A stretch of DNA of 64,000 nt from positions 4,978,251-5,042,250 of the forward strand of contig OZ245783.1 of the NCBI GenBank assembly GCA_965227875.1, in the 5' to 3' direction. The notes under the pieces were generated by a model. It ran no database searches. It was not told the DNA's origin and worked only from the letters and a program-made list of their open reading frames with translations. The translations under genes and the position numbers were made by a program. This document shows positions 1-64,000 of the stretch, one piece after another (the stretch's first letter is position 1; every line of letters starts with the position of its first letter). This stretch comes from Hyphomicrobiales bacterium (GTDB lineage: Bacteria > Pseudomonadota > Alphaproteobacteria > Rhizobiales > JAJFHC01).

Positions 1-2175
1 GTCGATCATGAACTTGTCCGCGCCCAGCCGAACCTGGCGTGCCTCCTCGTAGACGGCCTCCGTCGTGGCGACGCATTCATCCCAGTTCGACGAGGGATGG
101 ATGTTGACTTCGAGCACGCCCGGATCCGGAGCGACGCGTATGACGTTGATGCGCGGATCGGGCGGCGGGGAATAGCCTTCTATGTGCACCTGCAGACCGA
201 GCTTGCGGCTTGCTGCCTCGACCGCCGCAACGAGTTCCAGATAGTCCTCCAGCCTCTCGACGGGCGGCATGAAGACACACAGCCGCCCGTCACGCGGCTC
301 CACGCTCATGGCCGTCCGAACGGCGCCGTCCAGTTCCGCACCGAGATGCTGCTCGACGATGTCCTGACCGGGACGGACTTCGGCGAAAGACGCCTGGGGC
401 AGTTCGCGCCCGTCCTCGCCCGCGGAAGCATCGTCGTCCGCGTGATCGCCCGTTACGTGATCGCCCGGTGCGTGATAGTCCGGCAGCGGCCCGCGCGGTT
501 CGGTCGGATCGGCGACATAGGTGTAGGGAAACCGTGCCGGCGGCACATGAGGCAGCGTTTCGAGCGGCAGGCGGTATCCTACCGGGCTATCGCCCGGCAC
601 GAGAAACAAGTTGCCCCGACGGGTCTTCCACTTTTCCGAACGCCAGCGGCGCCCGCCCGCTTTCGCCTGCCAGCGCTGGATCGGCAACACATGGCCGGAC
701 GATTCGGTGAGGCCACGACCGAAGACCCGCGCAATACGGTTTCTCTCTTCCGGATCCTTGAGTTTCGAATTCTCCGGTGTGACGTTGTCAGGCAGGTTGC
801 CCTCCTTGATGATCCATTCGGCTGGATCCTCGTATGCGGGCACCACGAAACTCTCGTCCAGATCGAGTTCGCCTGCGATCGCCGTGAGCAACCTGCCGGC
901 CTCCGGCGATCCGGCGGTGGTATCCGTATCCTCCTCCGCGATCAGCGCTGCATCGGACCAGATCGGCTTTCCGTCGCGACGCCAGTAGAGCGAGAAAGTC
1001 CATCGAGGGAGGGACTCGCCCGGATACCATTTTCCCTGTCCGTAGTGCAGGAACCCGTTCGGGGCGAACCTTTCACGCAACCGGCGTATCAACCTGTCGG
1101 CGATGCCGCGTTTCGTGGGACCGACCGCATCGATGTTCCATTCCCCGGACTCGAAGTCGTCGATCGAGACGAACGTGGGCTCGCCCCCCATCGTCAGTCG
1201 CACGTCGCCGCGGCCGAGCGCCTCGTCGACCTTTCGTCCCAGCGCATTCAGTTCCTGCCACGCGTCGTCGGAGAAAGGTTTGGTGATCCGGGGATGCTCC
1301 GCGATCCGCTCGACCGACATGTCGAAGCTGAACTCGACATTTGCCGGCGACACGAGGCCGGAAATGGGCGCGGCCGTCCGGTAATGGGGTGTCGCCGCAA
1401 GAGGGATATGGCTTTCCCCGGTCAGGAGGCCGGAGGTCGGATCGAGCCCGATCCAGCCCGCACCGGGGATGTAGACCTCGGCCCAGGCATGGAGGTCCGT
1501 GAAATCATGGTCCGTACCCGGCGGCCCGTCCAGCGAGACGAGATCCGGCTTGAGCTGGACGAGATAGCCCGACACGAAACGCGCCGCGAATCCCAGGTGA
1601 CGCAGGATCTGGACGAGCAGCCAGCTCGAATCCCGGCAGGATCCGCTTGCCTTTGCGAGCGTCTCTTCGGGCGTCTGCACACCCGGCTCCATCCTGATCA
1701 CGTACTCGAGTTCGTCTTCGAGCCGGGCGTTGAGAGCGACGACGAAGTCGACTGTCCTCTGGCGGGATCGGTCCACCGTCTCCAGGAATGCGGCAAGGCC
1801 CGGACCCGCGGGCTCGGGCGTCCTGTAGATGACGAGATCGTCCGTGTAATCCGCACCGTATTCGAACGGCCAGTGCTCCGCGGTTTCCTCGACGAAGAAA
1901 TCGAACGGATTGTAGACGGTCATGTCGGCGACGAGATCGACCTCGATCTTGAACTCCCTCACCGGCTCGGGAAACACGAAGCGCGCGTTCCAATTGCCAT
2001 ACGGATCCTGCTGATGGTTCACGAAGTGCTCGTGGGGGCTGACCTTCAGCGAATGCGATATGACGCGCGTGCGGCTGTGCGGCGCGGGACGCAACCGAAT
2101 GACCTGCGGTCCGAGGACCACGGGAACGTCATACTTGTAGTGGGTCAGGTGATGGACGGCGGCCTGTATCGACAT
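1..2175 (-). CDS. Large transglutaminase-family protein (N-terminal transglutaminase-like domain plus DUF2126-like body); 3' end off-window
   Basis: Absent from the ORF track because there is no stop in the window. Manual minus-strand translation from the ATG at 2175..2173 gives MSIQAAVHHLTHYKYDVPVVLGPQVIRLRPAPHSR... Core motifs GSCRDSSWLLVQILR and DLHAWAEVYIPGAGWIGLDPT are present. The frame stays open to nt 1 (725 codons). Confidence 0.85.
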   Translation of the reverse strand, partial: MSIQAAVHHLTHYKYDVPVVLGPQVIRLRPAPHSRTRVISHSLKVSPHEHFVNHQQDPYGNWNARFVFPEPVREFKIEVDLVADMTVYNPFDFFVEETAEHWPFEYGADYTDDLVIYRTPEPAGPGLAAFLETVDRSRQRTVDFVVALNARLEDELEYVIRMEPGVQTPEETLAKASGSCRDSSWLLVQILRHLGFAARFVSGYLVQLKPDLVSLDGPPGTDHDFTDLHAWAEVYIPGAGWIGLDPTSGLLTGESHIPLAATPHYRTAAPISGLVSPANVEFSFDMSVERIAEHPRITKPFSDDAWQELNALGRKVDEALGRGDVRLTMGGEPTFVSIDDFESGEWNIDAVGPTKRGIADRLIRRLRERFAPNGFLHYGQGKWYPGESLPRWTFSLYWRRDGKPIWSDAALIAEEDTDTTAGSPEAGRLLTAIAGELDLDESFVVPAYEDPAEWIIKEGNLPDNVTPENSKLKDPEERNRIARVFGRGLTESSGHVLPIQRWQAKAGGRRWRSEKWKTRRGNLFLVPGDSPVGYRLPLETLPHVPPARFPYTYVADPTEPRGPLPDYHAPGDHVTGDHADDDASAGEDGRELPQASFAEVRPGQDIVEQHLGAELDGAVRTAMSVEPRDGRLCVFMPPVERLEDYLELVAAVEAASRKLGLQVHIEGYSPPPDPRINVIRVAPDPGVLEVNIHPSSNWDECVATTEAVYEEARQVRLGADKFMID

Positions 2176-2295
2176 ATGCGGTTTCGTGGTTTCTTCGTTG
2201 GTTCGGAAGAGGCAGGTTCACATAATGTGTTGCATCGCACAAACAGAACCTGCCCGCACGAGAACTCCGGCCGCACGTGTCCCTCGCGAGGAACG

Positions 2296-2352
2296 CAAAA
2301 ACGAACAGTGCCGCACTGCCGTCGCCTGAGCGGCGGCGGCGGCACGGCACTG
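2296..2352 (-). terminator. Rho-independent terminator downstream of dps
   Basis: Long GC hairpin: cagtgccg (2306-2313) pairs with cggcactg (2345-2352), with inner gccgtcgcc/ggcggcggc pairing. On the minus strand it is followed by TTCGTTTTTG (2296-2305). Confidence 0.55.
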
Positions 2353-2415
2353 CGGTTCGTGTCGGGGAGGCCGGACGCGGAGCATGGGTCGCCCCCGCCG
2401 GCCCCGTCATGTCAT

Positions 2416-2919
2416 CTACTTCGACGCAAGGGCCCGAAGCATCCAGATCGCCTTTTCGTGAAACTCCATGCGGGCGGTCAGCATGTCCGCGGTGACGACG
2501 TCGGTCGCGTCTTCGGCGAACTCGACCGTCTCGCGGAAATGGCGCACCACGGCCTCGTGATCCTTGACGAGATTGGAGATCATGTCTTCCGTCGACGTGT
2601 CGTCGGACTTGTCTTCGCTGACGACGGACCTGCCTGCGAGACGCACGATGCTGGTCGGCGCGGGACGACCGAGGGCGCGCACGCGCTCGGCGATGTCGTC
2701 GGCGGCCTTGAACAGGTTCTCGTAGTGCTCTTCCGTCAGGACGTGGAAGGAATGAAACAGCGGTCCGACCACGTTCCAGTGGTAGGCCTGCGTCTTGGTC
2801 ATGAGCAGATAGGTGTCGGCCAGGCAGTCCGACAGCTTTTCCGCCAGTTCGCTCTTCTTCTCCAGTCCGGTATCGACAGCCTCGATGCCGGGGGACATGG
2901 CGAGAATGTTCTCGGTCAT
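2416..2919 (-). CDS. dps: Dps (DNA starvation/stationary-phase protection, ferritin-like)
   Basis: Internal start M86 of ORF 2416..3174: MTENILAMSPGIEAVD...AYHWNVVGPLFHSFHVLTEEHYE...DDIAERVRALG. An AGGAG RBS lies upstream. The longer ORF start would overlap the promoter region. Confidence 0.9.
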   Translation of the reverse strand: MTENILAMSPGIEAVDTGLEKKSELAEKLSDCLADTYLLMTKTQAYHWNVVGPLFHSFHVLTEEHYENLFKAADDIAERVRALGRPAPTSIVRLAGRSVVSEDKSDDTSTEDMISNLVKDHEAVVRHFRETVEFAEDATDVVTADMLTARMEFHEKAIWMLRALASK

Positions 2920-3041
2920 GAGATAAGTACTCCTCTTTACGTGGATCTTGCTCGCGGCCGTCCGGGTCTCCCGTGTCGAGCGCGGTTCCAGAAAACCGGC
3001 CGAAGCAACAGACTTGGTCGCGCGACACGCTCGATGAAAAG

Positions 3042-3066
3042 AACGTGCCGGGATGGCGGGAGTTCC
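3042..3066 (-). promoter_or_regulatory. EcfG-type promoter, GGAAC-N16-CGTT (perfect), upstream of dps
   Basis: Plus strand reads AACG (3042-3045), 16 nt, GTTCC (3062-3066), which is GGAACtcccgccatcccggcaCGTT on the minus strand. It lies about 120 nt upstream of the dps ATG. Confidence 0.7.
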
Positions 3067-3134
3067 GAGAAACCACGGGGTGCGACGACCTGTCGTTCCG
3101 TCACGACAATCATCAAAACAATCTGCACGAAGGT

Positions 3135-3159
3135 GGAACCATTCCGGCGCTGTCGTGTT
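3135..3159 (+). promoter_or_regulatory. Candidate EcfG-type promoter, GGAAC-N16-TGTT (one mismatch), upstream of the OsmB-like lipoprotein gene
   Basis: GGAAC at 3135-3139, a 16-nt spacer, TGTT at 3156-3159. It lies 48 nt upstream of the ATG at 3207 and is divergent from the dps promoter. Confidence 0.35.
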
Positions 3160-3206
3160 GTCCGATCGTAGCAACGACGCACAAGGCCAAAAGGAGCAAG
3201 GATCAA

Positions 3207-3419
3207 ATGAAAAAACTGTCTCTGGCCGGAGTTCTCACGGCTTGTCTCATGACCGCGGCCTGTTCGGGTCTCTCGACGACCGACCAGCGCGTCCTCAGCG
3301 GCGGTGCAATCGGCAGCGGCATCGGCGCTCTCGCAACCGGTAGCGTAGGCGGTGCGGCCGCCGGCGGTGCCATCGGCGCAGGTGCCGGTTATCTCTACGA
3401 CCGCAGCAAGCGCAACTGA
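3207..3419 (+). CDS. Small glycine-zipper lipoprotein (OsmB / 17-kDa-antigen-like)
   Basis: MKKLSLAGVLTACLMTAACSG lipobox followed by the Gly-zipper GGAIGSGIGALATGSVGGAAAGGAIGAGAG. AAGGAG RBS. Internal start of ORF 2973..3419. Confidence 0.75.
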   Translation: MKKLSLAGVLTACLMTAACSGLSTTDQRVLSGGAIGSGIGALATGSVGGAAAGGAIGAGAGYLYDRSKRN

Positions 3420-3455
3420 CCGTCAGACGTAATTACCGTTCGATCCAGGACGAAA

Positions 3456-3488
3456 ACGGCTCGGGTTTCAGACCCGGGCCGTTTTTTT
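3456..3488 (+). terminator. Rho-independent terminator
   Basis: cggctcgggt-ttcag-acccgggccg hairpin followed by TTTTTTT. Confidence 0.7.
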
Positions 3489-3548
3489 GTCTTTGAAGGC
3501 CGACCGGCACAAGACACTGCATCTTCCCCTTAAACGTTCGGATAGATG

Positions 3549-3599
3549 AAAAAGGCGCTCGGGCGTGACTTCCGATGTTGGAAGAAAGCCCGAGCGCCT
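3549..3599 (-). terminator. Terminator-like hairpin downstream of ecfG
   Basis: aggcgctcgggc (3553-3564) pairs with gcccgagcgcct (3588-3599). A T-run follows on the minus strand (3549-3552). The loop is rather large. Confidence 0.5.
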
Positions 3600-3693
3600 G
3601 CAATTGTTTCAGTTATCGGCCGTCACCCGCGGCGGCGGTACAAGACGCCACTATGGCCGGATCAGGCTGGCGGGTGAAGAAGAGTAACCCTGC

Positions 3694-4248
3694 CTAGAGT
3701 GCGGCGATGCGCGACAGAACGGTTTCCGAAGTCGCGTCCGGTCCGTACTCGTCCTCCGACTTGATGTCGAGGCGCTTGGCGAGTTCGACACGCGCCCGGC
3801 TGACACGGCTCTTGATCGTACCCATGGCCACGCCGCAGATCTCGGCGGCTTCTTCATACGAGAAACCGGATGCGCCCACGAGGACGAGTGCCTCGCGCTG
3901 GTTGTCCGGCAGTTCGGCCAGCGCCTTCTTGAAGTCGCGCAGGTCCATGTGCCCGTCCTGGTGCGGGTGAACGGCGAGTTGTTCGGAAAAACTGCCTTCC
4001 ACGTCCTGGACTTCGCGGCGGCGTTTCCTCACCTCGGAAAAGAAATGGTTTCGCAGGATGGTGAAGAGCCAGGCCTCGAGGTTGGTGCCCTCCTTGAAGG
4101 ATCCGATGTTGGCCCAGGCCTTGACGATCGCCTCCTGGACGAGGTCGTCGGCGCGGTCGCGGTTCCCGGATAACGAGACCGCAAAGGCACGCAGTCGAGG
4201 TACGGCAGCGATGATGTCCCGCTGCAGGGACTCTGACACTTTGCTCAC
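3694..4248 (-). CDS. ecfG: ECF sigma factor, EcfG (GSR sigma; RpoE2/SigT type)
   Basis: Region 2 DLVQEAIVKAWANIGSFKEGTNLEAWLFTILRNHFFS. Region 4 LPDNQREALVLVGASGFSYEEAAEICGVAMGTIKSRVSRAR. GTG start overlaps the nepR stop (GTGA). Divergent from phyR. Confidence 0.9.
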   Translation of the reverse strand: MSKVSESLQRDIIAAVPRLRAFAVSLSGNRDRADDLVQEAIVKAWANIGSFKEGTNLEAWLFTILRNHFFSEVRKRRREVQDVEGSFSEQLAVHPHQDGHMDLRDFKKALAELPDNQREALVLVGASGFSYEEAAEICGVAMGTIKSRVSRARVELAKRLDIKSEDEYGPDATSETVLSRIAAL

Positions 4249-4439
4249 TTCTTGTTCTGAGCCTCGCCTAACTTGGACAGCAGAGCCATGATCTCGTCGG
4301 GGACAGGTTCGTCCACGATCTCGTCGTGAAGACGCTTGAGGTTTTCGCCGATATGCTTCTGGACACGTCCGTCCAGGCGCGGCGAACCTCCTGCGGACCT
4401 TCCGTCATCCTGAGAACTGTTCATGTTGGTGTCGAACAT
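4245..4439 (-). CDS. nepR: NepR anti-sigma factor
   Basis: 64 aa from internal M59 of ORF 4245..4613: MFDTNMNSS...IGENLKRLHDEIVDEPVPDEIMALLSKLGE, the NepR signature. Lies immediately upstream of ecfG and is coupled to it. Confidence 0.8.
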   Translation of the reverse strand: MFDTNMNSSQDDGRSAGGSPRLDGRVQKHIGENLKRLHDEIVDEPVPDEIMALLSKLGEAQNKK

Positions 4440-4605
4440 TTGGCCCCTTGAATCTTTATCGGCATCTGATGATCTTTTACTCACGAGTGAACCCTGTATG
4501 ATGGCGGGCAGGTCGGATTCAGCCCTGTTTCGATGGATCAACACGTTAGGTCCGAAAAGGTTGCATGGTCCGACATAAATTTTTGAAAAAAGTTTTCTGA
4601 CCAAC

Positions 4606-4631
4606 GGAACCAAACGCGCACGCGATGCGTT
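4606..4631 (+). promoter_or_regulatory. EcfG-type promoter, GGAAC-N17-CGTT (perfect), upstream of phyR
   Basis: GGAAC at 4606-4610 and CGTT at 4628-4631, 50 nt upstream of the phyR ATG. Confidence 0.8.
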
Positions 4632-4681
4632 AGAACATATGTCCGAGGGCCCTCGTTGCCAACATTTCCAAGGAAAATCTC

Positions 4682-5491
4682 ATGCATGCCGCTGAAGAAA
4701 TCGCAGTTCATATCCCGTTCCTGCGCCGCTATGCCCGCATACTGACCGGCTCCCAGAAAAGCGGGGACACGTATGTCACAAGCCTTCTGCAGGCGATGGT
4801 CGAACAGAAGGTTCAGATCGACGAGCAGTTTTCCGCAAGGGTGGACGTCTACAAGGCCTTCACCGACTTCTGGCAGCCTTTGAACCAGGGCGTGATCTCC
4901 GACGCCGGCATCCCCAGTGACGAGGATGCGAACGTCGACAGGCGCATCGAACAGCTTGCCCCCGCCCCCAGGCAGGCCTTCCTTCTGACATCCGTCGAGG
5001 AATTCACCGAAGAGGAAGCCTGCGCCATACTGGGTGTGTCGGAAGACGAACTCGCCAAGCTTCTCGACAAGGCCGGCGAGGAAATCGCCCGCCAGGTCGC
5101 AACGGAGATCCTGATCATCGAGGACGAGCCGATCATCTCGATCGAGCTCGAGAACCTCGTCAGGTCGCTTGGGCACGGCGTGGTCGGCACGGCGCGCACG
5201 CACAGCGAAGCGCTCCAGGTCATCGAAACCCGCAAACCAGGCCTCGTCCTCGCGGACATCCAGCTCGCCGACGGCAGTTCGGGGATCGATGCTGTGAACG
5301 ACATCCTGCACAAGATCAACCTGCCGGTGATCTTCATCACCGCCTATCCCGAGCGTCTCCTGACGGGTGACCGTCCCGAGCCGGCCTTCCTGATCACCAA
5401 GCCGTTCCGCGAAAACTCGGTGAAGGCCGTGATCAGCCAGGCCCTTTTCTTCGACGTGAAGGCGGGCGAACCGCTTTCCGTGGCGTCCTGA
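4682..5491 (+). CDS. phyR: PhyR anti-anti-sigma response regulator (sigma-like N-domain plus receiver)
   Basis: N-terminal ECF-sigma-like domain (IPFLRRYARILTGSQKSGDTYV...) and C-terminal REC domain (ILIIEDEPIISIELENLV...LVLADIQLADGSSG...ITAYPE). Confidence 0.93.
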   Translation: MHAAEEIAVHIPFLRRYARILTGSQKSGDTYVTSLLQAMVEQKVQIDEQFSARVDVYKAFTDFWQPLNQGVISDAGIPSDEDANVDRRIEQLAPAPRQAFLLTSVEEFTEEEACAILGVSEDELAKLLDKAGEEIARQVATEILIIEDEPIISIELENLVRSLGHGVVGTARTHSEALQVIETRKPGLVLADIQLADGSSGIDAVNDILHKINLPVIFITAYPERLLTGDRPEPAFLITKPFRENSVKAVISQALFFDVKAGEPLSVAS

Positions 5492-5523
5492 TAAAGTAGA
5501 GGAAACGAATTCGCGGGCGCGAT

Positions 5524-5548
5524 GGAACTTTCCGGCGGCAACACCGTT
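5524..5548 (+). promoter_or_regulatory. EcfG-type promoter, GGAAC-N16-CGTT (perfect)
   Basis: GGAAC at 5524-5528 and CGTT at 5545-5548, 30 nt upstream of the ATG at 5579. Confidence 0.75.
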
Positions 5549-5578
5549 GAGACTACTCCAAACGAAAGGAGTTAGATC

Positions 5579-5749
5579 ATGTTAGGTTGGGCCGTAACTT
5601 TCTTCATCATCGCGCTCGTGGCAGCACTCTTCGGTTTTGGCGGTATTGCAGGCGCATCCGCCAGCATCGCGCAGGTGTTGTTCTTCATCTTCCTCGTTGT
5701 CTTCCTCGCATCGCTGGTCATGCATTTCGTCCGGCGAACCGCGAGATAG
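5579..5749 (+). CDS. DUF1328 (UPF0391/YtjA-like) small membrane protein, 56 aa
   Basis: Not in the track (under 60 aa). Manual translation gives [65 protein letters not shown]. Confidence 0.8.
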
Positions 5750-5777
5750 ACGGAATGAGAAACTCGGCATGAATGCG

Positions 5778-5800
5778 ACCGCCCGGATCTTCCGGGCGGT
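5778..5800 (+). terminator. Terminator-like hairpin (weak U-tract)
   Basis: accgcccgg-atctt-ccgggcggt, followed only by TTCGC. Confidence 0.4.
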
Positions 5801-5836
5801 TCGCACGAGCGGCACCGGGAACACGCTGGAACCGCC

Positions 5837-7042
5837 TTGCCGCAACGGCGCCCGACCCGGGCGTCACAGTCCGCCGGGGTGTTTCCCCCGGGACCGTTTG
5901 ACCAAATCCGTGGCTGCTCCGTGACACGCAAAGACGATCAATTCGCTCTCCCCCCGAAACAGGCTGTCGGAAGCAGCCGGTTGGAGAGCTTTGATCAGCG
6001 CCTCAGGGATTTGAACGAACACGTGGATCTCGCCATACGCGGAACGAACGTCAGCGTATTCGGCCAGGACCTCGATCTCCGATACACCTGGATCCGCAAC
6101 CCACTCGTGGGCTTCGAACGCGAACAGATGCTGGGCAAGTCGGACGCGGAACTCTTTTCCCCGTCCGTCGCCGCCGCGCTGACCCGTGTCAAACGGGCCG
6201 CCATCGACAGGAACGAGACACAGTTTGCTGAAGTTGAGATGTATCACGACGGAAAACATCGCTGGTTCGAGCTCTGGGCCGACCCCGTCTCTTCGCAGAC
6301 GGGTACGGTCGAGGGCCTTGCATGCGCCGCCGTCGAGATCACGTCCCGAAAGCAGGACGAGGAGCAGATGCGCACCCTCCTGCTGGAACTCAATCACCGG
6401 AACAGGAATCTCCTGTCCGTCATCGAAGGCATCGCACGACAGACCGGTCGTGACTCCGGCGACATCAAGAATTTTCTCCGAAGGTTCAGCGGAAGGCTTC
6501 ACAGCCTGTCGATCACGCAGCTCCTCCTCACGGAAAGCAACTGGAAGGGCGCGGGCATGCGGGCCCTGCTCAAGAAGCAGATCAAGGGCGTGGACAATGT
6601 CGACCTCTCCCGGTTCACCTTTCACGGTCCCGATATCGTCGCTGGTCCCAATGCGACCCAGTATCTTGGTCTCGCCATTCATGAACTGACCAACAACGCC
6701 CTCCAGCATGGCGCCCTGTCCGCCGCGGAGGGGACGGTGACCGTCACGTGGAAGTACTCGTCCGGCGCGCCGGATTCGCCGGAAAGACCGGGGATCGAGT
6801 TCCACTGGAAGGAAACCGGCGGCCCGAACGTTTCGCCACCTACGGAAAAGCGCTACGGAAGATCCATCCTGGAAGCGATCCTGCCGCGCTCCCTGAGTGC
6901 AAGTTCGACCCTGATCTTCGGTGGCGATGGCGTCTCCTTTTCCGCCTTCATCCCGGTGCGAGAACTCCATATCTCGGCTGAGCGAATCGTCGAGCTGGAA
7001 ACCGAAGACACGGGCCGGTCCCGCTCGTCCGACGCGGACTGA
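5837..7042 (+). CDS. PAS-domain HWE/HisKA_2-family sensor histidine kinase (candidate PhyR kinase)
   Basis: H-box LLELNHRNRNLLSVIEGIARQT and N-box LAIHELTNNALQHGAL, with a PAS-like N-terminal half. The start is uncertain (TTG 5837, GTG 5921 or TTG 5981). Confidence 0.8.
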   Translation: MPQRRPTRASQSAGVFPPGPFDQIRGCSVTRKDDQFALPPKQAVGSSRLESFDQRLRDLNEHVDLAIRGTNVSVFGQDLDLRYTWIRNPLVGFEREQMLGKSDAELFSPSVAAALTRVKRAAIDRNETQFAEVEMYHDGKHRWFELWADPVSSQTGTVEGLACAAVEITSRKQDEEQMRTLLLELNHRNRNLLSVIEGIARQTGRDSGDIKNFLRRFSGRLHSLSITQLLLTESNWKGAGMRALLKKQIKGVDNVDLSRFTFHGPDIVAGPNATQYLGLAIHELTNNALQHGALSAAEGTVTVTWKYSSGAPDSPERPGIEFHWKETGGPNVSPPTEKRYGRSILEAILPRSLSASSTLIFGGDGVSFSAFIPVRELHISAERIVELETEDTGRSRSSDAD

Positions 7043-7064
7043 AGCGCCGCCCCGCCGCGGTTCA

Positions 7065-7089
7065 GGAACCATTCGGCCCGCTTCACGTT
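7065..7089 (+). promoter_or_regulatory. EcfG-type promoter, GGAAC-N16-CGTT (perfect)
   Basis: GGAAC at 7065-7069 and CGTT at 7086-7089, 51 nt upstream of the ATG at 7141. Confidence 0.75.
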
Positions 7090-7140
7090 GTCAAGTATCC
7101 CGTCCGAAAGACGCCTCGGGACAACGTAAAGGAGACCACC

Positions 7141-7515
7141 ATGAAAAAGTTTCTCATGACGACCGCCACCGTTGCGCTGTTTGCGCTTTCGGTCCCGGCA
7201 CACGCCAACGAGCAGTGCACGACACCCGACGAAGCCGCCAAGATGACGGAAACGGACGCCACGGCGAACCAGGACGCGTCCGCCCAGGCTTCCGCCTCGC
7301 AGGAAACCGAGACGGCAGGGACCTCCGCTGAAGCCGAGGCGTCGGTGAACGCCCAGGCTTCCGCCGAGGCCGAAACGCCCGACAAGGTCGTGGACGAGAT
7401 CGTCGAGAATGCCAAGGAAGCCGAAGACGGGACCAAGGTCGCCTCGACCGGACCGGCAAAACCGGTTGAAAACTGGTTCGGCTGTCCTCCCGAAGGCAAG
7501 GCCACGACCGGCTGA
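7141..7515 (+). CDS. Exported acidic low-complexity protein (unknown family)
   Basis: Signal peptide MKKFLMTTATVALFALSVPAHA and an A/E/T/S-rich body. AAGGAG RBS. Confidence 0.7.
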   Translation: MKKFLMTTATVALFALSVPAHANEQCTTPDEAAKMTETDATANQDASAQASASQETETAGTSAEAEASVNAQASAEAETPDKVVDEIVENAKEAEDGTKVASTGPAKPVENWFGCPPEGKATTG

Positions 7516-7624
7516 CCGCGATTGCGGCCTATCCCCGCGCCCGGCGAATGTACTCGCCGGGCGACCGCGGCCCGAGAGGCGCGCGGATTCTACGTACGTC
7601 CCACCCCCTTATTATCCAGAGCTC

Positions 7625-8986
7625 ATGAACGATCACACTGGCGCCCGGAACGAGCTGGGCGACATTCTTGCATCCGTCGAAGACCGCAATCCGCACCAGC
7701 CCGAATTTCTCCAGGCGGTCCGGGAAATGGGCGCATCGGTTGCCGACTGGTATCTTGAACAGGCGGACCTGGTTGAGGCCCGCATATTCGAGCGCCTGAC
7801 GGAACCCGACCGCGCCATTCAGTTTCGCGTGGTCTGGGAAAACGACGACGGACAGCTCGAGGTCAACCGCGGGTGGCGCATCCAGTTCTGCCAGGCGCTG
7901 GGGCCTTACAAGGGTGGTCTGCGCTTTTCCGGAAGCGTCGATGAAAGCGTCCTGAAGTTTCTTTCTTTCGAGCAGACGTTCAAGAACGCCCTGACCGGCC
8001 TGCCCATGGGCGGGGCGAAAGGCGGTTCCGACTTCGACCCCAAAGGACGAAGCACCGGTGAAATCACGCGTTTCTGCCACGCGTTCATGACCGAACTCTT
8101 TCATCACATCGGCCCGGACAAGGACATTCCTGCCGGCGACATCGGGGTCGGCCCGGACGAGATAAGTGCCATGTTCGGCCACTACTTGAAGCTCACCCGA
8201 ACCTGGAACGGCGCCCTGACGGGCAAGGGCTGCCGTTTCGGTGGCAGCGCCGAACGCACCGAAGCGACCGGATATGGCTGCGTCTATTTCTGCGAAGAGA
8301 TGCTGGGCCATCACGACAAGTCCCTCGAAGACAAGAGAATAGCGATATCCGGAAGCGGCAACGTGGCTCTTCACGCGGCCCAGAAAGCCTGCTCGAAGGG
8401 AGCGAAAGTGGTCACCATGAGCGACTCCGGTGGGTTCATATTCACCGGTGACGGTCTTTCGAAGGAGCTTCTCGACGAACTCCACGAAGCGAAGACCGTA
8501 CAGAAGAAGCGCCTCGAGGAGTTCGCCGCGGATCACAAGGACCTGGAGTTCCACGAGGGCGATGCGCCATGGTCGGCCGAGTGCGATATCGCCATGCCCT
8601 GCGCCACGCAGAACGAACTCGACGATGACGCTGCAAGGCAGCTTGTCGACAACGGCGTTATTGCCGTCTGTGAAGGGGCGAACATGCCCGTGACGGCAGA
8701 CGCCGCGGACGTGTTCCGCGAGCATCACATCCTTCATGCGCCGGGCAAGGCGTCGAATGCCGGCGGCGTCGCGGTCAGCGGCATGGAGATAAGCCAGAAC
8801 GCCTTGCGCCAGTCATGGTCGTTCGAGGAGGTCGACGAGAAGCTCACGCGGGTCATGGCCAACATCCACCGTCAGTGTGTCGAAGCCGGTCCGAGCGGTG
8901 GAGATCGTGTCGACTACGTCAGGGGCGCCAACCTAGCAAGTTTCCAGAAAGTCGCGAAAACGCTGGCATCGTTCGGGCGTTTCTAA
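7625..8986 (+). CDS. gdhA: NADP-specific glutamate dehydrogenase
   Basis: Internal M73 of ORF 7409..8986. Motifs GPYKGGLRF, LPMGGAKGGSDFDPKG, DIPAGDIGVG, GSGNVA and ANAGGVAVSGMEISQN. Confidence 0.93.
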   Translation: MNDHTGARNELGDILASVEDRNPHQPEFLQAVREMGASVADWYLEQADLVEARIFERLTEPDRAIQFRVVWENDDGQLEVNRGWRIQFCQALGPYKGGLRFSGSVDESVLKFLSFEQTFKNALTGLPMGGAKGGSDFDPKGRSTGEITRFCHAFMTELFHHIGPDKDIPAGDIGVGPDEISAMFGHYLKLTRTWNGALTGKGCRFGGSAERTEATGYGCVYFCEEMLGHHDKSLEDKRIAISGSGNVALHAAQKACSKGAKVVTMSDSGGFIFTGDGLSKELLDELHEAKTVQKKRLEEFAADHKDLEFHEGDAPWSAECDIAMPCATQNELDDDAARQLVDNGVIAVCEGANMPVTADAADVFREHHILHAPGKASNAGGVAVSGMEISQNALRQSWSFEEVDEKLTRVMANIHRQCVEAGPSGGDRVDYVRGANLASFQKVAKTLASFGRF

Positions 8987-9002
8987 AATAATGATTTTTT
9001 TT

Positions 9003-9027
9003 GGAACCATTATCGCCCTCACGAGTT
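9003..9027 (+). promoter_or_regulatory. Candidate EcfG-type promoter, GGAAC-N16-AGTT (one mismatch)
   Basis: GGAAC at 9003-9007, preceded by a T8 run, and AGTT at 9024-9027. It begins 17 nt after the gdhA stop codon. Confidence 0.35.
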
Positions 9028-9032
9028 TTCCT

Positions 9033-9143
9033 GATGTGCCAGCGGATGACGTTATCCCCCCTCCCCCCTCGAACGGTGTTCGCCGGCACATCTGAATCAT
9101 TCAGATACCCTCTTGCCCCGGCGACCGCGCCGGGGCATTTTTT
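9033..9143 (+). ncRNA. Candidate ~110-nt sRNA with an 18-nt C-rich loop (GsrN/'cuckoo'-like), ending at the gdhA terminator
   Basis: P1 pairs gtgccagcg (9036-9044) with cgccggcac (9081-9089). An inner cgtt/aacg stem closes the loop AUCCCCCCUCCCCCCUCG (9054-9071). P2 is tctga-atcat-tcaga (9091-9105). P3 is the terminator at 9115-9143. This is a prediction only. Confidence 0.3.
9115..9143 (+). terminator. Rho-independent terminator
   Basis: gccccggcg-accg-cgccggggc followed by ATTTTTT. Confidence 0.75.
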
Positions 9144-9158
9144 CCGGCCCTCAGCAAC

Positions 9159-9824
9159 ATGACGAACGGTGATCACGAAACCGGCTCGATGCGGTTCCTG
9201 CTGAGGCGGGAGACGCGAAAGGTGCATGCCGCCCTGGACGCGATGCTTGCCCGGCAGGGCATGTTTTCCTCGCTCGGAGCCTACCTGCACTATCTCCACG
9301 TCCAACACGACGAGTTCCTGTCCTACGAAGGACAGGCCGGCAAACTGTCCGCCGAACTTGGACTGCACTGGTGGCCCGGATCGGTCCGTTCGTCTCTCAT
9401 CCGGGACGACATTGACGGCTTGACCCCGGAAAGTTCGAACGCCGGCAGCCCGCGGCGAACCGGAGAGGACTGCACCTCGGGGGCGACCGGACTTCCGGAA
9501 TTCGCGGGGCGCAGCTATGTCATGGAAGGCTCGCAGCTCGGCGGGCCGTTTATCCGGAAAATGCTTCGGAAGTCGGACGTTCTGGACGAGGATGGGTGCG
9601 CGTTTCTCATGTGGACCGGCACGAACGACAACAACTGGCAGCGATATTGCGGCTGGCTGGACACCCTTCATCTGGCGGAGCTTGAACAAGAGCAGGCAAT
9701 ACATGCCGCACACGAGACTTTCGAGCGCTATATTGACCTCTTCGACGGTATGCGCGAGACAGAAACGACATCGAGGTCGCTTTCACCGCGTCCCGATCGC
9801 GATTTGACGGCAAATGTATCGTAG
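9159..9824 (+). CDS. bphO: Heme oxygenase (biliverdin-producing, BphO type)
   Basis: MRFLLRRETRKVHAALDAML (proximal-His helix signature). About 220 aa. Lies directly upstream of the bacteriophytochrome gene. Confidence 0.8.
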   Translation: MTNGDHETGSMRFLLRRETRKVHAALDAMLARQGMFSSLGAYLHYLHVQHDEFLSYEGQAGKLSAELGLHWWPGSVRSSLIRDDIDGLTPESSNAGSPRRTGEDCTSGATGLPEFAGRSYVMEGSQLGGPFIRKMLRKSDVLDEDGCAFLMWTGTNDNNWQRYCGWLDTLHLAELEQEQAIHAAHETFERYIDLFDGMRETETTSRSLSPRPDRDLTANVS

Positions 9825-9932
9825 TTAAAAGACAGGGGGCAGATTGGCTGTTAGTCAGTTGACAGGAGAGCGTGCGCTGTCACGGGCATCGGCCGTCGCA
9901 GCTCCTGAAAATAAGAACAATTCAGGATCCAT

Positions 9933-12533
9933 GTGATGCAGACCGCACCGGAACAGGCACCAGACGTAACCGACTGCGACCGGGAACCCATTCACATTCC
10001 CGGTTCGATCCAGCCGCACGGCGCCCTCGTGGTGTTCTATCTGCCGGACTGGACCGTCGGGCATGCCTCGGAAAACATAGACAGGTTTCTGGACGAACCG
10101 ATCGACACCCTGACCGGTCGGGAAATAGGGAGAATCTTCCCGCCGGACCTCGTTCATTCCGTCAGGAATGCGCTTCAGGAAGCCATGGCGACCTCCCGCG
10201 CCGCGCGCATTTTCGATGCCCGGCTGCTCAACGGGTCGCCGGTGGACCTGGGGGTGACGTGCGATACGAACCGGGTGATCGTGGAAGTCGAGCCCCGCGC
10301 GGAAGACCGCCCGGAAATCGACATGCTGAATACGACCCAGCAGAAGTTGAGCCAGCTGCGGGCAGTGTCTGATCCCAATAAGTATTTTCGGCTCGTCGCC
10401 GGCCAGGTCCGCAGTATGACCGGCTACGACCGCGTCATGATCTACAAGTTTCACGAAGATGACACGGGCGAAGTCATCGCAGAGGACTGCCGGCCCGGGC
10501 TCGAGTCCTACCTGAACCTGCGCTATCCCGCCTCCGACATCCCCAAACAGGCCAGAGACCTCTACACGAAACAGTGGCTCCGGATCATACCGGATGCGGA
10601 CTACGCTCCGGTGCCGATCAGACCCGAGAAGAACCTCAAGGGCGAACCCATTGATCTGGGAAACGTCTCGCTGCGCAGCGTATCTCCCATCCACGTCCAG
10701 TACCTCAAGAACATGGGGGTGAGCGCCACCCTCACCCTGTCCCTGCTGGAAGGAGACAGGCTGTGGGGGCTCGTCGCCTGCCATCATTACGCGCCCAAGA
10801 ATATACCCGTCGATGTCAGGACCGCGCTCGAGATCTACAGCCAGCTCGTGTCCATGCAGATCGAATCGCACGAACGCGCCCTCCAGCTTTCGCTGGCTGA
10901 AGACGCAAGGAGCATTCACGACCAGATCGTCGCGACGCTCGACCCGCGAAACCCGCTGCATTCGGAACTGCACAAGCAGGCGGACCTTCTCATGAAGCTC
11001 GTTCCCTCCCACGGCCTCGCCGTCTGGGTAGAGAACAACCTGCTGATTTCGGGCTCCGTACCTTCCGAGAAGACACTGAGCGACATCCGTCTATTCCTGA
11101 ACGCGAGTTCCACGGGCATCTTCTCGCTCGACGAACTAGGCAAGCTGGTGGACCGGCAGAACCGTGACGACAAGAATGTCTGCGGAATGCTCGCCATTCC
11201 CATTTCGCGCACGCCGCGCGACTACATTCTCTTCTTCAGACAGGAGGTCGCGACGACGGTTTTCTGGGGCGGGAATCCGGACAAGGCGGCATCGGTCGAT
11301 CCGAAAAGCGGACAGCTCAGCCCACGCAACAGCTTCGAGAAATGGAAACAGGTCGTCCGCGGCAAATCTCAGCCCTGGTCCGACATCGAGCTGCAGGCGG
11401 CCAGCCTGCTTCGCGGATCGATGCTCGAAGCGGTCGTGCGTCGGCAGGACATTGTCGTCCAGGAAAAGAGCACCACCTCCCAGCGCCAGGATGTCCTCAT
11501 CGCCGAACTCAATCACCGGGTGAAGAACATCCTCAGCCTGATTTCCTCGCTGGTGACGCAGGCCGCCGACACCGCGCCGCCTCTGAACGAGTTCGTGAAG
11601 TCCGTGCAGGGGCGCATCGCGGCGCTTGCCAAGGCCCATGACCAGGCCATTACGGGTGGCGCGCAGGGGATTCCCCTGAGCGAACTGGTTGCGGCTGAAG
11701 TCGCGCCCTGGGTTGCCGATCGGAGTTCGAAATGGTCGGTGGCCGGTCCGTCGGTCGGCCTGAATGCCGCGGCCGCGCAAACCATAGCCCTCGTCCTCCA
11801 TGAACTGGCTACGAATTCCGCGAAGTACGGGGCCTTCGGCACCGAGGGAGGAAAGCTCGACGTGACGTGGTCACGTCTGTCCGAAGGCGAACTGGAGCTT
11901 TCATGGCGTGAACATGTCGCGAAGCTGATCACGCCGCCGACCACCAAGGGTTTCGGCACCACCGTCATTGAACGTACCGTACCTTTCGATCTGGGTGGCC
12001 GGGCGATGATCGAGTTCCGCAAAAACGGCCTCCAAGCCGTCTTCATCATTCCGGCGAAGTTCGTGGTGTCGCTCGATGTACCGGTCGGGGGCAGCGACAC
12101 GGGTGAGATTCACGCCTCTCCTGTGCTCGAGGACGCGGAACCTGTCGCCGACCTCAGCGGGGCAACGATCCTGCTTGCCGAGGACGAACTGCTGATTGCG
12201 ATGGAGTGCGAGCATATGCTGCGCCAGGCCGGTGCTGCCGACGTGAAGGTCGCACCCGATATCGAGACCGCCCTCTCCTTCGTCGAAGACGTGCCCGCGC
12301 TCACGATCGCCATTCTCGATATCAACCTCGGCGAAAGCGACAGTGAACCAGTCGCCAACGCACTTCTCGAACGCGGAATTCCGTTCATTTATGCGAGCGG
12401 GTACACAAAGTCGGCCGAAGGAGATGCGACCAGCCACGGCAAGCCTGTGGTGGTCAAGCCCTACCAGCAGAAAGATCTGCTTGTCGCCATCGGCCAGGAA
12501 CTGTTCAGCGGCGATAACGACAATGATGCATGA
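9933..12533 (+). CDS. bphP: Bacteriophytochrome: PAS2-GAF-PHY photosensory core, HWE histidine kinase and C-terminal receiver
   Basis: N-terminal Cys15 in DCDREPIHIPGSIQPHG. GAF motifs RYPASDIPKQARDLY, SPIHVQYLKNMGVSATL and LWGLVACHH. PHY tongue WGG...PRNSFEKW. HWE H-box LIAELNHRVKNILSLISSLV. N-box HELATNSAKYGAF. REC domain ILLAEDE...AILDINLG. Confidence 0.92.
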   Translation: MMQTAPEQAPDVTDCDREPIHIPGSIQPHGALVVFYLPDWTVGHASENIDRFLDEPIDTLTGREIGRIFPPDLVHSVRNALQEAMATSRAARIFDARLLNGSPVDLGVTCDTNRVIVEVEPRAEDRPEIDMLNTTQQKLSQLRAVSDPNKYFRLVAGQVRSMTGYDRVMIYKFHEDDTGEVIAEDCRPGLESYLNLRYPASDIPKQARDLYTKQWLRIIPDADYAPVPIRPEKNLKGEPIDLGNVSLRSVSPIHVQYLKNMGVSATLTLSLLEGDRLWGLVACHHYAPKNIPVDVRTALEIYSQLVSMQIESHERALQLSLAEDARSIHDQIVATLDPRNPLHSELHKQADLLMKLVPSHGLAVWVENNLLISGSVPSEKTLSDIRLFLNASSTGIFSLDELGKLVDRQNRDDKNVCGMLAIPISRTPRDYILFFRQEVATTVFWGGNPDKAASVDPKSGQLSPRNSFEKWKQVVRGKSQPWSDIELQAASLLRGSMLEAVVRRQDIVVQEKSTTSQRQDVLIAELNHRVKNILSLISSLVTQAADTAPPLNEFVKSVQGRIAALAKAHDQAITGGAQGIPLSELVAAEVAPWVADRSSKWSVAGPSVGLNAAAAQTIALVLHELATNSAKYGAFGTEGGKLDVTWSRLSEGELELSWREHVAKLITPPTTKGFGTTVIERTVPFDLGGRAMIEFRKNGLQAVFIIPAKFVVSLDVPVGGSDTGEIHASPVLEDAEPVADLSGATILLAEDELLIAMECEHMLRQAGAADVKVAPDIETALSFVEDVPALTIAILDINLGESDSEPVANALLERGIPFIYASGYTKSAEGDATSHGKPVVVKPYQQKDLLVAIGQELFSGDNDNDA

Positions 12534-12588
12534 CGGCGTGACCTGAAAGCGCCCCGGAAACACGTGACCGCTTTTGGCAGGTCATATT

Positions 12589-12747
12589 CTAGGGCTGCAG
12601 GATTCCGTACCCGTCGACCGATGCGTTGAAGCCGTTCGCAATCGGTACGCAGGCACTGGCAAACGTCAGCGCCAGTGGAAATGCAATGAGCACGATTTTC
12701 ATCTGTGCGGACAGGCGTGACCGCCCGCTTCCGGTCTTCATTTTCAT
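12589..12747 (-). CDS. Possible small lipoprotein (52 aa)
   Basis: Manual translation gives MKMKTGSGRSRLSAQMKIVLIAFPLALTFASACVPIANGFNASVDGYGILQP, with lipobox FASAC. The RBS is weak and the start is ambiguous. Confidence 0.4.
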   Translation of the reverse strand: MKMKTGSGRSRLSAQMKIVLIAFPLALTFASACVPIANGFNASVDGYGILQP

Positions 12748-12813
12748 GTTATCACCCTGATATTTCGACTTGATCCGGGACTGAACTCCGGATGCGATCT
12801 CAACTATGACGAT

Positions 12814-12838
12814 AACGTGTCAAACCGGAATTGGTTGC
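12814..12838 (-). promoter_or_regulatory. Candidate EcfG-type promoter, GCAAC-N16-CGTT (one mismatch)
   Basis: Plus strand reads AACG (12814-12817), 16 nt, GTTGC (12834-12838). It lies 67 nt upstream of the small lipoprotein ORF. Confidence 0.3.
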
Positions 12839-12866
12839 ATCAGAAGCAGACGCAAATCCGTTCAGG

Positions 12867-13691
12867 TCACGCCTCCTCCACGTTGATGCGCCGCCAGATG
12901 GCCTCGGCAAACGAGTACGCGGCGAAGACGACCACACCACAGCCGAGACCCAACAGAAGCCATTTGCCCGCGGGCAGGTCCTGCAGAAAGCCGAAGGCAT
13001 CGTCGATTCCCGGCGGGGATGTCGAAGTCGACTCTCCCGTGGCGGAATAGCGGTAATAGAGAATTGCCGCGATCAGGGCGAACACAACGCCGCGGGCGGC
13101 AAGGCCAGCAACGGAGACCGGATGCACGATGGCCGACATGACTTTATCGCTGGCCTCGAAGTGATCCGCGTAGCGACCGGTGAACGCCTTCCACCAGTGC
13201 GCGATCGCCACGCCGATGAATATGAACATCAAGGCGAGCGTGAACCAGTCCTTGCCGACGAGGTCGGCTATGTAGGCGGCCAGCTTCGGTTCGCTTCCAC
13301 TGCCACTTTCGCCGCCGCCGCTTCCTCCGGGAATAATCCCCAGAAGCGAAGATCCGTAAAGGGCAAGCGTGAAATAGGTAGCCGCGCTTGCCAGGAGGCC
13401 CACCCGGACGGCGAGGCCTTTCGGAGACCAGCCGTGTTCGTCGGTATCGAACAGGGCCTGAACGAGCCGCCACGCGACATAACCGAACAGTCCCACAAGA
13501 AGGGCGGCAACGAGAAAGGTACCGAAGGGGCTGTTGAGCAATTCCCTGATCGCGCCCTGTGTGTCCTTGTTCTCGCCCGCTTCGAAGGCCGCGAGGATCG
13601 CGAAGACGCCGACCACGGTGTAGATCAGCCCTCGGGCCGAATAGCCGGCCCGCGCGAACGCCTTGAACCAGTGTCTGGATGATCGAGGCAT
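12867..13691 (-). CDS. DUF1206-like membrane protein
   Basis: Internal M46 of ORF 12867..13826, with an AAGGAG RBS. Repeated TM pairs and the motif GYSARGLIYTVVGVFAILAA. Confidence 0.75.
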   Translation of the reverse strand: MPRSSRHWFKAFARAGYSARGLIYTVVGVFAILAAFEAGENKDTQGAIRELLNSPFGTFLVAALLVGLFGYVAWRLVQALFDTDEHGWSPKGLAVRVGLLASAATYFTLALYGSSLLGIIPGGSGGGESGSGSEPKLAAYIADLVGKDWFTLALMFIFIGVAIAHWWKAFTGRYADHFEASDKVMSAIVHPVSVAGLAARGVVFALIAAILYYRYSATGESTSTSPPGIDDAFGFLQDLPAGKWLLLGLGCGVVVFAAYSFAEAIWRRINVEEA

Positions 13692-13704
13692 GTCTGACTC
13701 CTTT

Positions 13705-14415
13705 TCAGTGCGCGGCCCGCTGACCGACAGCTTCTGTTTCGCTTCTTGTGTGGTTGAGGAACGGGGCGGCCAGAACCCAGCAGAACCCGGCCCAGGCCCC
13801 GCCCATCGCCCACCCCGCGATGACATCGCTGGGCCAGTGAACGCCGAGATAGATCCGCGTCAGCCCGATGATCAGGGCCACGCCAACGGACATCGAGATG
13901 ACCAGGTTGCGCAGGCGGAAATCAGGAACGAAACGGGCGGCCATGGCCGCTACCATCAGCCACGCGACCGTACCGAACATCGCATGGGCACTCGGAAAAC
14001 TCGCGGTGAAGGTCCTGTCGAGATGATCGACCAGGTCTGGCCGGGGGCGCTGGAACAACAGTTTGAGAACGGACGAAAGCACGCTGCCGCTGACGAGCGA
14101 GGCGACGAACACCAGCGCGGCGATGGCCTGTCCTGCGGCGAGCAGCAGGACAAGCGTGAAAATGGCGACCAGCACGAGGATCGGGTACCCGCCAAGTGCC
14201 GAAAGGTCCTTGACCGTCTCCTCGAACCATCCAGGACCCCAGGGATTCGCCAGGTCGTTGGCATCCCTGAACCACATGAGCACCCTCTGGTCCAGGAACG
14301 CCGTGCGCTGTTCGACAACCGCGTAGGAAACGATACCGAAGACGCCGAGACACGCCATCGCGAGAAGAAATGCCGTGCGCCTCGTAACCGTGCTTGTTTC
14401 TTCTGAATGATCCAC
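13705..14415 (-). CDS. PAP2-family phosphatase
   Basis: The three PAP2 motifs are present: KLLFQRPRP, PSAH and TRIYLGVHWPSD. Confidence 0.88.
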   Translation of the reverse strand: MDHSEETSTVTRRTAFLLAMACLGVFGIVSYAVVEQRTAFLDQRVLMWFRDANDLANPWGPGWFEETVKDLSALGGYPILVLVAIFTLVLLLAAGQAIAALVFVASLVSGSVLSSVLKLLFQRPRPDLVDHLDRTFTASFPSAHAMFGTVAWLMVAAMAARFVPDFRLRNLVISMSVGVALIIGLTRIYLGVHWPSDVIAGWAMGGAWAGFCWVLAAPFLNHTRSETEAVGQRAAH

Positions 14416-14478
14416 GCTTTATCCCGCTGAGTTTCTAACTGATGCCGACGTCGATACAAGCGGCCGCGTCCGCCGGCG

Positions 14479-15690
14479 TTACGCCGGTTTCACTTCCTTT
14501 TCGACGAATGCCCGGTCTGTCTCATCGCCCCGCGCGTTGGCGCGGGCAGCAACCGAAGGCTTGCCGAAGGGTACCGTCCTGACGTTCATGCGGCGCGGCA
14601 GCAGGTGGAAGGTCACGACCACCTGAACGATGAGAATGGGAACGGCGAGAAGTGCACCGACTGGTCCCCAAAGCCACATCCAGAACGCGAGCGACAGGAA
14701 AACGAGGAGAGGGTTGAGCGTCAGGTTTCGGCCGATGAAGGCCGGCGTGACGAACTGGCTCTCGAGAACGTTCAGCCCAAGCACGACCAATGCAGGCGTC
14801 AGAGCGGCCGCGGTCGTATCGAATGTCACGAGGCCAACGCCCGCGAGCGTGACGAGAACGCAGGCCGGTCCGAGGTAAGGCACGTAGTTGAGAAGCCCGG
14901 CCAGCACACCCCACAAGGCGGGCGTCGGCATGCCGAGGACCGACATCGCGGCCCACGTCGCGACCCCGAGCCCGATATTCACGGTGGTGATCGTCGCCAC
15001 ATACCTGAAAAGGAAAAACTCGACGTCCCGGAAGATGCGCCCGGTCCGCAGCCTGATCTTGCGGCTGATGCAGAAAGACATGAGTCCCGCTCTCAGGCGC
15101 GTACGATTGGCCATGAAGAAAAACAGCGTGCCGAGGAACATCATCACCTGGCCGACGACCACGGGCGCCACGGTATAGAGCGTCGTCACCAGGGACGGCC
15201 CGGCCACCTCGACCTTCATCGTCTTGCCGGACTCTGCCGAACCGGTCGCCCGTTCCACGGTCTCACTAACGGCCGTCAGCTGCTCGAATGGTCCCTGGAA
15301 GACGCGGATCTCGTCGACGAGACGGCTCGACATTTCCGGCACCTTGCGGATCCACTCGTCCGCCGGGACCGCAAAGGCGAAAAACAGTCCGTACACGCTC
15401 GAGCACAGAAGGATGAGAAACATGCCGCTCGCGAGGTATGACGGCACACCCCAGCGCTCGAGACGCTGCATTCCCGGTCCGAGCATGAGGCCCAGCAGTA
15501 TCGCTGCGGTGACCGGCACCACGATCAGGCTTGCCTCGTGAATGGCGGCGATGAACACGATCGGAAAGATCCCGATCACACACAATGTGGCGAGATCCCT
15601 GAAGAACCGTTTCAGATCGGGATTTGCGGAAGATGCCGGCGCAAAGGACCGGAAGCGCCGCGACGCCAGGTCCGAGCGCTGCTTCATCAT
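14479..15690 (-). CDS. AI-2E family transporter (PerM/UPF0118)
   Basis: Multi-TM protein with a conserved C-terminal half (GLLNYVPYLGP...LESQFVTPAFIGRNLTLNPLLVFLSLAFWMWLWGPVGALLAVP). The start is placed at M30 because the promoter overlaps the longer ORF. Confidence 0.85.
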   Translation of the reverse strand: MMKQRSDLASRRFRSFAPASSANPDLKRFFRDLATLCVIGIFPIVFIAAIHEASLIVVPVTAAILLGLMLGPGMQRLERWGVPSYLASGMFLILLCSSVYGLFFAFAVPADEWIRKVPEMSSRLVDEIRVFQGPFEQLTAVSETVERATGSAESGKTMKVEVAGPSLVTTLYTVAPVVVGQVMMFLGTLFFFMANRTRLRAGLMSFCISRKIRLRTGRIFRDVEFFLFRYVATITTVNIGLGVATWAAMSVLGMPTPALWGVLAGLLNYVPYLGPACVLVTLAGVGLVTFDTTAAALTPALVVLGLNVLESQFVTPAFIGRNLTLNPLLVFLSLAFWMWLWGPVGALLAVPILIVQVVVTFHLLPRRMNVRTVPFGKPSVAARANARGDETDRAFVEKEVKPA

Positions 15691-15783
15691 GCGCACCTGC
15701 TCCAGTCGATTACGCTTGGGACCCTTCAAGGTGCCGTCCTTCCATTTCCGGGGAATACGCGAATTCACGCGTCGCACGAATTT

Positions 15784-15808
15784 AACGCGCGACGTCGCGG
15801 GAAGTTCC
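15784..15808 (-). promoter_or_regulatory. EcfG-type promoter, GGAAC-N16-CGTT (perfect)
   Basis: Plus strand reads AACG (15784-15787), 16 nt, GTTCC (15804-15808). It lies upstream of the AI-2E/PAP2/DUF1206 gene string. Confidence 0.7.
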
Positions 15809-15888
15809 CGTCCAACCGAATGAACACGCGCCAGGCGCCGTCGGCTTGCCGGGGAAAGGTTGTTTTAGGCCCTGGCACATTTTCAGCG

Positions 15889-15914
15889 GGAACCAAAACC
15901 GAACTCCGGTTGTT
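15889..15914 (+). promoter_or_regulatory. Candidate EcfG-type promoter, GGAAC-N17-TGTT (one mismatch)
   Basis: GGAAC at 15889-15893 and TGTT at 15911-15914, 37 nt upstream of the ATG at 15951. Confidence 0.3.
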
Positions 15915-15950
15915 GATCCCCGGAACGCAGTCAAACCAAGGAGACTTCAC

Positions 15951-16493
15951 ATGCCTGCCCAGAACAGGACCAGGTCTTCCGGAAAAACCGGACCTCAGGT
16001 CGCAAAAAATGCCGCCGCTGACGATACGTCGATCAGGGATCGAGCCGAGCAGATCGCCGGCAAGGCCGGAGACAAGATCAAGGCAGCCGGCGAAGAGGTC
16101 GCCGAGACATCCCGTCAGGCTGCCGAAGGTGTCGCCGCACAGATTGCTTCGGAGACTGCCGAAGCCGTGCACGACATCGCCGATCCGCGCAAGAAGCGTG
16201 CGGGAGAATACCTGTCGTCGGTCGGTGCGGCCATAGACGCCGGACGCGACAAACTCGAGGAAGACGGTCTGCACGTGACCGCGAGCGTAGCTGACACGAC
16301 ATCGCGCCATATCCACTCCCTCGCCGAAGACGTCGACGACCTCGATTTCGGCGGCGCCACCAGGAAGGTGGAGGACTTCATGCGCAGCAGGCCCCTCGTG
16401 TCGTTCGGGGCAGCCGCCCTGCTGGGTTTCGCAGCCTACCAGATGCTGAAATCCAGCGACGCGCGCAGGACCAACGCACGCATTGCGAACTGA
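15951..16493 (+). CDS. Stress protein with C-terminal TM anchor (DUF883/ElaB-YqjD-like)
   Basis: Internal M36 with an AAGGAG RBS. A/E-rich helical body (DKIKAAGEEVAETSRQAAEGVAAQIASE) and a C-terminal anchor (PLVSFGAAALLGFAAYQML). Confidence 0.6.
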   Translation: MPAQNRTRSSGKTGPQVAKNAAADDTSIRDRAEQIAGKAGDKIKAAGEEVAETSRQAAEGVAAQIASETAEAVHDIADPRKKRAGEYLSSVGAAIDAGRDKLEEDGLHVTASVADTTSRHIHSLAEDVDDLDFGGATRKVEDFMRSRPLVSFGAAALLGFAAYQMLKSSDARRTNARIAN

Positions 16494-16511
16494 TCGGAGG
16501 GCAGAAGCGAA

Positions 16512-16895
16512 ATGCCAGGATCCCCAAATCTCGCGGACGCGTTTCGCGACCTCGTCTCGGACATCGGGCTGCTCATAAGGCAGGAACTGAAACTCGTACA
16601 GGCCGAGGCGAGCGAGAAACTCGGTCAGGCACAGAACGGACTGGTCGCACTCGCGGTTGGAGCGGTCTTCGCCGTGAGCGCACTGATGGTTTTCGTGCAG
16701 GCCCTCGTCTACGGCCTGTCGACGGTCATGGCGCCCTGGCTCGCCGCTCTCGCCACGGGCGTGTTTCTGGCATCGGTGGCGCTCATCGCGCTGAACTACG
16801 CCAGATCCAACCTGCGACCGCTGAATCTCGCGCCGAGACGCACCATCCAATCCCTTCGCAGACAAACCGAAGAAATGAAAGAGGCCCTACAATGA
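16512..16895 (+). CDS. Holin-X / DUF1469-like ('phage holin family') membrane protein
   Basis: LVSDIGLLIRQELKLVQAEASEKL followed by two TM helices. GGAGGG RBS. Confidence 0.65.
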   Translation: MPGSPNLADAFRDLVSDIGLLIRQELKLVQAEASEKLGQAQNGLVALAVGAVFAVSALMVFVQALVYGLSTVMAPWLAALATGVFLASVALIALNYARSNLRPLNLAPRRTIQSLRRQTEEMKEALQ

Positions 16896-17770
16896 GCGCA
16901 CAGGAAAACAAGACACATCATGTCACCCCCGAGGAAATCGAGGACGACATCACCGAAACCCAGGAACGTATAGGGCGTCGGGCAGAAGCCCTGCGGGACG
17001 GAATGCGTCCCGGCAACCTGATACAGGAATTTCTGCCCAAGAACGCGTCGCTTTCGGACAGCGTCGACCGCATGATCGATCTCGCACGTGAAAAGCCCCT
17101 CCAGTCGGCGCTCGTTGGCGCAGGCCTGGTATGGCTGCTGGCATCCGACGGCAAGTCGTCGTCGCGCGACAGGCAGAGCGGCTACGACGCTTCCGCCGGG
17201 CGCCGCGTGGGAGACTCTGTCCGAGAGTTCCGCCGGACGGCGGCGGAAACCGCGAGTTCCACGAAGCGCAAGGCCGGCGAACTCGCCGACGCCGCATCGA
17301 GAACCGGGTCGAACATCAGGTCCACGGCGGCCGGAGCCGCCGAGGCGACCGCGGAACGCGCGAGCGAACTTGCCGGCACGACGGTGGACAATATCGGAGA
17401 TGCACCACGCCGCATCGCGGACTTCGGCCGCCGTGGCGGGTCGTGGATGCGGGACAATCCCATACCCGCAGGCCTGATGTGCATAGCCGCCGGTGCGGCA
17501 ATCGCATCCGTCTTCACGGCGCGGAACACCTCAGCGTCGTCGGATCACGAAACCAAGGATGAAAGCGACAAGGTCATGACAGAGGAAAGCAGGAAGCGGA
17601 TCAAGGAAGAAGACGGTAACGCGGTTCTGGCGGACATTAACGATCAGCCGGAAGACCGGGCGAAGAAGGACAGCTCCTCCGGATCCCGCCCCTCTTCGGT
17701 GTTGGCCGAGCTGAACGAATCCAGCCGCGCCAAGCCATCCACGTCCAGGAAGCTGTCGGGCAAATCCTGA
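16892..17770 (+). CDS. DUF3618-like protein
   Basis: N-terminal TPEEIEDDITETQERIGRRAEAL signature. ATGA overlap with the preceding gene. Confidence 0.65.
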   Translation: MSAQENKTHHVTPEEIEDDITETQERIGRRAEALRDGMRPGNLIQEFLPKNASLSDSVDRMIDLAREKPLQSALVGAGLVWLLASDGKSSSRDRQSGYDASAGRRVGDSVREFRRTAAETASSTKRKAGELADAASRTGSNIRSTAAGAAEATAERASELAGTTVDNIGDAPRRIADFGRRGGSWMRDNPIPAGLMCIAAGAAIASVFTARNTSASSDHETKDESDKVMTEESRKRIKEEDGNAVLADINDQPEDRAKKDSSSGSRPSSVLAELNESSRAKPSTSRKLSGKS

Positions 17771-17785
17771 CCATACCGACTGTAT

Positions 17786-17822
17786 GCCGGCCCGACCTCT
17801 CATGGACGGGCCGGCTTTTTTG
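17786..17822 (+). terminator. Rho-independent terminator
   Basis: gccggcccg...cgggccggc followed by TTTTTTGT. Confidence 0.75.
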
Positions 17823-17845
17823 TGTCTACAGAGAACGGATAACCG

Positions 17846-18805
17846 ATGACCGAAACGCCCACGTCGCGATATGCGAGCCGCCCGTCCGAAATCCAGCGGG
17901 ACGACTGGAAATCGGCGGCATCGACGGCGCTGTTCAACGTGCTCGACGAGAACATCAGTCTGCGCTGCGCCGGCGTGGCCTTCTTCGGAGTCCTTTCGCT
18001 GTTCCCGGCCCTTGGCGTCGCCGTGCTGTTGATCGGGTTGATCGCGGACCTGGCGACACTGCAGCAGAACCTTGCCGCATTAAGCTCCTTCATGCCCGCA
18101 TCCGTCTACGACATGCTTTACGACCAGGTCACGACGGTCGGGAAAGCATCCGACACCAGCCTCGGGATCGGACTTGTCTTCACGTTGGCTCTCGGCCTGT
18201 GGAGTGGATCCCGCGGCATCAACGCCCTGATCTCACTGGTCGGGGTTACCTACAAGGAAGACAACGGCCGCGGCATGATCATGAGCGCCGTCGTCTCGAT
18301 CCTGTTTCTCCTCGGCGCCTCGTTTTTCACGATGGCCCTGCTCGCGGCCATAGCCGCGACCCCCATCGTTCTCGATCTCCTGCCGGGCTCCACCTGGCTG
18401 GCCCTGCTGATCAGCATTCTGCGCTGGCCTGCCATCGCACTGTGTGTCTTTGCGGCGATCGCCTGCCTCTACAAGTACGCGCCGCATCGCCGCTCCGCCC
18501 AGTGGCGCTGGGTGGCACCGGGCGCCATCGCGTCAGCGTCCCTGTGGCTGGTCGCCTCCGCGCTCTTCTCTCTCTATGTCGACCAGTACGCTGACTACAA
18601 CGCTACGTTCGGCTCGATCGCAACGGCCGTCGTCCTGCTGCTCTGGTTCTACTATTCCGTGATGACCATCGCCTTCGGGGCGGAACTCAATGCGCAGCTC
18701 GAACTCCGGACCCGCCGCGATTCCACAGTCGGGCCGTCCAGACCAATGGGCGAACGGGGCGCATACGTGGCCGACAACATGAGCTCGGCGACAAGCAGAT
18801 CCTGA
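17846..18805 (+). CDS. YihY/BrkB family membrane protein
   Basis: LRCAGVAFFGVLSLFPAL, six TM helices, and YSVMTIAFGAELNAQL. Confidence 0.88.
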   Translation: MTETPTSRYASRPSEIQRDDWKSAASTALFNVLDENISLRCAGVAFFGVLSLFPALGVAVLLIGLIADLATLQQNLAALSSFMPASVYDMLYDQVTTVGKASDTSLGIGLVFTLALGLWSGSRGINALISLVGVTYKEDNGRGMIMSAVVSILFLLGASFFTMALLAAIAATPIVLDLLPGSTWLALLISILRWPAIALCVFAAIACLYKYAPHRRSAQWRWVAPGAIASASLWLVASALFSLYVDQYADYNATFGSIATAVVLLLWFYYSVMTIAFGAELNAQLELRTRRDSTVGPSRPMGERGAYVADNMSSATSRS

Positions 18806-18952
18806 TCGAGGACACCAGTGGACCCGTCGACTATCGCACGACGGGTTTGCTGGCAACGCCCGCCGCAAGGGGGCGATCCACGATACTCGACACTGCCATC
18901 TCCAATCTGAATACCGGTTGGAACCGGTTCTCCCCGCAGGAACCACGCGACC

Positions 18953-18985
18953 AAAAAAACCCGGTGCCGTGAAAGCACCGGGTTT
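18953..18985 (-). terminator. Rho-independent terminator (bidirectional-looking)
   Basis: aacccggtgc-cgtgaaa-gcaccgggtt, with T7 on the minus strand and TTTCAGTTT on the plus strand. Confidence 0.7.
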
Positions 18986-19017
18986 CAGTTTGGTCTGCAA
19001 GTTTCGAGCGAAGCCTA

Positions 19018-19473
19018 TCAGCCGCGGTAGCCGTACATTTCAAGTACCGCATCGGCGTGGGTCGAACACTTGTCTTCGTTGCCGTTCCTGAGGGCCTGTT
19101 TCGCCATGTCGAGCTGCTTCTTGGCTTTCACTTCATCGACGCGCGGCGTCAGATCAGCGGGGCGGTTCGACTGCTTGAAACCGGCGAGCGGATCGGTGCC
19201 CGCAGACGACTGTCCCGTCTCGGGAACCGCAGCCTTGTCGCCGGCCGTCAGTTTTTCGCTGTTCTTGACGCCGGCCTTCAGGTCGACTTCGGCCGTTGCG
19301 GGCGGGTTCGGATCGGTTTTCGTTTCCTTGCGCTCGCCACCGGCCATGGCGTTGTCATTCATCATAAGCTTGGCTTCGAGAGCGTTGACCTTCTCTTCGC
19401 AGGTGAACGCGGCTGCCGGAGCGGCCATTGCAAAGGACGCTGCTACGGACAGGGCCAATACGGAAATACGCAT
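19018..19473 (-). CDS. Exported protein of unknown family
   Basis: Signal peptide MRISVLALSVAASFAMAAPAAA. AAGGAG RBS. Cys residues near both ends. Confidence 0.7.
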   Translation of the reverse strand: MRISVLALSVAASFAMAAPAAAFTCEEKVNALEAKLMMNDNAMAGGERKETKTDPNPPATAEVDLKAGVKNSEKLTAGDKAAVPETGQSSAGTDPLAGFKQSNRPADLTPRVDEVKAKKQLDMAKQALRNGNEDKCSTHADAVLEMYGYRG

Positions 19474-19552
19474 AAAAAAACTCCTTGGTCTTGGTGTGAA
19501 GCCGGTTTCCGGACACCTTCATGGCAAACGGAATTGCCGGCTCTGCAGAACC

Positions 19553-19577
19553 AACGGCTGTCCCATGGCGAAGTTCC
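19553..19577 (-). promoter_or_regulatory. EcfG-type promoter, GGAAC-N16-CGTT (perfect)
   Basis: Plus strand reads AACG (19553-19556), 16 nt, GTTCC (19573-19577). It lies 80 nt upstream of the ATG at 19473. Confidence 0.7.
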
Positions 19578-19801
19578 TGAATCACAGGAAAATCAAACAA
19601 TTGCCACGATTGGGACGCCGTTCCCCTCAGGATCACGATTCGGACGGCGGCCTGCCGGCAGCCGCGATGGCCCACAAGAAAACCGGATGCAGAGCACTGC
19701 ATCCGGTTCCTGAGGTACGGCCACCCCTTCACGAGGTGGACCTGATTGCGGGTCGCGTGTTTCCTGTCAGTCTTCACAGGAAACGCGTCGGGGAAAGGCC
19801 G

Positions 19802-20002
19802 TTACTGGATCGTACGCGCCCACTCGTTGACTTCACGCTCGACATCGTCCTTCGCCATGCCATAGCGTTCCTGGATGCGGCCGACGAGCTGTTCGCGGTT
19901 TCCTTCGATCTGGTCGACCTCGTCATTGGTCAGCTTGCCCCATTTCTCCTGGACCTGGCCGGTAAGCTGACTCCATTTTCCTTCGATGATGTCCCAGTTC
20001 AT
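19802..20002 (-). CDS. csbD: CsbD-family general stress protein
   Basis: Internal M32: [56 protein letters not shown]. Confidence 0.88.
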
Positions 20003-20035
20003 TTTCTGAACTCCTGTGGTTGTCGATGCCGGAAC

Positions 20036-20061
20036 AACGCGGGCGATGGCCGAAGAGTTCC
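20036..20061 (-). promoter_or_regulatory. EcfG-type promoter, GGAAC-N17-CGTT (perfect)
   Basis: Plus strand reads AACG (20036-20039), 17 nt, GTTCC (20057-20061). It lies 34 nt upstream of the csbD ATG. Confidence 0.75.
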
Positions 20062-20168
20062 GTGAACCCGGTCTGCAATCGGATAAGTGTTCCATTGGTC
20101 GAAAACGGGATTGTTAAACAGCGTCCTGGTCGTTGTAGAATGCGCTGTATCGGGAGATTACGTTCTTC

Positions 20169-20963
20169 ATGCGATGGACGGGCATGGAGACAGGGGGTAT
20201 CTCATTGGCCGACATCAGGAATGCCATGACGGGATTGCGCCCGGATGAGACGCGCAGCGCGCTCGTCCGCAAACTCGGCGCCATGGTCCTCCTCACCGAG
20301 GAGGAAATAGAGTTTATCGAAGGCCTTCAGAACAACGTCATGCAGCTGCCACGCGGCGAAGTCTTCATCGCAGACGGCGAACCGTTCACGGCTTCGTTTG
20401 TGATCAGATCGGGTTGGGCGGTGCGGTACTGCGAACTGAGCGACGGACGGCGACAGATCCTCAGCTTCGCCCTCCCGGGCGACTTCCTCGGGCTTCACGT
20501 GAATTTCAGACGCCGTGCGAACTACGCCGCGATGACCCTGGGTGAAGCCGAGATCGCCGCCATAGAACCGACGCGGCTGCTTGAGATGTCACAGAGATTT
20601 CCCATTCTGTCGGCGGGCCTCAGCTGGTCGACGGCACGCGAATTCTCGATCCTGGGCGACCAGGCCATCCGGCTCGGTCGCATGACGTCCTTCGAACGTC
20701 TCGGCCACCTGCTCCTGGAGCTTTGGCACAGGCTCGAACTGGTGGGAATGAACCGGGGTCCGGCGTTCGATTTTCCGGTGACGCAACAGGTGCTCGCCGA
20801 CACGCTAGGCCTGAGCATCGTACACCTCAACAGGCAGTTGAAGCGGCTCAGCCGGGAGGGCCTAATCGAGTACAACCGGAACTCGGTACGCCTTCTGGAC
20901 ATACCAAGACTGGAAGCGCTGACCGAATTCAACCCCGACCGGCTCGACCGTTTCGCCGTGTGA
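20169..20963 (+). CDS. Crp/Fnr-family transcriptional regulator
   Basis: cNMP-binding-like beta-barrel plus a C-terminal HTH (TQQVLADTLGLSIVHLNRQLKRLSREGLI). Confidence 0.85.
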   Translation: MRWTGMETGGISLADIRNAMTGLRPDETRSALVRKLGAMVLLTEEEIEFIEGLQNNVMQLPRGEVFIADGEPFTASFVIRSGWAVRYCELSDGRRQILSFALPGDFLGLHVNFRRRANYAAMTLGEAEIAAIEPTRLLEMSQRFPILSAGLSWSTAREFSILGDQAIRLGRMTSFERLGHLLLELWHRLELVGMNRGPAFDFPVTQQVLADTLGLSIVHLNRQLKRLSREGLIEYNRNSVRLLDIPRLEALTEFNPDRLDRFAV

Positions 20964-20994
20964 CGAAGCGGCAAACTTCAAGCAACTGCCGACG

Positions 20995-21156
20995 TCAGCG
21001 CCGCGCGATGATCCAGATCGCATGAACGATGCCGGGAATATACCCGAGGATCGTCAACAGGATGTTCAGCCAGAAATGAAGGCCGATCCCGACCTGGAGA
21101 AACACGCCAAGCGGCGGCAGAAGTATCGAAAGCAGTACCCTGATCAAGTCCATCAT
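20995..21156 (-). CDS. Pmp3/YqaE (UPF0057) stress proteolipid, 53 aa
   Basis: Not in the track. Manual translation gives MMDLIRVLLSILLPPLGVFLQVGIGLHFWLNILLTILGYIPGIVHAIWIIARR. Confidence 0.8.
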   Translation of the reverse strand: MMDLIRVLLSILLPPLGVFLQVGIGLHFWLNILLTILGYIPGIVHAIWIIARR

Positions 21157-21200
21157 GTTGGCCTTTCCGGTCGGATTTGAAAACGACTGTCAGCACCACA

Positions 21201-21225
21201 AACGCACACGTGTCGCATTGGTTCC
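21201..21225 (-). promoter_or_regulatory. EcfG-type promoter, GGAAC-N16-CGTT (perfect)
   Basis: Plus strand reads AACG (21201-21204), 16 nt, GTTCC (21221-21225). It lies 45 nt upstream of the pmp3-like ATG. Confidence 0.75.
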
Positions 21226-21284
21226 CGCAATGGTCAGTTTTGCGCAGGGACATGCCGTCCTCACCTCCCGGCGGGCAGGTGCGA

Positions 21285-21309
21285 GGAACAATTCCTGGCC
21301 GCAAGCGTT
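21285..21309 (+). promoter_or_regulatory. EcfG-type promoter, GGAAC-N16-CGTT (perfect)
   Basis: GGAAC at 21285-21289 and CGTT at 21306-21309, 31 nt upstream of the ATG at 21341. Confidence 0.75.
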
Positions 21310-21340
21310 GTAGGGGGACAATCAACACGGAGTTCTCCAG

Positions 21341-21823
21341 ATGACACGAACCATGTATGCGATCTACACCGCACTGTTCGTCGCGGGCCTTGTGATCGGC
21401 GCAAGCGCGCCGCCGGCGTTCGCGTCGCCCCGGATCGAGGTCGGCGTGCTCAATTGTACCGTATCGGGAGGTACGGGCTTTATCGTCGGGTCGACCAAGA
21501 GCCTCGACTGCACTTTCAAGCGTCCCGGACAGAACGAAACCTACCAGGGCACAATCAAGAAATTCGGCGTCGACATCGGCACGACGAGCAAGTCCTACAT
21601 CTCTTGGGCTGTCTTCGCGCCAACGAAAGACGTGCCGCCCGGCGCCCTTTCGGGGTCTTACGGCGGCCTGACCGCCGAAGCGACCGCCGGTGTGGGCCTT
21701 GGGGCAAACGCTCTTATCGGCGGTTCGTCGGAATCGCTGGCGCTCCAGCCGTTGAGCGTGCAGGCCCAGCAGGGACTGAACGTTGCCGTCGGCATCGCCT
21801 CCCTGGAGCTTTCGCTCAAATAG
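21341..21823 (+). CDS. DUF992-like exported protein
   Basis: Signal peptide, then IEVGVLNCTVSGGTGFIVGSTKSLDCTF...LTAEATAGVGLGANALIGGS...LQPLSVQAQQGLNVAVGIASLEL. Confidence 0.8.
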   Translation: MTRTMYAIYTALFVAGLVIGASAPPAFASPRIEVGVLNCTVSGGTGFIVGSTKSLDCTFKRPGQNETYQGTIKKFGVDIGTTSKSYISWAVFAPTKDVPPGALSGSYGGLTAEATAGVGLGANALIGGSSESLALQPLSVQAQQGLNVAVGIASLELSLK

Positions 21824-21875
21824 TGATCACCTGATCGAGATTGGTTACCAGGTGTAGAAATCCCTGGTCGCTATA

Positions 21876-21909
21876 ATGGCCCGGCTGCCGACAGGGGCAG
21901 CCGGGCCAT
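21876..21909 (+). terminator. Strong hairpin without a clear U-tract
   Basis: atggcccggctgcc-gacagg-ggcagccgggccat. Confidence 0.4.
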
Positions 21910-21934
21910 GATCGTTTAAAGCCGGAGGTCACGG

Positions 21935-23284
21935 GTGAACATATCGGTCAGACAAATCCTTCAGGACCTGAAGACGAGCTTCTTCGTTTATCCGGCCATC
22001 CTCGTCATCTCCGCAATCGGGCTCTCGTATCTCGTCGTCAGCTTTGACGAAACGAGCCGCGGCGCGGCGGTCGCGCAGTGGCTTCCCATGCCAAAGATGC
22101 AGGTGGACGGTGCGCGGTCCATCGTCGTCACGATCGCCAGCGGCATGATCACTGTCGCGGCTCTGGTTTTTTCGCTCACTTTCGTCGCGATTTCGCAGCT
22201 TTCCCAGCAACTTGGGCCCCGGATCCTGCTGTCCTTCATGAAGGATGCGGTGACGAAGACCACGCTCGGCGTGTTCCTGGCGATTTTCGTCTACGCACTT
22301 CTCGTCCTCAGCACGATCGGCTCGGGAGAGAACTGGGACTTCGTACCCCTCCTCTCGGTCTACCTCGCCTGCATGCTGGCCGTCGTCGCCTTCGGCTTCA
22401 TGGTGTTCTTCGTCCATCATATCGCGAGGACGATGCAGGCCGATGTCGTCGTGGCCGGCCTCGGAGAGGACCTCGCCGGCGCTTTCGACCGCCTCGTCCG
22501 CGCCTCGCAAAGGAACGGCAGCGAATTCAGCGCCAAGGCCTCTGAAAAGGCGCACGCGGAGATCGTCGGGAGGATAAGAGATGGCGCGCACCTGGCCATC
22601 GACTCTCCCGCTACCGGCTACATTCAGGTCATCGACCTGCACGAGGCGGCCAGGATCGCACGGGATGGCGACATGGAGATCGCCTTTCTTCATCGGCCGG
22701 GGCATTTCGTGCTCGCCGGCTCCGCCGTGGCGGTGGCGACGATGCGGCCGCGTGACGGGCAGGACGATCGTCCGGACGATGACGAACTGTGCGACCAGCT
22801 CCGGGCCACGTTCGCCGTCGGTGAGCTGCGCACTCCGGCGCAGGAGGCCGAGTTCGAGACGAATGCGCTCATCGAGGTTGCCTTGCGCGCCCTGTCACCC
22901 GGGGTAAACGATCCGTTCACCGCCATTGCGTGCATCGACCAGCTGACCGGCGGTCTGTCGCGCCTCATCGGCACCGACACACTGCCGTTTGTGCTGCACG
23001 ACGAGGACGGCAACCCGCGCGTCTTTCCTTATCCGCAGGACTTCGCGCATTTCATCAAGACGGCCTTCCATCCGCTACGGGATGCTGCCAAGTCGAACCC
23101 CCTCGTGCTCATTCATCTTACCGGCGCCCTGCTTCTCCTCCACAGGCAGGCCGGAGAAGGAGAGCGCAGACCGATCGCCGCGCATGCGGAGGATCTCTGG
23201 AAGGACGCCCAGGCCCACATCGGGAACGCGACCGATCTCGATCTCGTGCACCGGCGCCTGACGCCAATTCTCGGACAGGACTGA
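21935..23284 (+). CDS. DUF2254-like membrane protein
   Basis: GTG start with a GGAGG RBS. Four N-terminal TM helices and a soluble C-terminal domain. Confidence 0.7.
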   Translation: MNISVRQILQDLKTSFFVYPAILVISAIGLSYLVVSFDETSRGAAVAQWLPMPKMQVDGARSIVVTIASGMITVAALVFSLTFVAISQLSQQLGPRILLSFMKDAVTKTTLGVFLAIFVYALLVLSTIGSGENWDFVPLLSVYLACMLAVVAFGFMVFFVHHIARTMQADVVVAGLGEDLAGAFDRLVRASQRNGSEFSAKASEKAHAEIVGRIRDGAHLAIDSPATGYIQVIDLHEAARIARDGDMEIAFLHRPGHFVLAGSAVAVATMRPRDGQDDRPDDDELCDQLRATFAVGELRTPAQEAEFETNALIEVALRALSPGVNDPFTAIACIDQLTGGLSRLIGTDTLPFVLHDEDGNPRVFPYPQDFAHFIKTAFHPLRDAAKSNPLVLIHLTGALLLLHRQAGEGERRPIAAHAEDLWKDAQAHIGNATDLDLVHRRLTPILGQD

Positions 23285-23332
23285 ACCGACCGTCAAACGT
23301 GCGGAACTGCGAAGTCGGAAAGCGTTTACCTG

Positions 23333-24052
23333 TTAGCCTGCTTCCAGGCTCAGGACCGGACTTGCCTCGACCGCCTGCTTGCGGCGTGCCGCGCAGGCAT
23401 CGACGAATGCGCGAAACAGGCGCTGGTTCGACCGGGAAAATGGCAGCAATTCCGGATGCCACTGCACGCCCACCAGGAAAATGTCTCCGGCGAACTCGAG
23501 CCCCTGGACGATATCGTACTCATCGCGCGCGACAACCTTGAGCCCCTCTCCCACCCGGTCGACGGACTGGTGATGAAGCGCGTTCACGCGGCAGGGGTTG
23601 CAGCCCATGATCGAGCCAAGCCGGCTGTCTTCCGCGATCGTTATGGTTTTGCGCGGCAGGACCGTTCGCACCCGGCGCGCATGCCTGTAGGCGGTGTAGA
23701 TGTCGTTGTGGAGAGATCCACCCCGCGTGACGTTGATCATTTGCGAACCGCGGCATATGCCGAGGACCGGCAGGTACTTGCGATACGCTTCGGCAAGGAG
23801 CTCCTTCTCGAGTTCATCCCGCTCCCGGTCGATGCGGACGGCCGGTTCGATCGTTCCGCCATAAAGGTCCGCGGAAATGTCGTCGCCACCTCCGACCACG
23901 AGACCGTCGAGGCGATTGAAATCGACAGGTTTCTTGGCGGTGATGCGGACCGCCTTGCCGCCGGCGCGAAAGATCGCAAGCCAGTGGAAGGGCCATATGC
24001 GCCAGCTGCCGCGGGCGGAGAGCGTTACACCGATGACGGGTTTCCTGCTCAT
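23333..24052 (-). CDS. Class I glutamine amidotransferase-like / peptidase C26 (PuuD-type gamma-glutamyl hydrolase family)
   Basis: Internal M28. Motifs LGICRGSQMINV (nucleophile Cys), HHQSV and VQWHPE. ATGA overlap with the upstream gene. Confidence 0.85.
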   Translation of the reverse strand: MSRKPVIGVTLSARGSWRIWPFHWLAIFRAGGKAVRITAKKPVDFNRLDGLVVGGGDDISADLYGGTIEPAVRIDRERDELEKELLAEAYRKYLPVLGICRGSQMINVTRGGSLHNDIYTAYRHARRVRTVLPRKTITIAEDSRLGSIMGCNPCRVNALHHQSVDRVGEGLKVVARDEYDIVQGLEFAGDIFLVGVQWHPELLPFSRSNQRLFRAFVDACAARRKQAVEASPVLSLEAG

Positions 24053-25041
24053 GACATCATGATCCGCATGTAGGTTGCCTTCCATTCCGCTTTCGAGATC
24101 TCGCCGCGCGCACGCCACCGCCACGCCTTGCAAACGTCGTCAAACCGGGCATCGTCGTCGGCCAGGCGTTCGATCGCCACCCAGAGATTCCAGTCCCTTG
24201 CGACCGACCATCCCTCGACGCCGATCCTGCTGTCAGGCAGGCGGTAGTGGAACGCTGGACGAGACGCACCATGCGCCTCGCCGGAGAGTCGCGAGACAAG
24301 GTCCTCGTCGATGTGACGGAAGAGCGGCAGGAGGTCGAGGTCGTGGTTTCTCGACGGATTCTCACGCACGTAATCGGTGATCAGCCGCGTCATTTCGGGC
24401 TGGTAGGACGGGTCCATGATGCGCTCGCGCCACGAAGTGTGGTGCGGCCGGGCCCATCTGAGTGCGCGGCGTCCCCAGTCAGGATTGATTTCCTCGCGCA
24501 ACCAATCGTTGGCGGCGCTGAAAGCCCTGATCAAACGTAGTAACGGCGGCACCTCGAGCGACGCGGCCTCCGGGTTGAGATGAAGACCGAACGCATAGAG
24601 CGGCGAGTCCGCCGTTCCCTCCGCGCCGGCGGCCGCCAGACACTCGACGAGCCGGTCGGTTTCTCCAAGCCGGCTGATTGCAATCGGTTCCGTTATGACT
24701 TCCTGCGGGACGACCGCACCGGCAAAGTCGCCGAGAATCTCGCGGCCCCATTTGGACGTGTCCGGTTCGTCGTTCTTGGCAGGGTGTGCGTACCGCAGGT
24801 CCAGTTCGACCTTTATGTCGCCAATCGCCGATCCCTCGACCGTGAAGGCATGAGCACTCTGCTGGGATATGCCGCCGCCGAGAGCGTTCTGGATGCGCGT
24901 GGCCGCCGTCCTGGTGTCAATGCCGCCGAACTCGATCTCGACGCCAACGCGCCGTTCCGTCCCGTCTGCTGTCTCGAGTTGCGGTGGACGGTCATAATCC
25001 GGAAGCGGGACGTGTTCATGGCGGTCTGCAATTGCCTGCAC
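24049..25041 (-). CDS. Amidoligase_2-type (glutamine-synthetase-like) putative amidoligase
   Basis: RRVGVEIEFGG start of the fold, G..LHLNPEA, ~330 aa. Family recognition is by eye only. Confidence 0.65.
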   Translation of the reverse strand: MQAIADRHEHVPLPDYDRPPQLETADGTERRVGVEIEFGGIDTRTAATRIQNALGGGISQQSAHAFTVEGSAIGDIKVELDLRYAHPAKNDEPDTSKWGREILGDFAGAVVPQEVITEPIAISRLGETDRLVECLAAAGAEGTADSPLYAFGLHLNPEAASLEVPPLLRLIRAFSAANDWLREEINPDWGRRALRWARPHHTSWRERIMDPSYQPEMTRLITDYVRENPSRNHDLDLLPLFRHIDEDLVSRLSGEAHGASRPAFHYRLPDSRIGVEGWSVARDWNLWVAIERLADDDARFDDVCKAWRWRARGEISKAEWKATYMRIMMS

Positions 25042-25137
25042 TGTCGTTCACCGAGTTTTCTGAAGTGGACCCTACGGGGGGGCAACGCACCAGGGCGGAA
25101 AAGGATGCAAAAAGGCGGTGAAAAAACTGGGTTCTGC

Positions 25138-25162
25138 GGAACAACACGGCGGGCTTCGCGTT
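25138..25162 (+). promoter_or_regulatory. EcfG-type promoter, GGAAC-N16-CGTT (perfect)
   Basis: GGAAC at 25138-25142 and CGTT at 25159-25162, 33 nt upstream of the ATG at 25196. Confidence 0.75.
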
Positions 25163-25195
25163 TAACGAACAGGAAATCATCGGATTGGACACGCC

Positions 25196-25645
25196 ATGCC
25201 GGCACACAGCACCGAAATCCTCAACAGGACAATCCGGCTCCTCATCGACAGCCACCTCGCCTACCTGAAGGCCCTCGAAATGTCGGATGACGATCACCGT
25301 CTCGTCGAAGCCTTTCGCAATCGTTCCGCGGAACGGCAGAAACTGATCGCGGAACTTCAGGGTCTTGTTCGCGCAAGCAACGAAACCCCGGCGGAAGAAG
25401 GCAGCGCCATCGGCACCCCCAACCGCGGCTTCGAGGATTTTCTCGACTTGTTTCGCGATAACGAAAAGGCTGCACTGGAGAACCTCAAACAAGGCGAAGA
25501 GGACGTTGCAGCGAAGATCGAGGAGGAACTCGGCAACGCGGAACTGACCGACGAGGAAAGAAGGCTGATGGAGCGCGCGGTGCGGGCCGCCCGTGAAGGC
25601 AGCGAGTTCGTCGATCACCGGCTGGCCGCGGTCCAGACCGCGTAG
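25196..25645 (+). CDS. PA2169/DUF2383-like four-helix-bundle (ferritin-like) protein
   Basis: ILNRTIRLLIDSHLAYLKALE...GSAIG...NLKQGEEDV spacing pattern, ~150 aa. Confidence 0.6.
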   Translation: MPAHSTEILNRTIRLLIDSHLAYLKALEMSDDDHRLVEAFRNRSAERQKLIAELQGLVRASNETPAEEGSAIGTPNRGFEDFLDLFRDNEKAALENLKQGEEDVAAKIEEELGNAELTDEERRLMERAVRAAREGSEFVDHRLAAVQTA

Positions 25646-25681
25646 GACCGTTCCAGCGGACATTTCAGCCAAGACACTTCG

Positions 25682-27373
25682 ATGCATGAAAACCTGAAAG
25701 AGCGGGAAAGTCCGCTCAAGGAACCCGAGATCGGCGGCGTGCCCTTCCTGCCCGGAAACGAGCTCGTGCCCCTGATCGAGGCCGAGGAGACATTCGCCGA
25801 AATCGAAGCGGCCATCGTCAAGGCCCGACATAGCGTGCACCTGGCGTACTGGACGATCGATCCGGCCCTCAGGATCACCTCGGACGTGACGTCGCACAAC
25901 CATTGGGCCGGACTCCTGCAGGGTGCGGCGTCCCGCGGGATCGACGTAAGGGTGGCCATCGCGGATTTCGACCCGGTTCTCGGCTTCGATTTCCACTTCG
26001 ACGCCTGGTCGACATACGCGCGGTTCATGGACCTGAGAGCGGAGCTCGACGAGGAGAGCCAACGCCGGCTCCAGGTCATCTGCTCACGGCACGATGCAAC
26101 CGTCGGATGGCTCGTCCAGGCGGCCGGCCAACCGATCATTCGCCGAAAACTTGACGAGGCCGTCGCACGGCTTAACGACCGGTCAGCCGACAAGGACGGT
26201 TCCGACCTTACGCAGTTGCTGCGTCGCGCGCCCGGCCTTTGGCCCTACGTGAAAATTCGGGACGGCCGTCTCACAGCACGGCACAGCGCGTTTCCGACGG
26301 TCCTTCCGGCCGCACACCACGAGAAGCTCTGCGTCATCGACGACGATACCGTCTTCCTTGGGGGACTTGATCTCGACGAACGACGTTTCGACACGAGAGA
26401 TCACGATGCGGATCTTGCATGGCACGACTTGTCCTGCCGCTTAAGGGGACCGGCCGCCCGCCAGTTTGCAATTCACTTCCGGCAGAGATGGAATCGCGAG
26501 CTTGAGGATTTCAGATCGGTCGTCTCTGCGCTCAAGCCGCCCGGAGACGTGGCTCCCTGGAAAATCCCGGATGGTCTCGGCAACTTGCCGGACCTGCCCG
26601 ACCCCGATCCCGAAACAACCTTTCCAGGCAACAAGATGGTGGCGCCGCTGCGCACCATATCGAGGCAGCACAAGTCGAGCTTTTCAAGAAGTCCCGAAAC
26701 GCGCGTTTCGGAAATCCGGGACGCTTACCTCGAAGCGATCGGCAATGCACAACGGCTGATCTACATAGAAAACCAGTTCATCCGCAGCCGGACCATCGCG
26801 GAGGCCCTCGCCAGCCGGGCCAAAGAACAACCCGAACTGGAAGCCATCATTCTGCTCCCCGTTCTGCCCCAGTCGATTCTCGAAGAGGATGCAAGCGACA
26901 GGGCAACGCGCATGGGCCAGTGGCTGCAGGCCGAAGCTCTCGACATTCTGCGCGCTTCGTTCGGAGAACGTATCGGGCTCTATTCTCTCAAACGTGCCGG
27001 CGACTCCCTTTCGCCCGAGACGAAGACGCTCGAGGAGATCCTGCGCGACAGTGTCTACTCGCATTCGAAGGCCATGATCGTGGACGACCGGCTCGCCCTG
27101 CTCGGTTCTGCCAACCTTAACGACCGCAGTCTCCTCACCGATACGGAGACGGCGATCGCGTGGCGCGACGAACCGTCAGTCACGTCGTTTCGCAACCGGC
27201 TGTGGCAGCGCCATCTCGGAACCGAGACCACGTCCTGGACAGACCGGTTCACGCAAAGATGGCGCGATGTGGTCGACCTGGGAGGAAATGATTGTTTTGC
27301 CTTCCCCCTCGGCGAGGCGGCAATCAGGTTCAGGGCCGAACGATCGACACTTGTACCGCACGAACTCGTGTGA
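25682..27373 (+). CDS. Phospholipase D / cardiolipin-synthase-like protein (two HKD motifs)
   Basis: HHEKLCVIDDDTVFLGGLDL and SHSKAMIVDDRLALLGSANLNDRS. Confidence 0.88.
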   Translation: MHENLKERESPLKEPEIGGVPFLPGNELVPLIEAEETFAEIEAAIVKARHSVHLAYWTIDPALRITSDVTSHNHWAGLLQGAASRGIDVRVAIADFDPVLGFDFHFDAWSTYARFMDLRAELDEESQRRLQVICSRHDATVGWLVQAAGQPIIRRKLDEAVARLNDRSADKDGSDLTQLLRRAPGLWPYVKIRDGRLTARHSAFPTVLPAAHHEKLCVIDDDTVFLGGLDLDERRFDTRDHDADLAWHDLSCRLRGPAARQFAIHFRQRWNRELEDFRSVVSALKPPGDVAPWKIPDGLGNLPDLPDPDPETTFPGNKMVAPLRTISRQHKSSFSRSPETRVSEIRDAYLEAIGNAQRLIYIENQFIRSRTIAEALASRAKEQPELEAIILLPVLPQSILEEDASDRATRMGQWLQAEALDILRASFGERIGLYSLKRAGDSLSPETKTLEEILRDSVYSHSKAMIVDDRLALLGSANLNDRSLLTDTETAIAWRDEPSVTSFRNRLWQRHLGTETTSWTDRFTQRWRDVVDLGGNDCFAFPLGEAAIRFRAERSTLVPHELV

Positions 27374-27468
27374 ATCTGGATATGATGGAGGGGTGCAGGC
27401 ACCGCCCGCCTGCTGGAATTGCCTCTGGAGACGGATCGGGCGGTGGATTGCAATGCGAGGAAAATCGG

Positions 27469-27618
27469 ATGAAAGAAAAGAAAAGCGGACCGCCGGTCCT
27501 CTATTTCGTGGTTGGCCTGCTCGTGGCCGTGGTGATCGGCATGGCCTACTACATCTACGACCAGTCGACGAACAAGGCGGATCTCGAGATCAAGATCGAT
27601 GTGCCCGGAACGGATTGA
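27469..27618 (+). CDS. Possible small single-TM protein (49 aa)
   Basis: MKEKKSGPPVLYFVVGLLVAVVIGMAYYIYDQ... Moderate RBS (GAGGAAAA). Confidence 0.4.
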   Translation: MKEKKSGPPVLYFVVGLLVAVVIGMAYYIYDQSTNKADLEIKIDVPGTD

Positions 27619-27654
27619 TTGATCCGCTCCGTCACCTTCGGAGCGACGATACCC

Positions 27655-27837
27655 TTACAGGGCGACGTTGTTGCATGGGCAACCCTCGTGCCCGCACCCC
27701 TTGATGGAGGGGTCGGCGCACTGGGCGTTGCAGTAAACCCGGCCGTCCTCGCGATAACCGGTGCCCTTCGGCACGGTGCAGGTGCATGCGGCGTTGGCGC
27801 ATGGTTGCGGTGCGGTTTCCGAATGAAGGTCGGACAT
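27655..27837 (-). CDS. Bacterial metallothionein (SmtA/BmtA-like)
   Basis: CANAACTCTVPKGTGYREDGRVYCNAQCADPSIKGCGHEGCPCN, a Cys/His pattern matching the SmtA family. Start at M5 with a GGAGAG RBS. Confidence 0.65.
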   Translation of the reverse strand: MSDLHSETAPQPCANAACTCTVPKGTGYREDGRVYCNAQCADPSIKGCGHEGCPCNNVAL

Positions 27838-27849
27838 CTGTCTCTCCAA

Positions 27850-28200
27850 TCAGTTGTTTCGGGTCAGCGAAATACCCATGATCCGGTACTTGCCGTCTTC
27901 TGCCTTGACCACCCCGCAGCGTCGCGCGGAGTTGAGCCAGTTGTTCCACTTGAGGCACAACATCCCGTTGTCGAAGATCTTCCAGACGCCCGTGTCCTTG
28001 TCGTCTCCGTATCGGCCGACAAGCTTGCCGGAGGGCATCACCTTGATGGTCAGATCCTCTCCGTAGAGCTGTCCTTCGAAGGTGCCGTGAATGTCCGTGC
28101 CGACGCGTGCCTCGCTCAGCGAGGCAGCATTCGCGCCTGTTACGACGCTCGTACCGACGATCGCGGCCATGAACAGAGTGCGAAACTTAAGACAGATCAT
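27850..28200 (-). CDS. Exported protein (possibly DUF995-like)
   Basis: Signal peptide ...AAIVGTSVVTGANA and the motif GVWKIFDNGMLCLKWNNW...RRCG. GGGAGA RBS. The stop abuts the metallothionein ORF. Confidence 0.7.
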   Translation of the reverse strand: MICLKFRTLFMAAIVGTSVVTGANAASLSEARVGTDIHGTFEGQLYGEDLTIKVMPSGKLVGRYGDDKDTGVWKIFDNGMLCLKWNNWLNSARRCGVVKAEDGKYRIMGISLTRNN

Positions 28201-28227
28201 CTTTCCATATCTCCCGTATGTCTGCGC

Positions 28228-28252
28228 AACGCATTAACCGTGAAACGGTTCC
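28228..28252 (-). promoter_or_regulatory. EcfG-type promoter, GGAAC-N16-CGTT (perfect)
   Basis: Plus strand reads AACG (28228-28231), 16 nt, GTTCC (28248-28252). It lies 27 nt upstream of the ATG at 28200. Confidence 0.75.
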
Positions 28253-28381
28253 CTCACGCCCGGTCAGCGCTCGCCTGCGGTCATGCATAAGCAAGCGCCA
28301 TGCCACCTTGACGGTGGCGCACGGAAATAGCTTCCGATCGGAGTGGGACGGCGATTGCGAAGTCGGGCTGGGGTCAGGCTC

Positions 28382-28531
28382 CTAGCCGAGCCACATCCAC
28401 ACAGCGACACCGCCGACGGCGATGATTGCCAGGGGCAATCCCCATTCAAGGGCGTGTCGGTTGGTCTTGGCCGGCTCGGCCTGCCTGACGTCTTCCTTCG
28501 AGTAAACTTTTTCGCTTTCCATTGTCCTCAT
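28382..28531 (-). CDS. Possible small membrane protein downstream of cydX
   Basis: MRTMESEKVYSKEDVRQAEPAKTNRHALEWGLPLAIIAVGGVAVWMWLG. The start is ambiguous (28531 or 28522). Confidence 0.35.
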   Translation of the reverse strand: MRTMESEKVYSKEDVRQAEPAKTNRHALEWGLPLAIIAVGGVAVWMWLG

Positions 28532-28628
28532 CTCTGATTTTTTCACGATCTCCGTGAGGACAACCTGTCGGAACGCATAAAGTTCCATTCCGGGACTCGA
28601 GGGCGCTCCCGCCCTCCCGGCCCGCTGC

Positions 28629-28763
28629 TTACTCGGCCACCGCAGGCAGCCGGCCATCGGACTCGGTCAGCAACCGGTCGCGCTGCAGTTCGAGCCACAT
28701 CGCGTTCATGATGGCGAAGATGGCGGCAAGAGGAAGTCCCAGCATCCAGGCGAAGTACCACAT
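28629..28763 (-). CDS. cydX: Cytochrome bd oxidase small subunit CydX
   Basis: MWYFAWMLGLPLAAIFAIMNAMWLEL... These are the last 44 codons of ORF 28629..29585. AGGAG RBS. Confidence 0.75.
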   Translation of the reverse strand: MWYFAWMLGLPLAAIFAIMNAMWLELQRDRLLTESDGRLPAVAE

Positions 28764-28777
28764 CGTTGCGTTTCTCC

Positions 28778-29941
28778 TCAGTACACTGTGTCTGAATTGC
28801 CGGTCACGTCGGACTCCGTCACCTTGCCCCACAGTACCTTGTAGACCCAGGCGGTATAGGCAAGGATCAGCGGCATGAAGATGGCCGTCGAAACCAGCAT
28901 GATGAACAGGGTCTGGTGCGACGACGAACTGTCCCACACCGTCAGTGACGACTTCGGGTCGATCGAAGACGGCAGGATGAAGGGGAACATCGTCAGGCCC
29001 ACCGACGAGATCGAGCCGAGAATGCCCAGTTTGGACCAGAGCAGCGTCGAGACCTCCCGCCCGGCCCGCAGGCCGCGCACGGCCATGACCATTCCGGCGA
29101 AGCCAAGCAAGGGTGCCACGGCGATCCACGGCCTCGCCGCGTAGGCGCTCAGCCAGGATGCGGTCCTCTCCACTTCGGAATAGAGCGGGTTCGACGGACC
29201 GTCGGTGACGACATCGCCCACGATCGCATAACCCTGGATTCCGACGGCAAGCCAGATCCCCGCGAGCACGTATCCGGCAATCGTCCCGACACCTGTGATC
29301 GTCCCGTAGGCCCGGGCCCGAGCGGCCACCTTGCCATCGGCCTTGAGGGCCAGCCACGCGGCGCCATGAGTTACGAGCATGAAAAACGAAACCAGCCCGG
29401 TCAGCACGGCGAACGGATTGAGGAGACCGAAGAACTTGCCGTAGTAACTGCCCTCGTACCTTGAAAACAGGTCCGGTGTCAGCTGGAACGGCACCCCCTG
29501 CAGGACGTTGCCAACCGCGATGCCGAAGACAATCGCGGGCACCGCGCCGCCGGCGAAGAGCGCCCAGTCCCAACCGCTGCGCCACGCCGCGCTATCGCGC
29601 TTGCTGCGGTACTTGAAGGCGACCGGCCGGAGGATGAGGGCAGCGAGGATCGCGAACATCGCCAGGTAGAAACCGGAAAAGCTGACGGCATAGAGTGGCG
29701 GCCAGGCGGCGAAGATCGCACCCCCGCCGAGAATGAACCAGACCTGGTTACCTTCCCAGACCGGTCCGACCGTGTTGATCGCAATCCGGCGTTCGACGTC
29801 GGTCCTCGCGACGAAGGGAAGAAGCGCCCCAACGCCCATGTCGAAGCCGTCGGTCATCGCGAAGCCGATCAGCAGCACGCCGAGGAGAAGCCACCAGATC
29901 ACACGCAGAACATCGTAGGAGAGTATCTCGAAGAGGATCAT
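28778..29941 (-). CDS. cydB: Cytochrome bd ubiquinol oxidase subunit II
   Basis: MILFEILSYDVLRVIWWLLLGVLLIGFAMTDGFDMGVGALLPF... Confidence 0.93.
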   Translation of the reverse strand: MILFEILSYDVLRVIWWLLLGVLLIGFAMTDGFDMGVGALLPFVARTDVERRIAINTVGPVWEGNQVWFILGGGAIFAAWPPLYAVSFSGFYLAMFAILAALILRPVAFKYRSKRDSAAWRSGWDWALFAGGAVPAIVFGIAVGNVLQGVPFQLTPDLFSRYEGSYYGKFFGLLNPFAVLTGLVSFFMLVTHGAAWLALKADGKVAARARAYGTITGVGTIAGYVLAGIWLAVGIQGYAIVGDVVTDGPSNPLYSEVERTASWLSAYAARPWIAVAPLLGFAGMVMAVRGLRAGREVSTLLWSKLGILGSISSVGLTMFPFILPSSIDPKSSLTVWDSSSSHQTLFIMLVSTAIFMPLILAYTAWVYKVLWGKVTESDVTGNSDTVY

Positions 29942-29946
29942 GTCAT

Positions 29947-31557
29947 TCACTCCGCAGGGCTCGCGAAAGGACCCTGGCCGTCATGGGTGCGCAGGCGATG
30001 CTCATGCCGCGCTTCCCATGTCTCGGTTTCCTCCACATCCTGGAAGGGTCCCTTCCGGATGTATTTCAACATCAGCCCCATCTCGACGACGAAGAGGACC
30101 GTGTAGAAGGTCACGAAGCCCGCAAGCGTCAGCAGAAGATCCTGCACGCTCAGGTGGCTGACCGAGAGTGCCGTCGGCAACACCCCGTCCACCGTCCAGG
30201 GCTGGCGGCCATACTCGGCGATGAACCAGCCAAGTTCCGCAGCGATCCATGGCGCCGGGATGATGGCGACCGCCACCCGTAGCGCCCAGCGCGGATATGA
30301 CTGCTGGCGGAAGGAAGAGCGCCAGAAGAAATAGGCCATGACCGCGATGAAAAGGAACCCGAGACCGACCATGACCCGGAACGCCCAGAACAGCGGCGCG
30401 ACCCACGGGACGGTGTCCTCCGCGGCCATGGAAATCTGCTCCGCACTGGCGGTGCGCGGATCCTCGACGTAGCGCTTGAGAAGGAAAGCGAAGCCGAGAT
30501 CCCCGGAGTGCATCTCGAACGTCTCGCGGACATCCGCGGGCGTTTCGCTGCGTTGATCGCGTATCGTCATGAGCGCGTCATAGGCAACGATGCCGCGTTC
30601 GATCCTCTTCCTCGCTTCGGCGACGAGGTCCGCGATGCCGGGGATCTCCTGGGTGAGCGAACGGGTCCCGATCAGGCCCATGACCCAGGGTATTTCGAGT
30701 GCATAGTGTGTCTCGCGCGCCTCCTGGTCCGGAAATCCGATCGCGGTGAACGGTGCCGGCGCGTCATGGGTCTCCCACATCGCCTCGATGGCGGCGAGTT
30801 TCATCTTCTGTGTGTGACTGGCGGAATAACCGCTCTCGTCACCCAGAACGACGACGGACAGTGCGGAGGCGAGACCGAAGGAGGCGGCGACCGTGATCGA
30901 GCGTCTGGCCAGCGCCATGTGCCGGCCCTTCAGCAGATACCAGGCGGAAACGCCCAGCACGAAGACGGACGCGGTGACGTATCCCGCCGAGACCGTGTGC
31001 ACGAATTTCGCCTGCGCGACCTCGTTGAAGAGGACGTCAAAGAACGAAGTCAGCTCCATCCGCATCGTATCGGGATTGAACTGCGCACCGACCGGGTTCT
31101 GCATCCAGCCATTGGCGATCAGGATCCAGAGCGCGGAGAAATTCGAACCGATCGCGACAAGCCAGGCGACCGTCAGATGACCGACTTTCGACAGCTTGTC
31201 CCAGCCGAAGAAGAAGAGCCCCACAAACGTCGCTTCGAGGAAGAAGGCCATGAGGCCCTCGATGGCGAGGGGCGCGCCGAAAATGTCGCCGACATAATGG
31301 CTGTAGTAGCTCCAGTTCATCCCGAACTGGAATTCCATGGTGATGCCGGTCGCCACGCCGAGGGCGAAGTTGATGCCGAAGAGCGTGCCCCAGAACTTGG
31401 TCATTTGCCGCCAGATCGGACGGCCCGTCATGACGTAGACCGTTTCCATGATGGCGACGAGGATCGACAGACCCAGCGTCAGCGGCACGAACAGGAAGTG
31501 ATACATCGCTGTCAGCGCGAATTGCAGCCGTGACAGCTCGACGATATTGAGCTCCAT
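29947..31557 (-). CDS. cydA: Cytochrome bd ubiquinol oxidase subunit I
   Basis: Internal M18 with an AAGGAG RBS: MELNIVELSRLQFALTAMYHFLFVPLTLGL... and the Q-loop GRQPW. Confidence 0.95.
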   Translation of the reverse strand: MELNIVELSRLQFALTAMYHFLFVPLTLGLSILVAIMETVYVMTGRPIWRQMTKFWGTLFGINFALGVATGITMEFQFGMNWSYYSHYVGDIFGAPLAIEGLMAFFLEATFVGLFFFGWDKLSKVGHLTVAWLVAIGSNFSALWILIANGWMQNPVGAQFNPDTMRMELTSFFDVLFNEVAQAKFVHTVSAGYVTASVFVLGVSAWYLLKGRHMALARRSITVAASFGLASALSVVVLGDESGYSASHTQKMKLAAIEAMWETHDAPAPFTAIGFPDQEARETHYALEIPWVMGLIGTRSLTQEIPGIADLVAEARKRIERGIVAYDALMTIRDQRSETPADVRETFEMHSGDLGFAFLLKRYVEDPRTASAEQISMAAEDTVPWVAPLFWAFRVMVGLGFLFIAVMAYFFWRSSFRQQSYPRWALRVAVAIIPAPWIAAELGWFIAEYGRQPWTVDGVLPTALSVSHLSVQDLLLTLAGFVTFYTVLFVVEMGLMLKYIRKGPFQDVEETETWEARHEHRLRTHDGQGPFASPAE

Positions 31558-31671
31558 GTCGTCTTCTCCTTCGATCCCGCACGTTTCCCGAACCGGAAAA
31601 CGACTCACGATCAGACGCCTGATTCGTCCTTTAGCTCACACACCAGCAAAACTCCGTGACAAAGTCACAGT

Positions 31672-33267
31672 CTAGCCCGCTATCTCGCGAACTTCATCGA
31701 AGACCGGGTGATCCGCACCGCGGTGCAATGCCGCAACGATCGCCGCGCGCGGCAAGGCCGTGCGGACCCCGTTCAGCACCGCGTCCGCGGTCACCGCGTC
31801 AAGGCCCTCGGTCGGTTCATCGAGAAGGACGATCGAGGGGTCTTTCAGGACAATTCGCGCCAGTGCCAGGCGACGCGCCTGACCGCCGGAGAGCCCAGTG
31901 CCTCCTTCGCCCAGCCTTGCGTCGAGTCCCCCTTTGCTTCTGATGACGTCGGCGAGAGCGACGACATCGAGGGCGGACCACAGAGAGGCATCTTCTGCAG
32001 GTCCGGCCAGACAAAGGTTGTCGCGGACGGTTCCCGCGATGAGTGCACTGCGCTGTGGAAGAAACGCCATGTGCGTCCGCAACGAAGCCTCGCTCCAGTA
32101 TGCCGGTCTCTGACCTTCGACCGTCACGCCCTCCCCGTCATCAAGCCCGGCAATCCGGTAGAGCAGGCTCGTCTTGCCGGACCCGGACGGACCGGTCAGC
32201 GCCACCGCCCTTCCCGGTTCCACCCGGAAGGCAGTCTCCGGCAGGCTCACCTCCAGCACCGGTTCGCCGAGGAGGTTCGGCCGGTCGTCAGGTCCTTCGT
32301 GGCCGTCCCCGAGAGCCACGCGACGTGCCGCGCCGGCCATGCGTCCGATTTCGGCAAACCCGCGGCGAAGGGGCAGGATCGTCTCGGCCAGGGCCAGCGC
32401 AACGAACAGCCCTATGGCGGCGCCGGCTGGCCCGGCCTGTCCTCCGGCCAGCATCCAGCCGCCGGCGACAAGGGCAGCCGCTGCCACGAGGGACACCAGA
32501 AGGGAAAGCGCAAGGCCGGCATTGCGCTCTGCAAGATCGAGCCTGGCGGCGGCATCCCGCGCGGCCTGGTCGATCTCCAGAAGCGCCATTTCGCGTTGCG
32601 GCAAGTGTCCTGAAACGATGAGGGCCTCACGGTCGCGGATCATGTCGATGACACCGCGACGAAGCCGCTGCCCGGCCCGCTCGGACGCATCCGACGGCGC
32701 GAGCGTCCGGCGCGCAAGGAACCAGAGGATCGCGATGGAGGCAGGCAGGTAACCGATGAGGATCGTCGTCGCCACAGGCCAACCGACGAGCCATGCAAGC
32801 GCGGCGAACACGCAAGCATGCGTGACGACCCCTGCAAACACCGGCAGCAGCACGCGCAGGGCCAGCCCGTCGAGCGCATCGACGTCCGAAACGATCCGGG
32901 TCAGCACGCCCTCGCCGCGCAGTCTCACCAGCGATCGCACCCCGAGACGGGCATGCTGCATGAGCAACATGGTCCGGAGGGCCGCGAGCGCACGCAAGGT
33001 CGCGTCGTGGCTCAGGACACGTTCGCCATAGCGGGCCGCGGTCCTGCCGAGTGCCAGGAAGCGCACACCGGCCGACGGGCGGAAGACGTCGAAGGCGATA
33101 CCGAGCCCGGCAAGGCCCGCAAGGCCTGTCGCGGTGATGAACCAGCCGGACAGTCCCAGCAAGGCCGCCCCCATGACCAGGACGGCAACCGACAGGGCGG
33201 CACCCCGCGCCATGGCCCACGGAGCCGCGCCGAGCAACATCCTGGCGATGGTCAGGACCGGTTTCAT
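31672..33267 (-). CDS. cydC: Thiol-reductant ABC exporter subunit CydC
   Basis: Six-TM domain plus an NBD (GPSGSGKTS, LSGGQARRLALAR, LLDEPTEGLD). Second gene of the pair, 4-nt overlap. Confidence 0.85.
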   Translation of the reverse strand: MKPVLTIARMLLGAAPWAMARGAALSVAVLVMGAALLGLSGWFITATGLAGLAGLGIAFDVFRPSAGVRFLALGRTAARYGERVLSHDATLRALAALRTMLLMQHARLGVRSLVRLRGEGVLTRIVSDVDALDGLALRVLLPVFAGVVTHACVFAALAWLVGWPVATTILIGYLPASIAILWFLARRTLAPSDASERAGQRLRRGVIDMIRDREALIVSGHLPQREMALLEIDQAARDAAARLDLAERNAGLALSLLVSLVAAAALVAGGWMLAGGQAGPAGAAIGLFVALALAETILPLRRGFAEIGRMAGAARRVALGDGHEGPDDRPNLLGEPVLEVSLPETAFRVEPGRAVALTGPSGSGKTSLLYRIAGLDDGEGVTVEGQRPAYWSEASLRTHMAFLPQRSALIAGTVRDNLCLAGPAEDASLWSALDVVALADVIRSKGGLDARLGEGGTGLSGGQARRLALARIVLKDPSIVLLDEPTEGLDAVTADAVLNGVRTALPRAAIVAALHRGADHPVFDEVREIAG

Positions 33268-34937
33268 CCGGACACCTCCACCTGTCGGTCCATGGCCTCG
33301 GCCAGGTCGCTGTCGTGGGTAGCCACGATGATCGTGCGCCCGTTCGACTGAAGCCGCCGCAAAGCCGCGATGACCTTCTGTGCCGTATCGGGATCGAGAT
33401 CGGCCGTGGGTTCGTCTGCGAGGACAAGGTCTCCTCCCGCGAGGAACGCCCGCGCCAGCATGAGCCGCCGGGCCTCGCCGCCGGAAACGCCACCGCCCGT
33501 TTCGCCGAGCCGCGTATCGAGACCCTCGGGGAGTCGCGCGACGACTGTCTGCGCATCGGCGATCCGCAGCGCCGCCTCCATCTCCGCACCGACTTTCGCG
33601 CCGCCAAGCCAGTCTCCAAGCGTCGCGTCCGGAAAATGCGGCTTTTGCGGTACGTAGACCAGGCGGGCCCGCCAGCCGTCGGCCGTATCCGCACCAAGCT
33701 CCCGGCCGCAGACGTGGATCGATCCCGCCGCCAGGGGGACGAGCCCCGCGATCGCCGCAAGGGCAGTCGTCTTTCCCGCCCCGCTGGGGCCTGTGATCGC
33801 GAGCGAAGCCCCCCGGTCAAGCGAGAACTCCGGCAAAGACACGTCGCACCCCGGGAGCGCGGCGACGGCGTTGCTGGTCCGGACCGACAGCGCGCCCTCA
33901 AGCGGTCTTGCCGGGTTGCCTTCGCCGACGATGGGAATGCGCTGTGCGGCATCCATCCTGTCGAGTTCTGACACGACCGAATATCCCGCAGCCCGGTCGT
34001 GCCAGGCCGCAGCGAGGTCGCGCAGGGGCTGAAAGAACTCCGGCGCGATCAGGAGCAGGAAGACGCCCTCGCCGAGCGTCAAGGGCGTTCCCCAACTTCC
34101 GAACGAAATCTCGCCAAGTAGGGTAAAGCCGACGAAGACGGCGACCATGGCGACCCCGATCGCGGAGAACAGCTCGAGTACCGTGGACGAGAGAAACGCG
34201 ATCCGCAGCACGGCCATGGTCCGGGCCCGAAGCCCGTCGGCGCGCCCGGCGAAATCTTCGGCGACCCGCCCGGAAGCGCCGAGCAGGCGAATGTCGAGCA
34301 TGGCGGACAGCCGGTCCATCAGCATGTCGTTCATGGTGCCGATCTCGTCCATCTGCCGGCGAGAGGCATCTTCGGCGGCCATTCCCACGAGCGCCATGAA
34401 GACCGGTATGAGCGGCCCGGCGACAAGGAGCGTCAGCCCGACCACCCAGGAGTGCCAGAACGACAGCACGAGAAGCAGCGGTGGAAAGACGGCGACCCGG
34501 ACCATCGCCACGTGGTAGCGTGTGATCCACGGCTGCAGCAGCGGCAGTTTCTGGACAACGAGCGCCGCGACCGAGGCTGATCCCAGCCCCGCCGTCGCCC
34601 GGGCCTCCCGACGCACAAGGGCCTCGCGTTCCCGGGCGATCGTCACGTCCGCCGCACGAAACAGGAGCGCACCGGCCCGGTGATCGACGATCGCCCGGAC
34701 CACGCCGCACCCGACGAAAACACCTGCGGCGAGGATCGCACTCTTCAACGGCTCATAGCCTGATGCCCATCCCGACAGGGCCCATGCGATCGCCGCCGCC
34801 TGCACCGGCCAGAGACCGCCGGAAAACACCGACAGCAGGCCCGCGATCCTTAGGTCTCGGGAAACCGGCAGGATGATCCTTTGCCGGGCCCTGCGACGCT
34901 GGCCCGCGGCCGGCACGGTCTGCGCTGTGTCGTTCAT
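33264..34937 (-). CDS. cydD: Thiol-reductant ABC exporter subunit CydD
   Basis: Internal M22. TM domain plus an NBD (GPSGAGKTT, VSGGEARRLMLAR, LADEPTADLD). First gene of cydDCABX. Confidence 0.85.
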   Translation of the reverse strand: MNDTAQTVPAAGQRRRARQRIILPVSRDLRIAGLLSVFSGGLWPVQAAAIAWALSGWASGYEPLKSAILAAGVFVGCGVVRAIVDHRAGALLFRAADVTIAREREALVRREARATAGLGSASVAALVVQKLPLLQPWITRYHVAMVRVAVFPPLLLVLSFWHSWVVGLTLLVAGPLIPVFMALVGMAAEDASRRQMDEIGTMNDMLMDRLSAMLDIRLLGASGRVAEDFAGRADGLRARTMAVLRIAFLSSTVLELFSAIGVAMVAVFVGFTLLGEISFGSWGTPLTLGEGVFLLLIAPEFFQPLRDLAAAWHDRAAGYSVVSELDRMDAAQRIPIVGEGNPARPLEGALSVRTSNAVAALPGCDVSLPEFSLDRGASLAITGPSGAGKTTALAAIAGLVPLAAGSIHVCGRELGADTADGWRARLVYVPQKPHFPDATLGDWLGGAKVGAEMEAALRIADAQTVVARLPEGLDTRLGETGGGVSGGEARRLMLARAFLAGGDLVLADEPTADLDPDTAQKVIAALRRLQSNGRTIIVATHDSDLAEAMDRQVEVSG

Positions 34938-35164
34938 GCCGTCCGGACGACCATGCTCGTTTCCGCAATTTCCGGTCGCGATACGCCGGACCGGACTCAA
35001 GATGCTTGCACGGAGACTTTGCCCAAACGGCGAGGAACATGCCAGCCACCCGGCTGCGTCAAAAGCGTCAGGTGCGTCGACGGCGAACGACCGTGAATGT
35101 CGTCAGGAAGAGACCCACTGACCTCGCACGGCCGTTCTGTTGGCCCACGGGACGAGGACGATCT

Positions 35165-36469
35165 TCAGACCGGGCGCTTCAGTTCGGCCAGCCGCTTGTG
35201 GACCTTGTCGACGAGGCGCAGTGTCTTGGCGGCGACCTTCCCTTTTTCGACTGTCCGTCCCGCATGCCCGGAATTCATGGCTTGGGTCGCGACCGCTTCG
35301 GCCACGCTGGCATGGACCGACGGGTCGAGCGGCGAGGGAAGCAGGTTGTCCGGGCGCAGCGGCACCGCCAGGGCGGCCAACGCATGCGAGGCCGCGAGAC
35401 ACATTTCCAGCGTCACCCGCCTCGCCTTCGTTTCCACCGCGCCGCGCATCAGGCCGGGAAAGGCCAGAACGTTGTTGCAGTGGTTCGGAAAATCGAAGCG
35501 TCCACTGGCCGCCACCGCCGCACCCGCCGAAAGCGCCTTGTCGGGATCGATCTCGGGTTCGGGATTTGCCAGTGCGAACACGATCGGCCCGTCCGCCATG
35601 CTGGCGACCATGTTCGCGTCCACGAGGCCGCCGCGGGACAGGCCGACAAACGCGTCCGCGCCCCGCATGGCATCCGCCAGGCTTCCACGCTTCGAATGTG
35701 CGTTGGTCCTCGCCGCGATCTCCCTCCAGTGTGGATGATTGTCGGCGCGATCTGGATCTAGGATACCGTCGCGGTCGACGGCGATCACGTCGCCGATACC
35801 GAGCGCTTCGAGCATCCGGATCGTGGCCGTGCCCGCCGCACCGATGCCGTTCACGACAACGGTTGCATCCCTTGCCATGCGGCCGGTGAGCGCGAGCCCG
35901 TTGATCATTGCGGCCGTCACGACCGTCGCCGTGCCGAACTGATCGTCGTGGAGAACCGGGATGTCGAGGCGTTCCTCGAGCTGGCGCACGATCTCGAAGC
36001 ACGCAGGCGCCCCGACGTCTTCGATGTTGATCCCGCTGAACGACGGTTCGAGGGCCGCCACGACATCGCAGAACCGCTCCGCCCCGCGGGCATCAAGGCA
36101 GAGCGGCATGCAGTCCAGTCCCGCCAGGGCCTTGAACATCACCGCCTTGCCTTCCATGACCGGGATCGCCGCGTCGGGGCCGACATCGCCCAGGCCGAGG
36201 ACGGCGGAACCGTCCGTGACCAGGGCGATCATGTTTCCGCGCGCCGTGACCGACTCGAGATCGTCCGGATTGGCCAGGACATGCCGCACCACATGTCCGA
36301 CCCCGGGCGTATAGGCCACAGCCATTTCGTCAAGCGAGTTGGCGCCGACCTTCGGCAGGATCTCGATCTTGCCGTGTCCGGAATAGGTATCCCTGCCGAA
36401 TGCCAGAGCCCGGTCGGCAAATGACGGCGCGGTACTCTCGGCCAGGCCGTCCTTGCTGGTTTCGCTCAC
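35165..36469 (-). CDS. NAD(P)-dependent malic enzyme family protein (short ~430-aa form)
   Basis: AYTPGVGHV, LVTDGSAVLGLGDVGP, PVMEGKAVMFK, INIEDV, VNGIGAAG, FALANPEPE. GTGA overlap with the upstream gene. Confidence 0.85.
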   Translation of the reverse strand: MSETSKDGLAESTAPSFADRALAFGRDTYSGHGKIEILPKVGANSLDEMAVAYTPGVGHVVRHVLANPDDLESVTARGNMIALVTDGSAVLGLGDVGPDAAIPVMEGKAVMFKALAGLDCMPLCLDARGAERFCDVVAALEPSFSGINIEDVGAPACFEIVRQLEERLDIPVLHDDQFGTATVVTAAMINGLALTGRMARDATVVVNGIGAAGTATIRMLEALGIGDVIAVDRDGILDPDRADNHPHWREIAARTNAHSKRGSLADAMRGADAFVGLSRGGLVDANMVASMADGPIVFALANPEPEIDPDKALSAGAAVAASGRFDFPNHCNNVLAFPGLMRGAVETKARRVTLEMCLAASHALAALAVPLRPDNLLPSPLDPSVHASVAEAVATQAMNSGHAGRTVEKGKVAAKTLRLVDKVHKRLAELKRPV

Positions 36470-37623
36470 TGGATGACCAGTCGTTTCACCGTATCGCGGA
36501 CGGCATCCTGTCCCTCGCGGACGAGGATCTCGTAGAGGGTGATCTGACTAAGTTGCGACCAGACATAGTTCTTGAGCTGATTGAACGGTTTCCCGTGAAG
36601 ATCGCTTCCGGAAATGCCCAGATCGTCTTCCGCGACCTGGCGCAGGGACGGCTCCGTGTAGAGATGCGCCCCACCCATTGTGTAGGGCCAGTTCATGTCG
36701 GCCAGATGGGTGATCCACTGTTCAGCCGGTTGCGGTGCGAGAACGGTATCGCCGCCCTTCTTCTCCAGCAGCCCGTACTCCACCGGGTCGACCTGGGCCA
36801 GCACCGCCGCGGCCTTGATGAAGTGAGCCACGCGCTCCAGCCCATGCCAGGAGGCCACGACGTCCCGGCCGTCCATGTCCGCATTCAGGAACGCGAGCTG
36901 GTGAGCCGCCGCCATGGCCATGACGATCCGGCTGTCGAAGCGCCGATACATCAGTTCCGCCGTCACGTAGATGCAGTGCGCGTGCCAGGTGTCGTCATAG
37001 ACGGTCCTGGGCTCCTCGAGCCAGGTTCCGTCGTTCTGCCACTGATAGAGCCAGACCTTCGGGTATTCGTGGATCAGCAGTCCGGCCACCGAGACATCAC
37101 GGTTGATCGGCACGCCGTACATCTGGCGGTAGTTGCTCGTGTAGGCCTCCGCCATGCGGATGTTGTAGGCTACGGTGACCGCCAGTCCGCCGGGATGTGC
37201 GTTGTAGAAGTTGTTGTGGCTCGACGGCGCGGTCAGGTAGGTCTGCGGCGACATGTGACCGGACGGCCAGACATGTTCCGGATCGTCCTCGGCGTTGAAG
37301 AAACCCAGCCGGACCATTTCGTCGAACATCTTCTGCCGGTCCTGCTCGGTGGGATAGAGCTCGAGAAAGCTGACCTTCGGATCGACGATGCATTCCGTCA
37401 TCAGCCGCCGGTAGCCCTCGTCCTCGATGGACGCGGCTGTCTGCAGAAGTTCGTTGTAGGTGCCCATCACGAGCCGCGATGCGCGGGCCATGTCTTCCGG
37501 CGACATGGCGATGACTTCCTCCAGTTTCCGTGTCTCCGCCAGATGCATGTCGGCGGAGAACTTTTCATAGGCAAATTTTCCCGGCATCGGGCCACCCTTG
37601 CCGCAGGCACCACATACGCACAT
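36466..37623 (-). CDS. Hypothetical protein, possibly a degenerate HD-domain-like fold; N-terminal MCVCGACGKGG
   Basis: Start at internal M75 (AGGAG 9 nt upstream). AHPGGLAVT, LLIHEYPK, WHAH and AAAHQ resemble the HD-hydrolase motif order with substitutions. No confident family assignment. Confidence 0.55.
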   Translation of the reverse strand: MCVCGACGKGGPMPGKFAYEKFSADMHLAETRKLEEVIAMSPEDMARASRLVMGTYNELLQTAASIEDEGYRRLMTECIVDPKVSFLELYPTEQDRQKMFDEMVRLGFFNAEDDPEHVWPSGHMSPQTYLTAPSSHNNFYNAHPGGLAVTVAYNIRMAEAYTSNYRQMYGVPINRDVSVAGLLIHEYPKVWLYQWQNDGTWLEEPRTVYDDTWHAHCIYVTAELMYRRFDSRIVMAMAAAHQLAFLNADMDGRDVVASWHGLERVAHFIKAAAVLAQVDPVEYGLLEKKGGDTVLAPQPAEQWITHLADMNWPYTMGGAHLYTEPSLRQVAEDDLGISGSDLHGKPFNQLKNYVWSQLSQITLYEILVREGQDAVRDTVKRLVIQ

Positions 37624-37640
37624 TGTCTTTTCTCCTCTTT

Positions 37641-38753
37641 TCAGTTCGTCGGTTGACCGGCACCGGGCCGCGCCGGCAGAAAGCGGCCGCTGTCCAGATC
37701 GAGTACATGTTCGGCCTTCGGCGTGAAACCGAACCATCCCGGCCCTTCCGTGCCGACCGGATGGTCCGCCCGTGTCCGGACCTTGATCTTCTCTCCACCA
37801 AGCTCGACGTCGAGCACATGGTGGCTGCCAAGCCGTTCGATCCACAGGATCTCGCCCGGGAATGGGGTCGTGTCGGTCCGAGCGGCAGCGACCTCAATTT
37901 TCTCCGGCCTCACGCCGATGGCCAGCCGGCCGGGACGCTGTCCGGACACCTGCCCATCGATCGATGCGGAAAACCCTTCGCCGGCCGCACGCAGTCCGCT
38001 GCCTTCCTGCTCGACCGCCACGGGGATGAGGTTCATCGGCGGCGTGCCCATGAACTGGGCGACAAAGGCCGTCGCCGGCCGTTGATAGAGTTCGTCGGGT
38101 GTACCGACCTGCTCCACCCGGCCCTCGTTGAGCACCGCGATCCTGTCGGACAGCGACATGGCCTCGATCTGGTCGTGAGTCACGTAGAGTATCGACTGGC
38201 CTGTCTCGCGATGAAGTTTCTTGAATTCCACGCGCAGCGCGATCCGGATACGCGCGTCGAGATTGGTCAGCGGCTCATCCAGCATCAGGAGGTCACCGGG
38301 GGCCGCCAGCGCGCGGCCGATCGCCACCCGCTGCTGTTCCCCGCCCGAAAAGGTGCGCGGCAGGCGATCGAGCACGTGGCTGACCTTGAGCATCGCCGCG
38401 ATCTCGTCCACCCGCCGGTCTATCGCGCTCTTCTCCATCCCCGACCTGCGCAGGGGAAAGGCGATGTTCTCGGCACCGCTCAGGGTCGGGAAAAGGGCGA
38501 TGTTCTGAAACAGCAGGCTGACGTTGCGCAGCCTCGGTTCCAGGCCGGTCACGTCGGAGCCCTTCAGCCTGACCGACCCCGCCTGGGGCCGTTCGAGCCC
38601 AGCAATTGTCTTCAGAAGCGTCGACTTGCCCGCGTTGGTCGGCCCGACCACCGTGAGGAACTCGCCCGCAATCATGGAAAGGGCGACATCGTCCAGTGCC
38701 GTGGTGTCGGACCCGTAGTTCACTGAAAGTCCTTTGATCTCGAGCAGGCTCAT
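37641..38753 (-). CDS. CUT1-type sugar ABC transporter ATP-binding protein (MalK/UgpC-like), copy 2
   Basis: MSLLEIKGLSVNYG...GPTNAGKST...FSGGEQQRVAIGRAL...LMLDEP. ATGA overlap with copy 1. Only the C-terminal 370 codons of ORF 37641..39719 are real. Confidence 0.88.
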   Translation of the reverse strand: MSLLEIKGLSVNYGSDTTALDDVALSMIAGEFLTVVGPTNAGKSTLLKTIAGLERPQAGSVRLKGSDVTGLEPRLRNVSLLFQNIALFPTLSGAENIAFPLRRSGMEKSAIDRRVDEIAAMLKVSHVLDRLPRTFSGGEQQRVAIGRALAAPGDLLMLDEPLTNLDARIRIALRVEFKKLHRETGQSILYVTHDQIEAMSLSDRIAVLNEGRVEQVGTPDELYQRPATAFVAQFMGTPPMNLIPVAVEQEGSGLRAAGEGFSASIDGQVSGQRPGRLAIGVRPEKIEVAAARTDTTPFPGEILWIERLGSHHVLDVELGGEKIKVRTRADHPVGTEGPGWFGFTPKAEHVLDLDSGRFLPARPGAGQPTN

Positions 38754-39838
38754 GCGGCGACACCACGTTCGACGACGGACTGGTCGTCCCTGCGGATCAC
38801 ATGGATGCGCTCGGCATCGAGGCCGAGGAAACAGGTGTTTCCGACTTCCGCCGCACCTGCCGGAACCGAAACGCTCACCAGTGACTCTCCGTATTCGCAA
38901 TAGGCGATGTGTTCCACGCCATGGTTCTCCACCAGCCGCACGACCGTCTCCACGCCCCCGGCGGTCCCGTCGACGGAAAACGCGATGTCGTGCGGCCTGA
39001 CGGCCACGTGGTGGCTGCCGGGCGATATCGCACGGCGCCCGAGCGGGATCGGACCGTGAAGCGCCGTCCAGGCGCTGGCTCCGCCGCCATCGGTGCGCAC
39101 GTCGCATTCGATCACGTTGATTGGCGGGTCCCCGATGAATTCCGCGACGAAACGCGTCCGGGGCCGATGGTATATTTTGTCGGGTGTGCCGATCTGTTCG
39201 ACGACACCGTTGTGCATCACCGCGATCCTGTCGGACATCGCCAGGGCCTCGACCTGATCGTGCGTCACGTAGAGCACGGTCTGGCCGAGCTGTTTCTGGA
39301 GCAGTTTCAGTTCGCTGCGAAGGGATGCCCGCAGGGCGGCGTCGAGATTCGACATCGGCTCGTCGAGCAGCAGCAGCTTGGGTTCGGTGACGAGCACCCG
39401 CGCCAGGGCCACTCTCTGCATTTCGCTCATGTTGAGCTCGCCGCCGCGCCGATCCATGATCGGTTCGAGGTCGAGCGTGCGGGCGATGGCCTCGATACGC
39501 CTGTTGCGTTCGCCGCGGGATACCTTCTGGGCCTCGAGACCGAAGGCGAGGTTCGCCCTCACCTTCAGCCGCGAGAAGACGGCATAGTCCTGGAAAACGA
39601 GCCCGATGGCGCGGCGCCCGGGCGGCAGGTCGTTTATGCGGACGCCGTCGACATGGATGTCCCCCGTGGTCGGCGTCTCGAAGCCGGCGATCATCGCCAG
39701 CGTGGTCGACTTCCCGCAACCGGACGGTCCCAGCAGCGACAGGAACTCGCCAGACGCCAGCTCCATGTCCATGCTGCGGACGGCCCTGTTCTCGCCGAAG
39801 GTTTTCGCGAGGCCGCTCAGTTTCAGCCGCGGCGTCAT
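38750..39838 (-). CDS. CUT1-type sugar ABC transporter ATP-binding protein (MalK/UgpC-like), copy 1
   Basis: GPSGCGKST, MSEMQRVALARVL, LLLDEP and a C-terminal TOBE-like region. Confidence 0.9.
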   Translation of the reverse strand: MTPRLKLSGLAKTFGENRAVRSMDMELASGEFLSLLGPSGCGKSTTLAMIAGFETPTTGDIHVDGVRINDLPPGRRAIGLVFQDYAVFSRLKVRANLAFGLEAQKVSRGERNRRIEAIARTLDLEPIMDRRGGELNMSEMQRVALARVLVTEPKLLLLDEPMSNLDAALRASLRSELKLLQKQLGQTVLYVTHDQVEALAMSDRIAVMHNGVVEQIGTPDKIYHRPRTRFVAEFIGDPPINVIECDVRTDGGGASAWTALHGPIPLGRRAISPGSHHVAVRPHDIAFSVDGTAGGVETVVRLVENHGVEHIAYCEYGESLVSVSVPAGAAEVGNTCFLGLDAERIHVIRRDDQSVVERGVAA

Positions 39839-40719
39839 CGCTTCACCGCCCCGAACGTCAAGCCGCGCACCAGGTGTTTCTGGATGATGTAGCCGAAGAA
39901 GATGACCGGCAGCGTCGAAATCGCGCCCATCGCCGCCTGCACCCCGTAGAGTTTTCCCGAGGACGCGGAAACGTAGTTAGCGACCTGCAGCGTTACCGTC
40001 GTGACCTTCCCGGACGTCAGGACCAGGGCGAACAGGAACTCCGACCAGTTGAGAATGAAGATGAAGAGCGCGGTCGCCAGAATGCCCCCACGGGCCAGCG
40101 GCAGCGTGATTTTCACGAATGCCTCCAGCTGGGACATCCCGTGCACCATCGCCGCGCCCTCCAGCTCCGCGGGCGTCTCCTCGATGAATGACCGGATCAT
40201 CCAGATCGAGAACGGCAGCGTGAACGCGGTGTAGGCGAGGATCATGCCGAAGTAGGTGTCGGCGATCCGCAATACCGCGAAGAGAGCGACCATCGGCACG
40301 ACCACCGCGATGGGAGGCATCATGCGGACGGTAAGGAACTGAAACGGGTAGTTTTCGCCGCCCGTCCGGTAGCGGACGATGGAATAGGCCGCCAGCGTCC
40401 CGAACAGCACGGAAAGAATCGTCGCGCAGGTGGAGATGATCGCGCTGTCCTGAAACGCCTTCCAGGCACTGCCGGAAACCTTGTAGTCGAGAGATCCGGA
40501 CTGGGATGCGGCGAACTCCCGGGCAGCATCCGGAAAGAACACGATCCGGTAGTTCTGCAGCGTCGGCTGGTCCGTCAGCCAGACCGGCGGCCAGCTCGCC
40601 CACTCCTCGAACGGCTTGAGCGAAGTCGCGAAGAGCCAGTAGATGGGGAAAAAGGCGAAGATCATCGCGGCCACCACCGCGAACCTCTTCAGGATGGTCG
40701 TGGCAAGGGACTGGTTCAT
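39835..40719 (-). CDS. Carbohydrate ABC transporter permease (MalG-like)
   Basis: Six TM helices and the EAA-loop EGAAMVHGMSQLEAFVKITLPLA. Confidence 0.9.
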   Translation of the reverse strand: MNQSLATTILKRFAVVAAMIFAFFPIYWLFATSLKPFEEWASWPPVWLTDQPTLQNYRIVFFPDAAREFAASQSGSLDYKVSGSAWKAFQDSAIISTCATILSVLFGTLAAYSIVRYRTGGENYPFQFLTVRMMPPIAVVVPMVALFAVLRIADTYFGMILAYTAFTLPFSIWMIRSFIEETPAELEGAAMVHGMSQLEAFVKITLPLARGGILATALFIFILNWSEFLFALVLTSGKVTTVTLQVANYVSASSGKLYGVQAAMGAISTLPVIFFGYIIQKHLVRGLTFGAVKR

Positions 40720-41687
40720 CCGCCGTGCCTCTTGAGCGGCTGTGCAAGGGCCAGACAGATCGACACGACCAGCACGAGCACGATGAGGGCGGCGGCGGCG
40801 ATGTAGCCCATGCGGAAATAAACGAATGCGCCGTTATACATGTACATAGAGATGGTTTCGGTTGCGCCGCCGGGCTGGCCGCGGGTCAGTATGTAGACGG
40901 GATCGAAGATCTTGAAGGTCTCGATTGAGCGGATCAGCACGGCGATGCCGATCACCGGCGCCAGCAGCGGCAGCATGATCCGGCGAAAGATGCGCGCAGG
41001 CGTGGCCCCCAGCGCGATCGCGGCGCGAACCTGGTTCTGCGGCAGGCTGAGCAGGCCGGTCAGCACCATGAGGAACATCAGCGGCGTCCACTGCCAGACC
41101 TCGCACAGCATGATCGGAACCATGGCCCACGTCGGATGGGACAGCCATGAGAACGTGAACGGCTCGCCGATGATCATGCTGATGAGATGGTTGATCGGGC
41201 CACGGTCGTTGAACAGCATGAAGAACGCGTTCGCCGCATCGACCGGGATGATCATCATCGGCAGGATGATGACGGAGACCGCCAGCCGTTTCCACCACCA
41301 CTCCTCGACGAAGAGCAGCGCGAGGCCGAGGGCGATGGCGAGTTCCAGGGTGATGCAGATCGCAACGACCATGAGGGTGCGCAACACGGAATTTATGAAC
41401 CGGTCGTCGTACCAGAGGTCGTTGAAATTCCAGAACCAGATGAACTCGCCCTGCCACCACGGAATGGCCTGGGTCGGTTGCCAGTCCGTGAGCGCCAGCC
41501 AGATGACGATGACCGTCGGCACGACGACGACCGCCATCACCGTCAGCTGGGCCGGAAGCACCAGGGCGACGTTGAAAGGTATCAACGAGCGGCTGGCGTC
41601 CTTGCCGGGCGTCGGGTCCAGGCCGCCCTGTTCCGGTGAACCGGGGCCGGCAACGTCGCCGGCCCCGCCTGTTTCAGCCTTGTTCAT
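40716..41687 (-). CDS. Carbohydrate ABC transporter permease (MalF-like)
   Basis: Internal M38 (ATGA overlap with the SBP stop). EAA-loop RAAIALGATPARIFRRIMLPL. Confidence 0.88.
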   Translation of the reverse strand: MNKAETGGAGDVAGPGSPEQGGLDPTPGKDASRSLIPFNVALVLPAQLTVMAVVVVPTVIVIWLALTDWQPTQAIPWWQGEFIWFWNFNDLWYDDRFINSVLRTLMVVAICITLELAIALGLALLFVEEWWWKRLAVSVIILPMMIIPVDAANAFFMLFNDRGPINHLISMIIGEPFTFSWLSHPTWAMVPIMLCEVWQWTPLMFLMVLTGLLSLPQNQVRAAIALGATPARIFRRIMLPLLAPVIGIAVLIRSIETFKIFDPVYILTRGQPGGATETISMYMYNGAFVYFRMGYIAAAALIVLVLVVSICLALAQPLKRHGG

Positions 41688-43165
41688 GCAAGACGGTCGC
41701 GCACCGAAGCCGGATAGCTCGACTTGAGGAACTGCCACTGGACCTTCTGGCTGCGCTTGCCCATGCGCCGCGTGATCCGCGACCATGCTCCGGCACAATC
41801 GTCCAGTGCTTCCTTAGGCTTCTTCGTCCCCGCATCGGCTGCGGCGATCGCCACCCGGAGTTCATCGAAATATTCCCCCTGCCCCTTCAGATACAGATCG
41901 GGAATGGAACCCTGCATCGATTCCTTGTGGGCCGCCAGAAACGAGGCGCTGTAGGTGTCGGAAATCGACTTGTCGGTGTAGTGCGCGCCGCGTGTCGGGT
42001 CGAAGTAGCCTGCCGGATCCTGTACCGCCTGTGTCGACATGACCGGCGAACACGCATAGAGCGAGAACAGGTAGGCGAGTTCCGGCTCCTGGGAGACGGC
42101 GTTCACGACGTAGTTCCAGCCCCAGTTGAAGTAGGGTGTCCTGAGAAGTTCGCCATTCACCATGCCGCCCGGCATGTTGCCGAAGGCAAGCTTGCCCTTG
42201 ACCTTCGACTTGTCCGAATTGAGGTACTTCTGCGTACCGCCCCATCCGATGTTGGCGAACTTGTCGCCGGCACCGAACGCCTCGAAATTCTCGAACAGGC
42301 CGTTCGTCCGGGCACCGGGATACTGGCTCGCCGAAGCCGCGATAAGCTCCTCGAGCGCGGCGACGCCGGCATCGTTGTTGATCTGCGGCTCGAGATCGTC
42401 GGTGAAGGGATAGAAACCCTTGGCGTGAAAACGGCCCCACCACTCCCAGGCGATGAAGTACTGGGTACGGAAAAGCGCGCCGCCGAACTTGCCTTCGTCG
42501 GGCCGGTGGAACCACGCCATCATGGCGTCCAGTTCCTCCCAGGTGTCGGGCACCTTGAGTTCCTTGCCCGTCTTGTCCGCGAAACCCTTCTGCTCCTTTT
42601 CGTCGTCGAGCCAGGGCTTGTTGTAGAACATCAGGTAGGTGTCGCCATCGGTCTGGTAGCCGTAGAGCGACCCCTTGTAGTAGTCGCCGATCGTGTAGAG
42701 CGCATCCTTCTGAAAATCGGCGGGCTCGTATTTCTGCGCGTAGCTGTCGAGGTTCACGACGACCCCCGATTCCGCGATATCCGGCAGGCCGAACGTCGCC
42801 GGAAGCGCCAAGTCGAACGACCCGGACCGCGACACCGCCTCGAGCAGCACCTTCTGGTTGATCTCACCGAGCGGGACCTCGAGATAACCGATCTTGATCC
42901 CGGTCGCGGCCGTGAACTGGTCGGCGACAGGTTTGACGTTCCCCAGCGACCCGGAGGGATGGAGGATCGTCAGCGTCACGTCCTTGCCCTTGGCCAGTTC
43001 CTTCGCCGCGGCTGCGGCCGTCTCGTGCACGTTCGCGAGGCTTCCGGCCTGCGCATTGGCGGCCGAGAACATTCCGGGCGCGAGCGCATAGGTCGCCGCG
43101 GCTGCCGCGGTCCCCTTGAGAATCGTGCGCCGGTTCAGTGCTGATTTCTTGCTGGAAAAGTCCAT
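41684..43165 (-). CDS. Extracellular solute-binding protein (family 1) with twin-arginine signal
   Basis: MDFSSKKSALNRRTILKGTAAAAATYALAPG... GGAGGAAA RBS. Confidence 0.88.
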   Translation of the reverse strand: MDFSSKKSALNRRTILKGTAAAAATYALAPGMFSAANAQAGSLANVHETAAAAAKELAKGKDVTLTILHPSGSLGNVKPVADQFTAATGIKIGYLEVPLGEINQKVLLEAVSRSGSFDLALPATFGLPDIAESGVVVNLDSYAQKYEPADFQKDALYTIGDYYKGSLYGYQTDGDTYLMFYNKPWLDDEKEQKGFADKTGKELKVPDTWEELDAMMAWFHRPDEGKFGGALFRTQYFIAWEWWGRFHAKGFYPFTDDLEPQINNDAGVAALEELIAASASQYPGARTNGLFENFEAFGAGDKFANIGWGGTQKYLNSDKSKVKGKLAFGNMPGGMVNGELLRTPYFNWGWNYVVNAVSQEPELAYLFSLYACSPVMSTQAVQDPAGYFDPTRGAHYTDKSISDTYSASFLAAHKESMQGSIPDLYLKGQGEYFDELRVAIAAADAGTKKPKEALDDCAGAWSRITRRMGKRSQKVQWQFLKSSYPASVRDRLA

Positions 43166-43192
43166 TCCGTTTCCTCCGGTTGCCATCGTTTT

Positions 43193-44191
43193 CTACTTGA
43201 TTACGGCGCTCTTGGTTCGGTCCTGACCGATCAGGACGGCAGCTACGACCACGGCGCCTTTGATCATCATTTGCGTGTACTGGTTGACCCCCATCAGGTT
43301 CAGCCCGTTGTCGAGCAGGGCGATGATCGCAACCCCGATGAGCGTGCGGTGAACACCCCCGATGCCGCCCGACAGCGAGGTGCCGCCGACGACGATGGCG
43401 GCGAGGGTGTTGAGCAGGAGATCCTGTCCGAGCGTCGGCCCCGCGGACCCGAGCCGTGCGACGGCCAGCGCGCCGGCGAGCCCCGCCGTAAGCCCGGAAA
43501 GGGCGAATGCGTAGATCTTGTAGCGGACCACCGGCAGACCGGCGGTGCGCGAGACCGCTTCCCCGCCCCCGATGAAACACATGTACCGTCCGAACCGCGT
43601 GTACCTTCCGGCAAGCGCCATCACTGCCCACGCCCCGAAAGCGAAGAGCGCGATGTTGGGCACCGCGGGGATCAGCTGGCCGATCGCCAGCTCCTCGAAG
43701 GAATAGGAGTTGAAGCGAAGCGCCCTGCCCTGGAGGATCTCCCAGGCGGCACCCGTGAAAACGGACAGCGTGCCGAGCGTCACCACGAAAGACGGAATGC
43801 GGCCGATCGAGTAGATCAGCCCGTTGATCATGCCCAGACCCGCGCCGGCCATCATGCCCACGAAAAGCGCGCCCACGCCGACATCGAACAGATTGAGCGA
43901 CTTGACCGTGATGGCGCCGACGAGCAGCACCATCGCGCCGACGGACAGGTCGATGCAGCCCATGAGGATGACGAACGATGCGCCCAGGCAGGCAAGCAGC
44001 AACGTGCTCGCCTGCCCCAGGATGCCTGTGAGATTGCGCACAGAGAGAAACGCGTCCGAAGCGATCGAGAAGAAAGCGATCAGCGAGATGACCACGCCGA
44101 TCGGAAGCCAGAGGCCCGACCGCAGGTCGATGCGCTGCAGGAAGCTCCGGCGCGTGGACGTCCCTGATCCGGTCTCCGCGATCTCGCTCAT
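43193..44191 (-). CDS. CUT2-type sugar ABC transporter permease (RbsC/AraH-like)
   Basis: Multi-TM protein with GGIDLSVGAM-type motif CIDLSVGAMVLLVGA. Confidence 0.9.
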   Translation of the reverse strand: MSEIAETGSGTSTRRSFLQRIDLRSGLWLPIGVVISLIAFFSIASDAFLSVRNLTGILGQASTLLLACLGASFVILMGCIDLSVGAMVLLVGAITVKSLNLFDVGVGALFVGMMAGAGLGMINGLIYSIGRIPSFVVTLGTLSVFTGAAWEILQGRALRFNSYSFEELAIGQLIPAVPNIALFAFGAWAVMALAGRYTRFGRYMCFIGGGEAVSRTAGLPVVRYKIYAFALSGLTAGLAGALAVARLGSAGPTLGQDLLLNTLAAIVVGGTSLSGGIGGVHRTLIGVAIIALLDNGLNLMGVNQYTQMMIKGAVVVAAVLIGQDRTKSAVIK

Positions 44192-45762
44192 GCCGCGGCC
44201 ACCTCCCCTGTTTCTTCCGTTGAAAGCATTGCGCCGACCAATTCCTGCTCGCTCGGCTTCGCGTCGGGCGGGGCCGGCAGGATCCGGGTGATCCGTCCCT
44301 GGCGCATGATGGCGATCCGGTTGGACAGGCCGATCAGTTCGAGCAGTTCGTCACTGATGAGAATGACGGCGGTGCCTGCGTCCGTCAGATCCCGGATGAA
44401 GCCGTAGATCTCTTCCTTGGCGCCGGCGTCGACGCCGCGCGTCGGATTGTCGAGGATCAGGACCTTGAGCCTGCGGGCCAGCCAGCGCGCGAGCACGACC
44501 TTCTGCTGATTGCCACCCGACAGCCGCTTGCAGACGGTGTCGGGACCGTCGACCTTGATGCCGATGCGCGAAATGAGTTCACGGCTCACTTCGTTTTCCA
44601 GCCCGTGGCGCCACAAGCCGAACGCGTTGGAGAACATGTCGCCGCTCGGGAGCGTGATGTTCCAGGCGACGGTCTGGTCGGCGATCATGCCCTCGACGAG
44701 ACGTTCAGCCGGAATGTATCCCACACCCTCCGAAACGAGCCGGCCGGCAGAAGGAACCTGCCAGTCCGACCCGTCCAGGGAGACCATGCCGCCGGTCGGC
44801 GGCTCGACACCCGCGAGACCGTGCCCGAGCGCGGACTTGCCGCTTTCGAGCAGGCCGCCGATGCCCAAAATTTCTCCGGGCGCGACCCGAAGCGAAACAC
44901 CGCTGTAGTGTCCCGGGCGCTCCATGTCCCGGGCGGCGAACGCGGGTGCTTCGGCCTCTGGTGCCGCAAGCTGCTGGCGGCCCTCGTGATAGTAGTCGCT
45001 GTCCCGTTCGCGCCCGACCATGAGCCGGTGCAACTCGCTCTCGTCGACATCCGCCGGGAGAACCTCGGTCACCCGGCGGCCGTCCTTGAGCACCATGATG
45101 CGGTCGCTGAGAGCCAGCACCTCACCCAGACGGTGAGACACGAAAAGCAGGCTCGATGTCTCCCGCAGCCGTTCGACGAGTTTCAGAAAAACCTCCTCGT
45201 CGCCGCGCTCCAGCGAGGCCGTCGGTTCGTCGAACAGGACAATCGAATGTTCGACACCGAAGAGCATCGCCGGGCCGAAACAGGCCCTGATGATCTCCAC
45301 GAGTTGACGTTCCGAAAAGTCGAGATCACGCGTGGTGCGCCGTACATCGATCGACGCACCGGCGGCGTCCACCATCTCCTGTGCCCTGGCGATCATGCGT
45401 TTGCGCGACAGCAACTGGCCTGCGATGGCGAAGTCCCGGTCGGCGCCGATCAGCAGGTTCTCGAAGACCGGGACATCGCCGACCAGCGACTGTTCCTGGA
45501 AGACGCGGGCGACGCCCAACCGCCGGCCCGAAGCGAAGGATGCAGGAAGAGGCACACCGTTCGACAGGGTGACCGATCCCGCATCCGGTGCGATCAGGCC
45601 CGAAAGGATGTTGAGCAGGGTCGACTTGCCCGCACCGTTCTCCCCGACAAGGCCGAGCACGCCAGCCGCGGGCAGAGAGATATCCACCCCGTCAAGGACA
45701 AGCGTCTCTCCGTAACTCTTGGAAAGACCGCTTGCCGCAAGAGCTGACGCGCCCGTGTTCAT
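44188..45762 (-). CDS. CUT2-type sugar ABC transporter ATP-binding protein (duplicated NBD, RbsA-like)
   Basis: GENGAGKSTLLN in NBD1 and LSGGNQQKVVLARWL in NBD2. 524 aa. Confidence 0.9.
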   Translation of the reverse strand: MNTGASALAASGLSKSYGETLVLDGVDISLPAAGVLGLVGENGAGKSTLLNILSGLIAPDAGSVTLSNGVPLPASFASGRRLGVARVFQEQSLVGDVPVFENLLIGADRDFAIAGQLLSRKRMIARAQEMVDAAGASIDVRRTTRDLDFSERQLVEIIRACFGPAMLFGVEHSIVLFDEPTASLERGDEEVFLKLVERLRETSSLLFVSHRLGEVLALSDRIMVLKDGRRVTEVLPADVDESELHRLMVGRERDSDYYHEGRQQLAAPEAEAPAFAARDMERPGHYSGVSLRVAPGEILGIGGLLESGKSALGHGLAGVEPPTGGMVSLDGSDWQVPSAGRLVSEGVGYIPAERLVEGMIADQTVAWNITLPSGDMFSNAFGLWRHGLENEVSRELISRIGIKVDGPDTVCKRLSGGNQQKVVLARWLARRLKVLILDNPTRGVDAGAKEEIYGFIRDLTDAGTAVILISDELLELIGLSNRIAIMRQGRITRILPAPPDAKPSEQELVGAMLSTEETGEVAAA

Positions 45763-45782
45763 GATCCAGCCGAAGCCCCTGC

Positions 45783-47114
45783 CTAAAGGTTCGGCGAGGG
45801 GCCGAACATCGGCGTCTTGTAGTGTTCGGCGTATTCCTTCGCGACGGCGTCGGCTTCGCCGCTTTCACGCGCCTTGGTATACTCTTCCGGCACGGACCAG
45901 CCGGCAGGCTTGTCGATACCGCCCCATTCGAGCTCGATGTCCATCGGGAAGAGTTCGGCCTGCGGATCCCAGTCGTCCGGATGCGCCACCTTGGACATGC
46001 GCTTGTAGTCGAACGGTTCGACATCGCCATTGTCCACGTAGCGCTTCAGGTAGACGTCGACGTTGTCCTTGGTCATCGCGACCGAACGCCAGTTCATCAT
46101 GCGTTCCGACGCCCGCGGCCGCCAGCCGTTGAGCACGTCGTAGAGACGCGAGGTCAGCAAGGCGCCCATGTACTGCGGAACGTTGGCGCTCGTGGCCAGC
46201 AGCTGGCCGCGCTTGATCATCTCGGCCCCGCCGGAGGTCCCGTCCGCACCGCACACGAACACGTCCTCTCCCGGACGCATGCCGGCCGCGCGAAGGGCGG
46301 CGATGCAGCCGTCGGCAACGTCGTCGTTCTGTGCGACGACGCCCTTGAGGTTCGGGTGGCGCGCGATCAGGTCCTCCATGGCCTTCTGGCTGTCTTCCCG
46401 GTTCCACTTGCCCGGCAGTTCGCCGGCCAGCGTGATCTTGGGAAACTCCTCGATGGCGGCGTCGCGCCCGCGCGACCGGATGAGATCAGTCGAGTTGCCT
46501 TCCACGCCGGTCACGCCAACCAGTTCGCCGCCGCCGAACGCATCCATGACCGCCTTGCAGACTTCACGGGTGACGTCGCGATGGGCCGAGAATTCTTCAG
46601 GCACCGCGTAAAGCGTCCAGTATTCGCCGGCTTCGTAGGGCGTGAACCAGGGCAGCGTGCCCCATGTATTGTCGAGCCAGACCTTGTTCTCGTTGGCCAG
46701 TTGCGCGATGCGCTTGATCGAGCCGCCGCCCGGTGCGTGCAGCATGACGGCGTTCGCGCCGGCCGTGACCTGCTGTTCGAACTGGTCCAGCTGGCGGCCG
46801 CTGTCGAGCTGACCGTCCAGCGCGGTGTGTTCCAGCCCGAGCGCGGCAGCCGCGGCCTTGGCGCCGGCATCCGCGTTGACGACGTATTCCAGGCGCAGCG
46901 TCATCATGAGATGCGCCATCTTGCCCTTGGTGTCGGCGAACGCCACGCCCGGCAGGCCCATGGCAGACGCGCCGGCCATTGCAGCCACGCTGGCGGTCGA
47001 AAACGCCAGGAACTCGCGCCGCGACACGCCTTCGAGGCCGGCGGCATCCATGTGTGCGTCCACGACACGCTTGTCGGTGAAATCCGGGACGAACATTCCT
47101 TTGTGCTTGGTCAT
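45783..47114 (-). CDS. Periplasmic sugar-binding protein (Peripla_BP-type) with long N-region and twin-arginine motif
   Basis: ...GVSRREFLAFSTASVAAMAGASAMGLPGVAFA followed by a ribose-BP-like fold. GGGAGAAG RBS. Confidence 0.85.
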   Translation of the reverse strand: MTKHKGMFVPDFTDKRVVDAHMDAAGLEGVSRREFLAFSTASVAAMAGASAMGLPGVAFADTKGKMAHLMMTLRLEYVVNADAGAKAAAAALGLEHTALDGQLDSGRQLDQFEQQVTAGANAVMLHAPGGGSIKRIAQLANENKVWLDNTWGTLPWFTPYEAGEYWTLYAVPEEFSAHRDVTREVCKAVMDAFGGGELVGVTGVEGNSTDLIRSRGRDAAIEEFPKITLAGELPGKWNREDSQKAMEDLIARHPNLKGVVAQNDDVADGCIAALRAAGMRPGEDVFVCGADGTSGGAEMIKRGQLLATSANVPQYMGALLTSRLYDVLNGWRPRASERMMNWRSVAMTKDNVDVYLKRYVDNGDVEPFDYKRMSKVAHPDDWDPQAELFPMDIELEWGGIDKPAGWSVPEEYTKARESGEADAVAKEYAEHYKTPMFGPSPNL

Positions 47115-47154
47115 TGTCTTCTCCCTGTTTTTGATCCGGTCGGCCGACTTTGCG

Positions 47155-48258
47155 TCATGCCCATTTGTTGTTTTTGCGAATTTCCTGCTGCTCGCCTGCC
47201 CATGTCCGGCCGGCGTCGGTTGCGGAGAATCTCACTTCCCCGCCTTCGTGGACACGTTCCGCCCTGCCCTTCTCGATCTGCCAGATAAGGTGGGTCTGAA
47301 GACAGCATTCGGCGTAGCAGCGGCGCATGCCGATCCCCGTGGACACCGCATAATCCAGTTCCGTCTTCACAGGCATGACCTCGGGCACGAGTTCGAGCAG
47401 GGTCATCGGCCGGCCCTCCCGCGCAAGCACCTGGAGAATGCGAAACTCGGTATCGTCCTGCTGGCGGATCATGTGTGTCAGCCGGCGCATGGAACTGTCT
47501 TCGGAATAGGCGGACAGCCCGTGGCCTTCGAGCAGAAGCTGCGGCTTGATTTCGATGCACTTCTCGATGGAAGCCCGGTGGGCCTTCGCATCGCCGATCG
47601 GAAACGGCCCGAGCGGTGTGGGATAGTGCAGGATGTCGGCGGCGTAGAGCGAACCGGAATGCGGATTGTAGACGCCGACCTGGCCGGGACAATGACCCGG
47701 CAAATGGATTATTTCCAGCTTCAGTCCGCCGACCTCGAGTGTGTCGCCGCCCTCGACCGTGACGTCGACCTCGACGGGCCGGTTCCAGTGTCTCCGTACA
47801 ATTTCCGGGTCGGAAAGACCGAGGCTCTCGCCTTCTGCCAGGTTGAAATCGGCAAGCACTTCCTCCGGCGTTGTGCCGAAACGCTCGACGTTCTCTGCTT
47901 TAGTGACGAGCATCGGGTCTTCGATGATCGGCTTGTCGAGCGGATGCGCCACGATCTCCGCACCGTAGCGTTCCTTCAGGATGGAGGCGTTGCCCGTGTG
48001 GTCATAGTGGAAGTGCGTGATGAGGATGTAGCGCAGGTCGTTCTTCTCCTGATCGAGTTTCTCGATCAGAAACTGGCCCATGCCGTTGTCGTATTCCGGC
48101 GTCGTCCAGTTGCCGGTGTCGATCAGGATGTTCTCGCCCTGCCCCCGGATCAGGTACACGCCCGACTGGACATAGCCGTCGAGTTCGTCTTCCGCCCATG
48201 GCCCGTGCAGGCCGGGAATGCCCCATCCGTCTGGTGTATCGGCAAAAAAGAAAATCAT
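47155..48258 (-). CDS. MBL-fold metallo-hydrolase
   Basis: ITHFHYDHTG and HLPGHCPGQ. ATGA overlap with the upstream gene. Confidence 0.85.
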   Translation of the reverse strand: MIFFFADTPDGWGIPGLHGPWAEDELDGYVQSGVYLIRGQGENILIDTGNWTTPEYDNGMGQFLIEKLDQEKNDLRYILITHFHYDHTGNASILKERYGAEIVAHPLDKPIIEDPMLVTKAENVERFGTTPEEVLADFNLAEGESLGLSDPEIVRRHWNRPVEVDVTVEGGDTLEVGGLKLEIIHLPGHCPGQVGVYNPHSGSLYAADILHYPTPLGPFPIGDAKAHRASIEKCIEIKPQLLLEGHGLSAYSEDSSMRRLTHMIRQQDDTEFRILQVLAREGRPMTLLELVPEVMPVKTELDYAVSTGIGMRRCYAECCLQTHLIWQIEKGRAERVHEGGEVRFSATDAGRTWAGEQQEIRKNNKWA

Positions 48259-49556
48259 GACCCCATCTCCGTCGGCTGGTTCTCACCCCTATAGCGTTCA
48301 GCCCTGACATCGCAGGTGATCGCGTGCGCAAGCATGCCTTCCGCTTCGCACATGCGTCCGAGCGGTCCGGCAAGGTCACGGCTGGCGGCACGGCTGAGCC
48401 GCTGCCACGTCACGGTCTTGATGAATTTCCCGACCCAGAGGCCGCCGGTGTAGCGGGCCGCGCCGTTGGTCGGCAGCGTATGGTTGGTGCCGACGCCCTT
48501 GTCTCCGTAGGCGACCGTCGCTTCCGCGCCGACGAAAGCGCTGCCGTAGTTCCTCAGCCTGTCGAGGTACCAGTCGTCGGCCGAAGTCTGGATCTCCAGA
48601 TGCTCGGGCGCATAGGCGTCGACGAGCTCGCACGCCTCTTCCCGCGAGGACGCCACCACGATCTCGCCATGGTCGCGCCAGGAACGGCTGGCCATGTCCC
48701 GTGTCGGCAGCGTCTCGAGCAGGCGCTCGACCTCGCTCAGGACGGCCTTGCCCATCTCCGGCGACGTGGTGACCATCCAAGCGGGGCTGTCGGGTCCGTG
48801 TTCCGCCTGTCCAAGCAAGTCGGTCGCGACGAGCGAGGCGTCCGCCGTCTCGTCGCAGAGCACGCAGATTTCCGTCGGCCCGGCCGGCAGGTCGATACCG
48901 ACGATGCCGAACAGCTGGCGCTTGGCTTCCGCGACGAACGCGTTTCCCGGGCCGGTGATGATGTCGACGGGAGACATCCCCACCCGTCCGAACGCCATGG
49001 CGGCCATCGCCTGGACACCGCCGATACAATAGATCTCGTCCGCACCCGACGCATGCAGCGCATAAAGTGTGTGCGCAAACATGCCGTCCTCGCCGGGACG
49101 CGGCGGCGCGCAGCCGATCACGTGCTCGACGCCGGCTTCCTTGGCGGTACCGACGCTCATGGCCGCTGCGGAGATCAGCGGGTATTTGCCGCCCGGGATA
49201 TAGCAGCCCGCCCGGGAGATCGGGATGAGCTTCTGCCCGAGCAGGACGCCGGGGGAAATCTCGGTTTCGAACTCCCCGATCGACTCCCTCTGACGGCGTG
49301 CGAACGCGCACACGTTTTTCAGGCAGAGGTCGAAATCTTCCTTGAAGGTTTCCGGGAGACGGCTCGCGGTCTCGCGGATCTGGTCGTCGGAGACCCGGAA
49401 CGACTTGTCGCCCCACTTGTCGAGCTGTGCCGCATACGACCTGACGGCATCGTCACCTTCGTCGCGAATCCGCGTCAACATCTCCTGAACCGTCGCCTCG
49501 ATCCTGGCGCGGTCTTCAGGCTGGCGCGGCGGCGCTCGCTTGACAAATTCAGGCAT
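48255..49556 (-). CDS. Histidinol-dehydrogenase-family oxidoreductase (HisD paralog; HpsN/sulfopropanediol-dehydrogenase-like)
   Basis: Internal M39. Motifs IGGVQAMAAMAFG, PAGPTEICVLCDE and LLGQAEHGPDS. First gene of the long operon, not in a his context. Confidence 0.85.
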   Translation of the reverse strand: MPEFVKRAPPRQPEDRARIEATVQEMLTRIRDEGDDAVRSYAAQLDKWGDKSFRVSDDQIRETASRLPETFKEDFDLCLKNVCAFARRQRESIGEFETEISPGVLLGQKLIPISRAGCYIPGGKYPLISAAAMSVGTAKEAGVEHVIGCAPPRPGEDGMFAHTLYALHASGADEIYCIGGVQAMAAMAFGRVGMSPVDIITGPGNAFVAEAKRQLFGIVGIDLPAGPTEICVLCDETADASLVATDLLGQAEHGPDSPAWMVTTSPEMGKAVLSEVERLLETLPTRDMASRSWRDHGEIVVASSREEACELVDAYAPEHLEIQTSADDWYLDRLRNYGSAFVGAEATVAYGDKGVGTNHTLPTNGAARYTGGLWVGKFIKTVTWQRLSRAASRDLAGPLGRMCEAEGMLAHAITCDVRAERYRGENQPTEMGS

Positions 49557-49582
49557 GAATGGCTCTCGTTCCTTGAAATTTT

Positions 49583-49596
49583 TGTAACCGGTTACA
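49583..49596. promoter_or_regulatory. Perfect 14-bp palindrome TGTAACCGGTTACA, probable LacI-family operator
   Basis: Located in the divergent intergenic region between the hisD-like gene and the lacI-family gene. Confidence 0.6.
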
Positions 49597-49727
49597 TTTT
49601 GATGATGGCAGCATCTTTTTGGGCTGTCAACAATGCCTGGAGCAGAAAATGAGGTCTTCAGGCTGGACAATGGCCTAAAGATGAAGTCTAATTGTCATAA
49701 GAGATTGATTCAGAAAAGGTTTAGTAT

Positions 49728-50774
49728 TTGAAACCGGGTACAAATGAAGGCAAAGCACCCGCAAACACAATCCGTAAGATCGCCAAGGAAGCGGGCGTAT
49801 CCACGGCAACGGTTTCGCGCGTCCTCAACAACCCCGAAACTGTAAGACCGGACAAGCGCGAGGCCGTTCTCCGCGTCATCGAACAGAACGACTACGTCAA
49901 TGACGGCAAGGCCCAGGCTCTGTCCGTCGGCAAGACCAAGACCATCGGCCTGGTCATCCCCACGATCACGAACTCGATCTATGCCGCCTCCACCCAGGCC
50001 ATACAGCATTTCGCCCAGGAAGCCGGCTATTCCGTGATTCTCGTCGTCAGCGATTTCGACCGCGAACAGGAACAGCAACTGATTCGGCATCTGGTGGGCC
50101 GGCGGGTCGACGGCATGATCCTGACCGGGGGCGAACACGACCCGCGGGTCTTTCGCATGCTCGAACGCCACGGCATCCCCTGTGTCCTCACCTGGCGGCG
50201 GGCGGAAAACTCTACCCACCCTTCCGTGTCCTTCGACAATTACGCCGCTGGCCTGATGGCCATGGAGAAGCTGATCTCGCTCGGCCACAGACGGATCGGG
50301 CTGATCTGCGGCCGGACCGACGTCAACGACCGGGCCGAGAAACGCATGCGTGCCTATGTGGACGCGCTGGCATCGATCGACGTGGAGGTCGACCCTGATC
50401 TCGTCTTCGAGGGGAACTTCGAATTCGTCGTGGGCCGTGACGCGATGGAAAGCATGCTCGACAATCCCGAGCCTCCGACCGCCGTCTTCGCAGCCAACGA
50501 CATCCAGGCGATCGGCGCCATCGAAGGCTGCCGGCAACGCGGCAAGTCGGTGCCGGACGATGTGTCCATTATCGGTTTCGACGACTTGCCCATCGCACAG
50601 TTCTCCTATCCCAAGCTGACCACCGTGCACGTACCCGGCGCCCAGATGGGCCACCTCGCCGCCACACGTCTTTTTCAGCAGTTGAACGGCGAGACCGTGA
50701 CCGGGTCGGACATTCTCCCGGTCGCCCTGATCGAACGCGAAAGCACCGCGCCAATTCGCACCGGACGGTCATGA
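49728..50774 (+). CDS. LacI-family transcriptional regulator
   Basis: TIRKIAKEAGVSTATVSRVLNN HTH plus a periplasmic-binding-protein-like core. TTG start. Confidence 0.9.
   Translation: MKPGTNEGKAPANTIRKIAKEAGVSTATVSRVLNNPETVRPDKREAVLRVIEQNDYVNDGKAQALSVGKTKTIGLVIPTITNSIYAASTQAIQHFAQEAGYSVILVVSDFDREQEQQLIRHLVGRRVDGMILTGGEHDPRVFRMLERHGIPCVLTWRRAENSTHPSVSFDNYAAGLMAMEKLISLGHRRIGLICGRTDVNDRAEKRMRAYVDALASIDVEVDPDLVFEGNFEFVVGRDAMESMLDNPEPPTAVFAANDIQAIGAIEGCRQRGKSVPDDVSIIGFDDLPIAQFSYPKLTTVHVPGAQMGHLAATRLFQQLNGETVTGSDILPVALIERESTAPIRTGRS
49729..49742. promoter_or_regulatory. Second, imperfect operator-like site TGAAACCGGGTACA
   Basis: Matches 12 of 14 positions of the perfect palindrome. Overlaps the LacI start codon. 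Centres are 146 bp apart. Confidence 0.35.
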
Positions 50775-50850
50775 GAGCACGGGGCCGAACCGGACGGAAC
50801 ACGTCGCAAGTACCTCGGTATTGAACCTGTTGCCTCGTCCGGACGGCCTG

Positions 50851-52119
50851 TCACGTATCCTGCACTTCGCTCAGGCTTAATGCCACGGCGCCGCCGGCCG
50901 CGGCCATCGCCGCGAAAACGACCAGCACCCACTCCGCACCAGCCACATCGGCGAGAAGCCCGAAGGCGCCCCCCGCCAACAGCATCAGACCGACAATGGT
51001 GTTGGACAGCGCGGTGTAGACCGCCTTGCGCTCTCCGGTATCCATGTCTGTCAGGTGTGTCTTGCGGCCCGCCCGTGCCCCCTCGTAGGCGATCTGGGCG
51101 ACGAAGATGAAACCCATCGCGGCCCACGGCCCGCCGATCCCCCCCGTCGCCAGACCAACGGCACCGGCGATCGCGAAAACCACCGCCGCCGCCGCACCGG
51201 CCACGGCAAGCGTCCAGCGGCTCGAGCGATCCGCAAGCCGGCCCCAGACATAGGAGGACAGGATCGCCGCGGCGGAGGATGCGATGAGCATGAGGCCGAG
51301 ATTGCCGATCCGCGCCTCCTCTCCCGAGGCGGACAGCATCACGAGGAAAGGCGGCGCGAGCGCGGTCGAGATCAGCAGCAGCCGCGTCGCCAGATAGCGG
51401 CGCAACTCGCCGTCTTCGGCCAGCGGTTCGACCAGCCGCGCAAGACCCCGCTCGCCAAGCTCGCCGGGTTCGGCATCAGGCTCGTCGAGGCGCAGGAAGA
51501 GCGCCGCCGCTGCCAGCCAGAGCCCGCCGGCAACTGCGATCGCACAGGCGATCCAGGCCGGTTCGCGCGGGATCAGCCCCGTGCTGAGCGCGGCTGCAAA
51601 GCCGAGTGCCGCGACCGCCGCCGCCGTTCCGGCCGAACCGGAAACTGTGCCGCGCGTGCCCTTGGCGACAGTGCGCGACAGGACGTCCTTGTAGCTTGCG
51701 GAACAGGCAGACCGGGCAACGGCGAGCAAGGCGAGGCAACCCAGTATGGCCCATCCCGCCACCGTGCCGTCCAGCAGCAGTGCCGAGGCCGCGATACCGA
51801 GCGCCGCGCCCCCCTGTACTGCCGACCCGAGCGCCCACACCCGTTTGCGCTGTGCGCGGCGTTCGACGGCGCCGGCAATCGCGAGCTGCGGCAGGAGCGC
51901 ACCCGACTCCCGTACCGGCACCAGAGCACCGATGAGGTAACCGGGCGCGCCGAGAGACGAGAGCAGCCAGGCAAGAACGAGCTTGGGATCGATCAACCCG
52001 TCCGCGGTCTTGGTTGCCGTGAGCGAAGCGAGGTGGATCGAGAAGTTGGCGGCTTCGCGATCGTCCGCCTTGTGATCCCCGTCGGCAAGGACGTCATGCA
52101 GCTTTCTGGCGAATATCAT
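50851..52119 (-). CDS. MFS transporter
   Basis: 12-TM-like profile. 422 aa. Confidence 0.8.
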   Translation of the reverse strand: MIFARKLHDVLADGDHKADDREAANFSIHLASLTATKTADGLIDPKLVLAWLLSSLGAPGYLIGALVPVRESGALLPQLAIAGAVERRAQRKRVWALGSAVQGGAALGIAASALLLDGTVAGWAILGCLALLAVARSACSASYKDVLSRTVAKGTRGTVSGSAGTAAAVAALGFAAALSTGLIPREPAWIACAIAVAGGLWLAAAALFLRLDEPDAEPGELGERGLARLVEPLAEDGELRRYLATRLLLISTALAPPFLVMLSASGEEARIGNLGLMLIASSAAAILSSYVWGRLADRSSRWTLAVAGAAAAVVFAIAGAVGLATGGIGGPWAAMGFIFVAQIAYEGARAGRKTHLTDMDTGERKAVYTALSNTIVGLMLLAGGAFGLLADVAGAEWVLVVFAAMAAAGGAVALSLSEVQDT

Positions 52120-52328
52120 CGTCTTCCCCGCAGCAACCGGGTCTCCCCGTCCCCGTAGACAACGCGCACAAACGGATCGCTGGACAGATACCCGAGCAGT
52201 GCGGTTTCAATTGTTCTTCGTTGACCAACAGTGCCGCCGATCCGGTCGCCAGGCAAGACGGGAGGCTACGCCAAGTGTCGTCAATTTGCCTTGGGACCAG
52301 CAAGGTGACCGCAAGCTTCAGGCGAGCA

Positions 52329-53285
52329 TCAGGAACGGAACGCGCGTTCGTAGCTTGATGCGAATGGCTCGATGAGCATTTCAAAGAACGTCCTCTTGCC
52401 CGTGACGATCATGACCTCGCAGGGCATGCCCGGATAGAGTTTTGCGCCCTCCGCAACCTTGGACACGTCTTCGGTCAGTTCCACGATCCCGACGTAATAG
52501 GCGTTGCCGGTCCGCTCGTCCTTCATGTGATCCGCGGACACGTTCTTGAGCTTGCCCTTCAGCGGAACGATCTTCCGCCGGTTGTACGGCGTCAGATAGA
52601 CGATCGCTTCAAGTCCCGGCGTGACGACATCGATGTCGATCGGATCGATGGACGCCTCAATGACCATACGTTCGTTCTGCGGCACGATATCCATGAGCGG
52701 TTTGCCGGCCGCGATCACCCCGCCGCTTGTGTGGACTTTCAATCCGACGATCCGGCCGGACGCGGTTGCCCGAATCCGGCTCCGTTCAAGAGAATCCTCC
52801 GCGTCGACGATCTGTGCTTCGATCTGCTTCCTGTTGCCGATCAACTCGGCTGCGCGACGCTTGAGGGCGAGCAATCGTGGCTTCTGGGCAAACCCTTCCG
52901 AAACCAGCGAACCGACGGCCGCCATTTCCTCTTCGATGAGCTTCAACTGCTCCTTTTCGGCCTCGATCTGGCCTTTGAGCAGATCCAGTCGCGCCTTGAC
53001 CTTCGTCTGATCGAGTTCGACCACTACGTCCCCTTCCCTGACGAGGTCGCCCTCCTGGAAATGGATGACGCGAACGATCCCGCCCTCAAGATGCTGCACG
53101 GTCTTGCGGTTGTGTTCGACCTTGACCGCCCCGCGAGCGATGGCCGCGCTCTCGATCGGAGCCGTGATCGACCAGAACCCGAAGCCGCCGATGAACACAG
53201 CAAGCGTGACCAGCCCGACGAGCACGGGTGCCCTCAGGTCGGGTTTCTCTGCACTCGGTGTCATCCCTGGCGATGTTTCGACCAT
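52329..53285 (-). CDS. HlyD-family type I secretion membrane fusion protein (unusually short, 318 aa)
   Basis: One N-terminal TM helix, lipoyl-like GGIVRVIHFQEGDLVREGDVVVELD, a short coiled coil, IRATASGRIVGLKV and a C-terminal beta-barrel. Confidence 0.85.
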   Translation of the reverse strand: MVETSPGMTPSAEKPDLRAPVLVGLVTLAVFIGGFGFWSITAPIESAAIARGAVKVEHNRKTVQHLEGGIVRVIHFQEGDLVREGDVVVELDQTKVKARLDLLKGQIEAEKEQLKLIEEEMAAVGSLVSEGFAQKPRLLALKRRAAELIGNRKQIEAQIVDAEDSLERSRIRATASGRIVGLKVHTSGGVIAAGKPLMDIVPQNERMVIEASIDPIDIDVVTPGLEAIVYLTPYNRRKIVPLKGKLKNVSADHMKDERTGNAYYVGIVELTEDVSKVAEGAKLYPGMPCEVMIVTGKRTFFEMLIEPFASSYERAFRS

Positions 53286-53286
53286 A

Positions 53287-55041
53287 TCACTGTGACGTCG
53301 TGTTCTGCGCCGGCGCCGGCGCGGGCCTTATGCCTTGCGGCGGGGAAATTCTGGCGAGTACGTCGTCGCGATCTCCGAAAAGTCTCGCCTCGCCTTCCGC
53401 GATCACGAGGATCTTGTCCACCATGCGGAGAATGTTCGGTCTGTGCGCAACGATCACGATTGTCGTTCCCATCTTCTTCAGCTCGGCCAATGTGGCCACA
53501 AGAGCGGACTCGCCCTCCTGATCGAGGTTCGACGACGGTTCATCGAGAACCACGAAACTCGGTTTGCCGTATACGGCCCGCGCCAGCCCGATCCTCTGTT
53601 TCTGGCCGCCGGACAGAAGTCCTCCTCCATCGCCCAGCCGCGTGTCGTATCCCTGCGGCAATCGAAGGATCATCTCGTGAGCATTGGCCAGGCGCGCGGC
53701 TTCCATGACGGCATCCGGATCCGGCTGCCCGAGACGGGCGATGTTCTCACTCACGGTCGCGTCGAACAGGTGCACGTCCTGGGCAAGGTAGCCGACATGT
53801 CGTCCACGGTCGTCGGCGTTCCATTCGGCAATGTCCATGCCGTCGAGACGCACATGCCCCACGCTCGGCTGGAGCGTCCCGACAAGCATGCGCACGAGCG
53901 TCGTCTTGCCGGCCGCCGTCGGCCCCACCACACCGACGGAATTGCCTGCCGCGATCTCGAACGAGATCTTGTTCAGGATCGGATGGTTTGACGTCTCCGT
54001 GACAAAGGAAATGTTGTCGACCTCGATACGCCCCTCGGGCCTTGGCAGCGGCGTCCCCTCCTGAAGTTTCTGCTCTTCGTTGAGCTGCTGTTTCAACCGG
54101 CCCAGTGCTTCGCGGGCGCCGATCCCGGAGCGCCATGACGCTATGGACTGATCGATCGGGGCGAGAGCACGCGCCATGAGAATCGAGGCCGCTATCATCC
54201 CGCCAGGGGTCAAGGATCCGCCGAGTACGAGCCAGGCGCCAACACCAAGAACGGCGACCTGCATCGACAGCCGGATCCCCCTGACGACAGAACGCAGGAT
54301 GCCGCCGCGCCGGTTCGCCTGCGAACTCTTGGACAGGACGTCGAGCTTTGCCTTCTTCCACCGGCCGACGATTGCCGGCAGCATCCCCATCGACTGAACC
54401 GTATCCGAACCCCGAACCGCGGCGTCTGCCATGTGTAAAGAGTTGATTGACTCCCGATCCGCTTCGGCGAGTTTTCGTTTGGTGACGAATTCATTCAAAA
54501 GAGCGAGGGCCAGCAACACCACCGCGCCGGTCGCCGACAGCCACCCGAGCACGGGATGGAGGATGAATATTGCGAGAAGGAATATCGGCGTCCATGGCAT
54601 GTCCATCAGCGGAAACACCGACGGACCGGTCAAGAAACTCCGAATAGTGGAAAGATCGCGCAATCCCTGGACCGACTTGACCGACGTCCTCCCCAGCGCC
54701 TGAACCACACCCGACTTGAGTACGTCTCCACTCAGAAAGGCGTCGAACCAGGATCCGACCCTGTCCATCACTTCGTTCCGGACGACATCCAGAACGCCGT
54801 AGACCACGAACGCGACAATAGCGATGATGGTGAGGTAGAGCAGCGTTTCGTAACTGCGGCTGGTCAGCACCCGATCGAACACCTGAAGCATGTAGATCGG
54901 TGCCGTCAGCATCAGGAGATTCACGAAAAGACTGAACCCCGCAGCGACGGCGATTCCCCTCTTGCATCGCCTCGTCGCGAGCCGGAGCACATCCGCCATT
55001 GTCGACGCACGGGTCTGCGTGACGGGTCCACCGGACGTCAT
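53287..55041 (-). CDS. Type I secretion system permease/ATPase (PrtD type, no C39 domain)
   Basis: LFVNLLMLTAPIYMLQVFDRVLTS, GPTAAGKTTL, LSGGQKQRIGLARA, VLDEPSSNLD. The start is placed at M16, after the RTX stop. Confidence 0.9.
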   Translation of the reverse strand: MTSGGPVTQTRASTMADVLRLATRRCKRGIAVAAGFSLFVNLLMLTAPIYMLQVFDRVLTSRSYETLLYLTIIAIVAFVVYGVLDVVRNEVMDRVGSWFDAFLSGDVLKSGVVQALGRTSVKSVQGLRDLSTIRSFLTGPSVFPLMDMPWTPIFLLAIFILHPVLGWLSATGAVVLLALALLNEFVTKRKLAEADRESINSLHMADAAVRGSDTVQSMGMLPAIVGRWKKAKLDVLSKSSQANRRGGILRSVVRGIRLSMQVAVLGVGAWLVLGGSLTPGGMIAASILMARALAPIDQSIASWRSGIGAREALGRLKQQLNEEQKLQEGTPLPRPEGRIEVDNISFVTETSNHPILNKISFEIAAGNSVGVVGPTAAGKTTLVRMLVGTLQPSVGHVRLDGMDIAEWNADDRGRHVGYLAQDVHLFDATVSENIARLGQPDPDAVMEAARLANAHEMILRLPQGYDTRLGDGGGLLSGGQKQRIGLARAVYGKPSFVVLDEPSSNLDQEGESALVATLAELKKMGTTIVIVAHRPNILRMVDKILVIAEGEARLFGDRDDVLARISPPQGIRPAPAPAQNTTSQ

Positions 55042-55069
55042 TTTCGGATCGCCCCTCGACGCATTTCTC

Positions 55070-58000
55070 TCATATGAGGAAATCATCCGCGTCGAGATCG
55101 CTTACCTGGGCATTCTGCAGGATCAGCAGATCATTTGCGTCAAGCTGAATATGCACATCCGGGCCGACATCGGTGGCCGCTGCGGTAACCGCCGCGAAGT
55201 TGGCGAACCCGAAATCGGTGATGTCGATCTGCTCGAGAACAGTGGCACCCAGATCGAAATCGGTGATCGTGTCCGTACCCGTACCGTTTTCGAAAACAAA
55301 CAGGTCGTCGCCGGCACCTCCGATGAGAGTATCGAAATCGAGCCCGCCATTCAGCGTGTCGTTTCCATCGTTGCCGTTCAGCGTATCCGCACCGTCACCA
55401 CCGCTGATGGTGTCGTTTCCGCCGCCGCCACGCAGGTCGTCATTGCCGGCCCCGCCGTCGAGGATGTCGTTGCCGAGTTCGCCGCGCAGCTGGTTTGCAT
55501 TGCCGTCGCCCGTGATCGTGTCGTCGAAGTCCGAGCCACGCACATTCTCGATGCTGATCAGGGTATCGCTGGTGCCATGTCCGTCGTCGATCACCTGGTT
55601 CGACGCCGGAGACAGGTCGACATTGATGCCACCCGGCGAATCCGCATGGTCGATCCGGTCCGTGCCGCCACCACCGTCGATCGTGTCGCTGCCCGCCGAG
55701 CCGCGGAAGAAATTGTCTCCGCCGTCGCCCGTCAGTGTATCGGCATGACCCGAGCCGCGCAGGTAGTTCGCGTTGATGAACGTATCCGTGCCGATCTGGT
55801 CGCCATTGCCCAGATCGTTGTCCGTGGCGATACCCGTCACCAGGCTCGCGTTGACACCGTCGGCCGCGTTTTGCCAGCTCACCCGCCGGGTGAAGGCAGC
55901 CGAGCCGGTGAAGTCGACGAGATCGTCACCGTCACTCAGACGGATCTCGAGGAACGTGCCGAAGCTGTTCGTGTAGCTGCCGTCTGCATAGATCTGGTCA
56001 TCGTGATCGCTGTCGCGCAGAACGTGTATGCCCGTGACCGTGTCGACGCCCCCGAGACCGTCGGAGATCTCGTTGGCATTGAGGCCATGGCCTGCCGACG
56101 TCGACAGGTTGGCCACGATACCGCTCGTCGACGTGGCGTAACTCACGTTCGCCCAGTCGTAATAGGCGCCCGTGTCGGTGACCTGGATGGTGTCGTTGCC
56201 GACACCGCCCGTCATGATCGAGAAACCGCCCTGCGACACCAGCGTATCGTCACCGTCGCCGCCATCGAGCAAATCGAGACCGTTGAAGTCCTGCACGGCA
56301 CCGCCGGAGTAGAGCGTGTCGTTGCCGGTACCGCCCTGCAGGGTGTCGTTGCCGGCACCACCGTCGAGGATGTCGTCGCCGCCGGCAAGGCCGCCTTCGT
56401 CGCCGAAGTCGCCGATCAGCGTGTCGTCGCCGTCACCGCCCGTGAGCGTGTCGATGCCCGTCCCGCCCCACAGCGTGTCATGGCCCGAACCGCCCGTGAT
56501 CTGGTCGTCCCATTGGGAGCCGTTCACGATCTCGATGCTGACCAGCGTGTCCGTGCCGCCCTTGCCGTCGTCGATCACCTGGCCGGAACCCAGGCTCAGG
56601 TCCACCACGATGCCGGACGTCGAATCCGCATGGTCGATCCGGTCCTGCCCCGCACCGCCGTCGATCAGGTCGTCGCCGCCAGAGCCACGGAACCGGTTGT
56701 TATTGCCGTCGCCCGTCAGCGTATCCGCGAAGTTCGATCCGCGCAGGTAGTTGGCGTTGATGAACGTGTCCGTCCCGATCTGGTCGCCATTGCCCAGGTT
56801 GTTGTCCGTGGCGATACCCGTCACCAGGCTCGCATTGACCCCATCGGCCGCGTTCTGCCAGCTCACACGCCGCGTGCCCGCACCCGAGCCCGTGAAGTCG
56901 ACGAGGTCGTCCCCGCCGCTCAGGCGGATCTCCAGGAACGTCCCGAAGCTGTTCGTGTAGCTGCCGTCCGCATAGATCTGGTCGTCGTGGTCGCTGTCAC
57001 GCAGCACGTGCAGGCCGGTGACCGTGTCGGTTCCGCCGAGACCGTCGCTGATCTCGTTGGCATTCAGCCCGTGGCCCGCCGATGTCGACAGGTTGGCGAT
57101 GATGCCGCTGGTCGACGTCGCATAGGTGACGTTCGCCCAGTCCCACCAGTTGCCCGTGTCGACGATCTGGATCGTGTCGTCGCCCGTGCCGCCTTCGAGA
57201 AGCTCGAAGCCGCCCTGGCCGACCAGCGTATCGTCGCCGTCGCCGCCGAAGAGCCGGTCGCCCGACCCGAAGAAGGCCGCGGTCGCGTTGAGCGGCGCAC
57301 CGCCCGAGTAGATCGTGTCGTTGCCCGCACCACCCTCGAGCCAGTCTTCCCCCGACCCGCCATCGATGATGTCGTTGCCGGACGCACCGCTGATCCAGTC
57401 GTCGCCTGCACCGCCGTCGAGCGTGTCGTCGCCGCCGGTGATGTTGACATCGTCGCTCCAGTCGCCGGTGATGGAGTCGTTGCCATCGCCGCCGTCGATC
57501 ACGTCGTTGCCGTAGTTGCCGTCAAGCTGGTTGTCGCCCGCATCGCCGGTGATCGTGTCGTCGAACGCACCACCCTGCACGTTCTCGATGCTGATCAGCG
57601 TATCCGTGCCGCCCTTGCCGTCGTCGATCACCTGGCCGGACGCCAGGCTCAGGTCCACCACGATACCCGACGTGGAATCTCCATGGTCGATCCGGTCCTG
57701 TCCCGCGCCACCGTCGATCAGGTCGTCCCCGCCCGAGCCCCGGAACCGGTTGTCGTTGCCGTCGCCCGTCAGCGTGTCGGCGAAGTTCGACCCCCGCAGG
57801 TAGTTCGCGTTGATGAACGTGTCCGTCCCGATCTGGTCGCCATTGCCGAGATCGTTGTCCACCGCCGTGCCCGTCACCAGGCTCGCGTTCACGCCATCGG
57901 CCGCGTTCTGCCAGCTGATCCGCCGTGTGCCCGCACCCGAACCGGTGAAGTCCGCGAGGTCGTCGCCGCCGCTCAGGCGGATCTCCAGGAACGTGCCGAA

Positions 58001-61000
58001 GCTGTTCGTGTAGCTGCCGTCCGCATAGATCTGGTCGTCATGGTCGCTGTCGCGGATCACATGAAGGCCGGTGACCGTGTCGGTTCCGCCGAGACCGTCG
58101 CTGATCTCGTTGGCATTCAGGCCGTGGCCTGCCGAGGACGACAGGTTGGCCACGATACCGCTCGTCGAGGTCGCATAGTTGACGATCGCCCAGTCCCAGA
58201 ACGCGCCGGGATCGGTGATCTGGATCGTGTCGTCGCCCGCACCGCCCTCGAGGATCGCGTAACCGCCCTGGCCGACCAGCGTATCGTCGCCGTCACCGCC
58301 GAAGAGCCGGTCGCCCGACCCGAAGTAGTTCGCCGCGATCGTGTACGGCGCACCGCCCGAATAGATCGTGTCGTTGCCGACACCGCCTTCGAGCCAGTCG
58401 TCGCCTGCACCGCCGTCGATGATGTCGTCACCGCCGAGCAGGTTCGTCGCATCGCCGAAGTCGCCGATCAGCGTGTCGTTGCCGTCGCCGCCCGTCAGCG
58501 TGTCGTTGCCGTACTGGCCCCAGATCGTGTCGTCGCCGGCACTGCCCGTGATCTGGTCGGCGAAGTAACCGCCGTTGATGATCTCGATATTGCTGATCGT
58601 GTCCGTCGAACCGAACCCGTCGTCGATCACCTGGCCCGAACCCAGGCTCAGGTCGATCACCAGCCCGCCCGGCGAATCCCAGTGCTCGAGACGGTCCGTG
58701 CCGCCCCCGCCGTCGATCGTGTCATTGCCGTCCGAACCCCGGAACCGCTCGTTCGCGCCCGAGCCCGTCAGCGTGTCGTCGAAGTACGAACCGCGCAGCT
58801 GGTTGGCGTTGATGAACGTGTCCGTCCCGATCTGGTCGCCATTGCCGAGATTGTTGTCCACCGCCGTGCCCGTCACAAGGCTGGCGTTCACGCCGTCGGC
58901 CGCATATCGCCAGCTCATCCGCCGGCCGCCGCCCGACATCCCCGTCAGGTCGACATGGTCGTCGCCGCCGCTCAGGCGCACCTCGATCCAGTTGCCGTAA
59001 TTGTTGGCATGCGTGCCGTCCACGAAGATCTGGTCGTCGTGGTCGCTGTCACGGATCACGTGGACGCCCGTCACATTGTCCACGCCGCCAAGCCCGTCGG
59101 AGACCTCATGTGCCCCCAGCCCGTGGCCCGCCGACGTCGACAGGTTGGCCACGATCCCGCTCGTCGAGGTCTGGTAGCCGACGATGGCGAAGTCCCAGTC
59201 CACGCTGCCGAACGCGTTCGTCACCTGGATGGTGTCGTTGCCCGCACCGCCCGTCACCAACAGCCCACCGCCTTCCGCGATCAGCGTGTCGTCGCCGTCC
59301 CCGCCGTCCAGAACGTCGAAGCCGTTGAAGTCCAGATCCGACCCCCCGCTGCGCAGCGTGTCGTTGCCAAGCCCGCCGATCAGAGTGTCGTTGCCGCCAA
59401 GGCCGCTGATGTCGTCATTGCCGCCAAGGCCGTCAATCACGTCAGCACCAGGCGTGCCCACAAGAATGTCGTCGCCGCTGGTCGCAACACCGTTCTGGAA
59501 CGTGAAGTCGTCCGCATGAAGCTGACTCACCAGCACGTTCTGCAACACGAGCGTGTCGCCCGAAGACAGGGTGATCGTCGTGTCCGTGCCGTTATCCGTG
59601 GCGAAGTTCGCCACCAGGTCGGCAAAGTCGACAATGCCGGAGTTGATCAGCGTGACGCTGTCATCCGTTCCCGCACCTGCAACGAAGTCGGTGATCGTGT
59701 CATTACCGTAGCCCGGGCGGAAGATGAAGGTGTCGTCACCGCCATGGCCCTCGAGCGTATCATTGCCCGTACCACCGTCCAGCGTATCGTCCCCGCCCGC
59801 AGACGTCGGATCGCTGATCAGATCACCATGGAGACTGTCATCCCCGTCTCCGCCGATAAGCGTGTCATTGCCGATGTTGATCGGAAAAGCCGCGTCGTAA
59901 TAGCGTTCGCCGATCAGCGTATCGTTGCCGTCACCGCCGCGGATGATGTCGTCCCCGCCCAGACCGCGAAGAAGATTGCCACTGGCATCCCCGGTCATGT
60001 CGTCGGCATGTTCACTGCCGTCATACTGTTCGATACTGATCAGCGTATCCGTGAAACCGTCGCCATCATCGACGACCTGCCCGCTGGCAAGAGTCAGGTC
60101 GAGCACGATACCGTGCTGCGCGCCTTCATGACCGACCGCATCCTGGCCGAGCCCGCCGTCGATTGTGTCCGAGCCAGCGTGTCCGTAAATGTATTCATCA
60201 CCGTCGCCACCATCGATTATATCGTCGCCGGCACCGCCAAGAATAAAGTCGTTACCCGAACCGCCGCTGAGCGTGTCATTTCCATCACCGCCTTGCACAC
60301 TATCGTTACCGGCGGCGCCATCAATGATATCATTGCCCCCTTCACCACGAAGAAGGTTGTCAAAGGTGTCACCTGTCATCTGGTCGGAGAAATTTGAGCC
60401 GGAAATGCTCTCAATATTTATAAGCGTGTCCGTGCCACCAAGCCCATCATCAACTACCTGATTTGTCCCAAAATTCAGATCTATAACAACACCGCCGATA
60501 GAATCGTAATAGTGGATTTCATCCGTCCCCGTACCACCGTCAAGTGTGTCGTTACCCCTTCCTCCGACTAATATGTCGTTACCCGAACCACCACTGATCG
60601 TGTCGTTGCCGGCACCGCCTTCGAGCCAGTCTTCGCCCGACCCGCCGTCGATGATGTCGTTGCCGGACGCACCGCTGATCCAGTCGTCGCCTGCACCGCC
60701 GTCGAGCGTGTCGTCGCCGCCGGTGATGTTGACATCGTCGCTCCAGTCGCCGGTGATGGAGTCGTTACCATCGCCGCCGTCGATCACGTCGTTGCCGTAG
60801 TTGCCGTCAAGCTGGTTGTCGCCCGCATCGCCGGTGATCGTGTCGTCGAACGCACCACCCTGCACGTTCTCGATGCTGATCAGCGTATCCGTGCCGCCCT
60901 TGCCGTCGTCGATCACCTGGCCGGACGCCAGGCTCAGGTCCACCACGATGCCCGACGTGGAATCTCCATGGTCGATCCGGTCCTGTCCCGCGCCACCGTC

Positions 61001-64000
61001 GATCAGGTCGTCGCCGCCCGAGCCACGGAACCGGTTGTCGTTGCCGTCGCCCGTCAGCGTGTCGGCGAAGTTCGATCCCCGCAGGTAGTTGGCGTTGATG
61101 AACGTGTCCGTCCCGATCTGGTCGCCATTGCCCAGATCATTGTCCGTCGCGATACCCGTCACCAGGCTGGCGTTCACGCCATCGGCCGCGTTCTGCCAGC
61201 TGATCCGCCGCGTGCCCGCACCCGAACCGGTGAAGTCCGCGAGGTCGTCCCCACCGCTCAGGCGGATCTCGAGGAACGTGCCGAAGCTGTTCGTGTAGCT
61301 GCCGTCCGCATAGATCTGGTCGTCGTGATCGCTGTCGCGGATCACATGCGCACCCGTCACCGTATCCACGCCGCCCAGACCGTCGCTGATCTCGTTGGCA
61401 TTCAGGCCGTGGCCTGCCGAGGACGACAGGTTGGCCACGATGCCGCTCGTCGACGTCGCGTAGTTGACGATCGCCCAGTCCCAGAACGCGCCGGGATCGG
61501 TGATCTGGATCGTGTCGTCGCCCGCACCGCCCTCGAGGATCGCGTAACCGCCCTGGCCGATCAGCGTATCGTCGCCGTCACCGCCGAAGAGCCGGTCGCC
61601 CGACCCGAAGTAGTTCGCCGCGATCGTGTACGGCGCACCGCCCGAATAGATCGTGTCGTTGCCGACACCGCCTTCGAGCCAGTCGTCGCCCGCACCGCCG
61701 TCGATGATGTCGTCACCGCCGAGCAGGTTCGTCGCATCGCCGAAGTCGCCGATCAGCGTGTCGTTGCCGTCGCCGCCCGTCAGCGTGTCGTTGCCGTACT
61801 GGCCCCAGAAGGTGTTGTCGCCCGCATCACCCGTCATCTGGTCGGCGAAGTAACCGCCGTTGATGATCTCGATATTGCTGATCGTGTCCGTCGTACCGAA
61901 CCCGTCGTCGATCACCTGACCCGACGCCAGGTTAAGGTCGACAACGATGCCGTTGGGCGAGTTCCAGTGCTCGATGCGGTCCGTGCCGCCGCCGCCGTCG
62001 ATCACGTCGTCGCCGCCCGAACCCCGGAACCGTTCGTTCGCACCAGAACCCGTCAGCATGTCGTCGAAGTTCGAACCGCGCAGCTGATTGGCGTTGATGA
62101 ACGTGTCCGTCCCGATCTGGTCGCCATTGCCAAGATTGTTGTCCGTGGCAATGCCCGTCACGAGGCTCGCATTCACGCCGTCCGATGCATTCTGCCAGCT
62201 CATCCGCCGGCCGCCGCCCGACATCCCCGTCAGGTCGACATGGTCGTCGCCGCCGCTCAGGCGCACCTCGATCCAGTTGCCGTAATTGTTGGCATGCGTG
62301 CCGTCCACGAAGATCTGGTCGTCGTGGTCGCTGTCACGGATCACGTGGACGCCCGTCACATTGTCCACGCCGCCAAGCCCGTCGGAGACCTCATGTGCCC
62401 CCAGCCCGTGGCCCGCCGACGTCGACAGGTTGGCCACGATCCCGCTCGTCGAGGTCTGGTAGCCGACGATGGCGAAGTCCCAGTCCACGCTGCCGAACGC
62501 GTTCGTCACCTGGATGGTGTCGTTGCCCGCACCGCCCGTCATCAACAGCCCACCGCCTTCCGCGATCAGCGTGTCGTCGCCGTCCCCGCCGTCCAGAACG
62601 TCGAAGCCGTTGAAGTCGAGATCCGACCCGCCGCTGCGCAGCGTGTCGTTGCCAAGCCCGCCGATCAGAGTGTCGTTGCCGCCAAGGCCGCTGATGTCGT
62701 CATTGCCGCCAAGGCCGTCAATCACGTCAGCACCAGGCGTGCCCACAAGAATGTCGTCGCCGCTGGTCGCGACACCGTTCTGGAACGTGAAGTCGTCCGC
62801 ATGAAGCTGACTCACCAGCACGTTCTGCAACACGAGCGTGTCGCCCGAAGACAGGGTGATCGTCGTGTCCGTGCCGTTATCCGTGGCGAAGTTCGCCACC
62901 AGGTCGGCAAAGTCGACAATGCCGGAGTTGATCAGCGTGACGCTGTCATCCGTTCCCGCACCTGCAACGAAGTCGGTGATCGTGTCATTACCGTAGCCCG
63001 GGCGGAAGATGAACGTGTCGTCATTGTCGCCGCCACGCAGGCTGTCATTGCCTGAACCGCCGTCGAGAATGTCGTCACCGCCGAGAAGTCCGCCGCCGCC
63101 GCCGAAGTCCCCGATCAGGCTATCGTCGCCGTCGCCACCGCTGAGCGTATCGTTGCCGTAGTCGCCGCGAAGTTCATTTGCACCTGCATCGCCGGTGATC
63201 TGATCGTCCCAGTAGGACCCCCGTACATTTTCGATTCCGATGAGCGTATCCGTCCCACCGAATCCGTCGTCGATCACCTGACCGGAACCCAGGCTGAGAT
63301 CCACAACAATCCCGAACTCCGAGTCCGCGTGGTCGACACGGTCCGTACCAGCACCGCCGTCAATCAGATCGTCTCCGCCGGACCCGCGGATGAAGTTGTT
63401 GTTCGCATCGCCGGTCAGCGTGTCCGCATGGCCAGACCCCCGCAGGTAGTTGGCGTTGATGAACGTGTCCGTGCCGATCTGGTCGCCATTGCCCAGGTCG
63501 TTGTCCGTGGCGATGCCTGTTGCCAGGCTCGCGTTGACGCCGTCTGCCGCGTTCTGCCAACTGACACGACCCTGGCCGGTCATGCCGGTGAAGTCGACAA
63601 GGTCATCCCCCGCTCCGAGGCGAACCTCGATGAAGTTGCCGAAGCTGTTCGAGAACGTACCGTCCACGTAGATCTGGTCGTTGTGGTCGCTGTCACGGAA
63701 AACGTGAACACCGGTCACCGTGTCCACGCCGCCAAGACCGTCGGACACCTCGTTCGCACCGAGGCCGTGCCCGGACGACGTCGACAGGTTGGCAACAATC
63801 CCGCTCGCCGAGGTCGTGTACTGGACCCGGGCCCAGTCCCAGAAGCCGTCGCCGCTGTATGTCGACGTCACCTGGATGGTGTCGTTGCCGACACCGCCCG
63901 TCATGATCGAGAAGCCGCCTTCGGATATCAGCGTGTCGTCGCCATCTCCTCCGTCGAGCGTGTCGACGCCGTAATAGTCGAGATCCGCGCCGCCACTGCG
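55070..64000 (-). CDS. Giant RTX/hemolysin-type calcium-binding repeat protein, presumed T1SS substrate; 5' end off-window (more than 2,976 codons in window)
   Basis: The frame is open from nt 64000 down to the stop at 55070-55072. GGxGxD nonapeptides occur throughout. The C-terminus reads ...LLILQNAQVSDLDADDFLI, typical of T1SS substrates. The gene lies directly upstream of prtD/hlyD-like genes. Confidence 0.9.
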   Translation of the reverse strand, partial: RSGGADLDYYGVDTLDGGDGDDTLISEGGFSIMTGGVGNDTIQVTSTYSGDGFWDWARVQYTTSASGIVANLSTSSGHGLGANEVSDGLGGVDTVTGVHVFRDSDHNDQIYVDGTFSNSFGNFIEVRLGAGDDLVDFTGMTGQGRVSWQNAADGVNASLATGIATDNDLGNGDQIGTDTFINANYLRGSGHADTLTGDANNNFIRGSGGDDLIDGGAGTDRVDHADSEFGIVVDLSLGSGQVIDDGFGGTDTLIGIENVRGSYWDDQITGDAGANELRGDYGNDTLSGGDGDDSLIGDFGGGGGLLGGDDILDGGSGNDSLRGGDNDDTFIFRPGYGNDTITDFVAGAGTDDSVTLINSGIVDFADLVANFATDNGTDTTITLSSGDTLVLQNVLVSQLHADDFTFQNGVATSGDDILVGTPGADVIDGLGGNDDISGLGGNDTLIGGLGNDTLRSGGSDLDFNGFDVLDGGDGDDTLIAEGGGLLMTGGAGNDTIQVTNAFGSVDWDFAIVGYQTSTSGIVANLSTSAGHGLGAHEVSDGLGGVDNVTGVHVIRDSDHDDQIFVDGTHANNYGNWIEVRLSGGDDHVDLTGMSGGGRRMSWQNASDGVNASLVTGIATDNNLGNGDQIGTDTFINANQLRGSNFDDMLTGSGANERFRGSGGDDVIDGGGGTDRIEHWNSPNGIVVDLNLASGQVIDDGFGTTDTISNIEIINGGYFADQMTGDAGDNTFWGQYGNDTLTGGDGNDTLIGDFGDATNLLGGDDIIDGGAGDDWLEGGVGNDTIYSGGAPYTIAANYFGSGDRLFGGDGDDTLIGQGGYAILEGGAGDDTIQITDPGAFWDWAIVNYATSTSGIVANLSSSAGHGLNANEISDGLGGVDTVTGAHVIRDSDHDDQIYADGSYTNSFGTFLEIRLSGGDDLADFTGSGAGTRRISWQNAADGVNASLVTGIATDNDLGNGDQIGTDTFINANYLRGSNFADTLTGDGNDNRFRGSGGDDLIDGGAGQDRIDHGDSTSGIVVDLSLASGQVIDDGKGGTDTLISIENVQGGAFDDTITGDAGDNQLDGNYGNDVIDGGDGNDSITGDWSDDVNITGGDDTLDGGAGDDWISGASGNDIIDGGSGEDWLEGGAGNDTISGGSGNDILVGGRGNDTLDGGTGTDEIHYYDSIGGVVIDLNFGTNQVVDDGLGGTDTLINIESISGSNFSDQMTGDTFDNLLRGEGGNDIIDGAAGNDSVQGGDGNDTLSGGSGNDFILGGAGDDIIDGGDGDEYIYGHAGSDTIDGGLGQDAVGHEGAQHGIVLDLTLASGQVVDDGDGFTDTLISIEQYDGSEHADDMTGDASGNLLRGLGGDDIIRGGDGNDTLIGERYYDAAFPINIGNDTLIGGDGDDSLHGDLISDPTSAGGDDTLDGGTGNDTLEGHGGDDTFIFRPGYGNDTITDFVAGAGTDDSVTLINSGIVDFADLVANFATDNGTDTTITLSSGDTLVLQNVLVSQLHADDFTFQNGVATSGDDILVGTPGADVIDGLGGNDDISGLGGNDTLIGGLGNDTLRSGGSDLDFNGFDVLDGGDGDDTLIAEGGGLLVTGGAGNDTIQVTNAFGSVDWDFAIVGYQTSTSGIVANLSTSAGHGLGAHEVSDGLGGVDNVTGVHVIRDSDHDDQIFVDGTHANNYGNWIEVRLSGGDDHVDLTGMSGGGRRMSWRYAADGVNASLVTGTAVDNNLGNGDQIGTDTFINANQLRGSYFDDTLTGSGANERFRGSDGNDTIDGGGGTDRLEHWDSPGGLVIDLSLGSGQVIDDGFGSTDTISNIEIINGGYFADQITGSAGDDTIWGQYGNDTLTGGDGNDTLIGDFGDATNLLGGDDIIDGGAGDDWLEGGVGNDTIYSGGAPYTIAANYFGSGDRLFGGDGDDTLVGQGGYAILEGGAGDDTIQITDPGAFWDWAIVNYATSTSGIVANLSSSAGHGLNANEISDGLGGTDTVTGLHVIRDSDHDDQIYADGSYTNSFGTFLEIRLSGGDDLADFTGSGAGTRRISWQNAADGVNASLVTGTAVDNDLGNGDQIGTDTFINANYLRGSNFADTLTGDGNDNRFRGSGGDDLIDGGAGQDRIDHGDSTSGIVVDLSLASGQVIDDGKGGTDTLISIENVQGGAFDDTITGDAGDNQLDGNYGNDVIDGGDGNDSITGDWSDDVNITGGDDTLDGGAGDDWISGASGNDIIDGGSGEDWLEGGAGNDTIYSGGAPLNATAAFFGSGDRLFGGDGDDTLVGQGGFELLEGGTGDDTIQIVDTGNWWDWANVTYATSTSGIIANLSTSAGHGLNANEISDGLGGTDTVTGLHVLRDSDHDDQIYADGSYTNSFGTFLEIRLSGGDDLVDFTGSGAGTRRVSWQNAADGVNASLVTGIATDNNLGNGDQIGTDTFINANYLRGSNFADTLTGDGNNNRFRGSGGDDLIDGGAGQDRIDHADSTSGIVVDLSLGSGQVIDDGKGGTDTLVSIEIVNGSQWDDQITGGSGHDTLWGGTGIDTLTGGDGDDTLIGDFGDEGGLAGGDDILDGGAGNDTLQGGTGNDTLYSGGAVQDFNGLDLLDGGDGDDTLVSQGGFSIMTGGVGNDTIQVTDTGAYYDWANVSYATSTSGIVANLSTSAGHGLNANEISDGLGGVDTVTGIHVLRDSDHDDQIYADGSYTNSFGTFLEIRLSDGDDLVDFTGSAAFTRRVSWQNAADGVNASLVTGIATDNDLGNGDQIGTDTFINANYLRGSGHADTLTGDGGDNFFRGSAGSDTIDGGGGTDRIDHADSPGGINVDLSPASNQVIDDGHGTSDTLISIENVRGSDFDDTITGDGNANQLRGELGNDILDGGAGNDDLRGGGGNDTISGGDGADTLNGNDGNDTLNGGLDFDTLIGGAGDDLFVFENGTGTDTITDFDLGATVLEQIDITDFGFANFAAVTAAATDVGPDVHIQLDANDLLILQNAQVSDLDADDFLI
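57311..59738. repeat. Intragenic direct repeat, copy B (~2.43 kb)
   Basis: Offset of exactly 3,285 nt to copy A. Seen in paired near-identical antisense ORFs (57315/60546, 57516/60801, 58368/61653, 59184/62469) and in manual alignment of both junctions. Confidence 0.85.
60596..63023. repeat. Intragenic direct repeat, copy A (~2.43 kb)
   Basis: Same evidence as copy B. The upper ~1 kb is almost identical between copies and the lower part is more diverged. Confidence 0.85.

Follow-up and report, generated by a model that had tools for sequence, protein, structure and literature searches.

A dense array of predicted σEcfG promoters surrounds the general stress response core of a Hyphomicrobiales chromosome

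Introduction

The PhyR–NepR–EcfG partner switch is the established general-stress mechanism of Alphaproteobacteria. [quoted passage not shown] The window, by which we mean the whole 64 kb stretch of DNA that was analysed, holds what we consider very probably, as one joint explanation, the chromosomal GSR locus, occupying 2.2–28.6 kb, of a bacterium that stands phylogenetically isolated within the order, with a predicted σEcfG array surrounding the core.

Results

The promoter motif is far commoner than chance in one block of the window

Using the pattern GGAAC-N16/17-CGTT, a search of both strands of the whole 64 kb window revealed 12 perfect matches, all within 3.0–29.5 kb, and no perfect site from 29.6 to 64 kb. 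As a chance baseline we used 100 dinucleotide-preserving shuffles of the window, which gave an expectation of 1.46 matches (sd 1.32), close to the one or so per window estimated in the original prediction; the shuffle maximum was 6 and none of the 100 reached 12. Eleven of the 12 matches are intergenic and each is aimed at a start codon 27–122 nt downstream. These are the same eleven sites as were originally reported, with every coordinate, strand and orientation exact, and the four one-mismatch sites listed with them (3135, 9003, 12838 and 15889) are also all present. The Poisson probability of at least 11 sites in the 26.5-kb block, where 0.60 are expected, is 6e-11. Near-consensus additions to the array number four or five (3135, 9003, 12838, 28586 and perhaps 15889), to which a degenerate nepR site can be added. 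Counted by transcription unit, sites precede about 16 of about 21 units in the block and none of nine elsewhere in the window (P = 1.4e-4). As the in-genome control for site density we used the 34.5 kb of the window in which no intergenic site lies.

To score sites independently of the fixed boxes we used a flank-only matrix, which considers variable positions only and was trained on EcfG sites from other genomes (99th percentile, 3.70). The 11 intergenic perfect sites have a mean flank-only score of +1.68 against a null of −1.71 (sd 2.27), and the near-consensus sites 3135, 9003, 12838 and 28586 exceed the 99th percentile, as 15889 (+0.34) does not. The array is preserved in a sister strain that is 98% identical with about 4% intergenic divergence: none of 153 fixed −35/−10 positions is changed where 6.0 changes were expected (P = 0.0024), and the five differences that fall inside sites are all in spacers.

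Could the matches nevertheless be no promoters at all, but products of chance or of base composition? Chance alone should yield about 1.5 matches per window, and one of the twelve, a perfect motif lying antisense inside cydB (29485..29509, plus strand), looks like such a match. We rejected it as a member of the array, since it is intragenic and its flank-only score of −4.93 is below the null mean. The shuffles, the placement and orientation of all eleven remaining sites, the resemblance of their flanks to EcfG sites of other genomes, the invariance of their fixed positions and the uneven distribution of sites among transcription units all contradict this explanation. For the whole array it is in effect refuted, and we assign it a negligible probability. 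An array of σEcfG-type promoters this dense around the GSR core cannot be chance.

Regulatory genes at the core

Pfam searches bore out the gene names first proposed from the sequence (nepR-ecfG, phyR, HWE kinase, Dps, DUF1328, CsbD, Pmp3, DUF992 and others). At the core, nepR-ecfG is divergent from phyR, with a PAS-HWE kinase adjoining. nepR (4245-4439; Pfam NepR, E = 1.2e-11) and ecfG (3694-4248) form a minus-strand operon (3694..4439) in which the two genes overlap by 4 bp; the EcfG product matches Sigma70_r2, Sigma70_r4_2 and PhyR_sigma2, and both genes are also called in the sister contig. A perfect EcfG-type promoter with an N17 spacer (4606..4631, plus strand) precedes phyR (4682-5491), whose start is 50 nt downstream, and another (5524..5548, plus strand) lies 30 nt from the start of a DUF1328 gene (5579-5749). 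The kinase gene (5921-7042) is located downstream of DUF1328 and is without a site of its own.

Elsewhere, transcription of both phyR and nepR-ecfG starts from EcfG promoters (PMC4814048; PMC8103513). Here no consensus EcfG site was found upstream of nepR-ecfG, only a candidate with two mismatches, GCAAC-N16-TGTT (4540..4564, minus strand), 100 nt upstream of the nepR ATG. Its flank-only score is +5.97, and the sister strain has the identical sequence. In Sphingopyxis granuli GCAAC ranks second in frequency among −35 boxes, and both this box and variable −10 boxes are common (PMC7083833). We tentatively suggest that this degenerate site may be the autoregulatory promoter of nepR-ecfG.

Predicted target units

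Left of the core, a perfect EcfG-type promoter (3042..3066, minus strand) lies 122 nt from the ATG, at 2919, of dps (2416-2919), with sister-strain differences confined to its spacer. The near-consensus GGAAC-N16-TGTT (3135..3159, plus strand; flank-only score +6.46), identical in the sister strain, precedes a gene for a 70-aa Gly-zipper lipoprotein (3207-3419). To the right of the kinase, the perfect promoter at 7065..7089 (plus strand) is 51 nt from the start of a gene for a 124-aa acidic exported orphan with a visible signal peptide (7141-7515), after which glutamate dehydrogenase (7625-8986) comes next. A near-consensus GCAAC-N16-CGTT (12814..12838, minus strand; flank-only score +6.16) precedes a lipoprotein-like ORF of 52 aa (12589-12747) that has a lipobox-like FASAC and is called in the sister contig.

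Two divergent sites follow. The perfect promoter at 15784..15808 (minus strand) precedes a predicted operon of AI-2E transporter (14479-15729), PAP2 (13705-14358) and DUF1206 (12867-13691) genes, and lies 54–93 nt from the AI-2E start, which is at 15729 or 15690. The weaker near-consensus GGAAC-N17-TGTT at 15889..15914 (plus strand), 36 nt from an ATG with an AGGAG ribosome-binding site, would serve a gene for a 180-aa protein (15951-16493) with a coiled coil and a C-terminal transmembrane anchor, followed by genes for a holin-X/YqjE-like protein (16512-16895), DUF3618 (16892-17770) and BrkB (17846-18805). Because its flank-only score is so low, this is the least certain site of the array.

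Perfect promoters then precede genes for a 151-aa exported orphan (19018-19473; site 19553..19577, minus strand, 79 nt), for the 66-aa CsbD (19802-20002; N17 site 20036..20061, minus strand, 33 nt, flank-only score +4.54), for Pmp3/YqaE (20995-21156; site 21201..21225, minus strand, 44 nt, +5.66) and for DUF992 (21341-21823; site 21285..21309, plus strand, 31 nt), the last with DUF2254 (21935-23284) next after it. In S. granuli, csbD is among the genes that the GSR controls directly (PMC7083833). Further right, the site at 25138..25162 (plus strand) lies 33 nt before DUF2383 (25196-25645) and a PLD-family gene (25682-27373), and that at 28228..28252 (minus strand; flank-only score +3.14) lies 27 nt before genes for a 116-aa exported orphan (27850-28200) and a prokaryotic metallothionein (27655-27849). 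One site absent from the original prediction, the near-consensus GGAAC-N16-GGTT at 28562..28586 (minus strand; flank-only score +4.64), is 39 nt from a 46-aa single-transmembrane ORF (28382-28522) that gene calling also recovers in the sister contig. This site forms the right-hand limit of the block; cydX (Pfam YbgT_YccB) starts at 28766.

A candidate small RNA

The near-consensus site GGAAC-N16-AGTT at 9003-9027 (plus strand; flank-only score +6.19) is followed by a candidate GsrN-like small RNA of about 110 nt (about 9034-9146; whole feature 9003..9146). The predicted fold begins with a 5' hairpin whose 18-nt loop is C-rich; a second hairpin comes next, and then an intrinsic terminator (9114-9137) followed by a T-run. 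The minimum free energy of the fold is −49.1 kcal/mol (z = −6.5). In the sister strain, where background divergence is 4.3%, the 173-nt intergenic region that holds the element shows 100% identity. Since a strong terminator stands ahead of the heme-oxygenase ATG, the 9003 site most likely drives this small RNA and not heme oxygenase.

The criteria for GsrN-like RNAs were taken from Tien et al. 2018 (PMC5869019). With the RNAs described there the candidate shares an EcfG site (here near-consensus), an exposed cytosine-rich 5'-hairpin loop, an intrinsic terminator and proximity to phyR (here 3.5 kb), and an analogous element occurs in about 15 of 80 other phyR loci. It differs from the other elements in having an extra middle hairpin. 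A homology search with the window element by nhmmer gave only E = 2.5, a covariance model built from nine other elements aligned with it in the loop alone (10.7 bits, E = 3.2), and an Rfam search with the candidate gave no match.

Clustering around phyR is common, and the block as a whole is not conserved

The original prediction contrasted the cluster with EcfG regulons generally described as dispersed. Our survey of 80 phyR-centred loci from other Hyphomicrobiales species, each covered to ±10 kb and 47 of them full loci, does not sustain that contrast: the 80 loci hold 306 perfect sites where 20–30 were expected, 10–16 times the chance frequency, with a median of 4 per 20 kb. Site density peaks at phyR and is near background by 8–10 kb. 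This decay with distance indicates that clustering of EcfG promoters around the GSR core is a general feature in Hyphomicrobiales, and the premise of a simply dispersed regulon is thus incomplete. Four of the 47 full loci have 9–10 sites, and one (L034) has 17 in 19.4 kb. The window is therefore a high-end and, as far as loci covered to ±10 kb can show, probably an unusually long example of a common layout.

The gene content is another matter. Only DUF1328, DUF992, AI-2E, CsbD and Dps recur near phyR in the 80 loci: DUF1328 in 29 (18 of those with a perfect site upstream), AI-2E in 16 (six with a site) and DUF992 in 14 (nine with a site). The families that recur behind such sites in other genomes are DUF1328, CsbD, DUF992, AI-2E, DUF883-like and PRC-barrel. 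BphP, heme oxygenase, GDH, DUF1206, PAP2, PLD, DUF2383, Pmp3, metallothionein and the orphan exported proteins were found in none of the 80 other phyR neighbourhoods.

These data bear on whether the block is a stress island, gained by horizontal transfer, inherited together and passed from genome to genome as a single module. The 2–32 kb part has a slightly lower G+C (about 0.59–0.63) than 32–64 kb (about 0.61–0.69), unrelated metabolic genes bound the block (DUF2126/transglutaminase on the left, cydABX on the right) and several targets are orphans without Pfam families, all as an island might display. The lower G+C, however, is explicable by the 16% intergenic DNA and the many short genes. 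No tRNA was found in the window, Pfam scans of it revealed no integrase, transposase or conjugation genes, no flanking direct repeats bound the block, a search for similar plasmid DNA gave none, and the block sits on a 5.3-Mb chromosome. Apart from the few recurrent small families, its content has no counterpart at any of the 80 other phyR loci. Acquisition as an island is thus highly improbable. Of the co-inherited stress module originally suggested, the dense array at the GSR core stands, but the synteny comparison proposed for it gives no sign of a block moving as a unit. From the variable gene content we infer instead that regulon members accreted gradually beside the regulator and that no pre-formed island was acquired.

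Discussion

By analogy with the known partner switch, stress-sensing HWE/HisKA2 kinases would phosphorylate PhyR, phosphorylated PhyR would sequester NepR, and the freed σEcfG would bring RNA polymerase to the GGAAC-N16/17-CGTT promoters, so that about 16 units of the block should fire together. Among these would be phyR, probably nepR-ecfG via its degenerate site, and DUF1328, possibly together with the kinase. The remainder would comprise dps, the Gly-zipper lipoprotein, csbD, pmp3, DUF992-DUF2254, AI-2E-PAP2-DUF1206, DUF2383-PLD, the ElaB/YqjD-like–YqjE-like–DUF3618 operon, the exported protein with metallothionein, several small exported or membrane orphans and the GsrN-like small RNA.

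The promoters might be real yet served mainly by another sigma factor, an unlinked EcfG paralogue or an ECF with an overlapping motif, leaving the adjacent ecfG as a bystander or one contributor. [quoted passage not shown] We nonetheless find this improbable: the motif is the canonical ECF15/EcfG consensus, its density peak at phyR/ecfG across 80 genomes ties it to the EcfG regulator, and Pfam scans detected no second sigma gene in the window.

Alternatively, the clustering may have no selective meaning and reflect a neutral hotspot of gene gain or promoter capture, with no benefit from co-regulation or co-transfer. The strong variation in gene content around phyR between lineages, the many targets that are short orphans, and the mostly dispersed nature of experimentally defined regulons (for example, the scattered locus tags in S. 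granuli, PMC7083833, and S. melonis) lend this some weight. A 10–16 fold enrichment with smooth decay from phyR in 80 species is, however, hard to obtain without a proximity bias, and the promoter regions of the block show no sequence similarity to one another, which argues against simple promoter duplication as their source. We regard a neutral origin as unlikely, though deserving of consideration, and prefer gradual accretion of regulon members beside the switch that would control them.

One unit also has a parallel in another bacterium. The Escherichia coli yqjD-yqjE-yqjK operon is σS-dependent. The unit at 15951-17770 resembles it in encoding a C-terminally anchored coiled coil, a Phage_holin_3_6/YqjE-family protein and DUF3618 behind a predicted general-stress promoter. 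It differs in its sigma factor and in its 180-aa protein, for which Pfam gave no significant DUF883 match and BLAST only one weak match to a DUF883-like protein of another locus (E = 6e-4).

At the level of the array, typical ECF sigma factors with small local regulons, such as most S. meliloti ECFs (PMC6180224), likewise have targets beside their sigma/anti-sigma genes. EcfG, in contrast, is a global regulator, with a direct regulon of 79 transcription units in S. granuli (PMC7083833), so the local array is presumably only a fraction of the regulon.

The closest systems are the canonical GSR loci of S. granuli, Caulobacter (sigT-nepR/phyR-phyK), Erythrobacter litoralis and Rhizobium etli. The window shares with them phyR, a nepR overlapping ecfG, divergent phyR, an adjoining kinase (HWE/HisKA2 there, PAS-HWE here) and GGAAC-N17-CGTT before phyR, with the same consensus before effectors such as csbD (PMC8103513; PMC7083833). 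It departs from the canonical locus in the lack of a consensus site before nepR-ecfG and in the bacteriophytochrome and heme oxygenase pair inside the block, a pair that was absent around phyR at all 80 other loci. The published descriptions compared place EcfG promoters only at the regulators and the neighbouring kinase, whereas here at least 14 further units within 26 kb carry the motif. The locus is a dense instance of a known system and not a unique or mobile island.

Regulators and EcfG-type motifs in the window

[quoted passage not shown] The product of ecfG (3694-4248, minus strand) matches Sigma70_r2 (1.3e-15), Sigma70_r4_2 (2.1e-15) and PhyR_sigma2 (6.8e-11) and, judged on these domain matches, fits an ECF15-type sigma factor with sigma2 and sigma4 domains. 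Directly upstream of ecfG, co-oriented with it and overlapping it by 4 bp, is nepR (4245-4439, minus; NepR PF18557, E=1.2e-11). On the plus strand are phyR (4682-5491; PhyR_sigma2 1e-19, PhyR_sigma-like 4.6e-21, Response_reg 6.6e-14), whose product shows 55-60% identity to PhyR proteins already annotated, 86 columns being invariant, and a gene for a PAS-HWE histidine kinase (5921-7042; PAS_4 and HWE_HK, 3.6e-20). By the PhyR-NepR-EcfG partner switch reviewed in PMC8103513, stress-responsive HWE/HisKA2 kinases would phosphorylate PhyR, phospho-PhyR would titrate NepR, and sigma-EcfG, once freed, would bring RNA polymerase to the promoters of the block; the adjacent PAS-HWE kinase and perhaps also the bacteriophytochrome described below are candidates for the kinase role.

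An exact scan of both strands of the 64-kb window for GGAAC-N16/17-CGTT returned 12 perfect matches, against 1.46 expected from dinucleotide-preserving shuffles (sd 1.32, maximum 6; 0 of 100 shuffles reached 12). All 12 lie within 3.0-29.5 kb and the remaining 34.5 kb of the window has none. For the 26.5-kb block 0.60 matches are expected, and the probability of finding 11 or more is 6e-11. Every one of the 11 perfect sites listed in the original prediction was recovered at the same position and on the same strand and, after correction of start codons, all 11 are intergenic and point towards the next gene, whose start is 27-122 nt away. Placement of the sites is thus non-random, and an EcfG-type site precedes ~16 of the ~21 transcription units at 2.2-28.6 kb as against none of ~9 elsewhere in the window (Fisher P=1.4e-4). 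The phyR promoter carries a perfect site (4606-4631). No consensus site precedes nepR-ecfG, for which the best candidate is GCAAC-N16-TGTT at 4564-4540, with two mismatches and a flank score (defined below) of +5.97.

Pfam also agrees with the gene names originally proposed. The genes identified encode Dps (2416-2919), EcfG, NepR, PhyR, DUF1328, the PAS-HWE kinase, glutamate dehydrogenase, heme oxygenase, a PAS2-GAF-PHY-HWE-REC bacteriophytochrome (BphP), DUF1206, PAP2, an AI-2E transporter, a holin-X/YqjE-like protein, DUF3618, BrkB, CsbD, a Crp-family regulator, Pmp3, DUF992, DUF2254, a GATase/amidoligase pair, DUF2383, a PLD-family protein and a prokaryotic metallothionein. The orphan targets (124, 151, 116, 52, 46 and 180 aa) gave nothing credible in Pfam at E<=1.

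The metallothionein (PF02069, 64 aa) is encoded directly downstream of, and co-oriented with, the orphan 116-aa exported protein (27655-28200, minus), and a perfect EcfG promoter precedes the pair, which suggests that the GSR of this lineage includes metal buffering. On its right the block is bordered by the end of cydX (YbgT_YccB, 45 aa; 28629-28766, minus), which lies downstream of cydAB. Far from the array and unrelated to it, a giant ORF of ~2,944 aa (52329-63904, minus) with about seven diverged ~1-kb repeats and RTX calcium-binding nonapeptide repeats directly adjoins HlyD-family and ABC-exporter genes and probably encodes a type I secreted adhesin or RTX protein.

Flanking sequence and conservation of the sites

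To score sites by features outside the search motif we used a flank matrix trained on the variable positions round 306 perfect sites in 80 other genomes; since all training sites come from other genomes, the matrix is independent of the window. Random window positions score on average -1.71 (sd 2.27, 99th percentile 3.70), and the mean of the 11 intergenic sites is +1.68. With flanks included, the consensus reads GGAAC-C-(A/T)-T-T ... G-CGTT-T-T. The twelfth perfect match (29485-29509, plus) lies inside cydB, is antisense to it and scores -4.93, and we reject it as a promoter and regard it as a chance match; it is nearly palindromic, with a one-mismatch site on the opposite strand at 29487-29511.

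Conservation provides a second line of support. A Logan contig from run DRR378781 represents a sister strain that is 98% identical and spans 1888-31213, with an intergenic divergence from the window of 3.6-4.3%. At the fixed -35 and -10 positions of 17 candidate sites, none of 153 positions has changed where 6.0 changes were expected (P=0.0024), and all five differences that do fall inside sites are at spacer positions. The sister strain and two metagenome fragments are too close to the window for footprinting beyond this fixed-position comparison. Third, perfect sites in other genomes precede the same gene families. We infer transcription from each site, its dependence on EcfG and the extents of the operons.

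The window contains 37 one-mismatch matches, few of which unite intergenic position, correct orientation and a high flank score. Four to five further sites, each with one mismatch and the AAC triplet kept, can be added to the perfect ones. Among the one-mismatch sites of the original prediction, those at 3135, 9003 and 12838 are borne out by high flank scores: 3135 (GGAAC-N16-TGTT, +6.46) is upstream of a 70-aa Gly-zipper lipoprotein and 12838 (GCAAC -35 box, +6.16) of a 52-aa lipoprotein-like ORF, and 9003 is considered below. The site at 15889 (TGTT -10 box) scores only +0.34, but 36 nt downstream of it is an ATG that has an AGGAG ribosome-binding site. To these we add a near-consensus site that had not been listed, at 28586 (GGTT -10 box, +4.64), upstream of a 46-aa single-TM ORF that is also a gene call in the sister contig. 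Such variants fit the promoter data from Sphingopyxis granuli (PMC7083833), where -35 boxes are most often GGAAC or GCAAC, with AAC kept almost without exception, and where the -10 box tolerates variation.

Two-mismatch candidates upstream of crp, the HWE kinase, GDH, BrkB and DUF2254 all had poor flank scores and were discarded. A further two-mismatch sequence, GCATC-N16-CGTT at 25084-25108 (minus), scores +4.85 and lies 42 nt upstream of the amidoligase-GATase pair; it is doubtful as an EcfG site. One-mismatch matches are skewed along the window, with 31 in 1-32000 and 6 in 32001-64000. Plausible degenerate promoters explain only about five of them; for the others, the lower G+C of the first half may be responsible.

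EcfG promoters cluster round phyR across the Hyphomicrobiales

We surveyed 80 phyR-centred loci (+-10 kb) from different Hyphomicrobiales species, taken from the best-matching genome contigs and excluding the source genome. These loci hold 306 perfect sites in 1,396 kb, where 19.6 are expected from base composition or ~30 when scaled from the dinucleotide-shuffle rate of the window, an enrichment of 10-16 fold. Only 66 of the 306 belong to phyR or nepR. Immediately upstream of phyR there are 9.4 sites per 10 kb; the figure is 2-4.5 as far as ~4 kb, ~1.6 between 5 and 7 kb and 0.3-0.7 between 8 and 10 kb. The gathering of EcfG promoters round the GSR core is thus general to the order. The original prediction had singled out the physical clustering of regulators and targets in this window; the clustering is real but is not special to it.

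Among the 47 full-length loci the number of perfect sites ranges from 0 to 10 (median 4), and the window, with four within +-10 kb of phyR, sits at the median. By its densest stretch, at most nine perfect sites per 20.8 kb, it is at the top end of the range. A Hyphomicrobium sp. MAG (locus L034, contig JANOKZ010000230.1, 1765-17369) is denser still, with 17 perfect sites in 19.4 kb and a similar cast of small stress genes: its sites precede DUF883-like, PRC-barrel, nepR, DUF1328, phyR, YciF-like, two CsbD, AI-2E and small membrane protein genes. Eight perfect sites of the window lie 11-24 kb from phyR, past the decay of the average profile, so that its array is unusually long by comparison with loci that were seen to 10 kb.

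Gene content favours gradual accretion

The original prediction had suggested that the block is a co-inherited stress module, yet for most of its genes the +-10 kb round phyR in the 80 species contain no homologue. In tblastn searches of the window proteins against these loci, ecfG was found near phyR in 76 and an HWE kinase in 51, followed by DUF1328 in 29 (18 with a perfect site upstream), AI-2E in 16 (six with a site), DUF992 in 14 (nine with a site), Crp in 10, and Dps, CsbD and BrkB in three to four each. The same searches found none for BphP, heme oxygenase, GDH, DUF1206, PAP2, PLD, DUF2383, Pmp3, metallothionein or the orphans. Clustering the first ORFs behind the 306 sites gave phyR (39), nepR (27), DUF883/ElaB-like (23), DUF1328, CsbD and PRC-barrel (11 each), DUF992 (9), kinases (8) and AI-2E (5). 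Together, the searches and the family clustering indicate that the genes in this neighbourhood vary between loci and come in part from a shared pool; they do not make up a conserved block.

Apart from the regulators, the genes most often found behind EcfG sites in the 80 loci are those of the DUF883/ElaB-like family. In the window, an operon at 15951-18805 (plus) encodes a 180-aa coiled-coil protein that has a membrane anchor at its C-terminus, a Phage_holin_3_6/YqjE-like protein, DUF3618 and BrkB, a layout that recalls the yqjD-yqjE-yqjK operon of E. coli, which is sigma-S-dependent.

The proposed comparison of synteny did not show the block moving as a unit, the same block not being found in other lineages; its only carriers found are the 98%-identical sister strain and the two metagenome fragments. 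No PhyR homologue between 60% and 100% identity was present among 5.8 billion proteins and, as the PhyR of the 5.3-Mb source contig has no homologue above 60%, we regard the lineage as isolated.

The G+C of the block is only slightly below that of the right half of the window, a difference in keeping with the block's 16% intergenic DNA and short genes. The window contains no tRNA, Pfam scans found no integrase, transposase or other mobility genes, repeats neither flank the block nor connect its promoter regions, and a megablast search of 72,556 plasmids with 2416-27400 brought up no more than four matches, all short and irrelevant. We reject a plasmid or mobile origin on the lack of plasmid similarity, tRNAs and such repeats; these results, the missing mobility genes and the variable gene content lead us to favour gradual accretion beside the regulator rather than a ready-made island.

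A candidate sRNA upstream of heme oxygenase

The one-mismatch site at 9003-9027 (plus; AGTT, flank score +6.19) lies 3.5 kb from phyR and upstream of the heme oxygenase and PAS2-GAF-PHY-HWE_HK-REC bacteriophytochrome genes (9159-12533, plus), which are inside the GSR block. It could accordingly be read as their promoter. Between the site and the heme-oxygenase ATG (9159), however, is a 10-bp G+C-rich hairpin followed by a T-run (9114-9145), and because this terminator intervenes we prefer to read the site as the promoter of a small RNA. The predicted transcript (9034-9146) folds at -49.1 kcal/mol (z-score -6.5, with 0 of 200 shuffles as stable) into a 5' hairpin whose C-rich loop of 18 nt reads UCCCCCCUCCCCCCUCGA, a second, small hairpin and lastly the terminator. 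The sister strain has exactly the same sequence over all 173 nt of this intergenic region (100% identity), where the background divergence is 4.3%.

We therefore propose 9003-9146, between gdh and heme oxygenase, as a candidate sigma-EcfG-dependent sRNA of ~110 nt with GsrN-like architecture; it shows all three features by which Tien et al. (PMC5869019) recognise GsrN-like sRNAs. Comparable elements, each with an EcfG site and an 80-100-nt RNA that has a C-rich loop hairpin and a terminator, occur in about 15 of the 80 other loci, and in several the loop sequence is nearly equal to that of the window. An nhmmer search for homology between the window sRNA and these elements gave E=2.5, and covariance model R1, built on nine GsrN-like elements of other loci, matched only the loop (9050-9075; 10.7 bits, E=3.2). 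Since both searches failed we claim a likeness of architecture, not homology, the comparison being with elements of the surveyed loci. Rfam returned nothing above threshold in window 1-32 kb, and weak matches to anti-hemB (22 bits) and Flavi SL6 were dismissed as chance.

The heme-oxygenase ATG is only 13 nt past the T-run of the sRNA terminator. For the heme oxygenase/BphP pair we found no promoter of its own, and in the 80 other loci BphP is absent from the 10 kb on either side of phyR. The pair may provide red/far-red light input to PhyR or may be expressed by terminator read-through.

Significance and comparison with known systems

For this organism, whose lineage has no cultured close relative and whose nearest PhyR is 60% identical, the analysis predicts ~16 high-confidence candidate direct GSR targets, among them several orphan exported proteins, the metallothionein, a PLD-family enzyme and the candidate sRNA. 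The 10-16-fold enrichment of EcfG promoters within ~7 kb of phyR, which the accessible reviews and regulon papers do not state, offers a cheap predictor, in unstudied genomes, of conserved GSR effectors (DUF1328, CsbD, DUF992, DUF883-like, PRC-barrel and AI-2E) and likewise of GsrN-like sRNAs. It also raises a testable question: why should targets of a global regulator gather beside it? Conceivably, though we lean against it, it is a selected architectural principle in the Hyphomicrobiales that a global sigma factor lies next to a considerable share of its own regulon. The same reading, held just as tentatively, would make the phyR/ecfG neighbourhood a growing regulon hub that recruits new stress genes and a GsrN-like sRNA. 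Were it true, the gains might be faster or stronger induction near the place of sigma synthesis, or joint inheritance by recombination, and this genome would be an extreme case, with perhaps 15-20% of its direct EcfG units in 26 kb.

The literature describes EcfG promoters for phyR, for nepR-ecfG and for the kinase beside them, as well as GsrN-like sRNAs in the vicinity of the locus (PMC8103513, PMC5869019). Our literature search found no statement that further EcfG targets cluster there, which Fiebig 2015 (PMC4710059) and Gourion 2008 (PMC2223570) may mention, and the enrichment near phyR across the Hyphomicrobiales is a general observation that we consider modestly new. The EcfG regulon of S. 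granuli comprises 79 direct units (PMC7083833); by extrapolation, the block would hold about a fifth of the regulon if that of this organism is as large. Set beside these systems, the block is no new kind of system but a well-populated GSR neighbourhood in an unstudied lineage.

Follow-up and report, generated by a model that had tools for sequence, protein, structure and literature searches.

A candidate EcfG-promoted small RNA with a C-rich loop between gdhA and bphO-bphP in an alphaproteobacterial general-stress-response island

What is encoded between the glutamate dehydrogenase gene gdhA and the light-sensor operon bphO-bphP, which codes for a heme oxygenase and a bacteriophytochrome HWE kinase, in the general-stress-response (GSR) island of a Hyphomicrobiales bacterium? 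The element in question is co-directional with phyR and lies 3.5 kb downstream of it, and in the window, by which we mean the whole 64,000-nt stretch of DNA analysed, 13 canonical GGAAC-N15-18-CGTT sites occur where 2.9 are expected. The host belongs to a sparsely sampled marine lineage. NCBIfam confirmed the identities of gdhA, PhyR, and the ecfG-type sigma factor, and the landmarks from the regulatory genes to the predicted start of the RNA are as follows.

3694-4248, ECF sigma factor gene, ecfG-type (NCBIfam)
4682-5491, phyR (PhyR family, 351.7 bits with the cutoff at 240; NCBIfam)
8984-8986, + strand neighbour of the element, stop codon TAA of gdhA (read from the sequence)
8995-9002, + strand, T8 tract directly 5' of the -35 motif, a possible UP-like element (sequence)
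9003-9027, + strand, EcfG-type promoter-like site GGAAC-N16-AGTT (exact -35, canonical spacing)
9033-9036, + strand, predicted transcription start zone, 6-9 nt past the -10 (inferred from spacing)

The -35 motif GGAAC (9003-9007) begins 17 nt past the gdhA stop codon and is followed by a 16-nt spacer (9008-9023) and by AGTT (9024-9027), with (G)AGTT as the -10 (9023-9027). The first base of this -10 is A and not C, giving AGTT as opposed to CGTT in the 13 canonical sites of the window. The T8 tract reads A plus T7 in the related lineage L237; the remaining EcfG-type sites of the window have no upstream T-rich tract, and many promoters of GsrN-like RNAs in Methylobacteriaceae have a T-rich run just 5' of GGAAC. 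A conserved CTGGCA-N18-AATAAT site is also present, at 8963-8992. By itself GGAAC-N16-AGTT is not significant, with 0.28 occurrences expected per window and at least one in 25 of 100 shuffles; what supports a promoter is its context and its conservation. All three lineages compared have the -35 and -10 unchanged, while the 16-nt spacer took seven changes, five in L237 (9009, 9014, 9017, 9020, and 9021) and two in the X5 lineage (9015 and 9021); by our arithmetic the probability that seven of seven changes fall inside the 16 spacer positions of the 25 is 0.64^7 = 0.044. The usual spacing between an EcfG -10 and the +1 places the predicted start zone at 9033-9036, and it is here that the first hairpin begins.

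We considered the possibility that nothing but the 3' UTR of gdhA lies here, with its terminator or a stabilising 3' structure, and that GGAAC...AGTT occurs by chance. The motif statistics and the departure of the -10 from the canonical sites agree with this explanation, as does the presence of a single strong terminator downstream of gdhA; the fold and its conservation, to which we now turn, bear on it in the other direction. For the whole RNA, RNAfold gives a minimum free energy (MFE) of -49.1 kcal/mol against -30.4 +/- 3.3 for shuffles (z -5.75; 0 of 200 as good), distributed over the following parts.

9033-9092, + strand, 5' hairpin P1 (-24.9 kcal/mol, z -4.08, 0 of 200 shuffles as good)
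9054-9071, + strand, 18-nt C/U-rich single-stranded loop AUCCCCCCUCCCCCCUCG (P(unpaired) 0.98)
9090-9106, + strand, hairpin 2, an AUCUGAA/UUCAGAU stem with a 3-nt loop (RNAfold)
9107-9113, + strand, single-stranded linker ACCCUCU (P(unpaired) 1.00)
9114-9143, + strand, intrinsic terminator: 10-bp stem 9114-9137 (nine G-C pairs), loop ACCG, U6 at 9138-9143

P1 is built of an outer stem, a 1-nt bulge, a middle stem, a 2x2 internal loop, and an inner stem in which CGUU (9050-9053) pairs with AACG (9072-9075); RNAfold pairs 9036-9040 with 9085-9089 and 9042-9047 with 9078-9083, and the centroid fold extends the helix to 9033/9092. The loop reads CCCCCCUCCCCCC, that is, 6+6 cytosines interrupted by U. 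An exact match to CCCCTCCCC occurs once in the 64 kb, at the loop, and 13 sites with at most one mismatch stand against 28 expected in the window, so that C-rich tracts elsewhere in the window are depleted. The linker may offer a second site for pairing or for contact with Hfq. Because the G-U pairs of P1 (9045-9080 and 9047-9078; in L237, 9048-9077 and 9049-9076) are valid on the + strand only, we assigned the RNA to this strand; an RNA from the minus strand was rejected, as there is no U-tract there and the G-U pairs would turn into A.C mismatches. An upstream hairpin, AAUAAUG...CAUUAUC, was likewise discarded, as it is disrupted by A9009T in L237. A sequence-only reading of this DNA had described a T8 tract and GGAAC-N16-AGTT 17 nt past the gdhA stop codon, three hairpins, an exposed 18-nt C-rich loop at 9054-9071, and only one good terminator: the coordinates of the promoter-like site are exact, RNAfold recovers P1, hairpin 2, and the terminator, the loop is exposed, and the terminator is alone in its strength between gdhA and bphO.

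Taken together, we consider the chances to be about even that the unit is a ~110-nt EcfG-promoted small RNA that pairs in trans through its C-rich loop. The analysis shows the features of the sequence, the significance of the fold, and the pattern of conservation; transcription, sigma dependence, trans-action, and targets we infer. The small RNA would have a promoter of its own, of the EcfG (general stress sigma) type, with transcription starting near 9033-9036 and stopping at the intrinsic terminator at 9143. Three independent hairpins would fold co-transcriptionally, the first of them keeping an 18-21-nt C/U-only loop single-stranded, and by analogy with Caulobacter GsrN this loop, and perhaps also the CCCUCU linker, would pair with G-rich stretches of mRNA leaders or with Shine-Dalgarno regions. 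The general stress response would thereby gain a post-transcriptional arm. In addition, the same sequence would be the 3' end of gdhA transcripts, and leaky read-through of the terminator from the EcfG-type promoter would probably yield the bphO-bphP mRNA.

The locus was found in two other lineages only, and its sequence variation there was compared with the predicted fold. In the L237/L239 lineage, gdhA is an 82-aa pseudogene fragment with internal deletions that has lost its stop codon and whose remnant is ~70% identical, and yet the element is 89.5% identical, whereas third codon positions in the four genes flanking it are 68-74% identical; because 86-87% is also reached in two further intergenic regions of this island, the excess of conservation is modest. 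The X5 lineage has seven differences in 255 nt and none of them in the 111-nt RNA body, for which we calculate a chance probability of 0.018. In L237, seven of nine substitutions and a 3-nt indel are at unpaired positions, while the paired changes consist of one U-G pair that becomes U-A and one lost pair that is offset by closure of the internal loop. Specifically, P1 has the same shape (-24.3 kcal/mol, z -3.5) after three substitutions, of which 9049 A>U closes the internal loop, 9078 G>A makes the U-G into the U-A pair, and 9080 U>G gives a G.G mismatch. The loop is 21 nt long in this lineage, reads AUCCCCCUUCCCCUCCCCUCG, and is still C/U-only inside. Both changes in hairpin 2 are in its loop (UCA>UUG, 9098 and 9099) and leave the stem unbroken, the only change in the linker is 9107 A>G with CCCUCU invariant, and the terminator changes only in its loop (CC>UU, 9125 and 9126) with an invariant stem. 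The MFE of the whole RNA is -48.5 kcal/mol in L237 versus -49.1 in the window, and random mutants with nine substitutions have a mean of -38.9, with 4.7% of them as stable. In L238, A9034G still pairs with U9091 as G-U.

The conservation and covariation that the sequence-only reading had named as a check were thus borne out in part: the element is kept in two other lineages, one of which has a gdhA pseudogene, and among the about three informative lineages compensatory changes on both sides of a base pair are absent. That the element is kept where gdhA is a pseudogene, with its fold preserved, argues against a mere gdhA 3' UTR. The invariant -35 and -10 on either side of a spacer that is free to vary, and the unchanged RNA body in X5, count against it as well, and we regard this explanation as improbable.

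Searches further afield returned little. A search of genome contigs with the bphO protein gave no relative, and protein searches gave two only, at 99% and 78% identity; the bphP protein has a 100% match that represents a cluster of at least 90% identity, with the next best at 42% or less. Synteny via gdhA was rejected as a route to relatives, as the best are only 57% identical and come from unrelated taxa, and a plasmid collection yielded only distant gdhA matches. The exact loop 18-mer has 76 matches in genome contigs which, because none extends past about 20-23 nt, we take to be chance or unrelated. Two further conserved segments had 0 matches in metagenome contigs and genome contigs, and sequence runs X13-X16 gave nothing on the element. 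The data sets in which the locus was detected are DNA-type contig sets, with no RNA run among them, and its coverage in X4 is fragmentary. As judged from these sequence comparisons, the lineage is isolated.

The 3' end of the element required separate consideration. With its G+C-rich hairpin and U-tract, 9114-9143 qualifies as a Rho-independent terminator; it is the sole strong terminator-like site from the gdhA stop to bphO, the weaker 5-pair matches all lying past 9240, and gdhA mRNA and the proposed small RNA are predicted to end at it alike. It is followed by a short junction.

9144-9158, + strand, 15-nt spacer from the U-tract to the bphO ATG, fast-evolving, no Shine-Dalgarno motif

This spacer accumulated five changes (9146 and 9151 in X5, 9154 in X8, and 9150 and 9154 in L237). 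Among the first ten codons of bphO, five changed synonymously and two non-synonymously; they evolve as coding sequence, and we therefore read the ATG at 9159 as the genuine start. The gap from the terminator to this ATG contains no sigma-70-like or EcfG-like site and is too short for a promoter. Because bphO begins 15 nt from the terminator and has no promoter of its own, the EcfG-type promoter probably feeds bphO-bphP by read-through, and the unit may also, or instead, be the 5' leader of bphO-bphP. We note that the sequence-only reading had overlooked the proximity of bphO to the terminator.

A purely cis-acting leader was weighed as well, in which the promoter serves bphOP, the hairpins and terminator form an attenuator, and the short RNA is a by-product without a function in trans. 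The position directly before bphO fits such a leader equally well, the first codons of bphO are coding-like, and the L237 lineage, with its dead gdhA, has the same arrangement, so that bphOP must be fed there from the EcfG-type promoter or from further upstream. However, an antiterminator fold is not predicted: step-wise folding gives three independent, modular hairpins, the terminator still forms when the 5' strand of P1 is masked, and when the terminator itself is masked the only new pairing of its 5' half is in a local stem of 4 bp. Antiterminator or riboswitch-like switching was rejected on these grounds, as step-wise and masked folding gave no mutually exclusive folds, and the formation of the terminator despite masking of P1 suggests that a discrete terminated RNA would be the default product. 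Moreover, a terminator of this strength (10 bp, nine G-C, U6) would be odd as the sole route into an operon, a long C-only loop held open by a helix of 19 bp serves no evident purpose in a simple leader, and distant bphP homologues, at only ~40% identity and outside synteny, lack an EcfG site and any leader of this kind. We consider the cis-acting leader rather unlikely, though the most serious of the alternatives to a small RNA.

A second form of cis-regulation is suggested by an open reading frame that spans nearly the entire element.

9034-9162, + strand, 42-codon ORF from an AUG at the predicted +1 to a TGA that overlaps the bphO ATG (ATGA) (sequence)

In a leaderless mRNA starting with the AUG at 9034, a 42-residue proline-containing leader peptide would be translated, and a trailing ribosome would block the terminator and couple into the SD-less bphO, resulting in pyrBI-like attenuation. 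The AUG is at the expected +1, 6 nt past the -10 (it is GUG in L238); the loop indel, at 3 nt, leaves the frame open in both lineages; the stop codon shares bases with the start codon of bphO, a gene that lacks a Shine-Dalgarno motif; and 0 of 5 spacer substitutions make a stop codon. These points are, however, post hoc coincidences from two lineages, and an open frame of 42 codons is not rare at 60% GC (~0.28 per given frame by our estimate). In addition, substitutions are distributed 3/4/4 over the codon positions, with 2 of 9 synonymous and a PP motif that becomes PSP, the strong P1 helix would make the AUG inaccessible, as 9034-9036 are paired in the centroid fold, and the ORF has neither a family match nor an SD. 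We consider action through a leader peptide improbable.

Returning to the small RNA, we compared it with known RNAs. Tien et al. (2018, eLife) predicted GsrN-like RNAs beside GSR loci in other Alphaproteobacteria based on an EcfG-type site, proximity to a GSR locus, and a 5' C-rich loop; homologues outside C. crescentus are typically beside the ecfG-nepR-phyR core, while BLAST homologues of GsrN are found within Caulobacteraceae only (PMC5869019). GsrN itself is about 100-106 nt long, has six tandem C in its 5' hairpin loop and a SigT/EcfG promoter, and targets katG in Caulobacter (PMC5869019). The element has GGAAC-N16-AGTT at 9003-9027, lies in proximity to ecfG-nepR-phyR at 3.5 kb from phyR, and has an exposed C-rich 5' loop (9054-9071) together with an intrinsic terminator (9114-9143); the likeness to GsrN that the sequence-only reading had proposed therefore stands, at the level of sequence, by the published criteria of PMC5869019, and the element probably adds a member to the GsrN-like class among small RNAs of the stress response. 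Features in common with GsrN are the type of promoter (EcfG/SigT), a size of ~100-110 nt, a C-run exposed by the 5' hairpin, a second exposed region toward the 3' end, and the intrinsic terminator; this likeness is one of architecture, as published for GsrN and as read from sequence for the element. In contrast to the six tandem C of GsrN, the loop here has 6+6 and is longer and U-interrupted. Also unlike GsrN, the element has an AGTT -10 and an extra middle hairpin, and it is located between a stop codon and the next start codon, with the gdhA terminator shared and the bphO ATG 15 nt off.

A GsrN-like, EcfG-driven, C-rich RNA that is not in Rfam was found beside phyR in 41 Methylobacteriaceae loci (Methylobacterium, Methylorubrum, and Microvirga). 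It resembles the element in having an EcfG promoter (there canonical), often with a T-rich run 5' of GGAAC, in a stem a few nucleotides past the predicted +1 that encloses C-rich segments (CCUCCCC and UUCCCCUU), and in a linker and intrinsic terminator that complete an RNA of ~90 nt within the GSR locus. It differs in being convergent to phyR, whereas the window element is co-directional and 3.5 kb away, and in having two small internal hairpins where the element has one long helix. We built one covariance model (R1) from 36 Methylobacteriaceae sequences and another (R2) from the window element. Homology between the two RNAs was rejected, as R1 gives 20.8 bits at 9088-9144 and aligns hairpin 2 and the terminator only, leaving P1 and its loop unaligned; R2 gave no match above 21.2 bits in 80 PhyR loci and no other copy or relative.

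In the whole window, no Rfam family reached its gathering threshold, and a permissive search gave only sub-threshold matches driven by the terminator or the C-tract. Cuckoo/CcsR RNAs are defined by a CCUCCUCCC motif in the loops of at least two hairpins and are RpoHI/HII-dependent, with no known dependence on EcfG. The link to them that the sequence-only reading had drawn does not hold: cuckoo/CcsR and alpha-r14 (NfeR1) were both rejected, as CCUCCUCCC is absent from the loop, only one hairpin is C-rich, and neither family matches in Rfam even at E<=10. Two further candidates failed on score, anti-hemB (RF02837) with 22.0 bits versus 49.5 in a match that rests on the C-rich stretch and terminator, and Xanthomonas sX13 with 15.4 bits versus 50. 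What CcsR/cuckoo, alpha-r14, Burkholderia anti-hemB, and sX13 have in common with the element is that they are stress-linked RNAs with CCUCC-containing, C-rich, anti-SD-like loops. With regard to gene organization, DapZ and MicL of enterobacteria are promoter-bearing 3'-UTR small RNAs that use the terminator of the mRNA. The element is like this type (MicL is named in PMC8103513) in having its own predicted stress-sigma promoter near the end of the upstream CDS and a terminator in common with the upstream mRNA. Unlike this type, its promoter is past the stop codon and not within the CDS, the upstream gdhA is dispensable for its retention, being a pseudogene in one lineage, and a downstream operon abuts its terminator.

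We propose the loop at 9054-9071 as the seed for G-rich targets. A duplex scan of the window gave no convincing conserved target and no site at a start codon. Pairing of the loop in cis was rejected for GAGGCGGGAG in bphO (9204-9213) and for GGGGG past bphO (9835-9839), neither of which is conserved in L237. We also speculate, as a long shot, that one EcfG-driven transcript has three jobs, being terminated to give a GsrN-like trans-acting RNA and serving as a leaderless 42-codon mRNA whose translation through the terminator would prevent termination and, at the ATGA overlap, bring ribosomes onto the SD-less bphO. The third job would be to join red/far-red sensing, translation status, and the general stress sigma in one feedback loop, BphP being one of those HWE kinases that signal to PhyR.

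If transcribed as proposed, the element adds a sequence-unrelated case to the view of Tien et al. (2018) that an EcfG-driven small RNA with a C-rich loop is a regular companion of the core GSR regulators in Alphaproteobacteria, a finding that would not surprise specialists. Together with the Methylobacteriaceae RNA, it suggests a class that is defined by architecture and seed chemistry and not by common descent. Its placement is unusual in that it shares the gdhA terminator and directly precedes a bacteriophytochrome operon that lacks its own promoter, and the locus may thus offer a simple system for how the output of one stress promoter is balanced among a small RNA, its strong terminator, and a sensor-kinase operon.

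Re-reading the sequence confirmed every coordinate of the sequence-only reading, which had proposed a small RNA that lies beyond the gdhA stop and shares the gdhA terminator, and RNAfold applied to 9030-9145 yielded the three hairpins that it had drawn. The gdhA product is an NADP-specific glutamate dehydrogenase equivalog (645.8 bits). The features are:

3694-4248: ECF sigma gene
4682-5491: PhyR-family gene
8984-8986 (+): gdhA stop TAA
8995-9002 (+): T8 tract
9003-9007 (+): GGAAC, then a 16-nt spacer and AGTT at 9024-9027
9036-9040 with 9085-9089, and 9042-9047 with 9078-9083 (+): 5' hairpin P1 (RNAfold)
9050-9053 (CGUU) with 9072-9075 (AACG): inner stem of P1 (RNAfold)
9054-9071 (+): 18-nt loop AUCCCCCCUCCCCCCUCG presented by P1
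9090-9106 (+): hairpin 2 (RNAfold)
9114-9137 (+): terminator, 10 bp (9 G-C), then U6

The minimum free energy of this fold is -49.1 kcal/mol vs -30.4 +/- 3.3 kcal/mol for shuffles (z -5.75; 0/200), and the signal is more than that of the terminator because P1 by itself gives z -4.08. The C-rich loop at 9054-9071 is exposed, as claimed (P(unpaired) 0.98), and the exact CCCCTCCCC has a single occurrence in the 64 kb, in which tracts of this kind are otherwise rarer than expected. The centroid fold lengthens P1 to 9033/9092; G-U pairs and the U-tract assign the RNA to the + strand.

The promoter-like site sits in a general-stress-response (GSR) island that also holds HWE kinases, and the window contains 13 canonical GGAAC-N15-18-CGTT sites vs 2.9 expected. 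Taken alone, the promoter motif is not significant (0.28 expected). GGAAC and GAGTT are invariant, and the 16-nt spacer carries five changes in L237, a sister lineage, and two in the variant X5 (p = 0.044 for such a spread, by arithmetic). All 13 canonical sites lie within the first 30 kb of the window (region 3000-30000), among them a divergent pair at 3066 (-) and 3135 (+) near a Dps-like gene. Another of the 13, at 7065, precedes a 124-aa ORF with no family match and then gdhA, and therefore gdhA itself may be EcfG-controlled. A sigma-70-like CTGGCA-N18-AATAAT at 8963-8992 (+) overlaps the gdhA stop and, taken alone, is not significant (1 found, 0.5 expected); both hexamers are kept in L237 despite the dead gdhA, and the site may serve this RNA as an additional, housekeeping promoter, or belong to an A/T-rich UP element.

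Sampling of this lineage is very sparse. Locus searches based on gdhA and on bphO, together with a plasmid collection, gave no useful relatives, and three DNA patterns searched against genome and metagenome collections gave nothing useful. The only bphO relatives from protein searches are 99% (L238) and 78% identical (L237 and L239); mapping of reads and contigs brought in X5, a variant at ~97%, X8, which is a point variant, and X11, again of the L237 type. In run X4 (organism B), window 6800-10800 is represented only by short contigs of low depth that match the window exactly (6800-7531, 8369-8713, 9517-10256 and 10606 onward; 8714-9516 uncovered), reflecting patchy DNA coverage or expression. 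An 18-20-mer, (T)ATCCCCCCTCCCCCCTCG, is exact in many Acidobacteriota MAG contigs (Sulfotelmatobacter, Acidobacteriaceae; ~20 loci among L081-L156), twice in L116 (6288-6330, 25 nt apart) and twice in the Planctomycetaceae MAG contig L146 (2853-2892, 22 nt apart), which suggests a repeat family in those genomes, unrelated to the window.

The element is kept in the relatives. In L237 it is intact even though the gdhA in front of it has decayed to a fragment of 82 residues that carries internal deletions and has lost its stop codon. Because RNA body identity between the window and L237 is 89.5%, vs 68-74% at third codon positions of four flanking genes and 86-87% in two other intergenic regions, the element is, as judged by alignment, constrained, though only modestly and not dramatically beyond other regulatory spacers. 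The pseudogene spans L237:2181-2590, with the same coordinates in L239; the middle 82-aa fragment is left with a premature TAG and large deletions, the original stop TAA reads CAA, and conservation is 91% over the ~35 nt directly ahead of the element.

Of the seven differences that X5 shows over 255 nt, none falls in the 111-nt RNA body (probability 0.018). In L237 the body differs by nine substitutions and by 3 nt inserted in the loop; of these, seven substitutions and the indel fall at unpaired sites (internal, C-rich, hairpin-2 and terminator loops; linker). As for the other two, 9078 G>A replaces a U-G pair by U-A, and 9080 U>G makes a G.G mismatch, though 9049 A>U shuts the internal loop next to it. 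The L237 RNA keeps the same folded shape at -48.5 kcal/mol; random nine-substitution mutants average -38.9 +/- 5.7 kcal/mol, and 4.7% are equally stable. The single change in L238, A9034G, retains a G-U pair. The covariation hoped for in the hairpins did not appear: no pair has changes on both sides among the compared lineages, and covariation proper is therefore absent.

The bphO start, overlooked by the sequence-only reading, is ATG 9159, 15 nt past the U-tract. Among its first ten codons, five differ from L237 synonymously and two non-synonymously, and so these codons are translated. Nothing else in the region evolves as fast as the 15-nt spacer (five changes across lineages), which contains no Shine-Dalgarno motif. 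Because no promoter fits there either, bphO-bphP must, on this arrangement, be read through the terminator, from the element promoter or the gdhA operon promoter at 7065. A switchable attenuator was rejected, as step-wise folding gave no antiterminator, just three hairpins that fold as modules, and masking the P1 5' strand leaves terminator formation intact. On these grounds the default product is predicted to be a terminated ~110-nt RNA, with bphOP supplied by leak-through. A low-probability alternative, resembling pyrBI-type attenuation, is a leaderless 42-codon ORF whose AUG 9034 falls exactly at the expected +1; it crosses the terminator, its TGA overlaps the bphO ATG, and the indel, being 3 nt, leaves it open in both lineages, but its substitutions are spread 3/4/4 by codon position, only 2/9 are synonymous, and the AUG is paired within P1.

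Scanning 80 PhyR loci for the same architecture uncovered an unannotated family in 41 loci of Methylobacterium, Methylorubrum and Microvirga, with no Rfam match:

L160, L163, L166, L168-L174, L187, L199-L236: Methylobacteriaceae family loci
~10850-11340 of each locus (-): the unit, ~250 nt beyond phyR
L199:10966-11064 (-): example unit

The ~90-nt unit comprises a canonical EcfG promoter whose GGAAC, like that of the window element, often follows a T-run, then CCGGCC...CUGGUCCUCCCCGCAUUCCCCUUGUGCAU...GGCCGG and a terminator. Terminator covariation is clear (seven pairs with two-sided changes) and the 5' domain is nearly invariant; the unit looks like the GsrN-like RNA of that family. Covariance models in both directions (R1 from 36 of these RNAs, R2 from the window element) gave no homology between the family and the window element; the two are alike in design, with no demonstrable common descent. 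The best R1 matches in the window, 19676-19748 (-; 26.6 bits) and 3433-3488 (+; 21.8 bits), appear to be terminators belonging to small genes under EcfG control, not C-rich RNAs. In a marine MAG (PhyR 55% identical), L159:12142-12250 (+), ~1.4 kb from phyR, has an EcfG-promoter unit with C-rich GUCCCCUCCUCAACGG and a terminator.

GsrN is a ~100-106 nt, Hfq-stabilised RNA with a SigT/EcfG promoter, whose 5' hairpin exposes six tandem C in a loop; this loop base-pairs with G-tracts, for example in the katG leader, and the RNA also has another exposed region and an intrinsic terminator (Tien et al. 2018, PMC5869019). GsrN-like RNAs beyond Caulobacteraceae were predicted from an EcfG site, GSR-locus proximity and an exposed 5' C-rich loop (PMC5869019), and the window element has all three. 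The suggested likeness to cuckoo/CcsR RNAs was not upheld, as the family was not matched in Rfam and the CCUCCUCCC motif is absent; the alpha-r14, anti-hemB and sX13 families were not matched either. Neither a duplex scan of the window nor checks of G-rich sites close by turned up conserved targets. The bphO-bphP spacer (9825-9935) is 87% identical to L237; its G5 run GACAGGGGGCAGA could pair with the C-rich loop but was rejected as a conserved cis target, as it reads GGAGA in L237.

We consider it likely that the element is transcribed and functions as an RNA in some way; whether it works in trans as a small RNA dependent on EcfG is evenly balanced. Its best reading is as a probable new member, unrelated in sequence, of the GsrN-like class of EcfG-dependent small RNAs, one that also serves as the gdhA terminator region and the obligatory bphO-bphP leader.
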